Source: Amoebophrya sp. A120 (taxonomy: Eukaryota > Protista > Dinoflagellata). Taken from it: a stretch of 64,000 bases of DNA. The stretch lies in contig CAJINV010000001.1 in assembly GCA_905178155.1 (NCBI GenBank), positions 6,109,860 through 6,173,859 of the forward strand, given 5' to 3'. Shown here piece after piece: positions 1 through 64,000 of the stretch (within the stretch, counting starts at the first letter, position 1; every line of letters begins with the position of its first letter). Both the position numbers and the translations under genes were made by a program. Under the pieces are notes generated by a model. The model was given only the letters and a program-made list of their open reading frames with translations, did no database searches and was not told where the DNA came from.

Positions 1-7
1 GGATCTC

Positions 8-3000
8 GTGATTCCTGGACTAAGCCACCACCACAAAGCTGAACCAGCGCCGGATCCAGCTGGCAATTTAGCATATCCATATTTACCGGCAAATACAGCA
101 CCCACTGCGGTTGAAGGAGTGCCAGCTGAACCTCCTATGGCTATGGCAGAACATTACGAAATAAAGTCTGCAGCCACGGCTCCTAGTCAACATCTTCAAA
201 TGACTGCAGCCCCTCCCACTGTCGCGCCGGCCACATCTTCACAGCAGCAAAATCCGTCCATTTGCATACAAGAGGCAGTAGACCACGGCACTGTAACAGA
301 CGAGCGAGCGAACCAGCTGGAGCAACAGCTCCGAGGCCTCGTGACAAAGTGCGAGCAGCAGCAGGAAAAGATAAAAGTGCTCAAAGAGGGTTACCTGACC
401 AAACAGAAGGAGGTGCAGCAGCTAGAAGCGCAGCGAGACGCGCTCTTTGCGGAATCCGAAAGCAACCAGCGCCAGCACCACCGCATGGAGGAGGAACTGA
501 CCGAGGCCAAGCGGCGGCTGCAGCAAGTACAGAAGAGGAGCAAGGAAGCAAGCAACGGCGCGCATGGTCAACCGGGGATGACGAAGAGTAGTTCGTCGTC
601 CGGGGTTGCGTCGAAGTTGCTGGGTGGGAATGCGTTGGAGTCTTTGCTTGGGTTTGGATCGTCTTCTGGCAGTGCTAGTAACAACTCCTCGAGCGGGAAT
701 TCTAGAGCGAACGATGTCGACACGGAGAATCTGGTATCGCAGTTGCGCTTGATGCGTGAGGAGCTCGACCGACAGATTGGCGAGAACCAGCAGGTCCAGA
801 GCCAGTTGTTCGACCTTTCAAGACTGAAAGCGGAAGAAATAAACAAGCTGGAGGACGACGTGACGCTGAAAAACGAAAAAGTGCACCAACTGCAGAACGA
901 GGTATGGTCAAGATATGATGAGGATGTAGATCTGATCAATTTATTGCACACTTCTTTCTTGCATGTCCTCAGTTCCATTTTCACTTCGTGTCGTGTTGGC
1001 GCCGGCTGCAGCTGCCGCCATCGGCAGTACTTGTTTATTTTTCGGATCGCACAGCGCATTTTCACCTGCTCTGATTTGTTTCCCTTATCCTTCTGTGTCT
1101 GTCAACAGATCGTCACGCTCCAAAACGACTGCGACTCGCAGCGCCAGGCGGCGGCGAACCTGGAGCGACAGATCCAAGACGCGCAAACTGCGGTGCGCGA
1201 AAAGGACCAATTTGTTCTCCGCGTGTCCGAGGCCGCGGAGGGGCAAAAGGAAGAGTTTCGAAGGCATCTAGCCAGGTGTTTCCCGGTTTTCGATGGCAAA
1301 TACCTGCCGCCATCCGTGTGGTCTTTCTCTACTTCGAGCTCGGCGAGTGGTAGCAGGGGCAGGACCCTACTAGAGCGAAAGAACAGTGTGATACAGGAAT
1401 GGAGCCAGCACCTCCGGCGCATCCTCGAGTACTTCGAGGAGACAACCCTAGAAACCCTCGGCGCCTCCTTCGTTCCGGAAGCGGGGAAGTCGAAGCTCGT
1501 GCAGCGCATCGCTCGAAATAAGAACCTGGTGCTCCTAGCGATCGAGAGACTCATCGCTTGTTTGTGCACGCCCCTGCACGCTGTCCCTCTCTGGCCAAGT
1601 GAGGGTCATCTTCACCAGCATAGCGGTCCAGCAGGAGGATCTTCTGGACGAGGAAGAACAAGTCAGCGGCGTTTTGTCTCAACGACGACTAGTGGAAGAA
1701 GTTCCGAGCCTCTGGACCTCAATCTCGCTTACGCGGAACTCGCGCCGGAGCGGAAATTTTCCACGGACGCGTTCTGGCAGGAGAACTACCAAAATTGGGA
1801 CTACAGCGAGCGGGAAGCCGTGTTGCAGGTTTGGAACGCGGAACCGCTACCGTCGCCGCGTACGCAACAGGAGCTGCACCGCGCCCAGTACTTCAGCATC
1901 GCTTCACCTCCAAAAGAGACAGAATTGTTCCAAATGGAGGGACAGGTGCAGAACTTTCTTCTGCACCGCGTTGGTTCGACCACTTCCAGGGCGACAAATA
2001 ATCAAGACCTGCTCAACGGAAGCAGCAGTGGGGGTGCGCGCATGATGAACTTCACAAAGTCCCCGGATTCGAACCGGGACGGTGCGACGCCGAAAAGTAC
2101 GGCGGAAGGCGGGACAGCGGCTTCGGGCCTTCGAAATTGGCTGTCCAACACGGCGCAGGCTGCCGCCTCTCTGTCGCCGGTGCGAACGCTAATGGGAGGA
2201 CGGGCGGCGGACAATTCGAGTTCGACCGCGGATTCACGAACTCCGCCATTCAACCAGCCGAACAAAGCTGGTCGGTCGCTGTCCGGGAGCAGTCTCGTTC
2301 CCCCTATCGTCGGATTTCCACCTCCGCAAGGGAATGGGAGTAATCCCACACAGCAGGTGTTTGCAGCTGCATCCGACGAGGATGAAGGTGAAGATGCTGA
2401 CCTGGTGTTGGATGAGGCTGCAACGGTGGTTTCCTCGTCGGTTACTCCGAGCAACAGGCTTCCGGGCAGCAAATCGGGTGTAGCTTCCACACTGCTCTCT
2501 GCGGCTTCGAAAGCGGTGAACCTAACCTCTGCAGCGATGCATCAGTCCATCTCTAGTACCACTTCGGGGATCAGAACGCCCTCAGAAACCGGAACGCCCG
2601 TCGCTGCAGGGGGCAGCCATGGCCCGCGGCACATGTACTACTTGGAGCCGCCAAGCAGCGAGGTGGACAAACAAGTGTTTCCGGATCTGATGACAGTCTC
2701 CACGGTGTCGGTCCTGGATACGAGCACAACAGAGCCGGACCTCGCGTCCACGCCGGATGTGGTTGCACCCGCTGCGGTGCGCCATTCGGAAATGGATCGG
2801 GGCAACATCAACGTGGAAGGAGCTGCTGCACATCACCAGCAGCACCGGTTTAAAAATCGACAAGAAAGGACGAGAACCTCGTCGCTGCGCCGCGACGTAG
2901 AGAACAAGCCGAGCCTGGCGCTGGTTCTGCCCGAGGAAGAGAGCGCAAATCGCTGGTTCAAGTGCGCGCAAGCCCGGGCCACGAACCTGCTGCACTGTCT

Positions 3001-6000
3001 GCAGCGGTTCATCCGGGCGCTCGCATTTGCGGACGCCATCAGTGGGTTTTACAACGACGATGAAGAGATGTCGAATCCAAATAGCTATAGCAGCAACCAC
3101 GCGCCGCCCGTTGTGGTGCAGTTGGGCAATCGACGGGCGAGGAACAACTTCTATGACGGGCCTCCGGGAAGTAGATCCTACGGCAATTACTACAGCAACC
3201 CGAAGCAGCATGAGATTACGCAAAGTGCAGATTCTCTCTGGGCCTTCTGCCTTGCGACGCGCGGCGTCATGCGTGCGTTTCAGATATACGGCTGCGTGCT
3301 ATCTTCCGCGGAGATGGAGTGTTGCAGGAGTCACTTCGAGGAGCTTCGGGGGCTCGCAGACACACGTTCTTCTTTCGGCGGCGAAGATGCACATCAGCAA
3401 CGCACACAACAAGGTGGACACCAACGAGCAATAGCTAGCCAGTCTGTAGCCCGCAGCGCCGTAACGACCGTGTCCGCCCCATCGAGCAAAAACACGACTC
3501 GGGGAGCAGACCACTGTGCAACTTTTCGGCCCTACCAGAACACGGTGAAAGTGATTCAGCGCGCAGCGGACCAGTGCGGTTCGGTATTCAAACTTCTGGC
3601 CGAGCGCGTCAATTCTTCAGCGCAGGAAAGCGACGAACAGGTGCATGCATACAACAGCTCCGTCGTGAATGCTGCACCGTACCACGATGGCTCGATCTAC
3701 AGTTTAACCAGCCAACACACGGACACGACCCAGCACCAAGTCACCGCCAGCGGTCGGACTTCCTCCAAGGAGATGGTGCTGCAGAGTCTTCGGTTTGTGG
3801 TCGGTCGAATGGAAAAGATTTCTGCAACCTGCAAAAGTTTCGACTTTTCAACTGCAGAAAAAAACCTGCACATGGATCGCGATGTCGAGGGACTATTGAG
3901 ATTCGATGGTAGAAGTAGGAGCGCAGAACAGGCTCTGCCGTATTCTTTTCTGGACCATTGCTTCGTCGAGGATCAGATTTGTGCATCAAAATTATCTTCA
4001 ACCGACGGCAAGGGACATGATGACAACTCTACTTCCGGTGTTGGTGCAACTACATCTTTAGCCTGGCAACAGGAAGGACCTCCGCGCTCGAACCCGTCTA
4101 CCATTTGTTCAACTTCGTCGGGCAGTGCTTCCTCTTTCCAAGAAATGCAGAAGCGTACGAAATCTCGCTCCGTGAACGCGTTTCAGCGCGAGTTGCGCCG
4201 TCTAGGCGTCGCCGTTCCGTTATCAACGGGTAACAAGAACAACTCTCAAACCGCAGGCTCGGAAACGAGCATGAACGTGACAGATTTATCCGGCGAGAGT
4301 GGCATGTTCAATCAATCTGTTCTCTCCACGTCCAGCGCTGGAACAACGACCACGAACACCGCATCGGATCAACATCCGTCAGCAAACAACTCCAGCAACA
4401 TCCGCAGTTGGTCCGACATGCGGCGAGAACTGAACGCAAAGCGAAACCTCGAGATCGAACTCGACAACGCACGGACGCAGGCCTCCAACTTGAAGGCAGA
4501 AGTGGCCCGGTTGCAGGAGGAGCTTTCCGAGAGCAGAACGGTGTTTAGCACGATCACGCCAGCAGCAAGAGGCTTCCTACCACCGCCACGACCACCCGCT
4601 CCTGCGGATAGAAGTAGTGATGGTACAGCGAATGATAACCCGGAAGACAATGACAAATCGGCGGGTGAACAAGCAAGACCGAGTGCTGCGAGCGCTCGCA
4701 ATCCGTCGGCGGCGAGTCCGTCCTCTCGCACGAAGAGCTCTTCGTCAGTGCAATCCAGTGATGACGAGATGCTGATCGGTCCCGGGGGCGAGCGGATATC
4801 GCTGCGCAAGATGCAGGACCAGCTGTCAAACCGGGAGCTCTTAGTGGAGCAGCTTGAAGGCGCCATCGCCTGGGCAGACAAGCGCACGGAGGACCTGCAG
4901 AAAGTGGCGCAGAGATACTACGGACAGGTATGAAATAAATCAAGCGTGCTTTATAGGTTCACCCGGTGCCTAGGTTTTTCCGAACATAGAAAACCCAACA
5001 TCAACTAAAAGTAGACTAGATGTCTACGAGACTCGAATAGCTTCGCCCGCTCGGTTTGACATCGCAAACTTGCGCTAGAAGGAGCAACTTTCACAGAGTT
5101 CACAGTCTGGGGCGGGGAAGCAGCGCACGGGGCAGCGCGACGGTACTTGGCATCAACTGCAAACAGCAGCTGATCTGGAAGCGATTGACACCGCGACCCG
5201 AGCGCACGACGCGCGGGGCGGTAAATCATGCCTGGCAGGGGACACACCTCGGGCAGATTCCGCGTGAACATGCATGCGCGCCGCCACCTGCACCCGCTAG
5301 GGGGACGGCGCATACTTGCATCAGGCCGAGCCCTCTTTTGAAAGAAGATAGAAGTCGAACGCCTCAGCTCCATGCCCGATCGCTCTAGTTACTTAGCAGG
5401 CGCTTGGATCTCCGCCCTAGGCTTGAAATATTGACTTGATTACGTTCTTAAATTGGCTGCGCTAGTGGCCCGCACTTGAATCATCGAGCCGTGGATCGTT
5501 TTACGCCGTAGATTGCCGGAGAGCGGAAAACAGCCGCGGTAGGCGCGTAGGCCGCTCAACATGATAAAAGTCTCATACATCGCATGCCCTCGGCCATGCG
5601 CATCCTATTTCCAAACAGCGGCCACCTATTTCCGTCTCGCCCATGCAGACATCACTCAGAGCGTTGGTTTTCAGCGCGCCTCTGTTGTCATCTTCATCCA
5701 TTAGTTTAGATCTATGATCGCCGCCAACGCTTTTACTTTTTTCCTCCAGTAAGCTGTCTTTTTTTCCTGCTGCGCTTTTATTTTCTAGTTTCTTGAAGAC
5801 ATTGAGATACTTAGCCGCCACGCACACGATGTCGAAGGAGGATCATGGTTCGGGCGAGCGCGGCCGATTTGCGCCAATTCGCCGGGATGTCATTTACCAC
5901 CGGCGCACGGGTGCGCAGAAGGAGCACAGGGAGCCGAACGCTAGGGGAGTTGCGGCGGAGTACATTTGGGCCGGGGATTCGAAGGCCGCCAGTGGCCACG

Positions 6001-7884
6001 TTGTGTCGTGGTTTTTCACCTCGCAGGAGCCGAAGCGCCAGAAGGAAAGCGAGCGCCATCGTGTTCGCCTGGCGACTGGGGACTGGTGGCTGATTTCGTG
6101 GCATCGGGCGGAATTTTTTCTGGACGAAGTCGTGGGCATCTCGGAAGACTATACGAACGCCATCGACGCCGCATTTTCTGCGGTGCGGCCAGATGTCGCG
6201 CTGCTTCCGACGTCATCACTGCACTGGTCATAGATCTTGGCAGCCTTAGGGTCGACGTGTCCGATTGGTTTTTTTTTTAGAAGTCCTGCCGACAGGTCTC
6301 TTTGTGAAATAGTCATAATGTATATGAATGAAAGAAGATTGTGAGCGGCTTTTTACCGGAGTAGCTGCCGCCGTATTTGTTCCGGCCGATTTCGAAGATG
6401 TTCGCCATGGTTATAGCCTGATGGGCCCCAGCCTGCTCCCGCGTTTGCTTCCTTCCCTGCGCAGTCTTGTTGGTTTGCAGATATCTTGGCAACTTGAAGA
6501 TCTAAGCCTATGACTTTTGATGTGAAGACTCACATGCGGGGGGCCCTTGCCCCCCCCCGCGCCCCCCCCCGCCCTTTCGATGTGATGACATTGCGCCTCA
6601 ATCTGTATGCCTGATTTTTATTTTTGAGATGAAGACTGACATGCGGGGGGCCCTCGCCCCCCCCCGCGCCCCCCCCGCCCTTTCGATATGATGATATTGC
6701 GCCCCGATCTGTATGAGTAGTTTTTAATTCTAAGACTATAACTTCAAGATCTAAAGTTATGACCATGCGGGGGGCCCTCGCCCCCCCCCGCCCTTTCGAT
6801 GTGATGATATTGCGCCTCAATCTGTATGAATGATTTTTATTTTTAAGAGTCTGCGCCCCGATCTGTATGAGTAATTTTTAAGTCTAAGACTGTAACTTCA
6901 AGATCTAAATTTATGGCCATGCGGGGGGCCCTCGCCCCCCCCCCCGCGCCCCCCCCGCCCTTTCGATGTGATGACATTGCGCCTCAATCTGTATGAATGA
7001 TTTTTATTTTGAAGATGAAGACTTACATGCGGGGGGCCCTCGCCCCCCCCCCCGCGCCCCCCCCGCCCGGTCGATATGAGGATATTGCGCCCCGATCTGT
7101 ATGGGTAGTTTCTAGATTTAAGATTATAACTTCAAGATCTAAATTTATGACTGATGAGATGAAGACTCACATCTTGATGAAGGCGCGCCGATTCAATTAT
7201 GAAGATTGAGACTATGACTTTGAGAAGATTATGACTTTACTTCTAAGATAGGATAAGATGATGACTTTGATGATTCCAAGATGAGATAAGAAGTTGTGAC
7301 TTTTGAGATGATTCGATTATGATTTGAGATTAAGACTTGAGATTCGAATCTTTTGAATATGAGACTATGTTATGAAGATATCTGAATTTAAATAGTGAAT
7401 TGCGCTCAAGTTGTGAATTGAACTCAAATGGTGAACTGAACTCAAATGGTGGACCGAACTCAAAAGATGCACTGAACTCTTGAACCCTTGAACATTTTGA
7501 ATTTCTCGCAAGTCTTGCAAAGATCTTGTAGATATGACTATCAACGATAGTACATTTGCAACAAACACATGATCAAGCACAGCACTACATCAGATTCAAG
7601 ACCTTAGCGACGAACGCGAGACGATGCGGGAAATAATTGAGCGCAAGGTCGGCGAACTGGAAGAGCTGAAAAGCCGGGACCAGGAGACAAAAAAAAGCTA
7701 CGAGGAGCAGATTTCAGTCCTTTCGGAGCACCTCTGCAGCATGGATGTGAAGTTCTCGCAGCAGGCCGGGCGAATCGAACGAGCGCGCATACGCTGCGGG
7801 AATTGTGGCACGTGGAACAGCCTCGATCTGTCCGGCGACAAGACCTGCACCAAATGCCGCAGCATTCTTCTGAAACTTGGATAA
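8..7884 (+). CDS. PPP1R21 (KLRAQ/FERRY Fy-2)-like coiled-coil protein; probably 5'-partial; introns 902-1108 and 4928-7593
   Basis: N-terminal coiled coil (KIKVLKEG, REELDRQIGENQQVQSQLF). Last exon 7594-7884 contains KKSYEEQISVLSEHLCSMD, resembling the PPP1R21 C-terminal motif, followed by a CxxC...CxxC ribbon. GT-AG joins give LQNE|IVTL and YYGQ|IQDL in frame. Confidence 0.7.
6524..7170. repeat. Tandem array of five G/C-tract units (CATGCGGGGGGCCCTCGCCCCCCC...GCCCTTTCGATRTGATGAYATTGCGCC) with alternating AT-rich spacers
   Basis: Cores start near 6533, 6640, 6764, 6918 and 7026. Two spacer types (...gatttttattttt..gatgaagact and ...ctaagactataacttcaagatctaaa) largely alternate. Confidence 0.9.
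7170..7500. repeat. Low-complexity degenerate repeats (ATGACTTTGA/GAGAT-type, then about 18-nt TGAACTCAAATGG units)
   Basis: Repeated atgacttt and gagat words, then gaactcaaatggtgaactgaactcaaatggtggaccgaactcaaa at about 7420-7465. Confidence 0.7.
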
Positions 7885-8417
7885 CGAGATGGCGTTTTTG
7901 GTGTGTCGTTCGATCCAAGATTTGGTCTTCGAATCCGCGACAATGCGTCTTGGTTCGACGTACAGGAGGAAATGCAAAAACGTGTGTCGCATCAACAAGC
8001 ATCTTCCGTGGAAGGCTCCGTTGGCTGGTGACTGAAACATCATCACAGCCGCCGAAGATGTCTCTGTTCGGTATTGTGAGGCCAAAATTCTCACCAGATC
8101 TAGTTCAGACTTAAATCATGGCGCATTGGCCATCTTTTCTTTGGCTTCTTTGTGAGGAGTACGAACAGCGAAACTAGTTTTCTAGGGAAGTTCACAACCC
8201 GCTCATCCAGTGCGATGCAGAACCGAGTTTCTTTGCGATCTCAAAGAAGTTGGGCCGCGGCAAACAATCTGTGTGGACTGCGAACGTTCAGAACGAGAAT
8301 GATTGAAATTCATCGTAGTTGCAAAAGTGCTACTTTCATGGAGTAGCTTCGGCGCCACATGGTCTTTTTCTTGGTATTAGAACTAGTTGGTGGTGCGTTG
8401 TTCGATGTCGAAGAATA

Positions 8418-11315
8418 ATGACGGCGGCCTTAGCAGTTCAGGCCTCCAAGAGTGCTTGTGCTGCAAGCGGATGCACCGGAGGTCTTATTTCAACGAGACG
8501 GAAGAACAAGGCGTTCGGGTTTGCGACTCTGGCAGGGCGAGCAGTTGCAGCAGCAGGTCCTCGTGGACCAACAGAAGCAGTGGCAAGCGCACAGCTACTA
8601 GCTGCATTGGAGACGTACGTCGCCGAAGCATTTTTCAAGGAGAAAAAATGCAAGGCAAGTTCGACTTCTGGTCGACGAGTGACAGCACATCACGGCCAAA
8701 GTGGTCTTTTGCCTTTTCTGTCGACGGAACTAAAGTTACCGACCGGCGAGATAGAGAAAGCTCTTCAAGGGATCATTACGGTGAGCGGTGATTTTCTCAG
8801 GGCGCTTCGTCGTGAGGACCACGTACGGCCTGATTATGTGAAAGATCTAGTGCTCTGCACGATCGTCAAACTGCGCGAAACTCAACTGTCGACGAGTTGC
8901 CACCGTACTGGCGCGACAAAAGCGATCGCTGAGGTTCTCAAGAGGTTTCCGCGAAGACTGGTCTGGCGTCAAGCTTTGCAGGCATTTGCGCACCTCGGGG
9001 ACCTCGAAATGACCCTAGAAATGTTTTGCGACCACGTGGATGCATCGGAGTTCTTGGAGTTGCAGAAACTTTTGATGTCTCGCTCGAGCTGTAACTATCT
9101 TTCCGGTCTTCACAAAGCCGAACGGTTCTTCGAACCGACGATCGATGGAAAAAGGCTAGCACCGTCGAGCAAAAATGCCATGTTTACGCCAGATGTGGCC
9201 AGCCTGAACTATGTTTTGAACGCTTGCGATAAAAGCCTGGCGAATAAAGCCCGCAGTGACGAAACAGAGAGCGTGGACTGCAAGGCGAGACGGGACAGTG
9301 TGGCAGCGTTTGCTCACGAGTTGTTTAACGCTTTGGTTGTTTTGGGGAATGAAAATGCGCCCATTGTGACGCGTCGTAGTGGCCATGCTAAGGAAACTTC
9401 GAGTTTGGAGCTGGAAACTACATTGAAGCAAAACCAGGCTGCAGCGTTAGCGTTTGGCAATGGCGCAGCAAATAAGCCTGCGGGACTGCAGAGAATCGGG
9501 CCGACTGAAAGTACCTTCGTTGCCCTGCTTGCTGTGTTCAGCAAATGCGACAAGCTCTCCGAAGGACTACAATTTCTCGCGCTTCGTGTCGGATGGAAGT
9601 CTGTCACGACAGCCATGTGCAACGCGTGGCTTCGCGGGGTTCGTAGCTCATCGATTTCACAGGTCAAAAAAGCATTTCAGGAGCTCTCTCTCGACCTCGA
9701 TGATTTCCAGGGATATGATGCAGCTGGCGAAGGCGAACATAGTCAAGAGCGGGACGATGACGATCATGTCTCTGAGTTCCACGACATGATGGGACTTCTA
9801 CGAGGACGACTCATCAAGTGTTTTTTGGAAAGGATGGAAAATTACGGCGTCTTTCCGGACGAGCGGACGCACAACACGATTTTGCTAAGTCTGCCACCTG
9901 ACGCTGCGAAAAGATACTTCCGGAGGAAGATACACGAGCCAAACGAACGAAATTACAATCATCTCCTCCTGTCAATCGTGGAAAATGACGACCATCAGAG
10001 GCAAGGACGAAGGTCTTCGGAAGTAGATCTTATTTCTGTGAAGACGCGCTCGCGCGGTCTGGTACTGGCTGAAGTCGAAACACTGTTGGAGGAAATGAAG
10101 GAAAAGCAGTTCCGTCCCTCACTTGCGGCGCTGACGCAGTACTTCGCTGTTGTTGCGGCCAAGAACGCAGCTGAGTGCTGGGGAAACGTGGAGGCAACGA
10201 TGGACCGCTATCTGGAAAACATCGACGGAACTACAAACTCTGCTTCTACGGGTCGTCAAGATGATCTAAAGCTGGTTGGTAGAAACCAGCAGAAGCTCAT
10301 GGCAGACGCGGCCGTTTTCGTTCCCCTGTTTCCCTACTGTCCAGACCCGCAGGCCTTGTTGCGTGCCGTCCGCACCAAGTACGGAGTCACGCCGACGACC
10401 AGCTGCGTCAACGCCGCTTTGACTGCGATGAATGGACTTGGCCAACACCGCGCAGTCGTGCAAATGTTCTCCACCTTGAAGCACCGAAGCCGGGCAACAA
10501 GACACATCACCCTGCAAGCCTGTCGGAAAATTTTGTTGAAGCAATCGCGCGCACTCGTGATAGCAAAAATGATGACGGAGGCGGGCACAAAAGAACTCGA
10601 TGAGTTGTCATCCAGTAGTTCTCTACTTGCCAATTCGCTCACGAATTTCGCAGTGAGGCAGCTTTTTCAGCCGGAGCAGCGAAAGGTTTTCGAAACGTAT
10701 GACCTCATGCTGGAGATCCTTCTGCTCGCCGCTGGCAGGTTCCGAGCCTGCGGAGATGATTTTTCTGACATTGCTATCTCTTCGTACCGCGGTTGGTCTG
10801 CGTCTGCAGAAAGCTCGGCAGAGGACCTCCGAGAGGACCACGCGGTGTTGCATTGTCGTGAAAAGAGGCAGGAACAGCATGCAGAAGGAACATCAAGCAG
10901 GCAATTGCTTATTTCCACCTACGAAGCCGCAGTGCAGGACGGGGTTTTTCCTGCCTTGAAAGACAACCTTCTCGATCTCCATCGCTACACACGCCAACTC
11001 GCTGTCTTCGCAGTTTGGTACATCTTGTCGACCCAGGGCTTTTTCGCAGGAGCATCGTCCACATGTAAAAACATCGGGAGGAAGAACGTCGACACTGCTC
11101 CATCATCTTCTGAAGTCCTCACCTTCATCGTTGGACGGGGATTGCACAGCGAGGACGGCACAGCGCATTTGGGGCCTGCAGTGGTTCGTTTACTGGATGA
11201 ATTTTCGGACGTTTTGGAGTGGAACTTTCCGAATCCGGGACGAATTTCGGTCTCAAGAAAACGAAAAAGTCGTGACCATTGCGAGATTACTACCAGGACG
11301 GATGATAGTACATGA
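8418..11315 (+). CDS. PPR-like helical repeat protein with C-terminal Smr domain (PPR-SMR)
   Basis: PPR-type motifs (PDVASLNYVLNAC, PTESTFVALLAVFSK, PDERTHNTIL, PNERNYNHLL, PTTSCVNAALTA). Smr signature LDLH...FIVGRGLHS...NPGRI. Intronless; first ATG at 8418. Confidence 0.8.
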   Translation: MTAALAVQASKSACAASGCTGGLISTRRKNKAFGFATLAGRAVAAAGPRGPTEAVASAQLLAALETYVAEAFFKEKKCKASSTSGRRVTAHHGQSGLLPFLSTELKLPTGEIEKALQGIITVSGDFLRALRREDHVRPDYVKDLVLCTIVKLRETQLSTSCHRTGATKAIAEVLKRFPRRLVWRQALQAFAHLGDLEMTLEMFCDHVDASEFLELQKLLMSRSSCNYLSGLHKAERFFEPTIDGKRLAPSSKNAMFTPDVASLNYVLNACDKSLANKARSDETESVDCKARRDSVAAFAHELFNALVVLGNENAPIVTRRSGHAKETSSLELETTLKQNQAAALAFGNGAANKPAGLQRIGPTESTFVALLAVFSKCDKLSEGLQFLALRVGWKSVTTAMCNAWLRGVRSSSISQVKKAFQELSLDLDDFQGYDAAGEGEHSQERDDDDHVSEFHDMMGLLRGRLIKCFLERMENYGVFPDERTHNTILLSLPPDAAKRYFRRKIHEPNERNYNHLLLSIVENDDHQRQGRRSSEVDLISVKTRSRGLVLAEVETLLEEMKEKQFRPSLAALTQYFAVVAAKNAAECWGNVEATMDRYLENIDGTTNSASTGRQDDLKLVGRNQQKLMADAAVFVPLFPYCPDPQALLRAVRTKYGVTPTTSCVNAALTAMNGLGQHRAVVQMFSTLKHRSRATRHITLQACRKILLKQSRALVIAKMMTEAGTKELDELSSSSSLLANSLTNFAVRQLFQPEQRKVFETYDLMLEILLLAAGRFRACGDDFSDIAISSYRGWSASAESSAEDLREDHAVLHCREKRQEQHAEGTSSRQLLISTYEAAVQDGVFPALKDNLLDLHRYTRQLAVFAVWYILSTQGFFAGASSTCKNIGRKNVDTAPSSSEVLTFIVGRGLHSEDGTAHLGPAVVRLLDEFSDVLEWNFPNPGRISVSRKRKSRDHCEITTRTDDST

Positions 11316-11945
11316 GAATTTCCTGTCCCTGTCGCGCGCCGTCTCTCTGCAGCACGTCCAGTGTAATAATCATGATCACTACTACTTCTTCTTCTGCAAC
11401 TACATCTACCATCGGCAACATCCTCCGTCATCTAAAACAGTCCTAGTCACATTCGTCGGTAACAAGAAGAACAAAGAACAGCATCAAAAATCGTTTTTTC
11501 GGTTTGCGAAGAGAGATGGAAAATCGGACTCCGAGGGAACAAGCTGAGGTGGATATAGACGAGCGGTGAGAGTAGATGAAACGGAATCAGAAAGACGTAA
11601 TAAACCGGTGTTTTTTATCGTGTGGAAAGTCAGCGGAAAGACTTCCACGATCATCTTCTTCTCGATGGACTCCCGACTTCGTCCCCAACATCAACAGGCC
11701 AGAAATAACAACATCGCACTCTCAACATAAAGTCCTCATCTTAACCCTTGGCATCCTCGGTGTAGTAAAAGAAAAAAACATGAAAGAACGAGAACCCAAA
11801 CTGCACGACGACTGCACCCCGATGAAGATGACACGGAGTCGCACGAGCGATGTGATCCCGCGACCGCGGTTAATAAGCTAGAGGTAGAGGCCACGGCAAT
11901 AACCAGGCGGAGCTGTCCAATTTAGCTTCAACACGAGGAGGTACT

Positions 11946-14705
11946 ATGGTAAGTCCCGCGGCACAGTACCAAGTCGGGGAGAGCGTGGACGTGTGGAGCA
12001 ATTCGAAAAACGCGTACCTTCGTGGTTTTGTTCGACAGGTAGTTCTGGATGCGGACGGAACGGTGGACCGGGGCGAGCGCGTGCCGCCCGGATCGGTCTT
12101 CGTGGAGTACGCAGGAATCGCAAAATGGATCATGGAGCGAGACATCGAGCGCCTATTGCAGAAGGTCGACGAAAAAGCCGCCCCCTCGAACCGACCGCCG
12201 GCAAAGCGAGACAGCGCTGCAGTACGCTTAGTTCCTTGATGATTCATTTTGCATCCAAGATAGACAGTATCAGCTGTTGTCTTCATGATCGCTATTCTTT
12301 TTCTGCTTGCTAGCGATTTTCATTCTGTTGCAATATGCTTGCGAGCACGAGCTATCGGTTAAAATTCTACAGGAGCGGCGTGGCAGCAACCCTCAACAGT
12401 TGGCGCAGCGTCTCTCCGTCCAGAACGAGCCCCCGATGTTGTGCAAGTGGGGGTGTGGGCACCAGGTGCAGCCTGGGTTGACGCGAAACCTGAACCCGTA
12501 CGACACCTGCTGCAAAAAGTGCGGCACGACGAAGGGACAGGGCGGGCACGACCCAAATTGCCCCGGCCCGCCGGTCGACGACAGAACTCCTAAGGGAAAC
12601 AACAGGCGAAAGAGTGTGCAACCCGCGCAGCCCATCGCGGACCAAGACGAGTTTCCGGGCGTTTCGAGCTTTTCCGTCCCCGAGATCTTTTCGTTGGTAA
12701 AGTCCACGCAGGATTTACAAGGACTAGTGCGAGACCATATCCGGGAATTCGGCGGCAGGGACAGTTTGAACAGAAACCAGCTGACAAAAAGCTACAAGCT
12801 CTTCTGCCATCAGGCCCTGGTCGACGACGATTTCCAACAGCACTGGAAACGGCACATGGGCTCTGCCTCCTCCGAAGGGGGGATTGGCTCCGCAGATTTA
12901 TTGAAGTTCTACCGGTCGGTGGCGCAGGAGAATTTGCAACAGAATCTGAAACCCGAGAAACTGGAAATCCAGCGAAAAATGCTGATTCGGCAAAACCCGG
13001 GGCAGCTCGAGCAATTCTACAGCGTCGGCAAAAAGCTGGGCGAAGGGAGCTTCGGATCCGTGCATCTGGTCCAACCAAGGAGCGGAACGTCTAGAGATAA
13101 TAATAATTCTCCCTCCCCCACAAATAAAGGCAAAGGACGGAAATCGGATCCGGACGGCTCAACCACGACGCAAATGCGGGTTTGCAAGTCCATAAAGCTG
13201 GACGGATTCAACGAGGGATCCACACTAAACGACTTGATTGAGGAAATCAACATTATGGCAGAGCTCGACCACCCAAATGTTATCAAGGTCTTCGAGTACT
13301 TTCGGGGAAAAAAGCAGCTGGACGTGATTATGGAGCTGTGTGAGGGAGGGGAGCTCTGGGATCGATTCAAGCGCTACGAGAAGAGCGACGCGGTAACAAA
13401 AGAGCGGTGGGTCTACGCAACGGTGCTGCAGATTTTACGCGCACTGGCCTTCATGCACGACACCGTCCGGATTGCGCATAAAGGTATAACTGTAAACATG
13501 AAGATTACTTTGCCTTCTGGCTCGCACCACAGTCACAGTCTTTTCTTCCGATTCTCCAAACCACATCGACTCACGAAAGTTTTGTCAGCAAGAAAATGTG
13601 CAAACGAAACAAAAAGATGCTGAAGCAAATGGTTTTCGATCAAGGCAAATAAATCAAAAATAGAAATCCCCAAAACTATCAACTCGCTGCAGATCTTAAA
13701 CCGGAGAACGTGCTGCTCGTTTCCCCGGATAGCGACACCCTGAAAATCATCGATTTCGGTCTTGCCGAAAAGTTCCAAAAGGGGCAAAACGTGAGTGACC
13801 TGCAGTGCGGCACGCCGCTCTTTTCCGCGCCCGAGATTCTTCGGCAACAACCCTTCGACTTCAAGGTCGACGTTTGGAGTTGTGGGGTTCTCATGTACCA
13901 CATGCTGGAAAACACCGGTCCGTTTCCGGCGCAAACCATGGAGCAACTGAAGAAAATGGTGTGCACCAACGCGTATAAGATCCCCAATCCGACCAGAAAA
14001 ACGCCTGGCATCCCGCCCGACTGCGTCGATTGCTGTCTCCGGATGATGTGCAAGAATGCCACGGACCGGCCGAAGGCCAGCGAAGTTTTTCAGCATCCGT
14101 GGATGACGCGGATGCAAGCAGAGTGCGCCGGGGACGTGAAGCTGTCGCCGGGGGTGTGCCAGATTCTCGAGAACTTCCACAACCAGAGCGAGATCAAAAA
14201 GGCAATTTACCTGTACATAGCCTACTTCTCCAACATGAGCAACAAACACGCGGAACCCGTGCGCGTGCTGTTCTCCCACCTGGACAAACTCAACACCGGG
14301 CGGATCGCCCAGGCGGACATCAAGGACACGCTGATGCGGGCGGGGTTCGAATCCCGCGCGCACGCCGGCGCCATTGCCTACTCCCTCTGCCGGAGGAAAA
14401 ACAGCGCCGGGGTCGGGTACACGGAGTTTCTGGCCGCGGTGTGCAGTATTCGGATCTCGACGAAGCACCACGAACTCATCCGACAGGCTTTTAACGCCTT
14501 CGACCGGAGGAGAAAAGGGAACTTGGAGATCGAGGACCTCGTCGCGCTGCTGAACCACGACAAGAATCAGGACCAGGTTGCGCAGGCGATCCGCCAGGAA
14601 TTTTTCCAGAACGGAAACAATGTCCTCAGCTACGACGACTTTTTCACAAAGATGCGCCAGGTAGGCGCCACAAGTGCGGGAGACCAGTTGAAGGCTGTAC
14701 ATTGA
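11946..14705 (+). CDS. Calcium-dependent protein kinase-like Ser/Thr kinase with N-terminal extension and C-terminal EF-hands; introns 12222-12372 and 13484-13692
   Basis: GEGSFGSV, VCK, ELDHPNVIKVFE, IAHK|DLKPEN (rebuilt across the intron), DFG, APE, DVWSCG. EF-hand loops DKLNTGRIAQAD and DRRRKGNLEIED. Confidence 0.88.
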
Positions 14706-15562
14706 TTCAATAAGTGCACTAGTACAACGACAACTAACATGAAGACGAGGACTTACGCTTTTTGCATGTATAAGCATGATGCTGTCATTCATCTTTTTGG
14801 ATTGGCTTTGACACTTCATAATCGCATTTTCGCCGCGCATATTCTCCCCGTTCAAGTTCAACACACACCAGTTAAACGCAATCATAAGCGAACTCTTGGG
14901 CCCCGTGGCCTCTGTGGAATCGTGCGTAGCGTGCAAGAAAACATCTAGAAGATTATGTTCCGTGCTGGTACGCATCCATCATCGTGAACGATGACAATCA
15001 CCTGGACAGAAACGAAGCACTGAGTACTAACAATAGTCAACAGAATCGGTTGCGAATCGCGTGCAAATGTCTCGGTGACTGTGAATGCATTTCTTGTCAT
15101 TCTCATTCATTGTCGTGACACTTTTTCGGTAGCTTTTGTACTTATTTGCATCGTGATCAAGCCAACAACAGGAACAGCGTGCTCGGTACGTGCATTCTCA
15201 TGAAGATTTTGATTCGGCAAACAAAAGACTATCGGTCATCGTACGGCGCTCCTTCTACCGCTCTTTCGTTCACCATATGTACACGTACACTTCCTAAGTA
15301 CATCGTTTCCGTCGTTTCGTGCTTAGACAGTTTTCGTCCATTGAAACTCAGCACCAAATTTTCTTAACTGATCATCACAGGCCTCAATTTTCACACGACA
15401 GTCTTCAAAAAAAACCCTGTGCGTTTGCCCTCCTCTTTGGAGCCGCGCCTTCTGTGTTTGCAAAAACTTTTACGCGTAGTTCAAACACACTACATACAAC
15501 TCTCACGACCTTGTTTCTCGAGAGCTTCCTCTTTCGAAGAACTCACCAGCAGCATCTTCAAA

Positions 15563-16747
15563 ATGGCGCCGCGTGGAAGGACACCCGCGAAGAGCATGAA
15601 GAAGTTCAACCCGCTTACCATGTACCCGCCCAAGTCGTACGCAGCGACGGTCCGGATTTTCTGCGGTAAGTACGCCTACCGGGCGGCCTGCGTCTGCATT
15701 TGGGGGACGCACTTCCCCTTGGCCCTGTACCTGCTGTACGGCGTCTTTGTCAGCAAGGACCTCAACCCCCTGCCTGACCTCCTGGAGGGCTGCCTCATGC
15801 TGGGCATCGCCGTCGCCACGTTGTCCGCACACATCATGAGTATACTGTTTTTTTAGTAGGAGGAGGAGATATACATGTTCATCTTCATCATGATATGCAA
15901 TAGTACCTGTCGAACTCGAGTTCTTTAAGAAGTTCTGCCTTGTCGTTTCTGTATTCGGGTATTGAAAGTGAGGGCTATGAGCCCGTGCATCCTTTACCTT
16001 GGTCGCGTCTAAAGTGTGACGAAAACAAACTCAGACACCATGCGAGCGGGGAAGCATGTCGCGTGCCTGACCGGGATGGTCTACCACTTCATCACCGCCT
16101 CCGCGTGCACCTCCTTCCGACTGAAGCGGGCGGTATCGCAAGAAAAAAGTGTTACAGTTACACATAGTGTTGCAGGCATAGCAAGACAGACAAGGTCTGT
16201 CATGCCGGATATGCATAGGGGCGTTGTTTCATATGTGTTTTCCCGTAGGATTTCTGCAATGCAAGTTTTCTCTCTCATGCAGAGAAATTTGTGTTGCTGA
16301 ATTGACAACAAATGTGTGACTGTAACACTTTTTTCGTGTGATAGGCGGACCAGTTTACCTATTGCCGCGCCATCGACGCCCGGATCATCAACTCGTTGGG
16401 CATGTACGACTACTTGCAAGGTACGACTATACTTGGCTTTATTGCATAGTTCAGAACGTGAACGAATGACAGTTAGACAAGGAGTTTTTCTTTATCAGCA
16501 CAAAAATAAAAAAAGCTCGTCGGGGTTCATCGCGATCTTTAAATTCCTAACCGTGTCAACCAAATTTTGATTTATGCAAAACTTCTTTGTGTCCTCCTCC
16601 TCGTACGGTATAAAAACTAATAAACAAACTGCAGGTGACGGCGGTCTCATTGCGTTGTTCAAAATGTTCACGTGCGTCATGTTGGCCGTCTCGATGTACA
16701 ACGCCGGCGGACCGGGCATGCAGAAGTTTCTGAACAACTCGATTTAA
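15563..16747 (+). CDS. Small multi-pass membrane protein, unknown function; introns 15840-16034, about 16133-16344 (introner) and 16421-16634
   Basis: GC-rich exons with hydrophobic segments join in frame: AHIM|NTMRAG...KRA|(A)DQFTY...YLQ|GDGGLI...NNSI*. Confidence 0.7.
16134..16343. mobile_element. Introner/MITE family A, copy 1 (210 nt, direct repeat GGCGG)
   Basis: TIR tatcgcaagaaaaaagtgttacagttacacat / atgtgtgactgtaacacttttttcgtgtgata. GGCGG at 16129-16133 and 16344-16348. Homologous along its length to 42178-42387. Confidence 0.93.
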
Positions 16748-17740
16748 GCACGGACAACAAACCTTGTGCTTCCGGAAGATGGACTTTTGGTAACACTAAC
16801 AACCAACTGCAAATGCCCATTCTACGAAATTTGAAGCTCTATCCTGTTTTAGCAGGTAGAGCACAGCTTCTATACCGGGCCTCCCGCCTGGGGTTGTAAG
16901 ATTGCTATGTACACTACTCTTCCATAGTACCAAAAAAGCTAGAGCTGCATCTTCATCCTTTTTGAGCCTAACAGTCAGTACCCTTTTCTTGCTCCTGTTG
17001 ACAAATCCGCATACCCTTTTTGACTATTATTCAACATGACTATTCCACGCACGATAGTTTGTCTCCGAGTCAGCCTTCTTGTACCATAAGTATAAATCTT
17101 CACTGCAGCGCTCATGATTTTGATTCCTCACTGCTTTTTCGTGTTTTGCGCATTTGTCAGTTTGCCTCTATGTAGTTGTCCTCTTCATGATGATAATAAA
17201 TAGGTTCCACCTATCGCTTGTACTTGTTGTAGGTAAGCGACAGACAACCGTGTAGTCGAAAGGCAATGGTTCGATCAAGCGAAAACGGATTTGACAGCAT
17301 CTTCAAGGCGACTGCAGGCTTGATTAAGTTGAAATTTGATCGTCTCATTGGTGTTGGTCGTCCTTAGCATCCGAGGAACAGGCTTGCATTGTCGTTAGAC
17401 TCGAAACGCATTTTGTGTTCATTTTATCGTTCGTCAGCCCGTGAGACGATGAGGGGCGATCGTCCGTGGTTCTTGGAGTGGAGCGCACCAGCAGCTGAGC
17501 GACGAGCGTTCGTGGCGTGTTTCTTCGACTAAATTCCACATGTACATTCGGATTCGCTGCGTCTCTACGGTGGGCAGCAAATGGAGCCGGCAGCCAAGAG
17601 CTCTTACGAACTACAGGTGTTGATGAACATGCGAAGATCTTGCGCCCTTGACGACTTGTGTAGTTACCCTTGAGAGAAAGAAGAGCCAGGGTGTCAAGAT
17701 ACAATCTTCTAAGTACGGCGGCCAAGAAGTGAGGAACAGA

Positions 17741-19632
17741 ATGCAGGTTCCCTCCGGGCCAGGCAAGTCACTTTCGCCGCCCATGCTGCAGGTTCCGGGC
17801 GAGAACGGGCCGAACCCCTTTGGGCAGTTTCGGCTCGGGAACCCAGCGGCACCGCCCGCGGGTCCGGCCCCGGTGGACCGGCAAAGAGCCCTGGCCATGC
17901 AGCAGCAATCGCAAAACCTCGCAGCCGTGATGTCGGGCGGCGGCGGCAGTGCCGCTAGCACAGCGGCATTTGTCAGTCACCACCAACCCCAGATGGTGCA
18001 GCACCTACCGCACACAGCCGGGGCGGTTTTGCAGCATCCGTCCGCCGCTGCCGCACAGCTCGCAGGTGCGGCTAACGGCGCAACAGTACTTATTTCTTCT
18101 TCTTGTCTCCTTCACGGCCGCCGGCGCTGACTTTGAATTGATGATGGCGCAGGATAGTGATAATCCCGTCTTAATTCCAATTGATTTGCAAATGAATGAA
18201 AATCGGCTGAAAATATGTGAACAAATTGAGATTTTGAGTGCAAACAAACTCTACGTTTACGTACAGGTCCTCGCAGCCACGAAGCAGCATGGGTGGCGGC
18301 AGCTTACGGACGGTTTGCGAGAACTCCTGCAGCAGAAGATCGGCTTTCACACCCAGATGCAGAGTTTCGCGCAGGCCTCGGCTGACGAGCTACAAAAAAA
18401 TGCCACGACGCTAGACAAACTGGAGTCCATGCTAGTCCAGTTACAAAACGCACCACCGCCGACCGTCAGTGCTCCAGCTGGAGCGGTTTCGCAGCAAAAG
18501 GTAAAAATGTGTGGATGAATGTTTCTGAAGTTGTGCATGAAAGTGCTTTCACCAGAATGAGCTTCTGTTTGAAGCCCATTATCCCGTACAACTGCTTTGT
18601 TCTGGGCTTGCGTGTGCCTTTTCCAAACATGATTTTCACGTGGAAACAGGTTGTCGCGGCTACAGGGCAAGTGCCTCCATTTTTTTGGCAACCGAGCCAC
18701 GACTACGAGAACGAATTTGCTGTGTCGGGAGACAATCTAGAGGTGGTGACAAAGGTTCGAGATTTTGAAGATCGAGGGTGGGTCATTCCGGTATTTGCGC
18801 TTTTGTGAGCGTCGTGGTCGTGTTTGCCTTTGCATAGTCGTAGCCTGTGCTTGGAGATAAACTCTGTCGCGCTCTTTCGTTTTTTTTTCAGATGTGAACT
18901 TTTGATGTGTAGTAGTACTAGTCTCCTCGAACACAAGACAGCCAACACTTGCAGGTCGCGGGTAGTCTGCGCATGGTCCGGGGTGCGATCTACCGGTGGT
19001 CAATGTGCATTTCGAAGAAGTGCCAGCACCGACCACAAATGCAGTTCGGCATCCACGGAGAGAACCACGAGAAGCCGTGGCGGCTGGTAACCACTAGTAG
19101 GTGCTCGCGTTCGAGGGACGATGACCCGTGGCAAGATCGCCCCGCGGGGGACAGGCTGATAGGTATAAACTGTTTGTGTTGTTGTATTGAACGCCAGCTT
19201 GCTGCCATAAGCATAACAACGAATTTTCGCCATGCATTTGTTTCCTGTACCTGTAGTACAGCAAAGACAGACGCCGATACAAATAATTGGAAGAAATTTC
19301 GCAAAATTTTCACAGAGGAAGGCGACTACATCCACGTTGTCGTTGACTTGCGTGGGTTCGATAGCGAGTTCGGTACTTTCTCTTATGCGGTGAACGATGG
19401 GCCAATGGAGATGGTGTTTGAAGATTTGCCCCTTTTGACTCCAGACGGCAAACTTGTGTCCCTCATGCCGGTTGTGTCCATGGGCGGCGACCAGTGCGCA
19501 GTGAAACTCAGCGCATCTGCCTTCGGCTCAGCAAGTGCTGCTGGAACCACGACTGCAAATGGTGGACCTGCGGACAGTGGTGCTGTCGGGAGCGCCGGAG
19601 GTGCGGCGAAGGGAGGAAAGAGTGGGAAATAA
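17741..19632 (+). CDS. SPRY/B30.2-like domain protein; introns 18086-18266, 18501-18649, 18791-18954 and 19163-19315
   Basis: All four GT-AG introns keep frame. C-terminus GDYIHVVVDL...GTFSYAVND...VFEDLP...LMPVVSM has the SPRY beta-sandwich pattern. Short coiled coil upstream. Confidence 0.7.
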
Positions 19633-20948
19633 GTTTGAGGCTTCTGACGAATTCATCGAGCGCGTTTCTGTAGTGTCTAAACAATCAATCAGCAAAAAAC
19701 GTGACCTAATAAACCCAATAGACTAATATTTCAGCGATACAGGATTTGTGTGTTGGTCAAACAACTCGCTGTTCCTCTTGTACAAAACTACTTACCAGGT
19801 ATTGACCAACCACCTGTCATCGCATGATTTTTCAGAAACAAATTTGATAATATGTTACGAGAAAACAAGTAGATCTGCTTCTGCAGAATATCCTGCGTGT
19901 AAGGTAAAATATAGTTGGGTTTTGCAAGCACAAAAAGCTGCACAGAATAACATCCAGAAAATCAAGATTCAAGATTGCGACCCCTTTGTACAGATTTTAG
20001 CTTGTTTTTTACCCTTTCGTCCGCACAATAAACCCGTCCTAAAAACACGTAGACCCTCGACGCAGCACAAGTTTCAAGTAGCTTCAACATTCCCACACCA
20101 TGCGCATCCGACCTATCGCCATTCATTGCGCATTCTGTGACAGGCATTGATCGTTGTATGTGTTCGACGGCTGTGAGTTTTCATCTCTCTCCCCATTCTC
20201 TCACAAAGTGGCTCTGGTTTTCGCTTTGCGTAGCGTAGCGCCCCCAGCGGTTTGCAAAGATCTGACTGCATCACGATGGTGCCCGAAAGACAAAAAAGGC
20301 CGATACGTCGCGACGATGGTGCAAAAATACTTGGTTTGATGTTGACTCACTGTCCCGATTTGCTGACGTCGAAGATCATGGTCTAGCGAATGGTAAAGAA
20401 GCGGTCTTTTCGTTCTCATCTTGGCAACTTCTCAAAAGCTCAAGTTCAACGCCGTTTGAAGATCCATTTTGTTTCTTCGTGTTTTTCTCTGAGTTGTATC
20501 TTGCACGAGGACGATGGACATGGATCGCATTCTTTCGATTTTTTCAGAACAACAGCAACGGAGGTGGATGTGACAGCACTAGCACATCCATTCCTGGAAG
20601 ATTTCGAAGCATGTTGCTAGGTCTTCGTTCAAGTCGCGAACCAAGAAGCAGAAGCTTTGCGCAATAACAAAACATACAATATCTCGCGATGCGAACGTTG
20701 TGATAGCGGAACAAGCATCACGTTGAGCGCTCATCTTCAGAAATTGTTTCTCAAGAAGAACTGCCACTGCCTAGTCTGCAGATGTTGAGGCAACTTACGT
20801 AGGACGATAAAACAAACACCAAAACGAAGAATGGAGTAAATTGTCCAACGGTAACAGTTTTCAGTTTCTGAAGTACCACGGCACACCAGACAATTTCAGT
20901 GAAGTTTTGGCATTGATAAGAGTTCTATAAACAAGATCTGGCGTCAAC

Positions 20949-23900
20949 ATGACCGCAGGCAGTGACGCACAAGCTCCGGCGACCGCGTCCGCTGTGACTT
21001 GTGGCGTACCTTCGTGTTTTTCCGAGTGGAACAAACAGAATCATAGTTCGAAACAGGACCGGGAGTTTTTTGCTGCTGTTAGGGAGTTGCAGAAGGAGAA
21101 ACACCTCGACAAGAACCACAAGATGGGTGATCTCGAACAGCAAAAGGAGGAAATGCAGAGGCGCAGCATGAACAAGATTATTTACCGCAGCATGAACCGA
21201 ATCAAGAAGAAGAAGAAAAATCCGACTCTGAAGAATGCCAAGGTCAACAATTGTTCTGCTAAGTTGACAAACGCCGAAGTTGGAATCACTCGCTCCGTGT
21301 CGGAAAACGCCAGCTTCCGCGCGATTTTGCACGATTACTCCGTGAAGAACTTTTCCAATGAGGACTACTGGTTCACCGAAGTCAGCCGAGACAAGGAGGA
21401 AGCGAAACTAGCGAAAAAGCTTTGGAGTGTGCGACGGGCGGCCAAGAAGAAGTTCAGATTTTTGCAGTTTCAGGATTCCGAGTCTGATTCGTTCAGTGAG
21501 GACGAGAATAATTGCACCGACAGCATGAAATTGGAGCGCATCAAGGATAAAAACTATGTCGAAGAAAAAGATACGGGTCGTGAAGAACCTGTCGATCCAG
21601 CAGAACCAAAGTCGCTTGCTGATGCGATTTCGACTGTGGCTCCGGAGGATCGCGAATGGTTTACGGCCAATGCCTACTTGACGGAAGACGAGAAGGTCTT
21701 CCTATCGACCGGGTTGGGCGAGCACTGCATCGCGGCTTTGGAAGAGTTTCTACGCACGCCGAAAGAGTACAAGGAAAAAACGGACAAGCATGATGGCGGG
21801 AACATCAGCGTTTCGAAGTATCGTGAAGGGCCGCGCGATTACACTGGGAGTGGGAGTGCAGCTACCGCAAATTTGGAGGGGTCTGGTGAAAAAGCAGCAG
21901 ATGAAGAGAAGGATCCATGCTCATCTGCCGCGGAAACTACAAGCGACAAGAACCAGGAGAAACAAGACCAGGAAATAAGCGACGATGTCGAGGACAGCGG
22001 CCAGACCACAGATGAAATGAGAACATCTGCCAGTTGTGAGGATGTACATTCATACCCTCTCGTCGCTGCGGGGACCACCGACATTGAACTGGAGTGGAAA
22101 GTAGCAAACTTTGCCCCTCACGAGGCAGTTCTCCGAGTGCAATCGCGGAAATTCGAACTGACGCGGATGCAGGAAATCTATCTGGCTGAGAAGTTCGGAA
22201 AGATCACGACAAAATTCTGCAAATTCTTTCAAGAAAAGGCCATTCCGGTGCAGATTGCGGCGCACTGGCGCGGAGATAAAATTTGGCTGGGGCGTTCGGA
22301 TCTACCGCCGTACTACTGGACCGAGGTCGTGGACAAACCGACTGGCTGGAAAGACTGTCGAAAGGTGTATTTTTGCGACGTCGTTGACAAAAACCACGTG
22401 AAGACGGCAAAAACTGCGGAGGGTGGTAAGGAGGGAGCCGATTTTGTTTTGGATGGTTCAAAGTCAAAGCTGAAGGTGAAGACGAGCAAGAGCCCGTACA
22501 TCGACTTGAAACAGGAGCAGTGGGAAAAGGAGTACGCTGACCCTTGCTATTATCCGGAGAAGAGGCCGTGGCTGCTGTGCAAGCTGTATTGTCAGGACGC
22601 GAACACGTCCCACGCGGTGCGCAAAATTTGTTCGATTCTGAATTTCAACGAATCGAGGTGGCAACGCCGGACTTCGAACTGGGGTGGAACAGCATCTAAG
22701 GGAAAACATAAGAAAAAGAATTACAGATACCTGCAGAAGTGGCTCCCGTACCAGCACGTTATGTGCAGTGCGCTGCTGCCGCGGGCGGGCAAAATTTCGG
22801 AGCAGTTTGTCGCTTTTCGCAACGTATCCGGGCAGCAGATGATCGATTGCGTGCGGGACAGAGACTGGAAGGGTGGTGTGGAGAAGCACAACAAGTTTGC
22901 AATTGAGCCGATCGCCTACAAGACGAAGGAGGCGTTGATCACGAAGTACTTTCCAAGGTACAAAGGACAATTCTCCTCTGAACAGCGGAAGAAGCAAAAA
23001 GCAGCCTTGAAGAAAACTTTCACAAAGTTCCTCGGACGCAAGGCGCGGTTCGTGAAATCTTGCCAAAAGCTTGAGCAGTCCGGACAAGAAGGAGAGCCTA
23101 AGGGAGATGGCTTCTCCAATCTCTACAAAGTGAAGTTCAAGAAAATTCTCTTCAGATCCAAGAGGAACACGGCGCGGAGTGCGACGGTCAGTGGAAGGGA
23201 TCGCGGACGTTCGAGAAGCAGGCTTTTCGTCGCCGACCCACGCTCCAAAACCACCTCTGACTTAGAGAAGCTGAGGAGGTCGTTGAAAAAAACAGAAAAG
23301 AGACAGCAGAAAAGATTTCTCCGGGCAGAAAAGAGACGCAACAAGAAAGAAGAAACCAAGAAAATGCAACAGTTGCAGGAGACAGAGAGCGGGCGAAATG
23401 ACGAAGAGGTTGGAGTTGCCCAGTTTCAGGACCACGGGAAGCAACGCAAAAGTTCCGAGAATGTCGAAGAGACTGCTCCCGTTGCTGACGCGATGAAGTC
23501 TGCTGTAAAAAGTGAGGACAGAAAAAAAAACACGTCGTCGAAGATAAGAAACAAACGCACCCGCTTCGGCAAAAATAAAAAAAAGAACATCAAGAAGAAA
23601 AAACAGTTCCATCGGGCTGCCGGAGGACAAGCATCTTCTTCGAGATCCGTTGGTGCGCACTTAAGGCATACACTCTTCCTCCGGGATCTTGTCATCACGC
23701 GCACTGGAGAGGAAGACGAAGATGCAGTTGCAGCTGCTCCGCGTGAATCCTTATCCGCCGAGGACATTTTTAAGCCGATCGTGACCTCCAGTACAAGTAC
23801 CAAGGAAGAGAAGCTGCAGGCGCACATCTCGAAGCAGTTCAAGAGGATAAAGGAGATCGGCGTGCCCAACTTCTTCCCGGCGAATCGATTTGCGCCTCAG

Positions 23901-26900
23901 GTGGGCGAGATTCGGGACTATGAGATGGGGGCGATGTTTCTCAACCAGGACTGGAAAAAACTGTTGCTCTGTTTGTGCGAAGTCGTCGGCCGCACGGAGA
24001 AGGAGTTTCGGTTGGAACGTGCCCTGAAAGCCGATGAAGTGATGGAGGCCGCCAGACAATTGCACGCTATGAAAGTAGAGAAGGACGAGAGTAAGAAAGA
24101 CGGCGACCGCCCGGGAGATCTTCACGTCAAAAGCGTTAAAAAAGACAACGTAGACGAGGCCAAAAGTAGTTCGTCTGCAAACGACATCGACCTAGGCTTT
24201 CTGAGCTCTTGGATGGACCGTTCAACGAGAAAGCGGTTGGCTTGCGGGTTGCAGAAATTGTTGGCGATGCACACGAAGGAGCAGGGTGAAGCTAGTAAGA
24301 AGATTCCCGTCAAGAAAAAAATCGCGCGGGAAATTGCTGCGAAAAAGGAGAAACTGGAGTTGAAGATGAGAGAAGAACTGCAGACGCTCTTGCTGCAGCA
24401 GGACAAGGTGTTTTTGGAGGATCGTTTGAAGCACCTGAAAGTGAAAGCGCGGAAAGGTGGACTGCGTAAAAAGAAAAAGAGGGTGGTTGTTGTACGAACG
24501 GCAGAAGAGCCAGCAGATCCGCGTCGTCGCCGGGGAGGGCAGCGTGGAGGAAGTAGAAAGGCAAAAATCGCCGAGCCGCTGGTGCCCATGTCGCCCATTA
24601 TCGAGGAGGAAGGCGTCGAGGACACAACGGGACCGGCCGTCGTGGAAGCAAATGGTCACAAAGGTAGTGACAAAGCCCCAGCAGCGGACGTGGTGCAAGA
24701 TACATCAAAGGAAGAACCTGCTGCGGATTATACCGATGTTGTTCAAGAAGAAACGCATTGCGGCATTGCGCAAGATCAAGATGCTGAAACAGGGTCGCGG
24801 TCTTCGCCAGAACGCACAAATGCAGGTAAGGACATTCCAGGCGATGTCGAACAAGTCGAAAGTGTTCTTGCTCCGGAGCAAGAACAGGAAAAGGCGGTCG
24901 TTTCTCAGGAAGACCAACTCGGCGAGATAGCGCAAGCTGATGAGCAAAAAGATGAAGTGGCAGCGCAAGAATGTGTTGTCGAAACGCCTAGTGCGGAAGA
25001 GACCGCGACCGCGTGCATCCAGGAAGATGGACCCGGAGTTCCTGTAGTTGACGAGGTCCACTGCGGAGGAAGCGCGGAGGCGATGCAGGGGGAGCAACCA
25101 GCACCGGAGGAGGAGGAGACGAGTGATGTGCAAGCTGATGTAGATGAACCGAAAGACGCGGCAGAGGTCGAGGATTCGGAAAATGTAGATGAAGATGATC
25201 ACAAAGTGCAGGGCGAAGCAGGCTTGGCTTTCGACCTGCACGATGGCACCCGACGAAGCGACGGAAAAGATCAAGATTTACAAAATCAAGTCGCAGCTCT
25301 TGAGACTCCGGCTGTGGACGAGGACGAAGCCCCGCGCGCAGCAGGGGACGAGCGTCAGGACGAGCGTCAAGACGGTGCACATTGTAGGAAAGTGTCTGAA
25401 GACGAACTCGGACCAGTTTCTGCCGCAGCAGGGGAACTACCTGGCAGCGAGGCAAACAAGTGCGCCGAAAATCATGATCAAAACGGAGACGTTTCCGCAT
25501 CCGCTGATGAGAAAAATGCGGTGCAAGTCACAGATGTTCAATTGCAATTGCCGGGAGAGGACTACGAAGTCGAGGAACAATGTGCAGCTCGAGCAACTGT
25601 AGAAGACAAAAAAGAAAAAGACGCGGAAGATGTGCAAAGCACAGCCACTGAGCAGGAAAAGGAAAAAGGGCCTGTCTCATCTTCTTCGGATGAGAACGAT
25701 TCGGAGATCGTTGGGCCAGTGGACGATCCAGCCGACAAAGAGGAAAAGGCGGGATCGAACTCGAATTCTTCGACTGCACAGGAGGTCGTCGGGGCACGAC
25801 CTGATGAAGTAGCAGAAGTTCTTGCGAACACAACCGGAGGCAGAGATGCAAAACCTGTGTCCAAAGTTGCAAATGAAATCGAACATCAGGCCGATGAGCA
25901 AGATCCTATCAGTAAGACTGTTTCTGAACCGAAGCAGGAGGCCACGGATTTTCTGTTTCCTCAAGACGCGGCGGATGACAGTCAGGAAGCGCAACTGATG
26001 CTGTCCCGTCGCGAATCTGCGGGAGAGGTTTGCGGTACCTTATCCTCCGATGACGAGCGGATGAGTCTTGGTAGCGGAGATAATTTTTCGGATGGCGGAT
26101 TTGTGTCTCGATTTGGTGATCTGTACAGACTGTTCTCTCCTGTTTCCCGGCGTGATTCGGCTGCGGAGATGCAAGAAGGAGCTGCGGCGGGAGAGGAGGA
26201 GGACAGGATGAGCCTCGGCGGGCAGGAAGGAGAGGATGTACATGCCGCGAAGAAGCCCCCGGCGAAGAAGGTTGAGGAAAAAGACGAACTTGGCACTCCT
26301 GCTGTTCTTCCTGCAGAATCAGAAAAAAAAGTTATGGACATGCCCTCGTCAGATGATGTTCCGGGTTGCGAAAAAGTGGAGCATGAAGCAGAATCTAAGG
26401 ACACGGTGCTCTTGAAGACGAAACCAGAGCCCGCTCCCGAAGTAGAGGATCCGCAGGCAAAAGCCGCTCGCGTCGCGGCTAAACTGCAACAAGAGGCTTC
26501 GGAAGAGGAGCAGGCCCTTCGCGAGACCGAGATGCTGATGCAGGAACTTGCGCGGCAGCGCGCCGAGCTGGAAGCGAAGCGCACGGTGAAGCCAGTCGAG
26601 GGAACTACGTCGCCGCGGAAAGCTTGCGATGATCAAACAGAAGAGCAAAAAGGAACAGCAGCAACGCATAGCTTGGAAAAAACTGAAGACGTAGCGGGAA
26701 TAAACAACAGTGTGGCTGTAGCTTCTTTTGGCGCAGTAGAGGGAAACGGCGAAGGGTAAGCAGCTTTTTCGATCCTGATCCAGTTTCATGCTTTTATCCT
26801 TCGATTGTTCAACCTAACAGAGATGCAAACGGATCCGAATATGCACCTGAATATGAATGAAAACATCGTAGGCGACGTACATACTTACAAGTAAACTACT

Positions 26901-29900
26901 TCAGATCTTCATCTTGCACCACGTCAAGCGACAAGCAGCCTGCAGAGGAGAGTGTAGAAACTTTGGGCGAGACAGCCACAGTGCCTGCGCCAATTGAGAA
27001 GAATTCGAAAATGGATATGTGGCGTGAATTGGCCGCAAAGAGACCGGACATGGTTGCGCACATGCGAAATCTGAAGGCGTTTCGGGCTGACAAGTGCGTT
27101 GGAGCAAACAAGAACTTAGCGCAGACGAACGAGGGGGCGGAGAATCCAGAAGTAGCTGAGACGAACGGGAACGACGAAAACGAAAAGAAAACTTCGCCTC
27201 TAAGCGATCATGCGATCGCAAGTCAGGAGCTTCATGTTGGTGTCGAGAGCCAAAACGTCCAGGATCGGAACGACAGAAAAGATTATACGCAACAGCAGAT
27301 GTCACGGAACAGCCGGAAAGATTACACCCAGCAGGGGGCTCAGAGACACCAGCATATGCAGAACCAAGGCGCAGCCGCAGGCTGGTGGGCGGGTCCACAA
27401 GATTCAGCTGCCGGCGGTCATGCTGGCGGCTGGGGTGCGGCGCAACATTCCCATTCCCAGCATGGACGTGAATCGCAATGGGCACCGCAGCAAAACGACG
27501 GCAACTACAACAAAGCCTCCCCGAACAGTTCGCAACAAGGTACTATCCTAGGGGGGAATAAAAACTGGCCGGGATCGTGGGCGGCGTCACCTGCACAGCA
27601 AGATCAGTACAACCAGCAACAATCCTGGGGGACTTGGTCGGAAGCAAAGGTTAACGCAAGTGATCCAAAAAGCACCAGCTGGAAGAATAGGAACAATGGT
27701 GATTGGTGGTCGCAGGGAAATAACGGTGGTTCCTGGTCCAGCTGGGACAGTAGAAACAACCAGAATTACGGACAGAATCAGAACCAACAAAACTGGTGGT
27801 CTGCTGCTTCGGATGGGGCAAACAACTTGAAGCAGAATCAGGATCATCAGCAGAGGTGGCAATCGTCAACAAACACGGGCAGAAATCAATACCAGCAACA
27901 AAACTCCGACACATCAGCGACAGCTCCTCTAAAGCATGAACGAACTACGCAGGGAGGACAGCACATTCGCACCGGGCAGCAGGGTAGGAAGAATGATAAC
28001 CAAAAAGCTAGTACTGTTTCCAATGACGGCAAGAATGATGTGAATCCAACTCCGTCTCCGACCAGCACTGTGTCTGCACGACCCGTTCTTGCAGCTGAGG
28101 CCGAAATCGCCAAACCCGCAGTGCCGAAATTTGATTGGGCTGCGTACGCAATGAAGCGCAAGGAGCAGGTAGCGAAGGCCGGCCCCGTGAAGCTAGCTGC
28201 CGTAAACAAGGAAAGCACGCAGATGGTTCGAAAAATATACATCAACGTTGCACTCGACCCCGCCCGATACAGGTGCCGGCAGCGCCTGGTGCGGGCCCAT
28301 TTACGCCGACGCCACGCTGTCCGACTTAAGCAGGCTCGCGAAGCAGTTTACGGTGCAGCTGTCGTGGACAAAAAGCAAAACTCGATGCGCGGCCGGAGAA
28401 GCGCGGCGAGGTCTAAGTCCCGTCGAAGCTGCTGCTCAAAAGGCCGCGCTGTTGTTTCTTCTCGACGGGAAACAAGTAAGAAAGGAACAAGGAGCAAAAC
28501 CGCGCGGAAAAATCGCGGTGAAGAAGCCGCGGTGACTATGTTCGATGTTGGGAGGCCGGAGAATGAGAAAATGATGAAGAAGCAAGCCAACATGTATGGA
28601 TTTGACACGGAAAAGCCCGAACAGAAGGACAAGTTCGCGTATTTCGTGGAGAAAGTGCGGAAAGAAGAGTGGAAGGTCGCACTGGATCACGCTTTTGGCG
28701 AGAAGAAGTGGGTGCAAGTCGAAAAACCTGGACCTAAGAAGAAGGAGAAGCGTCCGGTTTGGGACCCAAAGAAAGGACGGGAGTTTTGGCGTCACGTGAC
28801 CGTACCAAATTACGAGTGGGTGGAGAAATCTACGCTGAAAAGGGATATTCCGGACCGCCGGGCGTTTGAGGTCGAGAAGCTGTTGCTCCAACTGAAGGAC
28901 GGCAAGAAGACGCTGAAAGAAGTGCTGCAGCAGAAACTGTTACAGGGGAAGAAAACGAAAGCGTCCTCTGCCTCCCGCGCTGTTTCATCTAGTGCAACCA
29001 GCGCAGCTGGGGCAGCCGCGACGACCGCTGGTGACCACGACAAGGACCGACTACACCAGTTATGCAATTGGCACATGACGCGAACCTGGCTCCAGAGTGT
29101 GCAGCGTCTGGTGTGGAACCACGTTGCGAGCGTGCGCTTAGAGCGCAATGGTACCTCCATCGAGGTTGGAGACGTGTTGCGGTACCCGGATGGCACCCTG
29201 CGGCAGGTCACGGAGCGGGATGTGGAAAAACCGAACGCGGAGAAACTTCTCCGGCTAGTCGCGTTGCCGCTGCCAGGTATAGGTAACATCAAGTGAGATC
29301 CTGATATAATAAAATATGATTCGTTGCTCATGAACACTGGCTGCACGCTTTGATACTTCTAGTCGTGAAGGAGAAGGTGAAAACGAACACGAAGGTAACA
29401 AACAGCAGAATTTTTTACTGCACTCACGCACTTCTACCTACAGGTAAGACCATTCCCGTGCTCCAGTATCCGACGAACTTAGTATCTGTCTACGAGGACT
29501 TTTTGCGGGGGGAGCTCGGTATCACCGACGGATTGAAATCCTTCGGGAAACGATACTGGGGTAAGGAGGCGGTGCACGTGAAAGGGAAGTGGCGGTATCT
29601 GTTCTACCGCCCCGTGGAGCGCGTGACGTTTCAGCTTCTTGACGGCACGGTTCCTCGTTTTGAAGATGTTGTCTCCGAAAACAGGGTGGCTCCGATGGAA
29701 AGCAAGACAGAAGATGAAACTCAAGAAACTGCTACTTTAGTACCGCCGATGGAGAAGGAGAACGACGTGGATGCCAAACTCGAAGAAACTTCCGCCCCAA
29801 TTGCTGGAAATAACTTGGCTCAGCAGAATGTTGCCGAAGATGGTAGGGGATCAACGCTCCTCGTTGGACCGGGAATGCAGAGTCTGTTGAAGAAAGCAGG

Positions 29901-30114
29901 CCCGAAGAAGTGCGCTGCAACCCCGCTGCTACTATTCGACGACGAAACTGATAATGATAATTTCGGCGGAAAGCTAGAGGACGAATCCGAAAACTCCGCC
30001 GCAGACGCCACGCAGGTAGCGCTGAAGGTGAAGTTTGAAATGAAGCGGAATCGTGCGAAAAATAGTGACTGCGCTGCCTTTTTGCGAGAACTGTGCCAAT
30101 CGTTTTCACCGTAA
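20949..30114 (+). CDS. Giant (about 2950 aa) PUS7/TruD-family pseudouridine synthase-like protein, apparently lacking the catalytic Asp; introns 26756-26904 and 29277-29443
   Basis: Collinear TruD blocks: LTNAEVGITRSVS...FRAIL...DYWFTEV; CKLYCQDANTSHAV; HTLFLRDL; GVPNFFPANRF; WLQSVQRLVWNHVASVRL...VGDVL; VALPLPG; GKWRYLFYRP; ALKVKFEM...AFLREL. These are separated by very large low-complexity inserts. Confidence 0.8.
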
Positions 30115-30820
30115 AATGTTGTAGGCTAGAACTACGAAGTACAAAAAGAAAAATTAGCGACAGCCACAGCATTCACAAATTTTGCGTACAACGACATGCG
30201 TGTTGAAATAAAAATCTTGGTCGTGTTGCACGACGACATCGATTTTGAAAAAATAGTGACCACCTGTTGGAAGTGGGCTACGATGCTCGTTTCATCATAT
30301 CATCTTCCGCTTCAAGGCATGCAACCCTTGCAAGTGAGAATCATGTTGCTTTGAGTGCTTGTTCAGTTTTGTCGTGCTAGCGCGCTCTTTGTCTTTTTAA
30401 TAAGTCAAGAAAAGGAAGTTGATAGAAAAATTGGATATGACATAATATGATGACTCAACATCAACAGCACACCGTCGTTTTCGCTCGTCACATAGGTTTC
30501 ATCGTCTTCCTGTACTCCGTTTCTTGTCGACAATTATCAAACTTTTGCGCTGATAACATCGGTGCTGTTTGTCAAAAGTGATGAACTTGACGCTGTAGGT
30601 TGCAGCATCTTGACTTGCACGAAAGTTGTAGTCGATGCTCTATTTTCGTGTACTACTAGGTAGAAGTCGACCCTGGAACAAAGTTACAGAATAAAAGAGG
30701 TGCTCTTCTTCATCTTTGGTCAATTTCTACAACCACGCATAAAAAAATCATCATGAGCCTTCACCTTCTATTGAACACCGCTGCAGGAGGCTCATAATAG
30801 GAGTGTGTGCTCGCAGCAGA

Positions 30821-33800
30821 ATGGGTGGTGGCCGAGGCAAGGGTGGTTTGCTAGCGCGCGGTCGGTCAAACCCGGTCGCACAAAACTCCACGCAGAGCAG
30901 CGAGGCCCAGCGTTTGCGGAAGGAAAAAGAGGAACTTGAAAAGAAGCTTCGTGATGTCACCAAGGAGCGGGACAGGTGGCTTCGAAAATACTCCACGGTA
31001 CTCTACTTCTCATGCTGTTGAAGTATTGGATTGAGTTTACTAGCTGTGTTGCCTCGACGTTCTGGAAATTTATCGAACAAGTACAAGTGTTTAAATGGTG
31101 GCTAGTACAGGTGTCTGTTGTGCGCCTGCGAGTTCCTACTTTCGATGTTCTTCAGAATCAACAATCGTCGTGCTGCAAGCAGCTTTCGACGAAATAGAAG
31201 AAGTGCAGAAAAATGCATCAATCTAATACTAGGCTGTGCCGAAAGACAAGGAGGCTGCGAAGCGATGGGGCGAGATTAAGAGCGGAGCTGGGGAGGGCGA
31301 TGCCAAGCGCAAGAACTTTTTCGAGCGCATGGAGCAACATACCGGCGGCCACGGCACAAACAGCGCACGACGGCACGACCGCGCCCCCTCCAACAGCGGT
31401 CCTATGCCCCTTATGGACCTGGAACCTCCCAGTTCCAGTATTGTGAATAATCAGAACAACAACCCCATCAACATGTTGGTTGCGGTTCCCGCGGTCAAAG
31501 GACCAGACACACGCGACATGACGGCGGAACTGCAGGAGTACTTCGAAAATCTACAGAGGGAAAAACCTGATAGAGGTGCGGCCGCCGCAGCCGTAGAAAA
31601 TTATCAAAATGCTGCAGGAGCGGGGGTAGCAGGAGCTTCATCATCCTCCAATACGACCGCTGACAACGCTGCAGGGGAGACCACGCTGGTTGCTTTCGAG
31701 AGCACTACTGCTGGTGGTCAACATCAGCCTTGCTCCAGTACTTCTTCCAGTTCTTCATCTTCTTCATCCTCCGGAGCTGCTGCAAAAAGGACTACAACCA
31801 CCAGCTACCCAAACTTCCTCGACCTCCCCAACTTATTCCGGAGCTTTCGGGATCGGGCCAGTTACGAGATGACGCAAGCGGTGAAGTTTCTCCTGCATGA
31901 GGACGAGTGCTTTTTCGGCGAAGAGTTGCCGCAGGACCGGGACGAGGAGCAGTTCCCGGGACAGTCGGGGCAAGAGCAATACGTGCACTTGCTGATCTCC
32001 TACGCGATTCTCTGTCTAGAGGGGGTTCGAGTCCACAAGTTCCAAGAAGCGGCCAACGAGGAGGAGAAGTGTACTAACGCGAATGGCGAGGGCAGTGCCG
32101 AGGCCGGCGGGGGCGTACACAGCATGCAGGGTAGTAGCCACATTTCCGCGAAGAAAATGGGCAAGAAAATGCGATCCAGCAGCCGGAAAAATCCGAGGGT
32201 GCTGAGCGGAAAGATCTCGGAAATCAACGACGAATCGCGCGGATTGACGAGCGTGATGTCCCCCGAGGACGAGGAGGAGGAGGAGGAAGCCGAGCACATG
32301 GACGTCCAGTGCCTGCTGCGGAGAGCAGGCGAGTTTCTGTACGCGGCGCAAGTCGACATGGACGAGCTGGCGGCGAATTTTCCAAAGCAGTACATGCCTC
32401 TGAACGAATTCGTCAAGCGGGTTCTGCAACCGTTCTACCTGGGTCTGCTGCTCGAAAAGAAACTTCTGCAGGACCAGATGCTCGGCCCACCCGCGGTCTT
32501 GCCGCCGGAGACCATCGAGCTGCGGAAGAACGAGCCGTTGAAGCGGGACGAGAGCGGCAATTTGCTCGTCACCGGCGTGGAGAAGTTATCGCCCTGCCGG
32601 CAGTACGTTTTGACGCGGCCCAAATTCACGCCGAAGATGATGCGCCTGCTCTGCGAGGGGTGGTTCGACTACAGCGACAGTGAGGGGGAGGAAATGAACC
32701 CGCCGCGGCAGGGCGAGAAGGAGCCCGGATCCATCATGCAGTCGATTTCGGCCTCGTCGTTCATGCAGCAAACTGCCTCACGTGGCCGACAGGGGTTCCG
32801 GGAACTCCCCTCCTGCTCCGTAAGCGGCGCACCTCCTGGAGCCGACCCATACCAAAAGAAGCGAGCTGCGGTACCGCAGAACATCCGGGAGGCGGTTTCG
32901 CAGGGGAAGCACAAAGAGGTACAGTTGCGATGCTCATGTTTTCTTTCAGCCGAATAAAGGGAGTCGGGTAAGTATGCAATTATGCTTCACCCACCCGCCA
33001 CCGCCCGTACCTTTTCTTCACAAAATAAAACAGAAACGCATCAAGAACACGGTGACCGACGGGAAGTTGCAGGCAACGAAGACCTTTCTCGGTGCGGATC
33101 GTGAGGGTGCAAGCGAGGCCCGTCATGCCATAACGGGTAAGGACGAGCGGCGACTTGGGAAGAAGATGCCGACTCTGAATGAAAACGACATGATCATCGA
33201 GCACACGGCAGGCGCGTCCCCGTCACAGGAACAAAGTGAAGACCTGGAAGACATGTTAAGCCGAATGGACCGGGATGAAATGAATATGAACCGCGAGGCC
33301 TCGTCTTCCGCCTCTGCGTCAGCCGCCGGCGGGGAGCCCCGAAGTGCGTCTGGACTGGAATTTGCCCCGGTGACGAGAAGTGCGTTAGCCAGACAAGGAT
33401 CTTCCTCGGGAATGATGCTCGTCGGCGCTTCCAGCAGCAACGTGAGCTCGGTTGCCTCCAATTCGTCCCATGGTAATCATGTCTCACATCAGCAGCCGCA
33501 GACGCAGACGCTGTCGACCAGATTTCCGGCGCAAACGGCAACGACTAGTACCATCACACACCAGGCGCACAACAAGCAGAAGTGGAGGAATAAACAGTTG
33601 AACAGAAATGAGAGTATCTTTTCAGCGCAAGCAGATTCCCCCCTTGTGCCGCCGCGGCCGCCGATGCAACTCTCCAAGAACGTGTTGGACGATGATCCGT
33701 CTTTAAGGGCGGCCGCTCCGCCCGGCGGCAACAAAAGGCCCGCTCCCGCCGGGGCTGCAGCGACGTCGTCACAAGAAGACGGAGGGGGCAGCAACGAGCA

Positions 33801-33888
33801 GGCACAGCAACAGCTGCAGCAACGGGGCGGGCCAAAGAAGCAACGGAAAATGGCTCCGAATTGGAGCAAAGTTGCGAATAAAAAGTAA
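30821..33888 (+). CDS. Hypothetical protein (short N-terminal coiled coil, low-complexity regions); introns 30998-31232 and 32919-33033
   Basis: Three ORF segments are joined in phase 0 by GT-AG introns (KYST|AVPKD; KHKE|KRIKN). No family recognised. Confidence 0.65.
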
Positions 33889-34622
33889 TTGTAAAAATGG
33901 AGACTGGAAAGTCCTTACTCAAGCATGTGCTACACGTTCACCTCGTGGTGGATGCATCAAGTCTAAAGTAGCAACAGCACGGCACCGTCATCTTGACGCT
34001 GGTGTGGACGTGATACCCATGAGTGCGAGTGCTCTCATGGTCAGCACAATCTCATTTGTGTGTTCGCCCTTGATGTCTCCAGTCGTGAGCTGTGGGTTTG
34101 TATTGGACAAACGGCAACCGTAACAAAAATAACTCAACGTGTTGCTTATCATCATCTTGAACTTGATCGACAGTACAAATACAATTCTTCAAACTTCGCT
34201 TCTGAGAGAGCGCAGCGGGCCGGAGCCCGTACATATCGACGCTGTGAGAACTGAAACTCAAAAAGATAAAGAAGTGCTTCGGAGTTGTACTACTTCCTGA
34301 GAAGTTGAGGGAATCGTGAGAGCATGGAGTATTGACGCAATTACTTCTGAGGGTAGACGTACTTAGTTGTCGGGCAAGCGAAACACGAAACTCCTGGACA
34401 ACAGGACACCATCAAGAGCGGAGCCTCTCCTCAAATTGTTCTTCCCAGCTGTAATTTTAGCCAAGGCTTTTTTTCGAAGTTAAGTACCACATTTTATCGT
34501 TTTGCTCGTTGTACCAAAAATTTGTTCTTGAATTCGCTTAATCTCTAAATTGCAAAAAAACAAAATGTTTCCTAGTTTTCCATGGCCAAGCAAAGCCGCG
34601 ACCTAGCGCTCTCTATTGCGTC

Positions 34623-37600
34623 ATGACGCTCCGCACGTCACTTGTGCTTGGCGCGTTTGTGTCGCTCATTTGCGACCCGCCCGGGGTAGTTCTTGCGAGC
34701 GGAGATGTTGCAGATCAAGCGGCAACAAGAACGACCGACACTGCGCTCCCACCTCGTGTTGAGCCAGCAGCCGTGCCTGTTCTGCCTACAACTAGGCTGA
34801 TTCCGACGATAGAAGCTCATGCCGGTGCGACAGAAGATGTAGATGGAACAACCGTAAGTTCCACAACAACTGCAAACCCGAACGCGTGGCGCAAACCGCT
34901 ATCCTGGACGATCCCTCGCGAGCAGCACCAGGAATGGGCCGCCAGGACGGGCATGCCTGCAATTTTGACGCACGAGTTTTGCTGGGAGCTGGCTGCGCAG
35001 AACAGAGAAAAGTTTGAGAGGCTGCGAAAATTAGGCGAATTGCAAAGGTCCACGCCGCTTCCAACGGGGGCGGAGCGAAGGAAGCTCGCCGCCGCGAACA
35101 GTGCAGCGCACGGCGGTCGGGCTGCTCTAGATCCGAAATGGCATGAGGAGATGCTGCGTGACGCCGAGGCGCATCGCGCCGGCGAGAAGCGGCGAATGGA
35201 GGAGCGAGACCAAGACGCATTTCGAGGAGTCCCAACCTCCTTCTCGCCAGGCCAGGAGGACGAATTCTGGCAGCCATTCGGGGATCTAGGAAAGTATTTG
35301 CCATATGCATATTGTTCGATCCAGTGTTCTTGAGAAGGAACGAAAAAAATCTGAGCGTCAGCACCATCCTAATCTCACCAGAATGGCTATAATGACCGAA
35401 AACGAATAAAAGTAAAACCGCTACCATCGAATTCTTCATCTTCAGGTATTGTGAGCAATACTCGGGAATGCATCCGTCCGCGAGGGGTATGACGTACATG
35501 GAGCGCATGCGTATGGCGAGGGGAATCATCCTTGAGACTTTGCTCGCGAAAAACCAACACGCCGAGGAGGCGGCGAGGGCGGCGGCAAAGGAAGAATTCC
35601 TTCCACAGCGAAGAAGGCTGGAAGAGGTGCGCGGAACCTTGCGAAGTCTGCGAGCAAACGAGGAGGAGAATCGGCAGCTAAAAATTGCAGAAGAAGAGGA
35701 CTCGTCTGCCAAAAAAAGTGCTGACCAGCAGAAAAAAAATCTAGAAAACGAAGAGCGCGAACTTGCCGACCTGGTGAAGCGCGAGGAGGACGCGTACATG
35801 GAAAGAGAACACCGCCCGTTTATCGGCATAAAACTCGACCCCACACCGCTGAAAGTGAAAGAGGACATGGAGAAGCGCGAAAGACAAGCAGCCCTGCAGA
35901 AACAGTGGGAGGAAAATAGGGACTCGTTTCTTCGAGGCGGCATGCGGGCTGGAGTCGATGACAAAGAAGAAAGACAAAAGAGGAAAAGGGCCGCTGCGAG
36001 GAAACAAGCAAGTGCAATAGGTATTAGCGGTGTAGTAGTAGGCGCAGCACGAGATGAAAACTTTGAGGACCTGAAAATCGGTGGCTCACAACATGCAGTG
36101 ACGGCAGGAGTGGGGGAGCAGTTGTCAGTTGGAGGTTCTTCGGCTGCACCAACAGCAGATGAAAACGAAGCGTCCGTACTTGCTGCCCTTCGGAACTGGT
36201 TCGTTGCGATCGTCTCTAACTTGCACGCAACTGTCCTTGATCTTTCCGCTATCACATCACCTAACGATGCATCATCAACACCTGCGAGAGAACAAGAAGA
36301 AAACTACAGGGACGGACTGCTCCACAAGGAAGACTGGGCTGTGAATCCCGCGGATCTGTTCACGCACACCGAGAACGCTGATGGTTTTTTTGTTCCGGCA
36401 GATCTTGACAAGCAGCTGCGGAAGCCGCACACAAGAAAGCTAGCTGCCAGAATACGGGCTGATGAAACGGAAACGAAAAATCATAAACGAAATCTACAAG
36501 AATCGGGGGCACCAGCCACAGCACATCTAAAAAAAAACGCCGAAGAACCAGTCGCTCCGCGGACGCCCGCGTCGAGCGCGTCCTCGGCACAACTGGTACC
36601 AGCCGGCGCAGCACCTTCAGCAGCTGCGTCCTCGCATGACGAAGAGCTCCCTACGTTTTCTGCTACTGGTACGTGCGTACCCAGCTTTGATCATGACCTT
36701 TTTACCGAAGATCCTCGTGAACTAGAAGCTCATGTTGACCGGCATGACAACTCGGAAAGAACCCCCGATAAAAGCACCACCCGGCGCTGCCTGCAGTCGG
36801 GCGACATCAGACAGATCGGAATTGTGAACAACATGCCAAACCAGACTTTGGTGAAGAAAATCACGGTGGGTAACGTGGTCTACAACGCGAACGAAATTCC
36901 CATCCGCAACCGCATCCCCATTCCAGAGCTGCTGAAGGACGACAACAGCAACAGCAACGACCCGCAGCTGCAGGCGGACGACAATCCGTACCTCACTTCC
37001 TTCACGCTCTACAACTTCGAGGCCAAGGCCTCCCTGGTGATGCACCAGCGCCGCGGCAGCATTTTTCTCTACGACGTGGATTCCAGCACCTACGACGACG
37101 TCCCGCGCGGGGTGGACTTCAACGAGGTGCTGCCCCCGGCGATGCGGTTCCGTTTTCACTCCTGCAAGGAAAACAACGCGTTTTGCCACGTGCAGATGTC
37201 CACGTACATCGACCAGGGCCTGGTCGTGCTGGACCGGCACCGGATGATGATCGTAAAATACCCGTGGTCCACGTTCGCCGGCGTCGACCGGGTGTACGAC
37301 AAGACGGTGGAGGACATGGTGCTCCGCATGCCGCAGCTCAGCATTTTTGGTACCATGGACATCGCGGGCGCCGGCAACCTCGGCCTGCAGTCGGCGGAAG
37401 CGGTCTTGCGGTACCAGACCCACTCCGACATGGTGTTTGTCGAGCGGATCGACGCGTTCACGCCGGGACATTCCATCGCTAACCCGGATATCCTGTGCAA
37501 AAGTATCGTACTCGTACCAACTGCAGTCATGCAAGACAATTTTTTTTTTTTAAGCTAAATAAGCATGAGAAATTCCACTTCTCATGCTGAGCTAGATTTG

Positions 37601-40067
37601 TATTGCAATACTACGAATACGATAGTTTTGCAGTTCATACCGGATTTTCTGCACGTAGCGGACACCTTTCTGTTTGTCGCGGACACGGGGAATGATCGGA
37701 TTGCCATTTTCAATCTGACCACACCCGAAAGCTACTCGTTCTACGAAACCTTCCAAATGAAAGACTCCTTGAAGCCCTCGCCGGAGCTGAATCGTCCGGT
37801 GGCACTGGCGATGTTCCTACCTGGGATGGAGTACAGGTACAGGAGAAAACTACAAGATTTGAATTTCACCTACTTAAGCCTCTCCCCATCTACTAGTTTC
37901 CGGTTTTTATCCCGACGAAGGAAGTGATTCATCTAGTCGTCCTGCTCACATAGACCACATATCTTGACGAATCGAACGACAATCAAAAAAAGAATAAAAA
38001 CAAAACCACCCCACCACACAGGGAGAGCCCCACGTACGCAAACATATTCCTCTGTGACCGTTTGAACCACCGGGTTCTGAAGTTGAATTGGGGCTACTAC
38101 CAGTACAGCGAGCAGTACAATTTTACGATCTACGACGATTTTGGGTTGGTCGACCGAATTGAACAGCGGACGCGCTACTACCGGCGCTGGAACCGCGGGC
38201 CCCACCTCGAATACGACAGCCAGATCGGCGGCGACACCACCCCCGGCGGCTTTAGTCAGGGGTTACTGACTATCAAATGCAAAAGTGTGTGGGTCTGGAA
38301 GGATGCAAGTTTGTCATGCTTGTCTGGCATGACTCGAGAATCTGTGTTGCATAGGCGCGAAAAGGCCCTCTTACCTGTCATGCAAAAACGCAGGCTGCCA
38401 TGCGGAATACGTAAGACATGGCAGCCAAAAAATTTGTCATGCATAGTTGCGTATTGCAGTGCGTCTACCATTCACTTTTAGCATTACAAGTTTCCAGACC
38501 CAGACATATCTGCATTTGATACTGACGGAGCCGATTTCCGTGCAGACGTTCCGGCACTACATTTTCGTGCTGCAGTACGGCTCGGATGAGATCGGGGTGT
38601 ACACGCTGAACTACAATCAGACGAAGGAGTTTTTGTTCGTTACCAAGTTCTATCAAATGCAAAAATGTCTGGGTCTGGAAGAATGCAAGTTTGTCATGCT
38701 TGTCTGGTATGACTCGAGAATCTGTGTTGCCGAGGCACGAAAAGGCCCTCTTACCTGTTATGCAAAAACGCAGTTTGTCATGCGGAATACGTAAGACATG
38801 GCAGCCACAAAATTTGTCATGCATAGCTGCGTATTGCAATGCGTCTATCATTCACTTTTAGCATTACAAGTTTCCAGACCCAGACATATTCGCGATCCAT
38901 AAGTTCACGAACAGCCGCAAGATCGAGTACGGGATCGGCGTGAGCTACAACGGCTACGTCTGGTTCGCCCAGCAGGAATCGCGGCAGTCCAGTTACGAGA
39001 AGGACCTGGCGGTGTTTGAATCGCCCCGCGACCTCCGCGAGGGCATCCGGCAGTACAAGGCGGACGACTTGAAAACGCAGTGCGTGGACCTGGATTTCTA
39101 CAACAAGACCATCATGAACGACCCGGCCGAGTTCGTCCGGGTGGTGTCCCACGCGTTAAACATCTCCGGGCTGCAGTACTTCTACCCGAACCGGACGGGG
39201 ACGTACGTGGACCTGAAACTGTTCAACCTCTCCTACGTGGCGGAACAGGATTCCAACCCGTTGCTGACCGGGCAGAACATTTACACGCCCCCGGCGATGG
39301 ACTTTGGGTACAATCCCAGCGGCCTCATCGGTCCGCAGTACCCCGAGGAAACCTGGTGGAACAGTACCAAAGCGGGGTTTAACTTCCAACTCTGGAACGC
39401 GACCATCTACGGGGGGATCGTGATGGAGGTCTGCGAGGTGTACATCCCGACGCCGCCGCCCATGCTGTTTGGTGGACAGGGTGGGTTCGTCAATCAGGAC
39501 GGCTCCGCGTTGCAGCAGTGGGACATCAGTGCGGCCTATGATCACGGTGGAAAGAGGAGGGGTGTTTTGCTGGAAAAGACCGTTTTGTTACTCTTCATGT
39601 ACTGCGTTTGGTTCATGCTGTTTCATCAGCCGCGGAAGAATTTCTACTCCACGCAGCTAGAGGAAACAAGTAACTCAGTTCATGTGCTGGTGGAGGTGCA
39701 GGAAAGAAACAGTCGCCGCAGTTTTGGTGTCGCTGCAAGAACGTCGATTTTGCAGCACGACAACAGAAGTGTCGTCGGGCTCCCGTGCGGAGGTACTGCT
39801 TCGGAAAAGAGCTCTGGAGGTCCAGATGCGGAAGCGAAACACGAAGACGAAACTGAGGAAGACCACGCACAAGAACACGACGAAATGACCTCTGGCGTAA
39901 CTGCATCGTCCACGACACCGCATTCGAATTTGCAGCATTTTCCGCGCGGGTTGGTCGTCGAAGTTTCCAGTGACAGAATACGAACAACAAGAATACGAAG
40001 CCGACAGCACGAGATAAGAAAAACTAGAACTAGTACACTTCTCAACGACAAAATGGCACCAGGCTGA
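34623..40067 (+). CDS. Large secreted/membrane protein with NHL-like beta-propeller repeats; GT-AG introns 35294-35445 and 37837-38021 plus three introners
   Basis: N-terminal signal-peptide-like segment. NHL motifs FVADTGNDRIAIF and IFLCDRLNHRVLK. Late hydrophobic segment VLLLFMYCVWFMLF. The frame is continuous only after the three TIR elements are removed. Confidence 0.72.
37489..37639. mobile_element. Introner/MITE family B (151 nt, direct repeat CCGGA)
   Basis: tatcctgtgcaaaagtatcgtactcgta ... tacgaatacgatagttttgcagttcata. CCGGA on both sides. Excision gives ANP-DFLHVADT in frame. Confidence 0.88.
38271..38521. mobile_element. Introner/MITE family C, copy 1 (251 nt, direct repeat CTGAC)
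   Basis: tatcaaatgcaaaagtgtgtgggtctggaa ... ttccagacccagacatatctgcatttgata. Excision gives GLL-TEPISVQ in frame. Confidence 0.93.
38651..38901. mobile_element. Introner/MITE family C, copy 2 (251 nt, direct repeat AGTTC)
   Basis: Near-identical to 38271-38521. The right TIR is partly decayed (cgcgatccata) but still ends ATA. Excision gives VTKF-TNSRKIEY in frame. Confidence 0.92.
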
Positions 40068-41693
40068 TGCTTGTTGAGCCACTGCGAGAATCGTGCTACA
40101 CAGATCCACGAAACGTGAACTCTTTTTCATTAGACACAATCCTGCAAGCGCTGAACTTTCTATGCCTGCTGTGTCCCTCAGGTTGCAAAAGCTAAAAGGC
40201 ACACTAGATCATCAAAGAAAAACAAGAGTTGTTTCGCCTCAAGAACATGTTTCTTGAGTTTGCTGCGCGACTCGACTCGGCATCAGATATGTTCTGGCGG
40301 TTGATCAGTTCTGAGGATGCTTTTTCAGAAGATGAAGAAGTTGCGGAGTTCAAAGTGAAATAATTGCACATGGTGTGAATGTTGTCGTGAAGATTTGTCA
40401 GTGCAGATCTCTCATTCATGTCGACGCCAAGATCTGTTGCTTCCACTTGTGCTCAAAAAAGATCAAGGTCGAGCGATGGCTGCACCGAAAGAAAAGCGTC
40501 ACTCACTTACACTTGGAACCAATAAATGAACAGGACCAGCAGGACCACAGGACCCCAAATTGATGTGTCGCAGAAACGAAAAAGACGCACGAGGTGCGGG
40601 AGCTATGATTTCTAGCGCTAAAGTGGACACCAGTGAGAATCCGTGACTAGTTCTTTGATTCGTGCTATACGCGGAACGACTTCCAGTTCTAAAGTATTAT
40701 CAGTGTGTGAAATTCAAATTTGCAGAGCTTCCTTGTTTAAGTTTATGTCAATGCCCTCTGAAAATGAAAATCAAAATATTGGCGATTCCGTCGAGATCGC
40801 ACACTAGAATCTAATTCTTCGCAGAAGTGAAGATCTTCTTGGCGTGAAAACCTTTCCTTGAAATGACAAACACAAAACAACAGAACAGTGGCACGGTCTC
40901 TATCATGATGTACATTACGAAAAATTTACCACATACCCATAAAATTTTCGGAGGTTCTGACCAAATCAAAACTCCAGGTGTTTAGGTAGATACATAAGGT
41001 TTTTTTTCTCGGGATTATATTATTAGTGATAACGCTAAGGCTAACTTAAAGTTTGAAATCGGCCACAGAAGATCCCTTTTTTTTCCGCCAAGTTTTGCGG
41101 CCTTTTCGTTGACCCCTTCTTTAAGAAAAAATTGAAATTTGTTTTTCCACGACGATCCTTTACATGGTGTTAGACTGTGTGCTGCCTACAAAACGGTCCG
41201 CATTGAATACACTGCCGATTATACTGAGTACCCTTTCATGATCCCTTCTGACTTTTTAGTTCGTGATCTTGTGAATACATTCGTTTCTACGACCCGAGTC
41301 TTGATACCGGCTTGATTTTCGGTTCCTGTCCCCGCTATACTAGTAGAACACCGACATTGACTTCGATTTTTCTGTCCGTCTCAGATTTTTTCCGCTCTGA
41401 GTATCACCTTCTTACGCGAAAGACGTTTTTTATCACATTGACATTTAACTTCTGGTTTTGTACCTCTCAGCGATTACCCGAAACGCAAACAGCTCCTTGG
41501 AGACGGAGCTGTCAAAAGATGAGCCAGCGAGTTTTTTCTTGACCGGCTGCCCTACAGAACTTCTTGGCGCGGAAGTAGGGAGGGAAGTGCGATAAAGATG
41601 AAGAACAAAAAGAACAGATCGCCGACAGTTTTTGCCACCCTGAGAAACTAAGGAGTTTACACAGGACGAGACACCATAAACACAGACGCCGCC

Positions 41694-44600
41694 ATGAGCG
41701 ACGTGATGGTGGTAGAAGACCAGACGGCGGCGGCTCCGGATGGAGCCGCTGCCGCCCCCCCACCAACCGCGGATCCTGGGGCGGGATCATTTGCGGAAAA
41801 CGCTCCCATTTCGGAAGAACAAGTGCGGAAGCAGATCTCGGATCTTATCGAAGCAAAAACGCCAGTGGAGGAACTCATAAAACTACCAGAGCCCGTGCGA
41901 GACAGCCTCGCGGCAGTGAAGGTACGGTGGAACGTGCTGTTAATTTTTTTCGCATGAAGCATTTTTGTTCGGATAAGTGGTGTTTGCACTGACTTACTTA
42001 CATACATGCGCAAGATGTGACTTTTGTTCCTCACAGGTCTATAATATCTACATCGTTTTTTTACCTTTTCCTTTTCCTACTTTTTTTTCGCAGGTGGTGA
42101 TGCCAGTCCTGGGCGACTATGATGAGGTCGAGCAGAAGATGCTCATTGAAAATTTCGCTCCCTTGCGAAGCACGATTTATCGCACGAAAAAACTGTTACA
42201 GTTACACATTGTGTTGCAGTCCAAGCAAGACAGAGAAGCTCTGTCATGCAGGATATGCGTAGGAGCCTCGTTTCATAGCTGTTTTCCCGTAGGACTTCTG
42301 CATTGCAAGTTTTCTTGCTCATGCAAAGAAATTTGTGTTGCTAAATTGACAACAAATGTGTAACTGTAACACTTTTTTCTCACGATACGATTCTACCCGA
42401 GGCCATTAACATGATCATCGAGCGGCTGATATCCTGAGTAAAAGCGTCCCCACACCAGAGTTGTAATGCAGATTTGCAAAGACAGGAAGACTTGTAATGC
42501 GCATCCCCATGAGAGCCATTTCCAGTCGTGTTTTGGAATTTGTGATGCTGTGAACAGGATGAGCAGATGAATCTGTGACGCGGCTGCTCTTGCTAGCCTG
42601 CACTACACTGCATAGTGCAACTTGTCATGCGTGACTCCTAAAACTCCTAGGTTTGTGTTGCAAAATCCTCATCTTGACTCTGGTGTGGGTACGTTTTTAC
42701 TCAGGATAGCTGATCCTGTGGGTATCCGAAGTTGAGCGGGGAAACCAAGATGCGACGCAGCAAGCCAAGGAGCTCACGGACTTGTTCAAACAAATTCACA
42801 GCTCGCCCCTGCTTCCCTGGCTCAAAATGGAAGCAAGCATGGAACGAAAGGTATAGGACTATATACAAATCTGGAGATATTACGAATAGCAATGATGTGT
42901 TTATTGTCCCTCACTTGCAGCATGCGCCACGTAAGACCAACGACATCGCGATCCATGGATGCGATCTGCGATCGAGTCCTGTTCTTCCTACTACGCCGTA
43001 TTTTCTGTTTCCAGTTCTTGATGCTTTATAAAAAATGACTTGCACAGATCAAGTTTCTGTACGCCCTGGGTAGCTGCGTGGTGCTAGCACACGCCGAGGA
43101 CCCACCGGAAGGCCCGATGTCCGGCGCATCGCTGCTTGAATGCCGACGAATCCTGAAAAAGTCCACGGTAGTACAGACCTGGTGCCAGAGACTACTCACC
43201 CCCTTTTTCTCTGTGCCCCAGAGGAGCAACACCTTCGTGCTCGAGACGTGGATCAAAGCGCGGAAGGAACGAAGTTACAAGCTGTGGAAAATGGCGCTCG
43301 AGGCGGTGATGCAGCAACCGACCGCTAAGGAGGAATTCAAAAAGCACTGCCTGACGCTCTTCGACCCCGAGGACAGGGCGGCGCTAGAGTACCACCAGCC
43401 GTATCAGCACAACTTGAACTCGTTGAAAAGCGCGGTGCGACTCTACGGCGGCGAGCGGAACATCGTCTTTCAGAAGTTCAAAATTATTGCCGAAAAGTTT
43501 TGCAAAGACGAGCCGGTCGCGGGGTTTTACGACACGTATTTGGCAGACCTCCCAATCTATTCCGTCGAACTCGCTGCCTTTGCCAGGCTGATGATGCAGG
43601 TAGGGATTTTTGTCTATTGCTTCATATAATTCTGATTCTCTCTTTTCCATATTATGGAAAATCGAAAAGATTCAACTTGTGCAGCACTTTGAGGTGGGAC
43701 GAGAGGCTGGCTCTCAATTTTCTATTTCCACAAAACAGGTAATCGACCGAAGATCGGAGCTGTTTCAGATAATAGATGGCGAGTACCTGATCCTGAAGAA
43801 TCCGGGAAAAGAGGCGCTTCAAAGAGACATATTAGCGCCGCGGATAGCAGCCCGGCAGGCGCAGCAGTACCAAGTGCCACCGTGGATTCTCGAGACGCTC
43901 GCGAGCAAAGGTCTCCCTGAGCAGGCTTTCCGAGGGAAGGATAAGGGCACACAGAAATTGATTGTCCAGCAGATTCTGAAACTAAAGGGAAAACCAGAAA
44001 ATTACCTCGAGATGACGCAAGCACAGGGAGACGGAAAAGGACCGGTAACATCATCTTTGCATAATTCCTTCATTTTTACATGTTGATCAGATTGCATTCT
44101 CCTCATCCACAGGCACGCAAAGAGCAGCTCTCAAACGAAAATAAGCGGGAGAAAAAAAATCTTCTACAGGTCACGGCCGAGCAAGCCTTTGCGTTGCAAA
44201 TCCGCAAGTTCGTGATGGACATGAAGGGGAAAGGAAACCACAAGGGCGTAATGGAGTTGAAGGGCAAGCTCGAATCGAAAGGCAAGAATCTGATGCAAAT
44301 CCTGCAAGCCTCGGCCGCCCAGCCGCAGGCGGCACCCGCGCAACCCCCCGCAGCCGCCGCTCCTCCCGCCGCAGCAGCGCCGGCCGCAAGCCCACCAGGT
44401 TCTGCGCCAGCATCTTCCCCCCCACAAGGCAGTCCTGCGCAACAGGCATCGGCACAGCAGGGAGAGCAGACACAAGCTGAAAAGGACCAGGCCAGGAAAG
44501 TTCAGGTAGGAACAATGAGTTGCGGTGTATGATTTATCTTTTCTTTTGCATGAACGATCGTCAAGGAACGAACGGGAACGCTTTTCAAATGGAGTCTCAT

Positions 44601-47591
44601 GTCAAATGAATACCAAAAAGAAAAAGCGAAATTCAAAGTCCTTTGTTAACGAGGAGCAAAAATGCCGAATGTTTTCTTCATTTACACCCCTACACAGGTC
44701 GTCCTCGCGCTCCGCAACAAGGGCAAAAGCAAGGAGGAGATTACCGCGGTCCTTCCAACCGTCCTGGGAAACGAGAACATCGTGAACATGCTGCTTGCCA
44801 ACGCAGCTGCTGCTGGCAAAGGCGGACAGCCCGGCGGATCATCCTCCAGCACCGACCCAAAGGCAGGAGGAGCCGCGGCCGCGCCGCAGGGCAGCCCGGC
44901 CGGGACATCCAGTATTCTAGCAGGAACGAAGTTCCAAATGAACCTCTCCGCCAAGGACTCCTCTGTTTCGGAGGGCAATGTGCCAACGCCGGCCACGAAC
45001 GGTGCGGTGCCACCAATAAACAATCCGCTCGCGAGCCCACCGATGAACGGCGCACTGAACAACAACGGGGCCACAAGTGCAGTGCAGCAGCCCGCGAACC
45101 CGTACAGCAGCTACGGCGCTAGCGGGATGCAGGCCGCGGGGAGCACGGCGCAGCCCGTGAGTGGCGCGGCAAAGCTTTCTGCGCTGTCCTCATCGGGGTC
45201 GTCTGGCGACTTGAACAACAAAAACAAACCAAGTCTGGGCGCGGTATTCGAGCTTCCGGGCACAGAAAACGCGAATGATACGAAGAAAAGCAAAGCGTCA
45301 AATTGGCCGTTCCAGCAACAAGAGAAGGAGAAAGGGAATAACAAAAAGGCGGATGGCGTGCTGGGGTTCAGAAGAAAAAGAAAAATTCAGTGGGACAATG
45401 CAGCTTTCTTGAGAGCAATAGTCGCAGCGGGGCTACAGGTAGAAAAAGATGTGTTTTCGGTCAATTTTCGTAAGCATGTTGAGCGCTTGAAAATGATGGA
45501 ACTCCACGCCAAGTTCTTATCCTCAAGATTGCATCGGAAATTACTAACTACCTCACTCACAGGCGGGCGACCACAACTGGTCGCGCGAGTGGCACACCGC
45601 TTGCGCGGCTCACGAGGGGGGTGGCATGATGCCCACCAGTGTCCTCGATGTCCCGGTGGCCATGCTCCAAACCTTTGTCGAGCGGCACCTGTTCGAGGCC
45701 TACCGGGCCGGCTGGGCGGACGAGATTCTCTACCTCGGCCCCTCGGAACCGGACGACGCGCCACCGCCAAAAAAAGTCCTCGAGAACTACGCGGTGAACG
45801 GGGCGGCCGGCGGCGGTCAGCAGCAGCGGGTGTTCCGCGAGGTCAGTGACGACGACGGCTCGGAAGACAGCAAGCCCGGCGGGCAGAAAAAGAAAAAGCT
45901 CCCGCCACTTTCCGTGCTGGGGCTGGGTGGTCCCTCGCCCGAAGAGCCGGCGGCGAACGAGCAAGGCGGAGACGCCGCGGCCGCCGCTGCCATGAACATT
46001 GCCTACACGCAGGGCACAAACTCTTCCGGAGGAGCGGTCCCGCACAGAAGAGGGATCGGCATTCCGGGGAAGGGGCTGGGGCAGACCGGTATGATGATCA
46101 CGTTAGGGAGGCCAGAGCCGACGGGAAACACAGCGCCAACGGCCGCAAATGCGCAAATCACGTACATGGAGGGGGCGAATCAGACCGGGTACTAACTACC
46201 GAAAATTTCAGCTTTTTTGTATGACAATGAGATATTTTGTGAAAAATGAACACACCAGGAAATGGGAAAATGAATTCTGGTAGGCAACTTGGTCGAGTTA
46301 TTTGTTTCATACGAACACAATGTGCTTTTTCGTTTTTCGCCACAGGTTCACCGACGAGCAGCCCCCGTTCCCCGGCTCTGCGGAAGAGGCGAACCTGGTT
46401 GAGAAAAGGAGAAGGACCCTCACCAAGCTGCGGCACCGGCGGGAGAAGCGACAGCGTGAGGCTGACGCCCCCGAAGACGAGGCGACCGGGAAAAAGAAGA
46501 GGAAAAAGCGAATACACTTGACGATGTTGGGATTCTCCGACCAGGACGACCATCAGGACTCCAGTACGGACGAGGAGGAGCTCTTCGGCGACGGACCAAC
46601 TTACCATTGGAAAACAAGAATTTGTTACAGCTTCGACCACGGGCGGTGCGAAAAGGGCAAGTACTGCCACTATGCGCATACGGAAAAGGAACTGAAAACA
46701 CCGGGACAAGCGAGGCAGGAATGGGAAGAAAAACTGAAGAAGAGAGGCGTCATACCGCCGCCGCTTATGCCGCAAGGATGTACAGCATTTCTTATTTTTG
46801 CTTGTTGACTTCTGTACCTGCAGTCGACTTCTAGTTGTGTTTTTTTTTGATTTTGCAAGCGCGAGCCCATAATTTGCCCTGCAACTGCATCTTTTACACT
46901 TCCTTTGCGAAGTCACAAACTTACACACACACAGCCCTGTCTGGCGCTCCGACTGGCGAGGGGCTCGTGACAATAGAGCAGGCTATGCACGGCTACGTGG
47001 ATCATTGGGGAAGAGATGCCAAGGGTCACAAGGGCCACAAAGGATTCTATGGAAAAGGTGAGATTTTGTTTGTAAATTTGTGATGCCGAGATGGACAAAA
47101 AACAGCTCTGCAGCTTATGTACGTTAACATGTTGCAATATGGATTCAAAAGCTCCTCCAATCTCCTCCTACACTGCTCATCCTCATTCTATCACAGACCA
47201 CCACAAGGGATACGGAAAGATGGACCACAAGGGCTTTCATCACCACGGCAAGAAGGGCCCAATGCACCTCCCAGACCACAAGGGTATGCATCTGCCATTC
47301 GGCATGCAACCGCCAGAACAGGATCTCGGCTCCGCCTTCGCCCCGCACGACCCCTCGGCGCCCCCCATGATGCCAGGTGGTCCACCCGGTGCCATGGGGC
47401 CCCCGCTGCTAAAGGGCGGTCCGGGTGCTGCTATGGGTCCACCCGGGGCTGCAGCTGCTGTAGCAGGAGGCGCACCGGCCGAGGGCGCAGCTGCACCGAA
47501 GAAGGAGAAAAAAGAGAAGAAGGAAAAGAAAGAGAAAAAAGAAAAGAAAGAGAAAAAGAAAAAACGCGACATCGACGACGAGGACCTGTAG
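41694..47591 (+). CDS. CCCH zinc-finger protein with KKE-repeat tail (probable RNA-binding); nine GT-AG introns plus two introners
   Basis: WKTRICYSFDHGRCEKGKYCHYAH (C-x7-C-x5-C-x3-H). GT-AG introns at 41922-42093, 42851-43047, 43600-43738, 44045-44112 (or 44169), 44506-44697, 45439-45562, 46189-46345, 46780-46934 and 47058-47196 all keep frame. Confidence 0.72.
42178..42387. mobile_element. Introner/MITE family A, copy 2 (210 nt, direct repeat CGATT)
   Basis: tatcgcacgaaaaaactgttacagttacacat ... atgtgtaactgtaacacttttttctcacgata. Excision gives LRSTI-LPEAIN in frame. No GT or AG at the borders. Confidence 0.93.
42430..42708. mobile_element. Introner/MITE family D (279 nt, direct repeat GCTGA)
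   Basis: tatcctgagtaaaagcgtccccacaccagagt ... actctggtgtgggtacgtttttactcaggata. Excision gives IERL-ILWVSEVER in frame. Confidence 0.92.
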
Positions 47592-48687
47592 CGCTATTGG
47601 CCGCTTTGTTATTCTTTATGTTTTTATTGAAATAAACGCGCAAGAGTCATGAAGAGCTCCACCAGGAGAATGTTCCAAAACCAAAATATCGAAACGTTCA
47701 TTTTTACACACGACTAAGTAGCTTTCCTAGTTCCAACTCGAATCTATGGTTTACATTACGTCCAAAACGAATACAGGAAAATCCTCGAAGGTCGCGCCCA
47801 AACGACTTCGAGAAAGATCCATCAAGCGAAAACGTATACTCGAAATCTGCAATTTGAGCACTTCAACTTCCTTTGTTGTTTGTCCTCAAAACAAAAACGC
47901 ATTTTCGAAGCGAAAGCGACTGCGACTAATGTATCGACTTCCCTTGTAGTTATCAAATGGAAATGCAGCGGCGAAGGACCGCAGCGCGCATAACACCATT
48001 ACGATTACTTTGTATTTTGTATCACGATGCGCCGGACGCGGACGCGGACCGAGCGTGGGGAAGCGGAAGCACGTGCCTTCATCTTGAATGATCTGTGGCC
48101 TTCGTTAATGCACCCGCATCCAAGATGGCGCTCGTTTCAGGGGCTTGGTCGTGATTCGCTCTCCGTGTTGACCTGTTTCTGTCCTGCGGCGAGATGCACA
48201 GCAGCAGAGTTATGGAAAGATCAAACATTAACGCACACAAAACACGTAACATACAAAGCGAATTTTTACTCTGCAAAGGTCCTTTTTGTACCTTGCTTCT
48301 TCAAGATTTTCGCTGCCCCAGTTGTTCGCTCCTCTTGCCTCATCTTTTCGGTGATTCGGCTTCTGTACTAAATGGCAACCCGCTTGGCCGCCGACGAGTA
48401 CCTCCGAAAGTTTACAGAGGGGAGTGATTCTTAGTTCATTCTGCAACGGAAAGAAGAAGCCCTGAGAGTTCTAGTCCAAGAAAGGAACAACGAGTCGGGC
48501 TGTGTAGTTCTAGTTTTTTTTTGAGAGTGCAGCTCGAGGTGTAGGGCTGTTCCAGCATGCGACAACGCTTTCTCGTACTTACGAGTCAATACGAGGATAG
48601 AATCAATCTTCTGCCACTAGATTTTTTCCAACCGAGCATCCATGATGACGTAAACAAACACAAGCGCAGGCAGAAAGAGTTGAGGAG

Positions 48688-50596
48688 ATGGAGCGGGCGG
48701 CTCAGGTACCACAGCGTACAACTGGAAGACATCAACATCGAGCCGCGCACTGTACAGTTTCGGCCCTGTTTGCGGCTTTCTTCGCGGGCCACCAATTTGC
48801 ACAAGGGTTGCAGCTCCAGCCACGAAGCAATGCTGCCCTGATTTTTGAGAGGGAGTACGAGAAGGTGAAACATGGGGCGTACGAGCACGACAACAGTTTT
48901 TCGCCTAATAGCGAGGAGTACGACAAACTCTACGCCGCGTGGCTAACGCCCCGCTTCGCTAAGTTGCAGAAGCAAATCGACACCGCACGACTGCATGGTA
49001 ACATCGGACAACAAGAGAAGGGAGTAGAGAAGGCAGCTTCTCATCAAAATAAAGACGATACCAGTGACAGTCCCGTGGCCGCCCCTCCTTCTCTCGTCAT
49101 TGGCATCAAAACCGCTGGGGCGTGGACGCGAGTGCGTGATGTACACCGAACTACATGGATGAAATCGGAAAACCGACAAGGCAAAAAATGCGTCACCCAG
49201 AAACAAGTCACGCCTGGGCAGGTGACCGCCCGGTTCCTGCTCGAGGGCGAGCCGACGGAGGACCTGCTGAAGGAACAGGCGAAATTTGGAGATTTGGTCT
49301 TTCTTAACACCACGGATTACGCACACAAGCTGCCGCTGATGCCCAGTGATAGGCGAAAAGTGTTTTCTTGGTTTCGGAAAATAGGAGAGATCGAAGCGGG
49401 CGGTGGTCCTGACAAGAACGAAGAGCAAGCAGTTGCAAACACCAAGAAACCAAGCTACGTGGCAAAAATGGACTGCGATACCTACATTGAGCCGTGCGAC
49501 CTGCTCGAGGACATGGCGGGCAGCGGGACGCCTTTGTACTACGGCCAGATGAATGGGCGCAAGGAGCTTTTCAACCCCTACGGCGGGCGGGACATTGACA
49601 AGTGCCGGGCCAAGATCGAAGGACGGACCGATCACGAACCTTTTATGCAGGGCGGGTAAGAGCAGAATCAGAGTGTGCTGCTTTACCTCCTTTTTGCATT
49701 TCCATTCATTCTTGCGTTGGAGTAGGGTAGACTTGGCTAGCTTCTTGAAATAAGTGTACTTATCGTAGCAATTTCTCATCTTCAGGTTCTACGCTATGTC
49801 CCAGGACATGGCGCACTGGATGGCGGAGTACCCTTCCTACCCGCGCCTCGTCAAGTCGGAGGACCAGGCCGTTGGGTGCATGATGCTGTACTCGATCCGT
49901 GCGGGCGCCGCCGGCCCGCAGATGGTGCACCCGGTCGTGTGGGAGCGCGAGGGCTGCGACCAGCACTGGTGCAACGCGTGGGACCCGAGGGGCGGCAAGT
50001 TTCTGTTCAAGCACTTGTGGTACGAGTTCGCGGCGCACGTGGGGAAGCCCCGGCACTTATCAAAATGAAAAATCCCCCCTCCCCATATCAAAACGGAAAT
50101 TTGTGATGCTGATTTGTGACCACAAATCAGCTCTGTATTGCAGAGAGGCACTGCGGCCAGATCCCCAGGCTAGGTAGGGGCGTGCGGGTCTGGTAGTTCA
50201 GCATGGCAAGCGGCCCCCCTTTAGGCCCAACAGCATGACAAACCGCTTCCATAATGGGGCGGAAGCTTGTGCCCTTATCTTCTTGCAAGACAGATGTGAT
50301 TTGTGACCTCAAATCCGCAACGCAAATCTTTGCAAACATACCGCTTCAATATGGGGAGGGGGGATTTTTCCTTTCGATAGCACTACAGCATCAATGTGAC
50401 CGACGTGATGGCGTTGCAGGATGACGGCGCGGTGATTCCAGAGTCGAAACACGACGTACTGAAAGAGGAGCAGGAAGGAAAGGAGGAGCAAATGCAGAAG
50501 GGTTTGCAGAAAGAGAAAAAGCCGGCTCCAGCGCAGGCTTTGGAGGGGGGAGCTTCAGCCGCGAAGGCTGAAAGTGGTGCGAGGAAAGAGCACTGA
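48688..50596 (+). CDS. GT31 (galactosyltransferase-like) glycosyltransferase; GT-AG intron 49656-49785 and introner 50058-50379
   Basis: LVIGIKT, RDVHRTTW, EQAKFGDLV, YVAKMDCDTYI (DxD), LYYG, FMQGG|FYAMSQD and SEDQAVG match the GT31 pattern. Confidence 0.82.
50058..50379. mobile_element. Introner/MITE family E (322 nt, direct repeat GCACT)
   Basis: tatcaaaatgaaaaatcccccctccccatat ... atatggggaggggggatttttcctttcgata. Excision gives KPRH-YSINVTD in frame. Confidence 0.92.
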
Positions 50597-51071
50597 GAGT
50601 GAGAAATAAAACAAGGAGTAAAGTGTGTGGTTGTCATACATACTGGACAGGTCTTACATGTGGTTGTGGATGTTTGTTTTCTTTTCCGAAATAAATACTA
50701 GGTGTTTGGACAGTTATTTTTCCGACGGCGCATGCAGTAGCAGTCGTGATGCCCAAGAAGATCAAGATTCATGTGAGTAACTTATTGGCTTGCTTCACCT
50801 GGCGGTGCAGCGGAACAGATTGCACTTTTACCACATCGACACCTCCGGTGTCAGGGGGCCATCGAGTTGCTTCAGATAACAGCATATCGTAGCTGGTCGT
50901 GTTTTGAAAAACAAAGCATGTTCTTCTCGATCTCGAACGCGACTCCACGATCTGTTCAATGTGCTGCATCTTCAGACGGCTAAGTTCCGAAACAACGCAG
51001 ATCAAGGACAAAAAGACAGCGTCCTGATGCCCTTTCGAGGGCCGGGGCGCTCTCTTCGGGACGAAAGAATT

Positions 51072-52891
51072 ATGGCGCTCTTCTCAAATAATGTGATGAT
51101 GCGCGGCCCTATGAGGTACTACTACATCCTCATCGCCATGGGAGTAGTTGCTCCCGCGTTCGTTCAATCTCTGCAGGTGGCCCGTAATAACAAGAAAACT
51201 CTCGACCAGCCGAAAGGATCGATTCCGACATCCAACTTGCGGCCCGTAGAAGAGTTCTACGTGGACAAGCTGCGACACTCTGGCGTGCTCGCCCGAACGA
51301 CAGATCACCAGGGAAATAAAAGCACGAGTGCAAGAGCATCGGCTGCAGCTTCTTCCCTGCAAGAGGCCTTGCAGGAAAAGGCCATCTCTCACTACCAAGC
51401 CGAGTCGTCCGATGGGTTGGCGGAATTAAAGCAAGAAAAACTCGTTTTGAAGAACAAAAAGAGCTACGACGTGCTGTTCCTCGTGCGCGCTTGGCAACTA
51501 ACGACCGAGCAGTACACGCGCCTACGGGAAGAGGTGCTGGACGTGAATGCATTTCACGGTGAGGAACGGCTAAAGGAGCTAAATCTGCACAGCGAAAATC
51601 TGCCTGCTGTGAGTTCCGCCAGAAAACCGAAGATCCAAAATCTCCACATGGTCATCTCGTACGACATCAGCGGCAGGAGAAAAGAAGACGTCTACCAAGA
51701 GATTGAGAAGCAGCACGGCCTTCAGGTTGACAGGGAGAGGCAATTGATCAAATTCTTCTATGATCAAGACGACATCACAGCGCCGCAGCACCAGCAGCAG
51801 GATCAAAGTGCTCAAAAAACAGCTACTCTCCCGATCCACTTTCTGGATCAGAACGGAAACATGAAGGAGCGGTACCAGACTTGGCGGGAGTTCGAGGCGC
51901 CGTGGCAATTCGACGAAGTGAAAAACTACGGCTGGAGCTACCAGACGGAAGCGAGGGACAGCGCCATCGCGTTCATGGAAACGAAGGAGAACCTGGAGTA
52001 CGACTTTGTGTTCGTCGGCGAGGCGGACGTGGGGTGGACGGGGATATCACACAGAAAAAAACTGGCAGGGCATATCTGTAATGCAAAAATAAATAGACAA
52101 AAAAATCTGCATTGCATAACTGAAACAGCATGCTATGGGGCCAAGCATGACAGATTTTTCTGTGCATTTATTTTTGCATTACAAATATGCCCTGCCAGCT
52201 TTTTTCTGTGGGATAGGGGAAGCGGTTTTCCGATTTTTTCGCGCTCTCGGTCGCGACGCAGCCGGATGAGGATTTGCTGGTTTCGGTCCGCCGCCGACCG
52301 TGCGAAAATAAAGTAGAGCACAACGAGGACTCTTCTTCTTCTTCGTGCAATAAAACACATGGGGGTTGGGGCTACGACAAGCCCTACACGAGAGTCGCCG
52401 ACTTGCCGGAAGTCCCCGAGTACAATCTGAAGTTCCACACGCCGAACTTCTTCCGCTTCCTGCAGGGAAAGCTGAAAGAAAACATGTGGCTCGCGGAAGA
52501 GCACTTCCTTCGCCTGTCTAGACCGATGCTTCGCGAACTTCGGCGGCAGTTTGACAAGTTCGACGTGAGCGGCGCCAGCGAGGTCTCCGTCCCGTCGATT
52601 TGCAAGCGGTTCGAGAATTTTTATCACAGCGAGCAGCGGGTCGGCGATCAGGATCAGCAACCTCTTTCGAAGATGAACTTGTTATCCTGTGGTGTCATCG
52701 CGCCGGAGTTCATTTCGCCATTGTTCGACTGGAAAAAGCTGTCGCCACCTGGTAGAGGAGAGGCGTTCTTCGCGGATTTGAAGGAAAAGCAAACGAAAAA
52801 TGATATGACCTCCACGCGTGTCTCTGTCGCCGGAAAGGATGAGCAACGCGCTGCGGCGGGCATTGGGCAACTTGTCCATCCAGTGAAGTGA
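51072..52891 (+). CDS. DUF3405-like putative glycosyltransferase-type protein with N-terminal signal/anchor; interrupted by introner 52045-52215
   Basis: YDFVFVGEADVGWTG...DEDLL and terminal LVHPVK resemble DUF3405 motifs. Hydrophobic N-terminal segment YYYILIAMGVVAPAFV. Confidence 0.6.
52045..52215. mobile_element. Introner/MITE family F (171 nt, long TIR of about 50 nt, direct repeat GGGGA)
   Basis: tatcacacagaaaaaaactggcagggcatatctgtaatgcaaaaataaat ... atttatttttgcattacaaatatgccctgccagcttttttctgtgggata. Excision gives WTG-KRFSDFF in frame. Confidence 0.93.
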
Positions 52892-53647
52892 TAGATGTAT
52901 CTGGAAGTTTGCGATTTTTCCTGAAGATTCATGTAGATGTAGAAACATAAAGCCTTCAGAAACGAAACAAACTGCAGAAAAGAATGTGCTACCGCGTGCC
53001 TCTTCTTTTCCAATCATACGACCGAAACCAACCTATTTAAGTACAACATGAAGCTCACTCTGTGATGGAGCGCCAGGGGTCCGTACCCACTTTATGATGG
53101 AACTCAACACCCAATAGATGTGCGTCTGTATAGTATCTCGCTTCAGTAAATTTGATTTCTGACTGGAATTGCAATTTGTCTTCGGTGGCACCTATGGAAG
53201 TAGTTCAGTCTCTCTGGTGTCGGTCTCGATCTGTGTGCATCTTTGTCGCCCCCAGAACTATTTATTTGCTTCGGTCTTTCTGGTGGATCTGATTGTGATT
53301 GGAATTTATTGGAGATTCGGTTTCGCCGCGGCGTTGTTGTGGTAAGAGCCAGTCGCGAGGCGACCACTTCGTGCTGCAGTATTCAAGTATTATGATCCGC
53401 TCATAGTGTTGCAGTGCTGACGTGCAGACTTTCCCGATTGAAATCAGATATCATAATTTACGAATTTTCCGTTTACTTAGTCGTGTTTTCCCCATTCCTC
53501 CACTTCGTTAGAAAGAGCAAACAGAGATGCCACGACAAGTCCTGTTGGTGTTGCGAATAAAGTTGTAGCCAGCAAATTACAATCTCAATTCTGAATAACC
53601 GGCGGCGGGAACAACAAAACAAGTGATAGTGAAGCGACAAAACCACA

Positions 53648-54238
53648 ATGGCAAGCTTCTTTGCCCACTTTCTCGTTCTCCAACAGATTTTGTTTTTCCC
53701 AGCGCGCGTCGAAGGTATCCTGCTCGGGGGCACGGAGCTTTACCCCGATATTTTGCCGGAGTCCGTGCTCGAACTGGAAGAAACGGAAAACCAGACTCCC
53801 TTCTATTGTCCAGCGAAGAATGCCCGCGGAAACTACCTGCGTGAAGACGACGATAGCATTAATTCGCCGACGGGACTAATCGGAAAGATGAAGACATACG
53901 GACGTAAGATAAAAAACGTCTCCCGCAACTGGTATATTAAGCGGATTTGCGAAGCAAGGGATGGGAGCACGCTGCAAAAGCAATGTCTTGACTTCAAGAA
54001 GGCCATGGACTCGATTCCACAAGATGGGGACGATGATGTCCAGAATGCCATCAAGCTAGTCCAGAATCTTGCCAAGATATTCGAACAGGCAAAGACGGTG
54101 CTTGCGGAGGCCGACGAGCAACGCGAAGTCGTCCCCTATGAATGCGAGTTTCTTGTGAAGAAAACGATAGACGAAGTGGAGGCGAGTCCCGCTTGGGAGA
54201 AAGCATTGGAAAATATCGGGATTGGGAAACAGATGTAA
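53648..54238 (+). CDS. Small secreted helical protein, unknown function
   Basis: Intronless 196-aa ORF with a signal-peptide-like N-terminus and a charged helical body containing four Cys. Confidence 0.65.
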   Translation: MASFFAHFLVLQQILFFPARVEGILLGGTELYPDILPESVLELEETENQTPFYCPAKNARGNYLREDDDSINSPTGLIGKMKTYGRKIKNVSRNWYIKRICEARDGSTLQKQCLDFKKAMDSIPQDGDDDVQNAIKLVQNLAKIFEQAKTVLAEADEQREVVPYECEFLVKKTIDEVEASPAWEKALENIGIGKQM

Positions 54239-55068
54239 GGAAAATTTTGTCTCTATTTCTTTTGATCTCTCTTGCTCTTCGGAGAATGCTGTGCCTGTAT
54301 TACTCGGCGAGGTTACGACACAACAATCAAATAAAGTTAACTTTTACATCTTTTGAAAAATGTAAATGAAGATCGAAAAGGTATGCATAAATAAAGGTAA
54401 ACCTTTTTGGTTTTTTCTAACGCTGAGTGACCTACGTGTAGGTTTTCCGTTTTCTCCTTTTGAACACTCACGGTCTTCTTTCGCGGCAAACGCTGGAAGT
54501 CGAAAAGTAAGTAGCTCGCAGCGAATATTTGTAGGGATGTAGGATAAGTAAAAGTAGAAGAGCCGCAGATCAAGAACAGCGTGAAGACCAAGACCCAGAA
54601 AGATCGTCGGAGAAGATCTGAACGAGTGCGCAATTTTGTCGTGTACGATTGATGAAGATGATGATGGTGGATTGAGGGCGAGGCTCCTGTTGTAGCCGTT
54701 GGTGTTCATCGAGTCAAATCGAAGTTTGAATTGCTTATGTCCTGGTTGCGATCAACACTCGTACTCGATTTTTCCTCTACTTTGTTGGTTGTTCCTCTGT
54801 GTCTAAGGGTCATTCTTTTGGTCCTGGTATCTATTCTGTTTTCGCTTTCTGTCATTGAATTTACTTATCGTCTTCGATTTTACTTATCCCATGTTCTGTC
54901 TTCTTGACGTGAAGATGCTGTAGCTTTCTGACGGCGTCTTCTGGATCTGGGGCTGGCGGCCCCAGGCGGAGGTTTGTGTTGTCTCGTCACGGAGTGTCGT
55001 TTTCATATATATCGGCTTCTTATGCTTTCACCTTCACCTCCACGAGTCAGCACGACCGCAAAGTCAAA

Positions 55069-56727
55069 ATGTGGAAGCAGTATTTGATATCTTTTTGTGG
55101 GTGGTGCTCGTTCTCCTCCCATTGCGCATTCGTTTCTGGGGTAGTCCGCGGGCGGTCACTCCTCCGATCTACAGAAGTACTGCACACGAATGGAGACCCG
55201 ACGAAGAACGCAAGCACATCATCCGCAGTTCCGCCTTTTCTCTACTATGTGTACGACACAGCTGATTTCAACTGGCGGCGCGACGGATGCGTTTGGGGGC
55301 CGGAAAAGCGGTCTCTGGCGCTGGATGTTGAGTCCGGAAAAAGCCCCCGCCCCAGCTTGTTTTACACCCTGCAGGAGAAGTTTATGGGAAAGCATATGTC
55401 GGACATTTTGTTTTCCGACCGGGCACTGGAAAAGAACCATCCCTGGCGGACGGAAGACCCCGAAAAAGCGCAAGTGTTCGTCGTCCCCGCGCTCCTGAAT
55501 CTCCTGTCGCAGGCACAGAGCTCTTTTGCAAAAGATCTCGGGCCGATTTGCTGCCCATCAGGAGAAGACAAGCTGGTTTGCGACTCGGACCTCGCCGCGA
55601 ATCTGGATGCAGCTTTAGGGAAGAGCGAGTACTTCCGACGCAAACACGGTGCGGACCACGTGATCGTAGCATCCCACTGGCAGTCGCACTTGCTGTTTGA
55701 GCACACGCTGCCGAATGTGAATCGCTTGAACGTGATATCGTTCGAAGGCGAACTGTGGTGGAAGTCGCCCGGCGTGTTCGCGGCCGGCGAGAAGCCGCGT
55801 AAGCGCATTCCGGATCTCTACGTTCCTGTGGTGTGTCCTTCTGAAACGGAAAGCACAGCAACACCAGCTGCTGAAAATGAAAATCAGTTTCTGAAGAAAA
55901 AAATTACAAGAAATGCGAAAGAACAAGACGTTCCGGTGCGAGCAAGATCTTCTTCTAGTTCTATGCAAGCACTGCACAGTACACGCCATGATGAGCAGTC
56001 GTTTCCCCCTGCCGGTTACTTTTCGATGATCGGACAAGTGGACAAGCGGCCGGCGTACCAATTCAGAAAATGCATCTGCGAAGCGGTCGACGCCATTGCA
56101 GATGCAGAAGTCAGAGACCATTCGATCTGCGCCAGCACTAGCAATGCGACGTCGACTGTCTTTCCCAATCGGTGTCCGGGAGAGCCAGACGTGTGGCCGA
56201 GCAGACGAACACTGGACAGCAGCACGACACCTCCAGAGAAGAACAACAAGCTCTCCGCTACAACTTCTGAAATCGCCTGTACCATGGGCCGCTCGACGAA
56301 AAAGTACTGTGATGCGTTGACGAAAACGCGGTTCACGCTCTACGCCTCGGGTGACACGCCCTCCAGCAACCGGCTGGCTGATGCCATCGAGTACGGATCG
56401 GTGCCCGTTTTTTTGCAGAAGAACCAAACCACCCTTCTCCCCTTCCGCTCAAGAATACCCTGGGACAAGCTTGCGGTGGTGTTCCCAACGCTAGAGGAAG
56501 ACGAGGAGAGCTGCGACCGGGAGCACCTAGCGGCTGTTCTCGCGCGAGTGGCGCACACCGTGAGGGGCCCACTGTTGGCGGCGTATGAGAAAAAGATTGA
56601 AGAATATCGACCCTATCTCTCGTGGACGGCTCCAAAAAGTAAGGTTTTCGAAATGCTCCTGATGGAGGTAGTAGGGCCGGGAAAAAGTGAAAAGGTTGAC
56701 GACCACAATGAGATTTTCACTTGGTGA
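55069..56727 (+). CDS. Exostosin-family (GT47) glycosyltransferase
   Basis: YYVYD, WRTEDPEKAQVFVVP, YFRRKHGADHVIVASHW, RFTLYASGDTPSSNRLADAIEYGSVPV and LPFRSRIPWDK are GT47 signatures. Confidence 0.88.
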   Translation: MWKQYLISFCGWCSFSSHCAFVSGVVRGRSLLRSTEVLHTNGDPTKNASTSSAVPPFLYYVYDTADFNWRRDGCVWGPEKRSLALDVESGKSPRPSLFYTLQEKFMGKHMSDILFSDRALEKNHPWRTEDPEKAQVFVVPALLNLLSQAQSSFAKDLGPICCPSGEDKLVCDSDLAANLDAALGKSEYFRRKHGADHVIVASHWQSHLLFEHTLPNVNRLNVISFEGELWWKSPGVFAAGEKPRKRIPDLYVPVVCPSETESTATPAAENENQFLKKKITRNAKEQDVPVRARSSSSSMQALHSTRHDEQSFPPAGYFSMIGQVDKRPAYQFRKCICEAVDAIADAEVRDHSICASTSNATSTVFPNRCPGEPDVWPSRRTLDSSTTPPEKNNKLSATTSEIACTMGRSTKKYCDALTKTRFTLYASGDTPSSNRLADAIEYGSVPVFLQKNQTTLLPFRSRIPWDKLAVVFPTLEEDEESCDREHLAAVLARVAHTVRGPLLAAYEKKIEEYRPYLSWTAPKSKVFEMLLMEVVGPGKSEKVDDHNEIFTW

Positions 56728-57356
56728 AACTGCCCAATTTGAATTTCTTTTCCAGATGTAGTGAGGTAAAGCTGCTAAAGCAATCTTCGAACTTGACCTA
56801 AACCCTAAACGCGCCGTTGGTTACTTACCACAGACTGATGCAACTGGCATCGTATCTGTTCTACCTCATTTTGAGTGTTCGAGCTGCAGCCGCAGCTGCT
56901 CCTCACGACGGAATGGGTCGTCGTGATTAGCAAGCAGAAATGGAAGTCGTATGGTGAGGAGAATTTGAAGAAGTAGGAGGTGGCAATGGTAAGAAGGGAG
57001 GTGTCTTGACGCAAATTTCCATCGCGGTTGTCTACTTGGTGGAGCTCCCGCGGGTGCAGTTTAGCATATTAGCTTCGACACTGAATTGTGATATAGTAGC
57101 AGTAGAGCAGCAGGACGAGAAGCCCACGACAGGAATCAAAAACAAAATACGTCGTCCACCCGGTGTCCTAAGCCGACGTGTCATACAGTGTTCAGTGTGC
57201 GTTTCTCTACTCGCACGCAGGAGAATTCGCAACTGGTGCCACGTGATCGCTTTGCAGAGTGAGCACATTTACCCAGATCGGGTGAGCGAAAAAATACTGA
57301 AGATTGTCGCCGCCATCGCTACACCAGTATAACAAGCGTGACCGTGTGCCGCAGTT

Positions 57357-59101
57357 ATGACCACCAGCACCGAGGAGGAGTTTGCCCGGCTGAAGGCCCT
57401 GGTCTTCCGCACGCTTGAGAATAATGGGGTCTTACGGGATATCCGCACGCAAATCCGGCACAACGTTTACAAGACGATCGAGCAGGACGAGGTCTCTTTG
57501 TTGAAGCCGACACTGCACGAACCCTCCTTGGCAGCGACTCTCGTATTCGATTGGCTGGAACGGAGCGGGTAAGTGGAATCAATATACAACTCTTGTTTGA
57601 GTTTGAAATAAGTTGAAGAAAGAGCTTAAACACTTTTTCTTTTTGCACTTTGTATGGCATTCACTCACACTCTCGGCGGGTGTTCTCACTACAATAAGCC
57701 ACGCCCAGCGGTGTAGATTACACGAAAACTCTTGCGCTTTACTCAGGTACGCACGGACAGCCAACCTGCTGCAGCACGAAGCCAATCTGAGACAACCGGA
57801 CGAGGAGAATTTGAGCTCGGCGCGAAAAGACCTTGATCTGGCACCATCAGACAATCGTTGTATCCTGGAGGCGGTTCTGCAAGAAAAATCATCTGGGACA
57901 CGGCATGAAATCACGCCGACGATTCCTTTGTGAGATAGTTTGCCGATTTTCATTTAACTGCTTTATCATCATGCTGCTTGTTCTTTTTAGACTGAACGAC
58001 CATCATCAACTCATGGACATAAACTAACAGAGCGCACAGTACTATGAACGTCACAGTTAGACGTCATTGAGGTACAACCACCTTGCTGCCGTTCCCATTC
58101 ATATTCAATGGATTGACTACATGTGGCTTTGCAACTTCACAGCAACCCACCTGTTCGCGAACGCGAGAACCTAGATGCAGCAGAATCTCGAGGCGCTGGT
58201 GGTGCAGCGACTACAACGAAGGACGATCTCCAGCCGAAAGTGGAAGCAAAGCCAACTTCGCTTGAGCCGCTGCCAAGTAAGTACATTTCCAAGCCTTTTG
58301 CAGGGCCAATTTTTTGGATTCTTGTGAGCTCTGTGACTACAGTGCGTGTAGTAGAAAGATCGTTTTGAGAACAAGTTCTTGTTCCTGTACCATTAGGCAC
58401 ACATCAACGCAAGGAAAAGCATAAAGGAAAACGAAAAACAGAACCCGCCAGCAAATTTCTTTCCGACCTTCCACCAATCGGCGGCAGAACAGCGAGCGGC
58501 TCCACCAGCGAAGACAATGGCATACTCAATGAGATCGACAGCAAAATCGCAAATCTCAGGCTGGGCAAGACTGGAGCAAGCTCTATTGGACCAGAGGTAT
58601 TTACGCTGGTGTTGTAGTCCTTCGCAGCTCATTTGGTTTCGCCCGTTCGCTGCAATCTGAGACACACAGACCGGCACGACTCGCAAATTGTTCGTACTTG
58701 ATAAAATTTTCAAATCTGTTCTTACCCAGCTCGGCTCCGCGACCTCCGCGTCCTCGTCCAAGAACCCGTCTTCGGACGCTGCTGCCCCGCCTGGAAATTC
58801 ATCTACGGCCATCAACAAACCGGCGGAACCAACACCAAGCGCCAGTCCAGGTGTTTCTGCAGCGACAAGCAACGCGGCTGCGAAGTTTTCCACGTTCAAC
58901 ACGAAACCCGCGGAAGAGGACGAAGAGGAAATCATGAGCGAGATCGAGGAGAGCATATCCGCGGGCGGTCTGAGCGAGGAATACGAAGAAGATTTCGTAC
59001 AGGAGACAAAGACGCACGAATCCCTACCCCAGGTAGCGGATTTTTCCGTCGACAGCACCGAGCTGGAAAAGTACGATCACATGGAGGAAATTGGGAGCTG
59101 A
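57357..59101 (+). CDS. CEP43: FOP/FGFR1OP (CEP43) centrosomal/basal-body protein; introns 57569-57746, 57903-58142 (GC-AG), 58277-58396 and 58597-58729
   Basis: LKALVFRTLENNGVLRDIRTQIRHNVY (FOP N-terminal dimerisation region), LisH-like LVFDWLERSG|YARTANLLQHEANL, LSDLPPIGG and an acidic C-terminal YDHMEEI. Confidence 0.75.
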
Positions 59102-60113
59102 AACGACGAAGGCTTTGCGGTAGCTGCCAAGGTGGAAAAAGACAAACAGTTCTTGATGCATCATGTAGGTCGTGATCTTCCTCTGTTCTTGGGAAGACCC
59201 AGTGAATGTTGTTGCCATCGTACAACACTATTCGCAGATCTGGTTCATATATAAAACCGAGGACAGTAGCCTGCACTCGTCTCTCAAGCGGTTGTTGAGA
59301 GAGTGATATACATCGCTCGCGGCTACTAGACGCATCGCCGAATACAACCAAGTCCACGCCCGCTGTAATTATTTCCGGTGAGTCAAAATGACTGCAAGCA
59401 GAGCGTGAAGTGCCAATGTGTGACAACTACGCATCCCATACTAGCTCTTCCAGTGAGCAAGGCGTCCTGGTCTTGCCATTGGATCCTTCGGCACGATGGC
59501 AGTGCGTTGTTTGATCATCGTGATACAAATTTACTTCCTGTCACAAGAAAGAGGGCGAAGTACAGTTGCGGATCAATTTCGAGCTATCTTGTTTCTGCTT
59601 TATTGATGTGCTGGGGTGCGAATCATGCGATCTCGTTCTCGGAGATCATTTTCATTCAAAGGATCATCTCAACATGAACAGGATCAGGATCATATTGCCA
59701 TCTCCAAGAGGAAGGACAGGCTTGAGGTGTGTGGGCACTTTTCGATGTCGGAAGAAAGATATTCGTAAAGATAAATGGGTTTCTTCGAGACGGTAATGGT
59801 TTGAGTTTGTGCAAGCGCTGCAGCATGAAGATTTGTTCGTGTTTATAGTGGGTGAAAGTCGTCACAATTCTCGATCTAAAACAAAGTAACAAATCCAGTC
59901 CGAGACGATGAGCTGCTTAGGGTTAGGTTGCAGCGAACTAGCCAAAAAATAGAATCTTGATGTTCTGATGCGACGGCCTAGTTACGGGAACAAGAAGGCC
60001 GCTCGTGGAGAACTAGTACTGGCATATAGTCTTTATTCTGTTTTTTATTTCGTTTTCCTGAACTTTGACTTTCCAACCACAGAAGTGAAGAAAGAGGATT
60101 TTTTCACACGAAA

Positions 60114-61040
60114 ATGGAATACGATTTTACGGAGACGCGTGAGAAGGTCCTGCAGTCCAAGCAGGCGGTTGTGGATGAGAGAGTCGCTGAAATTCGATTT
60201 CTTTGTCGCCGATGGGAGGCTGTAATTCGTGGCTTTTACGAGAACCTAGCTTCAGGGACGGGCAACATGGCGGAAGAAGGCTGGGGGGACAAAGCTTACT
60301 GCAGATCGGCCCTCAGGGAGGATCGCAGGGAGCGTCTAAGCGAATTCTTCTCATCGTACAACGAGAAGGATCCACTTACAAACAAGACCCGCGTACCAGA
60401 GGAGGGATCCGTGGAACAGTTCTTTGTCGATGAAATATGTGCGGCTGCGAAGTGCCGCCCCTGTAAAGGTCTAGGGAACAGAGTTGACGAAATTCTTTTT
60501 GCCTCCGAAAGCGATATCCACACAGATGATGAAGGTGGAGGAGGCGTGCTGCCGCTGCGCGCGTTAGAAGGCCCGGGCGCGGCGACGTACCCAATAGCCA
60601 CTGACTTTAGCGTAACTACGAGCTCTTTGCTTGACTTTGTCACGGATTCAGACATGCGGGGAATGAAGGACTTGCGGCGGCAGCTCCGTGCGGCAATTAC
60701 GGAAAAGGACCGCGCAGAGAAGAACATCGAAGAAATAGAAAACGGCGACTTCGAGGGCGCGGTCTGCATGAGCAGTTCCAAAGAGGAAAACTTTCCTGTC
60801 CTTGTCATGCTCAGCTGTTGTCACGTGTTCTGCTTCGACTGCGCGAGCAAGGTCATAAATAGCGGTCCCGTCGGTGTGGCTCAGGCAGACGATGAGCAGG
60901 AGAGTGTTACCAGATGGAAATGCCCAACTTGTAGGAAAGACATCGACGAGGAATCTACTGCGCGCATTCCGGCTATGCTCTTCGCTGGAAAGCGGCGGAA
61001 AATGGCGGTCGCAAAGGAACGACAAGATTTAGATCATTAA
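60114..61040 (+). CDS. RING-finger (C3HC4) protein, paralog 1 (first Zn ligand Cys replaced by Gly)
   Basis: EGAVC...CCHVFCFDC...CPTCR. Aligned end to end with 61927-62847. Confidence 0.85.
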   Translation: MEYDFTETREKVLQSKQAVVDERVAEIRFLCRRWEAVIRGFYENLASGTGNMAEEGWGDKAYCRSALREDRRERLSEFFSSYNEKDPLTNKTRVPEEGSVEQFFVDEICAAAKCRPCKGLGNRVDEILFASESDIHTDDEGGGGVLPLRALEGPGAATYPIATDFSVTTSSLLDFVTDSDMRGMKDLRRQLRAAITEKDRAEKNIEEIENGDFEGAVCMSSSKEENFPVLVMLSCCHVFCFDCASKVINSGPVGVAQADDEQESVTRWKCPTCRKDIDEESTARIPAMLFAGKRRKMAVAKERQDLDH

Positions 61041-61926
61041 AACACCAGTCTTGTCAACAGCAGCTGCAGCACCAAAATGCAGTGCTGTGACCGCCAGTGC
61101 TACTGCCGCATTTTGTTTTTTCATCAGCATGAGCAGTAACTTGCCTCGTCACACCGAAAATACAAAATAAAAATATCCGTTGAGGATTGATATGACTGCA
61201 ACCGAAACCTAAAATGGCAATGTGTTGCAGCGCATCTCGTTGCTCTTGCAGCTCTTGCACTACCTTTTTTTTGATTCTTTGGCATTGCCATTGTGGCAGC
61301 GCGTCGGTTGATTGTCGTGATCTGGTAACCAAAGCGTGAATTAATTGCTTGTCACGAAGAGGGCGAAGGACCAATTACGAGCCACCTTGTTTGTGTTTCA
61401 TTGATGTGTTGGGGTGACGACAACTACGATATCGGAGATAATGCACATTCATAGTTTTTTTTTTTTTTGTGGGCTAATATAGTGCCGAAGAAGCTTGCTT
61501 CGCATTGTTTTTTTTGGGGGAACATTCATTCGTATTTTTTCTTCTATCGGAAGGCCAAGAGCAAGATAGAGATCGTGACTCCTGCGTAACCGTAGCTAGA
61601 CCCTGGAACCAGAAGAGCCAGTCTCTCACTCTAACGCCTGCAGTACGCGAATAGTTCTCATTCTCTTCGGGCCTTATTCTTATTGATATTTTAGCTCTTG
61701 AGGAAAACAAAATAAACATCACAGGAGACAAGGGAGAGGTTTGCGTTTCCCGAAATACCGTCGTGAACAGGTGGTGGATCGAAGATTTGTATATTCGTGC
61801 TACAATAAGAGTAACAATTTTGTACATTTTCTACTTTTTTACTTCGAAAGTAAGAACCGGAAAGGGTCAGTTTAGGTTTCAGGGTTTAGGCCACTTTTAT
61901 ATTCGAAAGAAAAAACTCATCAAATT

Positions 61927-62847
61927 ATGGTGGAATACGATTTTGCGGAGACGGAGAAAGTTCTGAAAGCAAAGCAGGCTGCTGTGGATGAGCGAATCGC
62001 TGAAGTGCGATTTCTGTGCCGCAGAGCGGAAGCGGGAGATCGCGGGTTTTACAAGAATCTGTTGGCGGGGAGAGTAGTAGCCGCACCAGGAGAGGATCAA
62101 AAAAGCTACAGTGCAGAATACTGCAAGTTCGGTATTAAGCTTGGTCGTCGAACGCGATTAAAAGAAGTCTTCCCATTGTTCGGGGTGAAGAATCCCCTTA
62201 CAAACCAAAACCACCTCCCGTTGCCGGGAACACTGGAACAGTACGTCGCGGACGAAATAGTTGCTGCTGCCAAGTGCCGCCCCTACGGAGGGACAGGATT
62301 TGACGCCGACCCTTCCTCTGATTCTGAAGGAACCGACCACAAAGATGACGAAAATAGAGGTGGCGCACCATCGAGGGTTATAAAACCGGGAGCGGCGACA
62401 AATCCAATAGCCTATGACTTCAGTATAAATACGCATTCGCTGTTCAATTTTGTCAAGGAGGCAGATAAGAAGCAAATGGACGACGCGAAACTCAAGCTCA
62501 GCGCAGCACTCACGGAAAAAGACCGCGTAGCGAAGAACATCAAGGACATACAAGACAACAACTTCGAATGCGCGGTCTGCATCAGTAGTTCCCGGGAGGA
62601 ACGCTTCCCTGTTCTCGTCATGCTGGGCTGTTGTCACGTGTTCTGCTTCGATTGTGCGGACAAGTTCATCAATGGTGTTGACGGTGGTCAGAATCAAAAC
62701 GCCAATAACGACGACCACGTGAGAAAATGCCCGACCTGCCGTGCAGCGATAGACGAGGAGTCAACAGCGCGAATTCCACCACAGCTCTTCTGCAAACGGC
62801 GCCGCGTTCTTGCAGTTGGTGGATCTGGAGAAGGGGAGGGAGGCTGA
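61927..62847 (+). CDS. RING-finger (C3HC4) protein, paralog 2 (putative E3 ligase)
   Basis: ECAVC...CCHVFCFDC...CPTCR, an intact RING preceded by a coiled coil. Confidence 0.87.
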   Translation: MVEYDFAETEKVLKAKQAAVDERIAEVRFLCRRAEAGDRGFYKNLLAGRVVAAPGEDQKSYSAEYCKFGIKLGRRTRLKEVFPLFGVKNPLTNQNHLPLPGTLEQYVADEIVAAAKCRPYGGTGFDADPSSDSEGTDHKDDENRGGAPSRVIKPGAATNPIAYDFSINTHSLFNFVKEADKKQMDDAKLKLSAALTEKDRVAKNIKDIQDNNFECAVCISSSREERFPVLVMLGCCHVFCFDCADKFINGVDGGQNQNANNDDHVRKCPTCRAAIDEESTARIPPQLFCKRRRVLAVGGSGEGEGG

Positions 62848-63418
62848 TGCGAAACGTCGGGCGGCTGTGATTTGTCTCGGATTCATCAACTACACTACTG
62901 CTCCATGAACTGACAGGACCACGAGGTGGAGATGGTTTCAACAAAGACAAAGACAAAGACAAAAATGACACTGTAAATTGTATGTTAACTTTGAAAGGAG
63001 GATTTCCATTTCGTTTTCGATTTCACTCTGACGCAGAGCTTCGTTCAGGCACTGTATCTTGGCTGCAATCGGCCGCGGAACCTGGCACGCTTATGCCAGA
63101 ATAGTACTGCTACTGTCCCAACGCGACCTTGAATCTACTTCGTCACGTGTTCCCATGGACAATGTCGAGTGGATGCGTCCTTCTCGTAATCGTTTCAATT
63201 TGAAATAGCGAGATGAACGGAGCAATTTCAAGTATGAGTTGTAACGTGAGTGTGGTGGGGGTGGGGGATGGAAAAACAAAAAGTGCCTGTAGGCTTGGCA
63301 AGAAGTTCATTGAGAGTTCTTACCAGACATCATGGCGCGAAGCGCGATGTTCGTGCCAACACACAGTTTGACTGGTGCAAGTTGAAAATCGAAAGGAAAA
63401 AGTTGCAGTCGCCTGAAA

Positions 63419-64000
63419 ATGCAGTACACCTACGAACCGGGTGAGGCGAGCAAGCACTCCTTGAAGGAGCACCACGCACTCGCGAAAGCTGCTACAGATG
63501 GCGAGGTCTACGCGGAGTCAGATTTGCGGTTTATCGCAGATGAGGTAGCTTTTATTCCATTTGAATTTGTTTGTTATCATGCACTTCAAGTTTCGGCATC
63601 GGGATCGGCAAGCAAAGCCAAGCAGGGCTACAGGCATTGGAGCTCGCCTTTCTTCATATCTGTCCGTCTCCTCCAATCATCAGGTTATTCCGGGTCTCTT
63701 TCGACACACGAGACAGGCACGGTTTCTCCGACGCGGTTGGGTGGTAGAACTAGGCTTGATTCTCTTCAGCCTGATGGCAGCTGGGCTCGAGATAACGCAC
63801 CAGTGCGCTTTCAGCGATATACTGGCACTAGCGCCTCCACGATGCGAGATGTGCTACTCCAACGTGTTTCTCTTTCTTCTCGTGATTTTGGCGGCAATAT
63901 GGTTCTTGAACCTGTACCTCTTCGCACTGCTGAAGTCCCGGGGATTTCACTTCAACCGAACAACGCTACACGAGGGATTGTACCTGAGCCACCCGGACAT
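63419..64000 (+). CDS. Membrane protein, 3'-partial; intron 63545-63683
   Basis: MQYTYEPG...FIADE|VIPGLF...; the frame is open to the window end, with hydrophobic helices LGLILFSLMAAGL and VFLFLLVILAAIWFLNLYLFALL. Not in the ORF track. Confidence 0.7.
   Translation, partial: MQYTYEPGEASKHSLKEHHALAKAATDGEVYAESDLRFIADEVAFIPFEFVCYHALQVSASGSASKAKQGYRHWSSPFFISVRLLQSSGYSGSLSTHETGTVSPTRLGGRTRLDSLQPDGSWARDNAPVRFQRYTGTSASTMRDVLLQRVSLSSRDFGGNMVLEPVPLRTAEVPGISLQPNNATRGIVPEPPGH

Follow-up and report, generated by a model that had tools for sequence, protein, structure and literature searches.

Inverted-repeat transposon elements as non-canonical introns in coding sequence of Amoebophrya sp. A120

Introduction

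Coding sequence in a 64,000-nt stretch of the genome of the marine parasite Amoebophrya sp. A120 (contig CAJINV010000001.1, positions 6,109,860 to 6,173,859; hereafter the window, numbered from its first letter) is interrupted by eight short elements with inverted ends, thereby raising the question of how such genes are read and what removes the elements. Elements of this kind are already known, and the finding itself is not new: they are the published A120 introner elements, the same in kind as those of Farhat et al. (2021, PMC7789003), which have TAT-N7-AAA ends and direct repeats that vary there from 3 to 5 nt (given as 5 bp in the Fig. S19 legend). The available part of that paper provides a hairpin model, RNA-seq support and a count of 29,850 repeated introns in A120. 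An earlier sequence-only reading of the window had drawn this link, and organism, end motif, repeats and removal from RNA all match. Tests of element orientation and of empty sites, which do not appear in the available part of Farhat et al. (2021, PMC7789003), are presented here.

In this study, two questions are narrowed: (i) what excises introns that lack GT-AG borders and number in the tens of thousands; and (ii) what mobilises the elements in a genome without a reported transposase. The geometry is reduced to removal of the element plus exactly 5 nt, whatever the border sequence or orientation, with insertions that vary between close strains.

Methods

The RNA side of the analysis was reverse-transcribed throughout (oligo-dT type cDNA and contigs), and X3 and X6 were taken as RNA by guess and come from a single study. 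Raw reads probed element 37489 only, because run X9 is nearly empty past 38800 and run X10 has just 4 reads on related locus L001. The DNA run was X1. The related-strain set comprised about 300 copies at 131 related loci. A first frame test (205/310 for element plus 5 nt vs 171-175 for other lengths) was replaced by a codon model since its background was high.

Results and discussion

Anatomy of the elements

The elements, named below by their first position, are as follows (TSD, the flanking 5-nt repeat).

16134..16343, unstranded: element of 210 nt, TSD GGCGG; 87% family-mate of element 42178
37489..37639, unstranded: element of 151 nt, TSD CCGGA
38271..38521, unstranded: element of 251 nt, TSD CTGAC; 94% family-mate of element 38651
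38651..38901, unstranded: element of 251 nt, TSD AGTTC
42178..42387, unstranded: element of 210 nt, TSD CGATT
42430..42708, unstranded: element of 279 nt, TSD GCTGA
50058..50379, unstranded: element of 322 nt, TSD GCACT
52045..52215, unstranded: element of 171 nt, TSD GGGGA; inverted arms of 65 nt

All eight had been proposed by the sequence-only reading, and the window scan recovered each with the same coordinates, a TATC start, an ATA finish (GATA in six, CATA in two) and 5-nt direct repeats on both sides. The left and right ends of each element are identical at 19-23 of 25 nt, and at least the pattern TAT-N7-AAA stands at 8/8 left and 6/8 right ends. The identical scan of 10 Markov-shuffled windows gave 0 such elements in each, and beyond the eight the window yielded no additional copy or remnant. 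Their repeated nature is evident from two same-family pairs in the window, from 4-60 near-full-length matches per element among the 131 related loci and from a very high summed contig depth in the DNA run. A stop-free frame on one strand runs through two of the eight, in neither case in the gene's frame.

Coding frame and host gene

When each element plus 5 nt was deleted in silico, the + strand frame was open across 8/8 junctions, and the codon model placed the flanks on both sides in matching phase at all eight. The proposal that the elements lie inside coding sequence, and that deletion of element and repeat restores the frame, is thereby confirmed throughout the window. At related-strain sites, the coding phase in the codon model was consistent with element plus 5 nt at 200/278 vs ~93 by chance. 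The best-documented host gene is the following.

35447..40067, + strand: host-gene coding stretch with three elements inside and a GT-AG intron at 37837-38021; part of protein P0001

With the elements removed, the joined gene equals P0001, a public Amoebophrya sp. A120 protein of 1479 aa, to which a 209-aa window query is 100% identical. The A25 orthologue is gap-free over the three element junctions of this gene; the further proposal that conserved motifs are restored holds for these three, which are the junctions that the check covered.

Removal from cDNA

Junctions removing element plus 5 nt, which the sequence-only reading had suggested looking for, were found in cDNA for 6/8 elements, directly at 37489 and 52045 and by gap length in contigs at four more. 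At element 37489, 156 nt are gone, and 37483 is joined to 37640 in 294 raw reads (85 starts), with a read depth of 0 inside the element at 37541 and 37595; the raw reads are matched by two RNA-like contigs. At element 52045, 176 nt are gone: letters 1-1011 of X6 record 14 run up to 52039, and the record continues from 52216 with letter 1012. Contigs of X3 and X6 carry a 371-nt gap at elements 38271 and 38651, which equals the removal of both 251-nt elements plus 5 nt and of one GT-AG intron. They also carry a 1451-nt gap at elements 42178 and 42430, which fits one of 10 models (both elements plus 5 nt out, acceptor 44169). For element 50058 the RNA support is weak and consists of the length of X6 record 13, and for element 16134 the evidence is frame restoration in silico.

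One alternative is that cryptic GT/GC-AG sites close to the elements are spliced in the ordinary way, or that the genes are pseudogenes. Frame-keeping GT/GC-AG pairs do occur within ~20 nt of the borders of 7/8 elements, and an in-frame GT-AG pair at 37503-37658 is equal in length to the removal at 37489, yet it is unused. The exact joints at 37489 and 52045 and the identity of the joined gene with a public protein argue against this explanation, which is refuted at 37489 and has a negligible probability overall; element 16134 alone stays compatible with it, through a GC..AG register.

Hairpins and direct repeats are also a setting of template-switch artefacts of reverse transcriptase. The mRNA could then keep the element, with ribosomes bypassing it or the mRNA being dead. 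The setting here matches, the joint at 37489 is ambiguous in placement by 6 letters, and any 5-nt duplication includes, by arithmetic, a complete codon in frame, which ribosomal hopping would require. Against such an artefact stand the complete skipping at 37489 (depth 0 vs 294 joined reads), the 73-88 reads of the same run that do enter a related element end, the 12 elements that break a 926-codon frame at L001 and the conservation of the A25 orthologue over three junctions. We regard the artefact as improbable.

Removal could instead take place in DNA, in the transcribed state, in the manner of ciliate internal eliminated sequences, which have a similar anatomy of inverted repeats plus direct repeats. 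Rare variants are, in addition, lost from contigs. The DNA run, however, has no 37483-37640 joint, its contigs enter elements at a depth of ~43, and the joined DNA forms are strain differences only; DNA excision is thus very improbable.

Neither retained elements, nor use of cryptic GT-AG sites, nor empty sites with both repeats, each named in advance as evidence against the intron reading, were observed.

Copies and empty sites in a related strain

Among 305 pairs of inverted ends scanned for duplication lengths of 2-10, the duplication was 5 nt in 237 and 6 nt in none. Neither orientation clearly prevails, the two largest families having ratios of 22:20 and 17:13. Insertions differ between the two strains, which are ~95% alike, and empty sites with a single repeat were found in each strain, in both directions, as expected of transposons. 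The L001 gene carries the 12 elements mentioned above; an RNA-like contig fits removal of element plus 5 nt at all 12 positions (4/4 gaps exact), although at least one position is empty in that strain's DNA. A profile-free HMMER search with open reading frames (ORFs) of the related loci returned a relative from A25 at 40% but nothing close among A120 proteins, and two prior protein searches were empty.

Borders and splice signals

GT-AG is available in any equivalent cut register at 0/8 window elements and GC-AG at 1/8, namely 16134. The sequence-only reading had counted seven of eight elements without a 5' GT; two rather than one have GT in some register (16133 and 38647), and neither pairs with AG. 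Both GT and AG are missing from all 7 equivalent cut positions of element 37489, and neither occurs in the 8 of element 38271 or the 7 of element 42178. Borders of the AT-AC (U12) type were found at 0/8 window elements and at 3/92 sites vs 3.1 expected. GT/AG borders show no enrichment relative to random insertion: a GT-AG cut is possible at 3/92 sites vs 3.8 expected, and an AG-ending cut at 51/92 vs 47.9 +/- 4.2.

Gozashti et al. (2025, PMC12130899), in the part available, describe A120 DNA families with terminal inverted repeats of ~149, 209, 250-256, 277 and 319-322 nt, and many families are treated there as co-opting or carrying splice sites, whereas no splice dinucleotide is enriched here; the comparison with the elements here is one of lengths and termini.

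Folding of the elements

The elements fold strongly as hairpins (z -5.4 and -4.6). Sense stems, in 169 elements, show no G-U excess (159 G-U vs 202 A-C), and sense and antisense folding are equal (p=0.54); RNA pairing strength therefore does not look selected. The duplications are seldom palindromic (4/169 fully), so that no regular bulge-helix-bulge is formed at the stem base. The conjecture of a structure-guided excision thus keeps its structural half, as the elements fold well, and gains no sign of selection on stem pairing. The symmetric end sequence, rather than stem pairing, could be what is read.

How the elements may be excised

The results support the view, put forward by the sequence-only reading, that these are non-autonomous transposons with terminal inverted repeats acting as non-canonical introns: the cDNA junctions, the single-repeat empty sites and the lack of GT/AG enrichment all agree with it. 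That transposon introns are removed exactly, which is common to both leading readings, is highly probable. Our main reading, with a probability of about 0.55, is that miniature inverted-repeat transposons with a 5-nt duplication lie in coding exons and that a relaxed spliceosome cuts at a set distance from their symmetric ends, not at GT-AG.

The copies show that insertion duplicates 5 nt without preference for a target sequence, takes place in both orientations and is recent enough for the two strains to differ. Excision, as seen in cDNA, exactly restores the pre-insertion sequence, so insertions are nearly neutral and accumulate, as at L001. Under the main reading, the signals would be UAU at the 5' end and a U-tract, 7 nt and AUA at the 3' end. 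Since the ends read identically in both orientations, paired or protein-bound ends would serve as a ruler, and both cuts would fall inside the duplications, jointly removing exactly 5 nt.

The weak step is the spliceosome as presumed catalyst. Spliceosome chemistry normally requires fixed nucleotides at the cut sites. Whichever register is chosen, the window elements lack a nucleotide that is constant at the two cut sites, which counts against a spliceosome. It is favoured because, according to the available part of Farhat et al. (2021, PMC7789003), the set of spliceosomal proteins in A120 is almost complete and U2, U4, U5 and U6 are present, with U1 not found and no U12 snRNAs reported, and because Fritillaria borealis offers a precedent. 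Its introns, as described in the accessible portions of the sources (PMC11282704, PMC7789003), are likewise derived from miniature transposons, with inverted repeats and target duplications, and are credited to a modified U2 spliceosome; they prefer AG-AC and AG-AT borders, whereas no border is preferred here.

It is possible, at well below even odds, that the same transposons are removed independently of the spliceosome, by an endonuclease and ligase that measure from the paired ends, as in a route like tRNA splicing or of euglenid type. The strong hairpins and the absence of any preferred border dinucleotide or orientation suit this route, as do the inverted-repeat introns of euglenids, which exit as circles, not lariats, according to the part of PMC11282704 available; the rarity of palindromic duplications and the undetected selection for pairing speak against it. 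Euglenid nonconventional introns, as far as the available text of PMC11282704 and PMC12501133 goes, resemble the elements here in their paired inverted ends, duplication-like repeats, lack of GT-AG and fixed distance from motif to cut, and differ in their CAG/CTG-type signature (N3CDG..CHG), which is unlike the A120 end motif; their excised RNA is circular.

A third splicing route without a splice-site code, namely a non-spliceosomal or U1-free machine measuring symmetric ends in either orientation, is tentative and somewhat doubtful. If true, any insertion with a 5-nt duplication would be reversed in the RNA, and a TAT..ATA integrase-type superfamily, still active and unclassified, would be made nearly harmless in genes. 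Element 37489 (151 nt) is a ready test substrate, since its removal is complete, its expression in one run is high and it has no GT/AG option; a scarless programmable RNA excision signal would be of practical interest.

Mobilising enzyme and transposon class

Mobilisation would depend on a DDE transposase akin to the integrase, IS3 and IS481 enzymes, supplied in trans and probably binding TAT-N7-AAAA and a repeated inner motif TGTN[A/T]TGC. A Pfam scan of 30 window ORFs and 144 of 215 related-locus ORFs (>=190 aa) gave no transposase or integrase. A 6.2-kb TAT..ATA pair at related locus L033 was rejected as an autonomous copy; it covers host-like exons and several separate elements, without a long transposase ORF. 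No viral contig matched either of two element-end patterns. The literature search, whose coverage lay outside most subscription journals, returned no title on an excising or mobilising enzyme in Amoebophrya.

Ginger2/TDD elements have TG..CA termini. The elements here end differently, the second end being TAT in 272/287 and TGT in 4/287; the Ginger2/TDD duplication of 4-5 bp, as given in the source text available, is matched by the 5 nt here. The available part of Farhat et al. (2021, PMC7789003) reports no transposase found in A120. In the accessible sections of PMC10045372 and PMC12730594, IS3EU/GingerRoot has TA..TA termini (TAYGG..CCRTA in rust fungi) that fit TAT..ATA and a 6-bp duplication that differs from the 5 nt here. 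The same sections give IS481EU termini of TNT..AYA, compatible with TAT..ATA, and IS481EU duplications of ~4, 15 or 25 bp vs the dominant 5 nt here, although of 11 copies from one family a single one has 5 bp (PMC10045372, PMC12730594). Family 38 of Gozashti et al. (2025, PMC12130899) is characterised, in the part of that paper available, by '5-bp TSD, TA/TA Termini' and integrase-like ORF homology.

Element anatomy and host genes

The description of eight elements in the sequence-only reading proved exact: each begins with TATC, ends with ATA and lies between two copies of a 5-mer that differs from element to element. These elements, named by left coordinate (16134, 37489, 38271, 38651, 42178, 42430, 50058 and 52045), span 151–322 nt with 34–50% GC and 19–23 of 25 complementary terminal letters, and comprise two pairs (87% and 94% alike) and four singletons. 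A scan with the same criteria returned eight matches for the window but 0 for every one of 10 shuffled versions, and a search of the 64 kb for further copies found none. The 1,845 element letters contain the motif TGTN[A/T]TGC 32 times, as against 12 occurrences over the remaining 62,155 window letters, a contrast inflated because the motif was picked by eye from these elements.

Removal of each element plus one copy of its 5-nt target duplication (element+5) opened the plus-strand frame in silico across 8/8 sites, as had been claimed. Once its three elements and a single GT-AG intron are taken out, the three-element host gene matches part of a public A120 protein exactly; the public gene model therefore already counts the elements as introns. 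A 209-aa window query was 100% identical to a protein attributed to Amoebophrya sp. A120 and 67% identical to a protein of A25, another Amoebophrya; A25 protein aligned gap-free over three junctions of one host gene.

The window elements are already known introner elements. In the available portions of Farhat 2021 (PMC7789003), an A120 introner end is defined by TAT followed, after a spacer of seven letters, by three or more As, and the direct repeats measure 3–5 nt; no U1 and no transposase are reported for A120, and the splicing mechanism is left open. The available portions of Gozashti 2025 (PMC12130899) list A120 TIR families of similar lengths, including one with a 5-bp TSD and TA/TA ends, which is Ginger in the table and without Ginger ends and homology in the text. 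Orientation or empty-site results may already stand in the figures or supplements of these papers.

Removal in cDNA

At element 37489, position 37483 was joined to 37640 in 294 raw reads (85 starts) of the RNA run X9, whose depth inside the element was 0 at two places; the joint also occurred in X3 and X6 contigs and was absent from the DNA run X1. X3 and X6, contig sets of one common study, are presumed RNA; GT-AG introns are missing from them, as expected of spliced RNA. Cryptic GT-AG use is ruled out at this element, where an equal-length in-frame GT-AG pair was available and unused. X6 record 14 skipped 52040–52215, the 176 nt of element+5 at 52045. The unlisted middles of X3/X6 contigs (371 and 1451 nt) matched by length the loss of 38271 and 38651, each with 5 nt, plus a GT-AG intron, and of 42178 and 42430, each with 5 nt, plus GT-AG introns; the 1451-nt match was one of 10 models tried and required an acceptor at 44169. 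A length match weakly supported removal of 50058, and the RNA comparison stretch left out 16134. At L001, a locus with related elements, an X3 contig was consistent with element+5 loss at 12/12 element positions, with gaps of 279, 89, 215 and 108 all exact. That such junctions are reverse-transcription artefacts is unlikely.

Three L001 elements are decayed (2093–2363, 2455–2779 and 4391–4678), one each by a mismatched repeat, a TGT start, and an ATT end combined with a mismatched repeat. At all three, the RNA contig of the related strain has the exact joint, and sites of this kind may allow the cut register to be fixed.

X9 carried a short form of the 37489 host gene: 161 reads have template-switch adaptor ends at 36254, and in 28 reads the poly(A) tail lies near 38005, within GT-AG intron 37837–38021; X9 reads were nearly absent up- and downstream of 36254–38005, and X3/X6 carry the long spliced form. 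At an ORF A-run (36528), one extra A was present in 249 of 297 X9 reads and two in 25; not seen in X1, X3 or X6, the extra A may be a strain difference, slippage or an assembly length error.

Duplications, orientation and empty sites

One end pattern retrieved 133 stretches from public contigs of one assembly (related strain), a sample biased to that pattern's family; in all, 316 distinct elements were counted in 131 loci (510 kb). Among 305 TIR pairs collected without requiring any direct repeat, the duplication was 5 nt in 237, none in 56 and 6 nt in 0. Under a coding-phase model trained on window ORFs, element+5 matched phase at 200 of 278 scorable sites; where the coding flanks were confident, it did so at 92 of 110. 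At these 92 coding sites, duplication starts were spread unevenly over the codon phases (45/27/20). Orientation relative to the gene, counted in phase-matched subsets of the six largest families (76, 41, 34, 25, 20 and 11 members), was 22:20, 17:13, 5:12, 11:6, 9:4 and 6:1, with bias at p<0.05 in none of the six.

Exons of the X1/X3 strain and L001 are ~95% alike. X1 DNA record 4 rejoins L001 at 1464 from its letter 103, and its first 102 letters are assigned to L001 1075–1176 by its differences at 1116–1137, a deduced placement; 287 nt (282+5) are therefore skipped. This empty site, of the kind sought by the sequence-only reading, lacks the element plus 5 nt and so keeps a single repeat. In the reverse case, X1 record 5 ends at 3410 and record 6 begins at 3406, each with 25–26 extra letters, and L001 has a single 5-mer and no element at 3406–3410; these records are read as element-bearing because X1 contigs break at elements in the same manner. 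Empty sites in both directions imply that the repeats arise on insertion and that insertion or loss continued after the strain split. X1 DNA contains at least the right end of L001 element 4391–4678, one of the 12 above; window element 42430, a relative at 69%, is inserted in the other orientation.

The elements carry 5-nt duplications, occur in both orientations, differ between strains and are lost exactly in cDNA. Their interpretation as non-autonomous transposons acting as non-canonical introns is correct, and the phenomenon is real.

Borders, stems and mechanism

The repeats permit 6–8 equivalent cuts per window element, and none of these gave GT-AG in any of the eight. A GC-AG cut was an option for 16134; an AG end was possible for 5/8, and 3/8 had neither GT nor AG. 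Relative to random insertion, the 92 coding sites (confident coding flanks, element+5 phase match) showed no enrichment of AG ends (51 possible vs 47.9 expected), GT starts (41 vs 42.2) or GT-AG pairs (3 vs 3.8).

As for the proposed structure-guided removal, the data spoke against a reading based purely on RNA structure. In two window elements folding was much stronger than in shuffled sequence (z −5.4 and −4.6), but strong folding is expected of any TIR element. Selected RNA pairing should leave more G-U than A-C mismatches in sense stems; no G-U excess was found in 169 elements (159 G-U vs 202 A-C) or at their stem positions 1–10 (54 vs 91), mismatch p-values being overstated because element copies are kin, and sense and antisense folding energies did not differ. 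Positions 11–13 were paired in 159–162 of the 169 elements and positions 4, 5 and 7 in 80–107; an end divided in two like this would suit a transposase site and a splicing ruler equally well. The A-C over G-U pattern concerns element positions 4–10 in loci L001–L131, and the gene-sense excess at positions 1–10 was absent at phase-mismatched sites (28 A-C vs 30 G-U).

The mobiliser would be a trans-acting integrase-type DDE transposase, proposed because A120 elements have TA..TA ends in common with IS3EU/GingerRoot and IS481EU (available portions of PMC10045372 and PMC12730594), and because A120 family 38 has an integrase-like ORF (Gozashti 2025). A Pfam scan detected no transposase in 30 window ORFs or in 144 of 215 long ORFs of related loci. 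Removal would proceed by end-guided cutting. We favour, with a probability of about 0.55, a relaxed U1-less spliceosome as the catalyst; that an endonuclease-ligase performs this cutting is possible but less likely. What is gained is a clean test substrate, together with narrower constraints on how these introns are spliced out.

Other features of the window

6490–7170: array of about five 106–154-nt units with G-run/C-run palindromes, between ORFs
12289–14705: kinase and EF-hand gene (domain matches), resembling a calcium-dependent protein kinase
60069–61040 and 61876–62847: tandem RING-finger ORFs of 323 codons each, 71–76% alike in DNA

Follow-up and report, generated by a model that had tools for sequence, protein, structure and literature searches.

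Elements of the kind studied here have already been published as introners of the Amoebophrya A120 type (Farhat et al., 2021, PMC7789003; Gozashti et al., 2025, PMC12130899). In the passages of these papers that deal with A120, introners have inverted ends made of TAT, 7 nt and an A-run, are bounded by short direct repeats, leave transcripts at non-canonical junctions and fall into many families of 110–320 nt, and no transposase was found in A120 by Farhat et al. The elements in the window (the whole stretch of 64,000 nt analysed here) have the same TAT/A-run ends and family-forming repetition, and 7/8 of them are removed at non-canonical junctions; the published direct repeats measure 3–5 nt, whereas the duplication of the window elements is a uniform 5 bp, at the upper end of that range. 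Together with a one-strand gene layout, these element features make the marine parasite Amoebophrya the likely host. The corresponding text of PMC7789003 leaves two questions open: by what means non-canonical introns spread when no transposase is known, and how their removal works in Amoebophrya, where U1 snRNA has apparently been lost. The A120 passages of PMC7789003 and PMC12130899 mention neither an internal motif common to the families nor any phasing or spacing, and the motif described below was not found in the literature searched. Euglenid nonconventional introns, as presented in the relevant sections of PMC11282704, are likewise bounded by TIRs and TSD-like repeats and undergo non-canonical removal, by a mechanism unknown there; unlike the window elements, they have their signals in terminal RNA pairing, and those sections describe no internal phased motif.

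Transposons offer further parallels. The Herves transposase (hAT) binds an 8-bp subterminal repeat, and Ac, Tag1 and Tol2 are cited beside it in the passage concerned (PMC3143072). The window elements resemble Herves, as portrayed there, in carrying a short repeated motif in several copies by both ends, unevenly distributed between them. hAT transposons have an 8-bp TSD, unlike the window elements with their 5-bp TSD and TAT…ATA ends, which differ further in strict helical phasing across families, in acting as introns and in an apparent constraint after insertion, the box itself being putative. Mu and Tn7, which use prokaryotic DDE enzymes, come close in their 5-bp duplication and in the several spaced sites at each of their asymmetric ends, but those sites are about 22 bp long and the ends are TG…CA. 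IS3EU/GingerRoot elements share TA…TA termini with ours (PMC10045372, PMC6839031), but their usual TSD is 6 bp, compared with 5 bp in 8/8 window elements; the word "subterminal" is absent from PMC6839031. Ginger2/TDD elements are similar in a TSD of 4–5 bp (PMC10045372; 6 bp for Ginger2 in PMC6839031), whereas Ginger1 and Ginger2 have TG…CA termini in place of TAT…ATA. Among the supplementary rows of PMC12130899 considered here, the combination of TA/TA ends and a 5-bp TSD is matched only by A120 family 38, which is classed there as Ginger.

Elements were called by a rule blind to the motif (80–700 nt from TAT to ATA, with a perfect 5-bp direct repeat on the flanks). It yields 8 matches in the window, all of them elements, which belong to six families and sum to 1,845 nt. 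They are listed here with their exact motif sites and with one ordinary intron.

16134..16343, + strand: element A1, 210 nt, TSD GGCGG; sites 16181(−), 16198(+), 16290(+), and a one-mismatch site at element position 33
37489..37639, + strand: element F, 151 nt, TSD CCGGA; sites 37531(−), 37599(+)
38271..38521, + strand: element B1, 251 nt, TSD CTGAC; sites 38312, 38343, 38376, 38435(+), 38481(−), the first pair being element positions 42 and 73
38651..38901, + strand: element B2, 251 nt, TSD AGTTC; sites 38692, 38723, 38756, 38776, 38815(+), 38861(−)
42178..42387, + strand: element A2, 210 nt, TSD CGATT; exact triad 42210, 42225, 42242 at element positions 33(+), 48(−), 65(+), plus 42334(+)
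42430..42708, + strand: element C, 279 nt, TSD GCTGA; sites 42462, 42493, 42541, 42623, 42654, all +, with two pairs spaced 31
47058..47196, + strand: ordinary GT–AG intron with one motif copy in full context (47079)
50058..50379, + strand: element D, 322 nt, TSD GCACT; sites 50102, 50134(+), 50233, 50285(−)
52045..52215, + strand: element E, 171 nt, TSD GGGGA, 65-nt TIR; sites 52077(+) and 52176(−), facing inward 33 nt from each end, plus 52145(−)

The exact 5-bp repeat found in 8/8 elements is demanded by the calling rule. In all six families the left end consists of TAT, seven variable bases and then at least three A, and A occupies end positions 11–13 in 91–96% of 688 ends. Since TAT…ATA ends, the A-run at positions 11–14 and the 5-bp duplications are common to them, the window families belong to one superfamily. 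The initial annotation had called them unrelated, which is right only for the interiors: with motifs and ends masked, 14/15 family pairs score inside the shuffle range, the exception being A2–E (22 vs a shuffle maximum of 20). In another assembly we collected 344 related elements in 36 clusters, where the window families are matched at up to 89–96%.

The same annotation had reported TGTNWTGC in all six families, with 2–6 exact copies per element and about 30 in 1,845 nt, far above chance, and our counts bear this out. On either strand, A1, F, B1, B2, A2, C, D and E contain 3, 2, 5, 6, 4, 5, 4 and 3 exact sites; these 32 sites correspond to 17.3/kb, compared with 0.19/kb (12 sites) in the window outside the elements. 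With one copy per family, 23 sites are present in 1,384 nt (dinucleotide-shuffle mean 1.10, maximum 5, 500 shuffles), and the RNA-supported ordinary introns of the window (n = 11, the limits of one being off by 4 nt) hold a single site in 1,715 nt, so that the proposed enrichment over shuffles and ordinary introns is indeed observed. Both orientations occur overall, as claimed (23 on +, 9 on −), but not in element C, where 5/5 sites lie on one strand. Position 4 of the motif, taken to be N, is rather V, 3% of 413 sites having T there; with AYY added upstream, the fuller consensus is the 11-bp AYY-TGT-V-W-TGC. Among 200 elements of the other assembly chosen without regard to the motif, 195 carry an exact site and 5 do not. 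In viral contigs the anchored pattern has no match. Its isolated matches in prokaryote genomes (16) and the 3 loci on other metagenome contigs are not accompanied by a TIR+TSD element and are excluded from every count.

The sites had been described as internal. They are in fact subterminal: all 30 sites in elements of 450–1,200 nt (n = 7) fall within 220 nt of an end, and the 1,895 nt farther inside hold none, as in non-autonomous TIR transposons with subterminal boxes. Spacing and distance to the ends, which the annotation had proposed to check, are both regular. Across 14 families the first inward site lies 33–35, 41–47 or 53–56 bp from the element end (in family F the first sites face outward), and these distances are helically phased, with R = 0.88 at period 10.5, a value reached by 0/5,000 random sets, although period 11 fits equally (R 0.87) and the phase values are only partly independent, since families share ancestry. 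Furthermore, same-strand copies are spaced 31–33 bp in 44/197 pairs (null 5.4). The motif is thus a conserved subterminal repeat whose distance from the end amounts to whole helical turns, with three turns between neighbours. Relative to transcription, 448 sites are sense and 406 antisense (220 elements).

Fixed motif positions are mismatched in 118/2,698 cases (4.4%), compared with 1,719/14,775 (11.6%) elsewhere; for the motif's own N position the figure is 68/453. In 13/13 subfamilies the fixed positions have a lower rate than the rest; the motif thus changes more slowly than its flanks, where equal decay was to count against it. The depletion is stronger for variants shared between copies (0.23×) than for private ones (0.63×; p = 3e-8), "private" counts being unreliable in large subfamilies, as changes recur. 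Such conservation among propagating copies is again that of non-autonomous TIR transposons with subterminal boxes. Sense and antisense sites are conserved alike (20/850 vs 20/803), and no significant difference separates exonic from non-exonic copies (p = 0.078; p = 0.57).

As a proxy for age after insertion, we compared 147 copies in which the TSD or an end is mutated with 323 perfect ones. From perfect to marked copies, mismatches rise in the TIR (0.094 to 0.135), at the N position (0.168 to 0.213) and at other positions (0.145 to 0.181), and the motif stays flat (0.047 to 0.046). The motif changes observed number 70 vs 120–144 expected, with 11/13 subfamilies in agreement. In unselected copies, all fixed sites taken together are likewise flat (0.0463 to 0.0469; 60 observed vs 85 expected with a conservative +0.020 control, p = 0.0025). 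This departs from neutrality of the motif after insertion, with caveats: end-proximal sites in unselected marked copies decayed (0.041 to 0.067, p = 0.027), and private changes outside the motif do not rise in marked copies (0.0249 to 0.0252), so that the extra divergence may partly be source-lineage history instead of age. The TIR A-run, used as a control, shows no rise in never-selected subfamilies. In DNA without element homology, exact partners at 31–33 are in excess (15 vs 1.0) and one-mismatch partners are not (5 vs 5.0), a pattern that differs from simulated neutral decay in a test based on about 8 pairs. Because 3/12 of these orphan pairs retain 70–83% matches to elements, orphans look like old elements; a sense-strand bias suspected by eye was not borne out on a rough call (6 vs 6). 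Older copies thus change in TIRs and spacers and not in the motif, and exact pairs outlast TIRs, which suggests host-level selection on the motif, possibly for removal from RNA. The proposal that the motif marks introns for a splicing factor receives indirect backing from this protection after insertion, against which stand the flat private background, the end-proximal decay and the lack of a significant difference between exonic and non-exonic copies.

In transcript-derived sequence, all elements but A1 (7/8) are cut out as the element plus 5 nt; for A1, deletion of the element plus 5 nt gives back an open frame. The joint of F, which skips 156 nt, is present in 294 raw RNA reads (X9) as well as in X3 and X6 contigs, and is not listed for X1; the evidence for the other elements comes from contigs of runs presumed to be RNA. 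There, B1 and B2 leave 125 of 637 nt in X3 and X6 (637 − 2×256), and joints skip 215 nt for A2 (X3 and X6), 284 nt for C, 327 nt for D and 176 nt for E (X6). By themselves, cDNA joints are compatible with reverse-transcriptase template switching, a reading weakened by the fact that 7/8 elements shut every reading frame and their removal opens one. G…G duplications able to create GT–AG ends are not in excess (14/189).

Our preferred reading, which we hold with slightly more belief than disbelief, is that the phased AYY-TGT-V-W-TGC is a dsDNA box of one protein, which would mobilise the elements and also stay on resident copies. This protein would likely be a transposase of the integrase type, or else derived from one by domestication. 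Its protomers would load onto the phased boxes and draw the TAT…ATA ends together, and insertion would follow with a 5-bp stagger. Any short DNA with such ends and a few boxes would then be mobile, so that interiors could diverge freely while boxes stay. Less securely, motif mutations in resident copies would be costly to the host, most simply if the bound protein helps to flag the insert, whatever its orientation, so that it is taken out of the nascent transcript. Of the two kinds of recognition suggested in the initial annotation, dsDNA or dsRNA, the former agrees with strand-blind conservation, helical phasing and the 31–33-bp spacing; a single-stranded RNA signal finds no support. Its suggestion of transposase binding boxes matches the anatomy, yet the search for a transposase was negative: the domain is absent from the 20 window frames scanned, and elements of 400–1,500 nt contain no convincing transposase frame by eye, in a search for an autonomous partner or binding protein that covered about 0.55 Mb. 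One 6.2-kb call is no autonomous element; it corresponds to a host gene containing several introners.

With its fixed phasing, the defined box of 11 bp makes one system of the many families, and provides a bait for the missing protein and a rule to mutate. If post-insertion protection holds genome-wide, the box would join transposition to intron removal via a DNA-binding protein; our literature search found no description of a protein linking the two. In a bolder and doubtful extension, the boxes would constitute a DNA-encoded intron mark, in which a protein, probably a domesticated integrase-type transposase, on the phased boxes of tens of thousands of inserts directs transcription-coupled excision of the element together with one duplication, whatever the orientation and with neither U1 nor fixed splice dinucleotides. 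Introns would in that case be defined at the level of double-stranded DNA, by the very code that would also drive spread.

The strongest competitor, serious although in our view rather unlikely, is transposition alone, with ordinary subterminal transposase sites that are neutral once inserted and RNA removal via the terminal hairpin and the duplication. The whole anatomy (subterminal, phased, spaced 31–33) fits, as do the similarity of exonic and non-exonic copies, the private background that stays flat in TSD-marked copies, the decay of end-proximal sites and the private motif changes, which are frequent (76/3,001) and show much weaker depletion than those shared between copies. However, neutral sites do not explain why fixed positions in unselected copies stay flat while the N position within the motif decays normally, why orphan pairs are exact-only, or why TGTCATGC is the top 8-mer (52 vs 7.9) in 240 kb of non-coding-like DNA that shows no homology to elements.

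This last excess, together with protection after insertion, the orphan pairs and the fact that no transposase was found in A120, would also agree with a host DNA-binding factor of chromatin or transcription, without transposase kinship, the motif helping elements to be tolerated or mobilised. The motif presumably resembles the ApiAP2 site TGCATGCA and the TALE-homeodomain TGTCA, which we count in its favour. Nevertheless, we consider such a factor improbable, as transposition machinery would be expected to have its sites confined to the ends and at a fixed distance from them, and the element matches in orphan pairs recall old elements.

More improbable still is an RNA-level signal, single-stranded or part of a hairpin, read by the non-canonical splicing machinery. 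Protection after insertion and the apparent U1 loss (PMC7789003, passages on A120) suit it, period 11 fits, and in predicted folds motif positions are paired more often (0.75 vs 0.59), 124/354 sites pairing mainly with another exact site (90 elements). However, 230/354 sites have no exact partner, direct repeats 31–33 apart are unable to pair with each other, and at their variable positions inverted pairs show no more than modest complementarity (N 34/72 vs 0.34 expected, W 45/72 vs 0.50). Furthermore, 26/189 exon-interrupting elements lack an exact sense-strand site; with sense and antisense sites conserved equally, neither presence nor conservation is tied to the sense strand, which disfavours a single-stranded RNA splicing enhancer.

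That the motif is left over from common ancestry, or stems from mutational bias or chance, is hardly credible and already largely refuted: shared ends do indicate common descent, but the motif persists where interiors are unalignable, trinucleotide-matched expectation gives 116 private and 209 shared changes compared with 76 and 56 seen, and in 12 held-out families, of which 2 lack an exact site, it ranks de novo first of all 3+gap+3 patterns (32 occurrences vs a best of 14 over 60 shuffles). The ordinary GT–AG intron at 47058..47196, with its one motif copy, may possibly be an old element.

The window elements were delimited by a rule blind to the motif, namely TAT…ATA ends with an exact 5-bp direct repeat on both flanks, which gave eight matches, all elements with terminal inverted repeats (TIRs), spanning 1,845 nt together and comprising six families (A and B twice each; C, D, E and F). 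TGTNWTGC, on either strand, occurs 44 times in the window (18.7 in shuffles), and 32 of these sites lie inside the eight elements, two to six in each, in agreement with the initial annotation, which had claimed 2–6 exact copies per element and about 30 in 1845 nt. Site density is 17.3/kb within the elements and 0.19/kb in the rest of the window. The motif is enriched over dinucleotide shuffles (one copy per family: 23 sites versus a mean of 1.10 and a maximum of 5 in 500 shuffles) and over the 11 ordinary introns set by RNA joints, whose 1,715 nt contain a single site. The families had also been called unrelated. This holds for their interiors, which are unrelated since 14 of 15 family pairs, compared with motifs and ends masked, score inside the shuffle range, but not for their ends, which are all of one kind. 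B1 and B2 (window 38271-38901) share one exon, with 129 nt between them, and are 94% alike, suggesting a local hop. The right and left ends of B2 do not match each other at several of the positions 4–13.

The window elements are introns. F is removed as 156 nt (151 plus one 5-bp duplication) in 294 raw RNA reads of sequencing run X9; the same joint is found in contigs of runs X3 and X6, only guessed to be RNA, and X1, with the element present in its contig, has no such joint listed. The X3 and X6 contigs, of guessed RNA status, retain exactly 125 nt at B1 and B2, the remainder expected once each goes with one duplication. Removal of element length plus 5 nt is seen for A2, B1, B2, C, D, E and F.

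Further joints in contigs of runs guessed as RNA
A2: joint skips 215 nt (X3 and X6)
C: joint skips 284 nt
D: joint skips 327 nt
E: joint skips 176 nt (X6)

Taking out the element with one duplication gives an open frame in 8/8 cases, and with the element left in, 7/8 have none. These features agree with the A120-type introners of Amoebophrya, as far as the available text of PMC7789003 describes them. Around window 37400-38021, X9 coverage is confined to about 37400–38005 of the stretch compared. Beyond 38005, within an ordinary intron, the loose ends carry poly(A), which may come from a 3'-biased library or from an isoform polyadenylated inside the intron.

The motif is real and general across the superfamily. 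An end-anchored two-motif pattern, run on 16/64 parts of a metagenome collection, returned 168 stretches; of the 159 loci, 156 come from contigs of a single assembly (JACKZZ01…), and the motif-blind rule found 344 distinct elements there, which the window families match at up to 89–96%. Because the loci had been fetched by motif, the elements were split into 144 matching the search pattern and 200 not matching it; 195 of the latter carry at least one exact site (12.0/kb, one 6.2-kb composite included). In motif discovery beyond the window, on one representative for each of 12 families absent from it, TGT··TGC ranked first of all 3+gap+3 patterns (32 occurrences; best of 60 shuffles, 14), with 32 sites versus 2.0 in shuffles and the motif present in 10 of the 12. 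The fuller form, from 413 sites, is A(0.68) Y(0.90) Y(0.94) TGT V W TGC, the next base not being C. Within another element, metagenome locus L013 (554-985) holds a nested 111-nt element with its own 5-bp duplication and one-mismatch sites only, which keep the phase at 44 and 55 from the ends of the nested element. Long elements of 834–1,104 nt with motif-free interiors (L069 12538-13509, with identical 25-nt ends; L020 632-1465; L015 505-1608) are candidate deletion derivatives of an autonomous element.

Sites cluster near the ends: in seven elements of 450–1,200 nt, 30 fall in the outermost 220 nt on either side, and the 1,895 nt deeper inside have none. The first inward-facing site begins 33–35, 41–47 or 53–56 from the element end, and with one value per family (n = 14) phasing reaches R = 0.88 at period 10.5 (R = 0.87 at period 11), a value that none of 5,000 random sets attained for any period between 7 and 16. 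An exact inward site is absent in 4 of 18 families examined, including F, whose first sites point outward. Same-strand pairs lie 31–33 apart in 44/197 cases, versus 5.4 by random placement, among 81 mutually related subfamily representatives that never matched the search pattern, and inverted partners recur at +15/16 and +45–48. Base frequencies at TIR positions 8-11 (T 0.59, G 0.79, C 0.41, A 0.91) are similar to the 3' half of the motif; so aligned, a degenerate box would begin at position 3, about 31 bp ahead of the 33/34 site.

The motif outlasts its neighbours. Against subfamily consensuses, the six fixed positions (TGT and TGC) differ in 118 of 2,698 cases (4.4%) in copies not matching the search pattern, versus 15.0% at the N position, 11.6% in other interior and 8.9% in TIRs, and fixed-position divergence is below other interior in 13/13 subfamilies. 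With sites possibly part of the search pattern omitted, private changes at the motif are 0.63× and shared changes 0.23× background (p = 3e-8), 76 and 56 being seen where trinucleotide matching predicts 116 and 209. A single-stranded RNA signal is unlikely. With host strand assigned by a codon model for 229/352 elements, families occur in both orientations (448 sense versus 406 antisense sites); among 189 elements that interrupt exons, exact sites are missing from the sense strand in 26 and from the antisense strand in 31, and private changes are alike by strand (20/850 vs 20/803). In predicted RNA folds motif positions are paired at 0.75 versus 0.59, and 230 of 354 sites have no exact partner. 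Only double-stranded DNA presents all sites in the same way, and their spacings follow helical turns, which supports for DNA the orientation-independent double-stranded site initially proposed.

Since TSD mismatches arise only post insertion, copies with a TSD or end change (147, versus 323 perfect, in an alignment of 470 full-length copies to 23 consensuses) report on life after insertion. From perfect to marked copies, divergence rises in spacers (0.145→0.181), TIRs (0.094→0.135) and N position (0.168→0.213), and fixed positions go from 0.047 to 0.046 (ratio −0.08, 95% interval −0.71 to 0.32). With small subfamilies and doubtful ends removed (407 copies), 70 motif mismatches are seen versus 120–144 expected, and the motif rise is below the spacer rise in 11/13 subfamilies; unselected copies, over all fixed sites, give 60 where the most conservative control predicts 85 (p = 0.0025). 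Furthermore, across 240 kb of DNA that looks non-coding and has no homology to the elements, TGTCATGC is the top 8-mer (52 vs 7.9). Orphan partners there at 31–33 number 15 versus 1.0 when exact and 5 versus 5.0, no excess, with one mismatch, unlike neutral decay simulated at 15–30%, where one-mismatch partners outnumber exact ones; this orphan set is small and the assembly may have errors in repeats. Several orphan pairs lie inside short, apparently GT–AG introns, and 3/12 are still element-like. Against constraint, private background changes are no higher in marked copies, end-proximal sites have decayed in unselected marked copies (p = 0.027), the A-run control is flat in never-selected subfamilies, and exonic and non-exonic copies show no significant difference. 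On balance, these comparisons give moderate evidence for some form of host-level constraint on the motif in resident copies.

The likeliest reading is that a single sequence-specific protein recognises the phased putative boxes on DNA. Both the TAT…ATA ends and the 5-bp stagger suggest an integrase-type transposase. This protein or a domesticated derivative may also mark the insert for removal, from which extra constraint in resident copies would follow. No transposase or binding protein of this type was found in 20 window frames or the long metagenome elements. IS3EU/GingerRoot (PMC10045372, PMC6839031) share TA…TA ends but have 6-bp rather than 5-bp duplications, whereas for A120 family 38, which has integrase-like homology, the entry reads 'Ginger, 5-bp TSD, TA/TA termini' (PMC12130899; among 38/58 A120 supplementary rows), like the window elements in both respects. 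Subterminal binding repeats, established for hAT transposases (PMC3143072), offer a precedent for the putative boxes here. Introners themselves are already published (PMC7789003). The motif, its helical phasing and its conservation pattern were found neither in the literature searched nor in the available text of PMC7789003, PMC9860276, PMC11453091 and PMC11282704.

Elsewhere in the window, units of 106–154 nt containing long runs of G and of C are repeated in tandem at 6490-7400, after a GC-rich stretch (5040–6300) that gave no Pfam match in its frames, and 12289-14705 encodes a protein kinase then EF hands, calcium-dependent protein kinase-like. Second, diverged contigs of X1, X3 and X6 match intergenic 40299-41045 and represent another repeat family, one that lacks the motif. 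The paralogues at 60069-61040 and 61876-62847 lie in tandem and are about 73% alike, the first with a weak RING-finger match.
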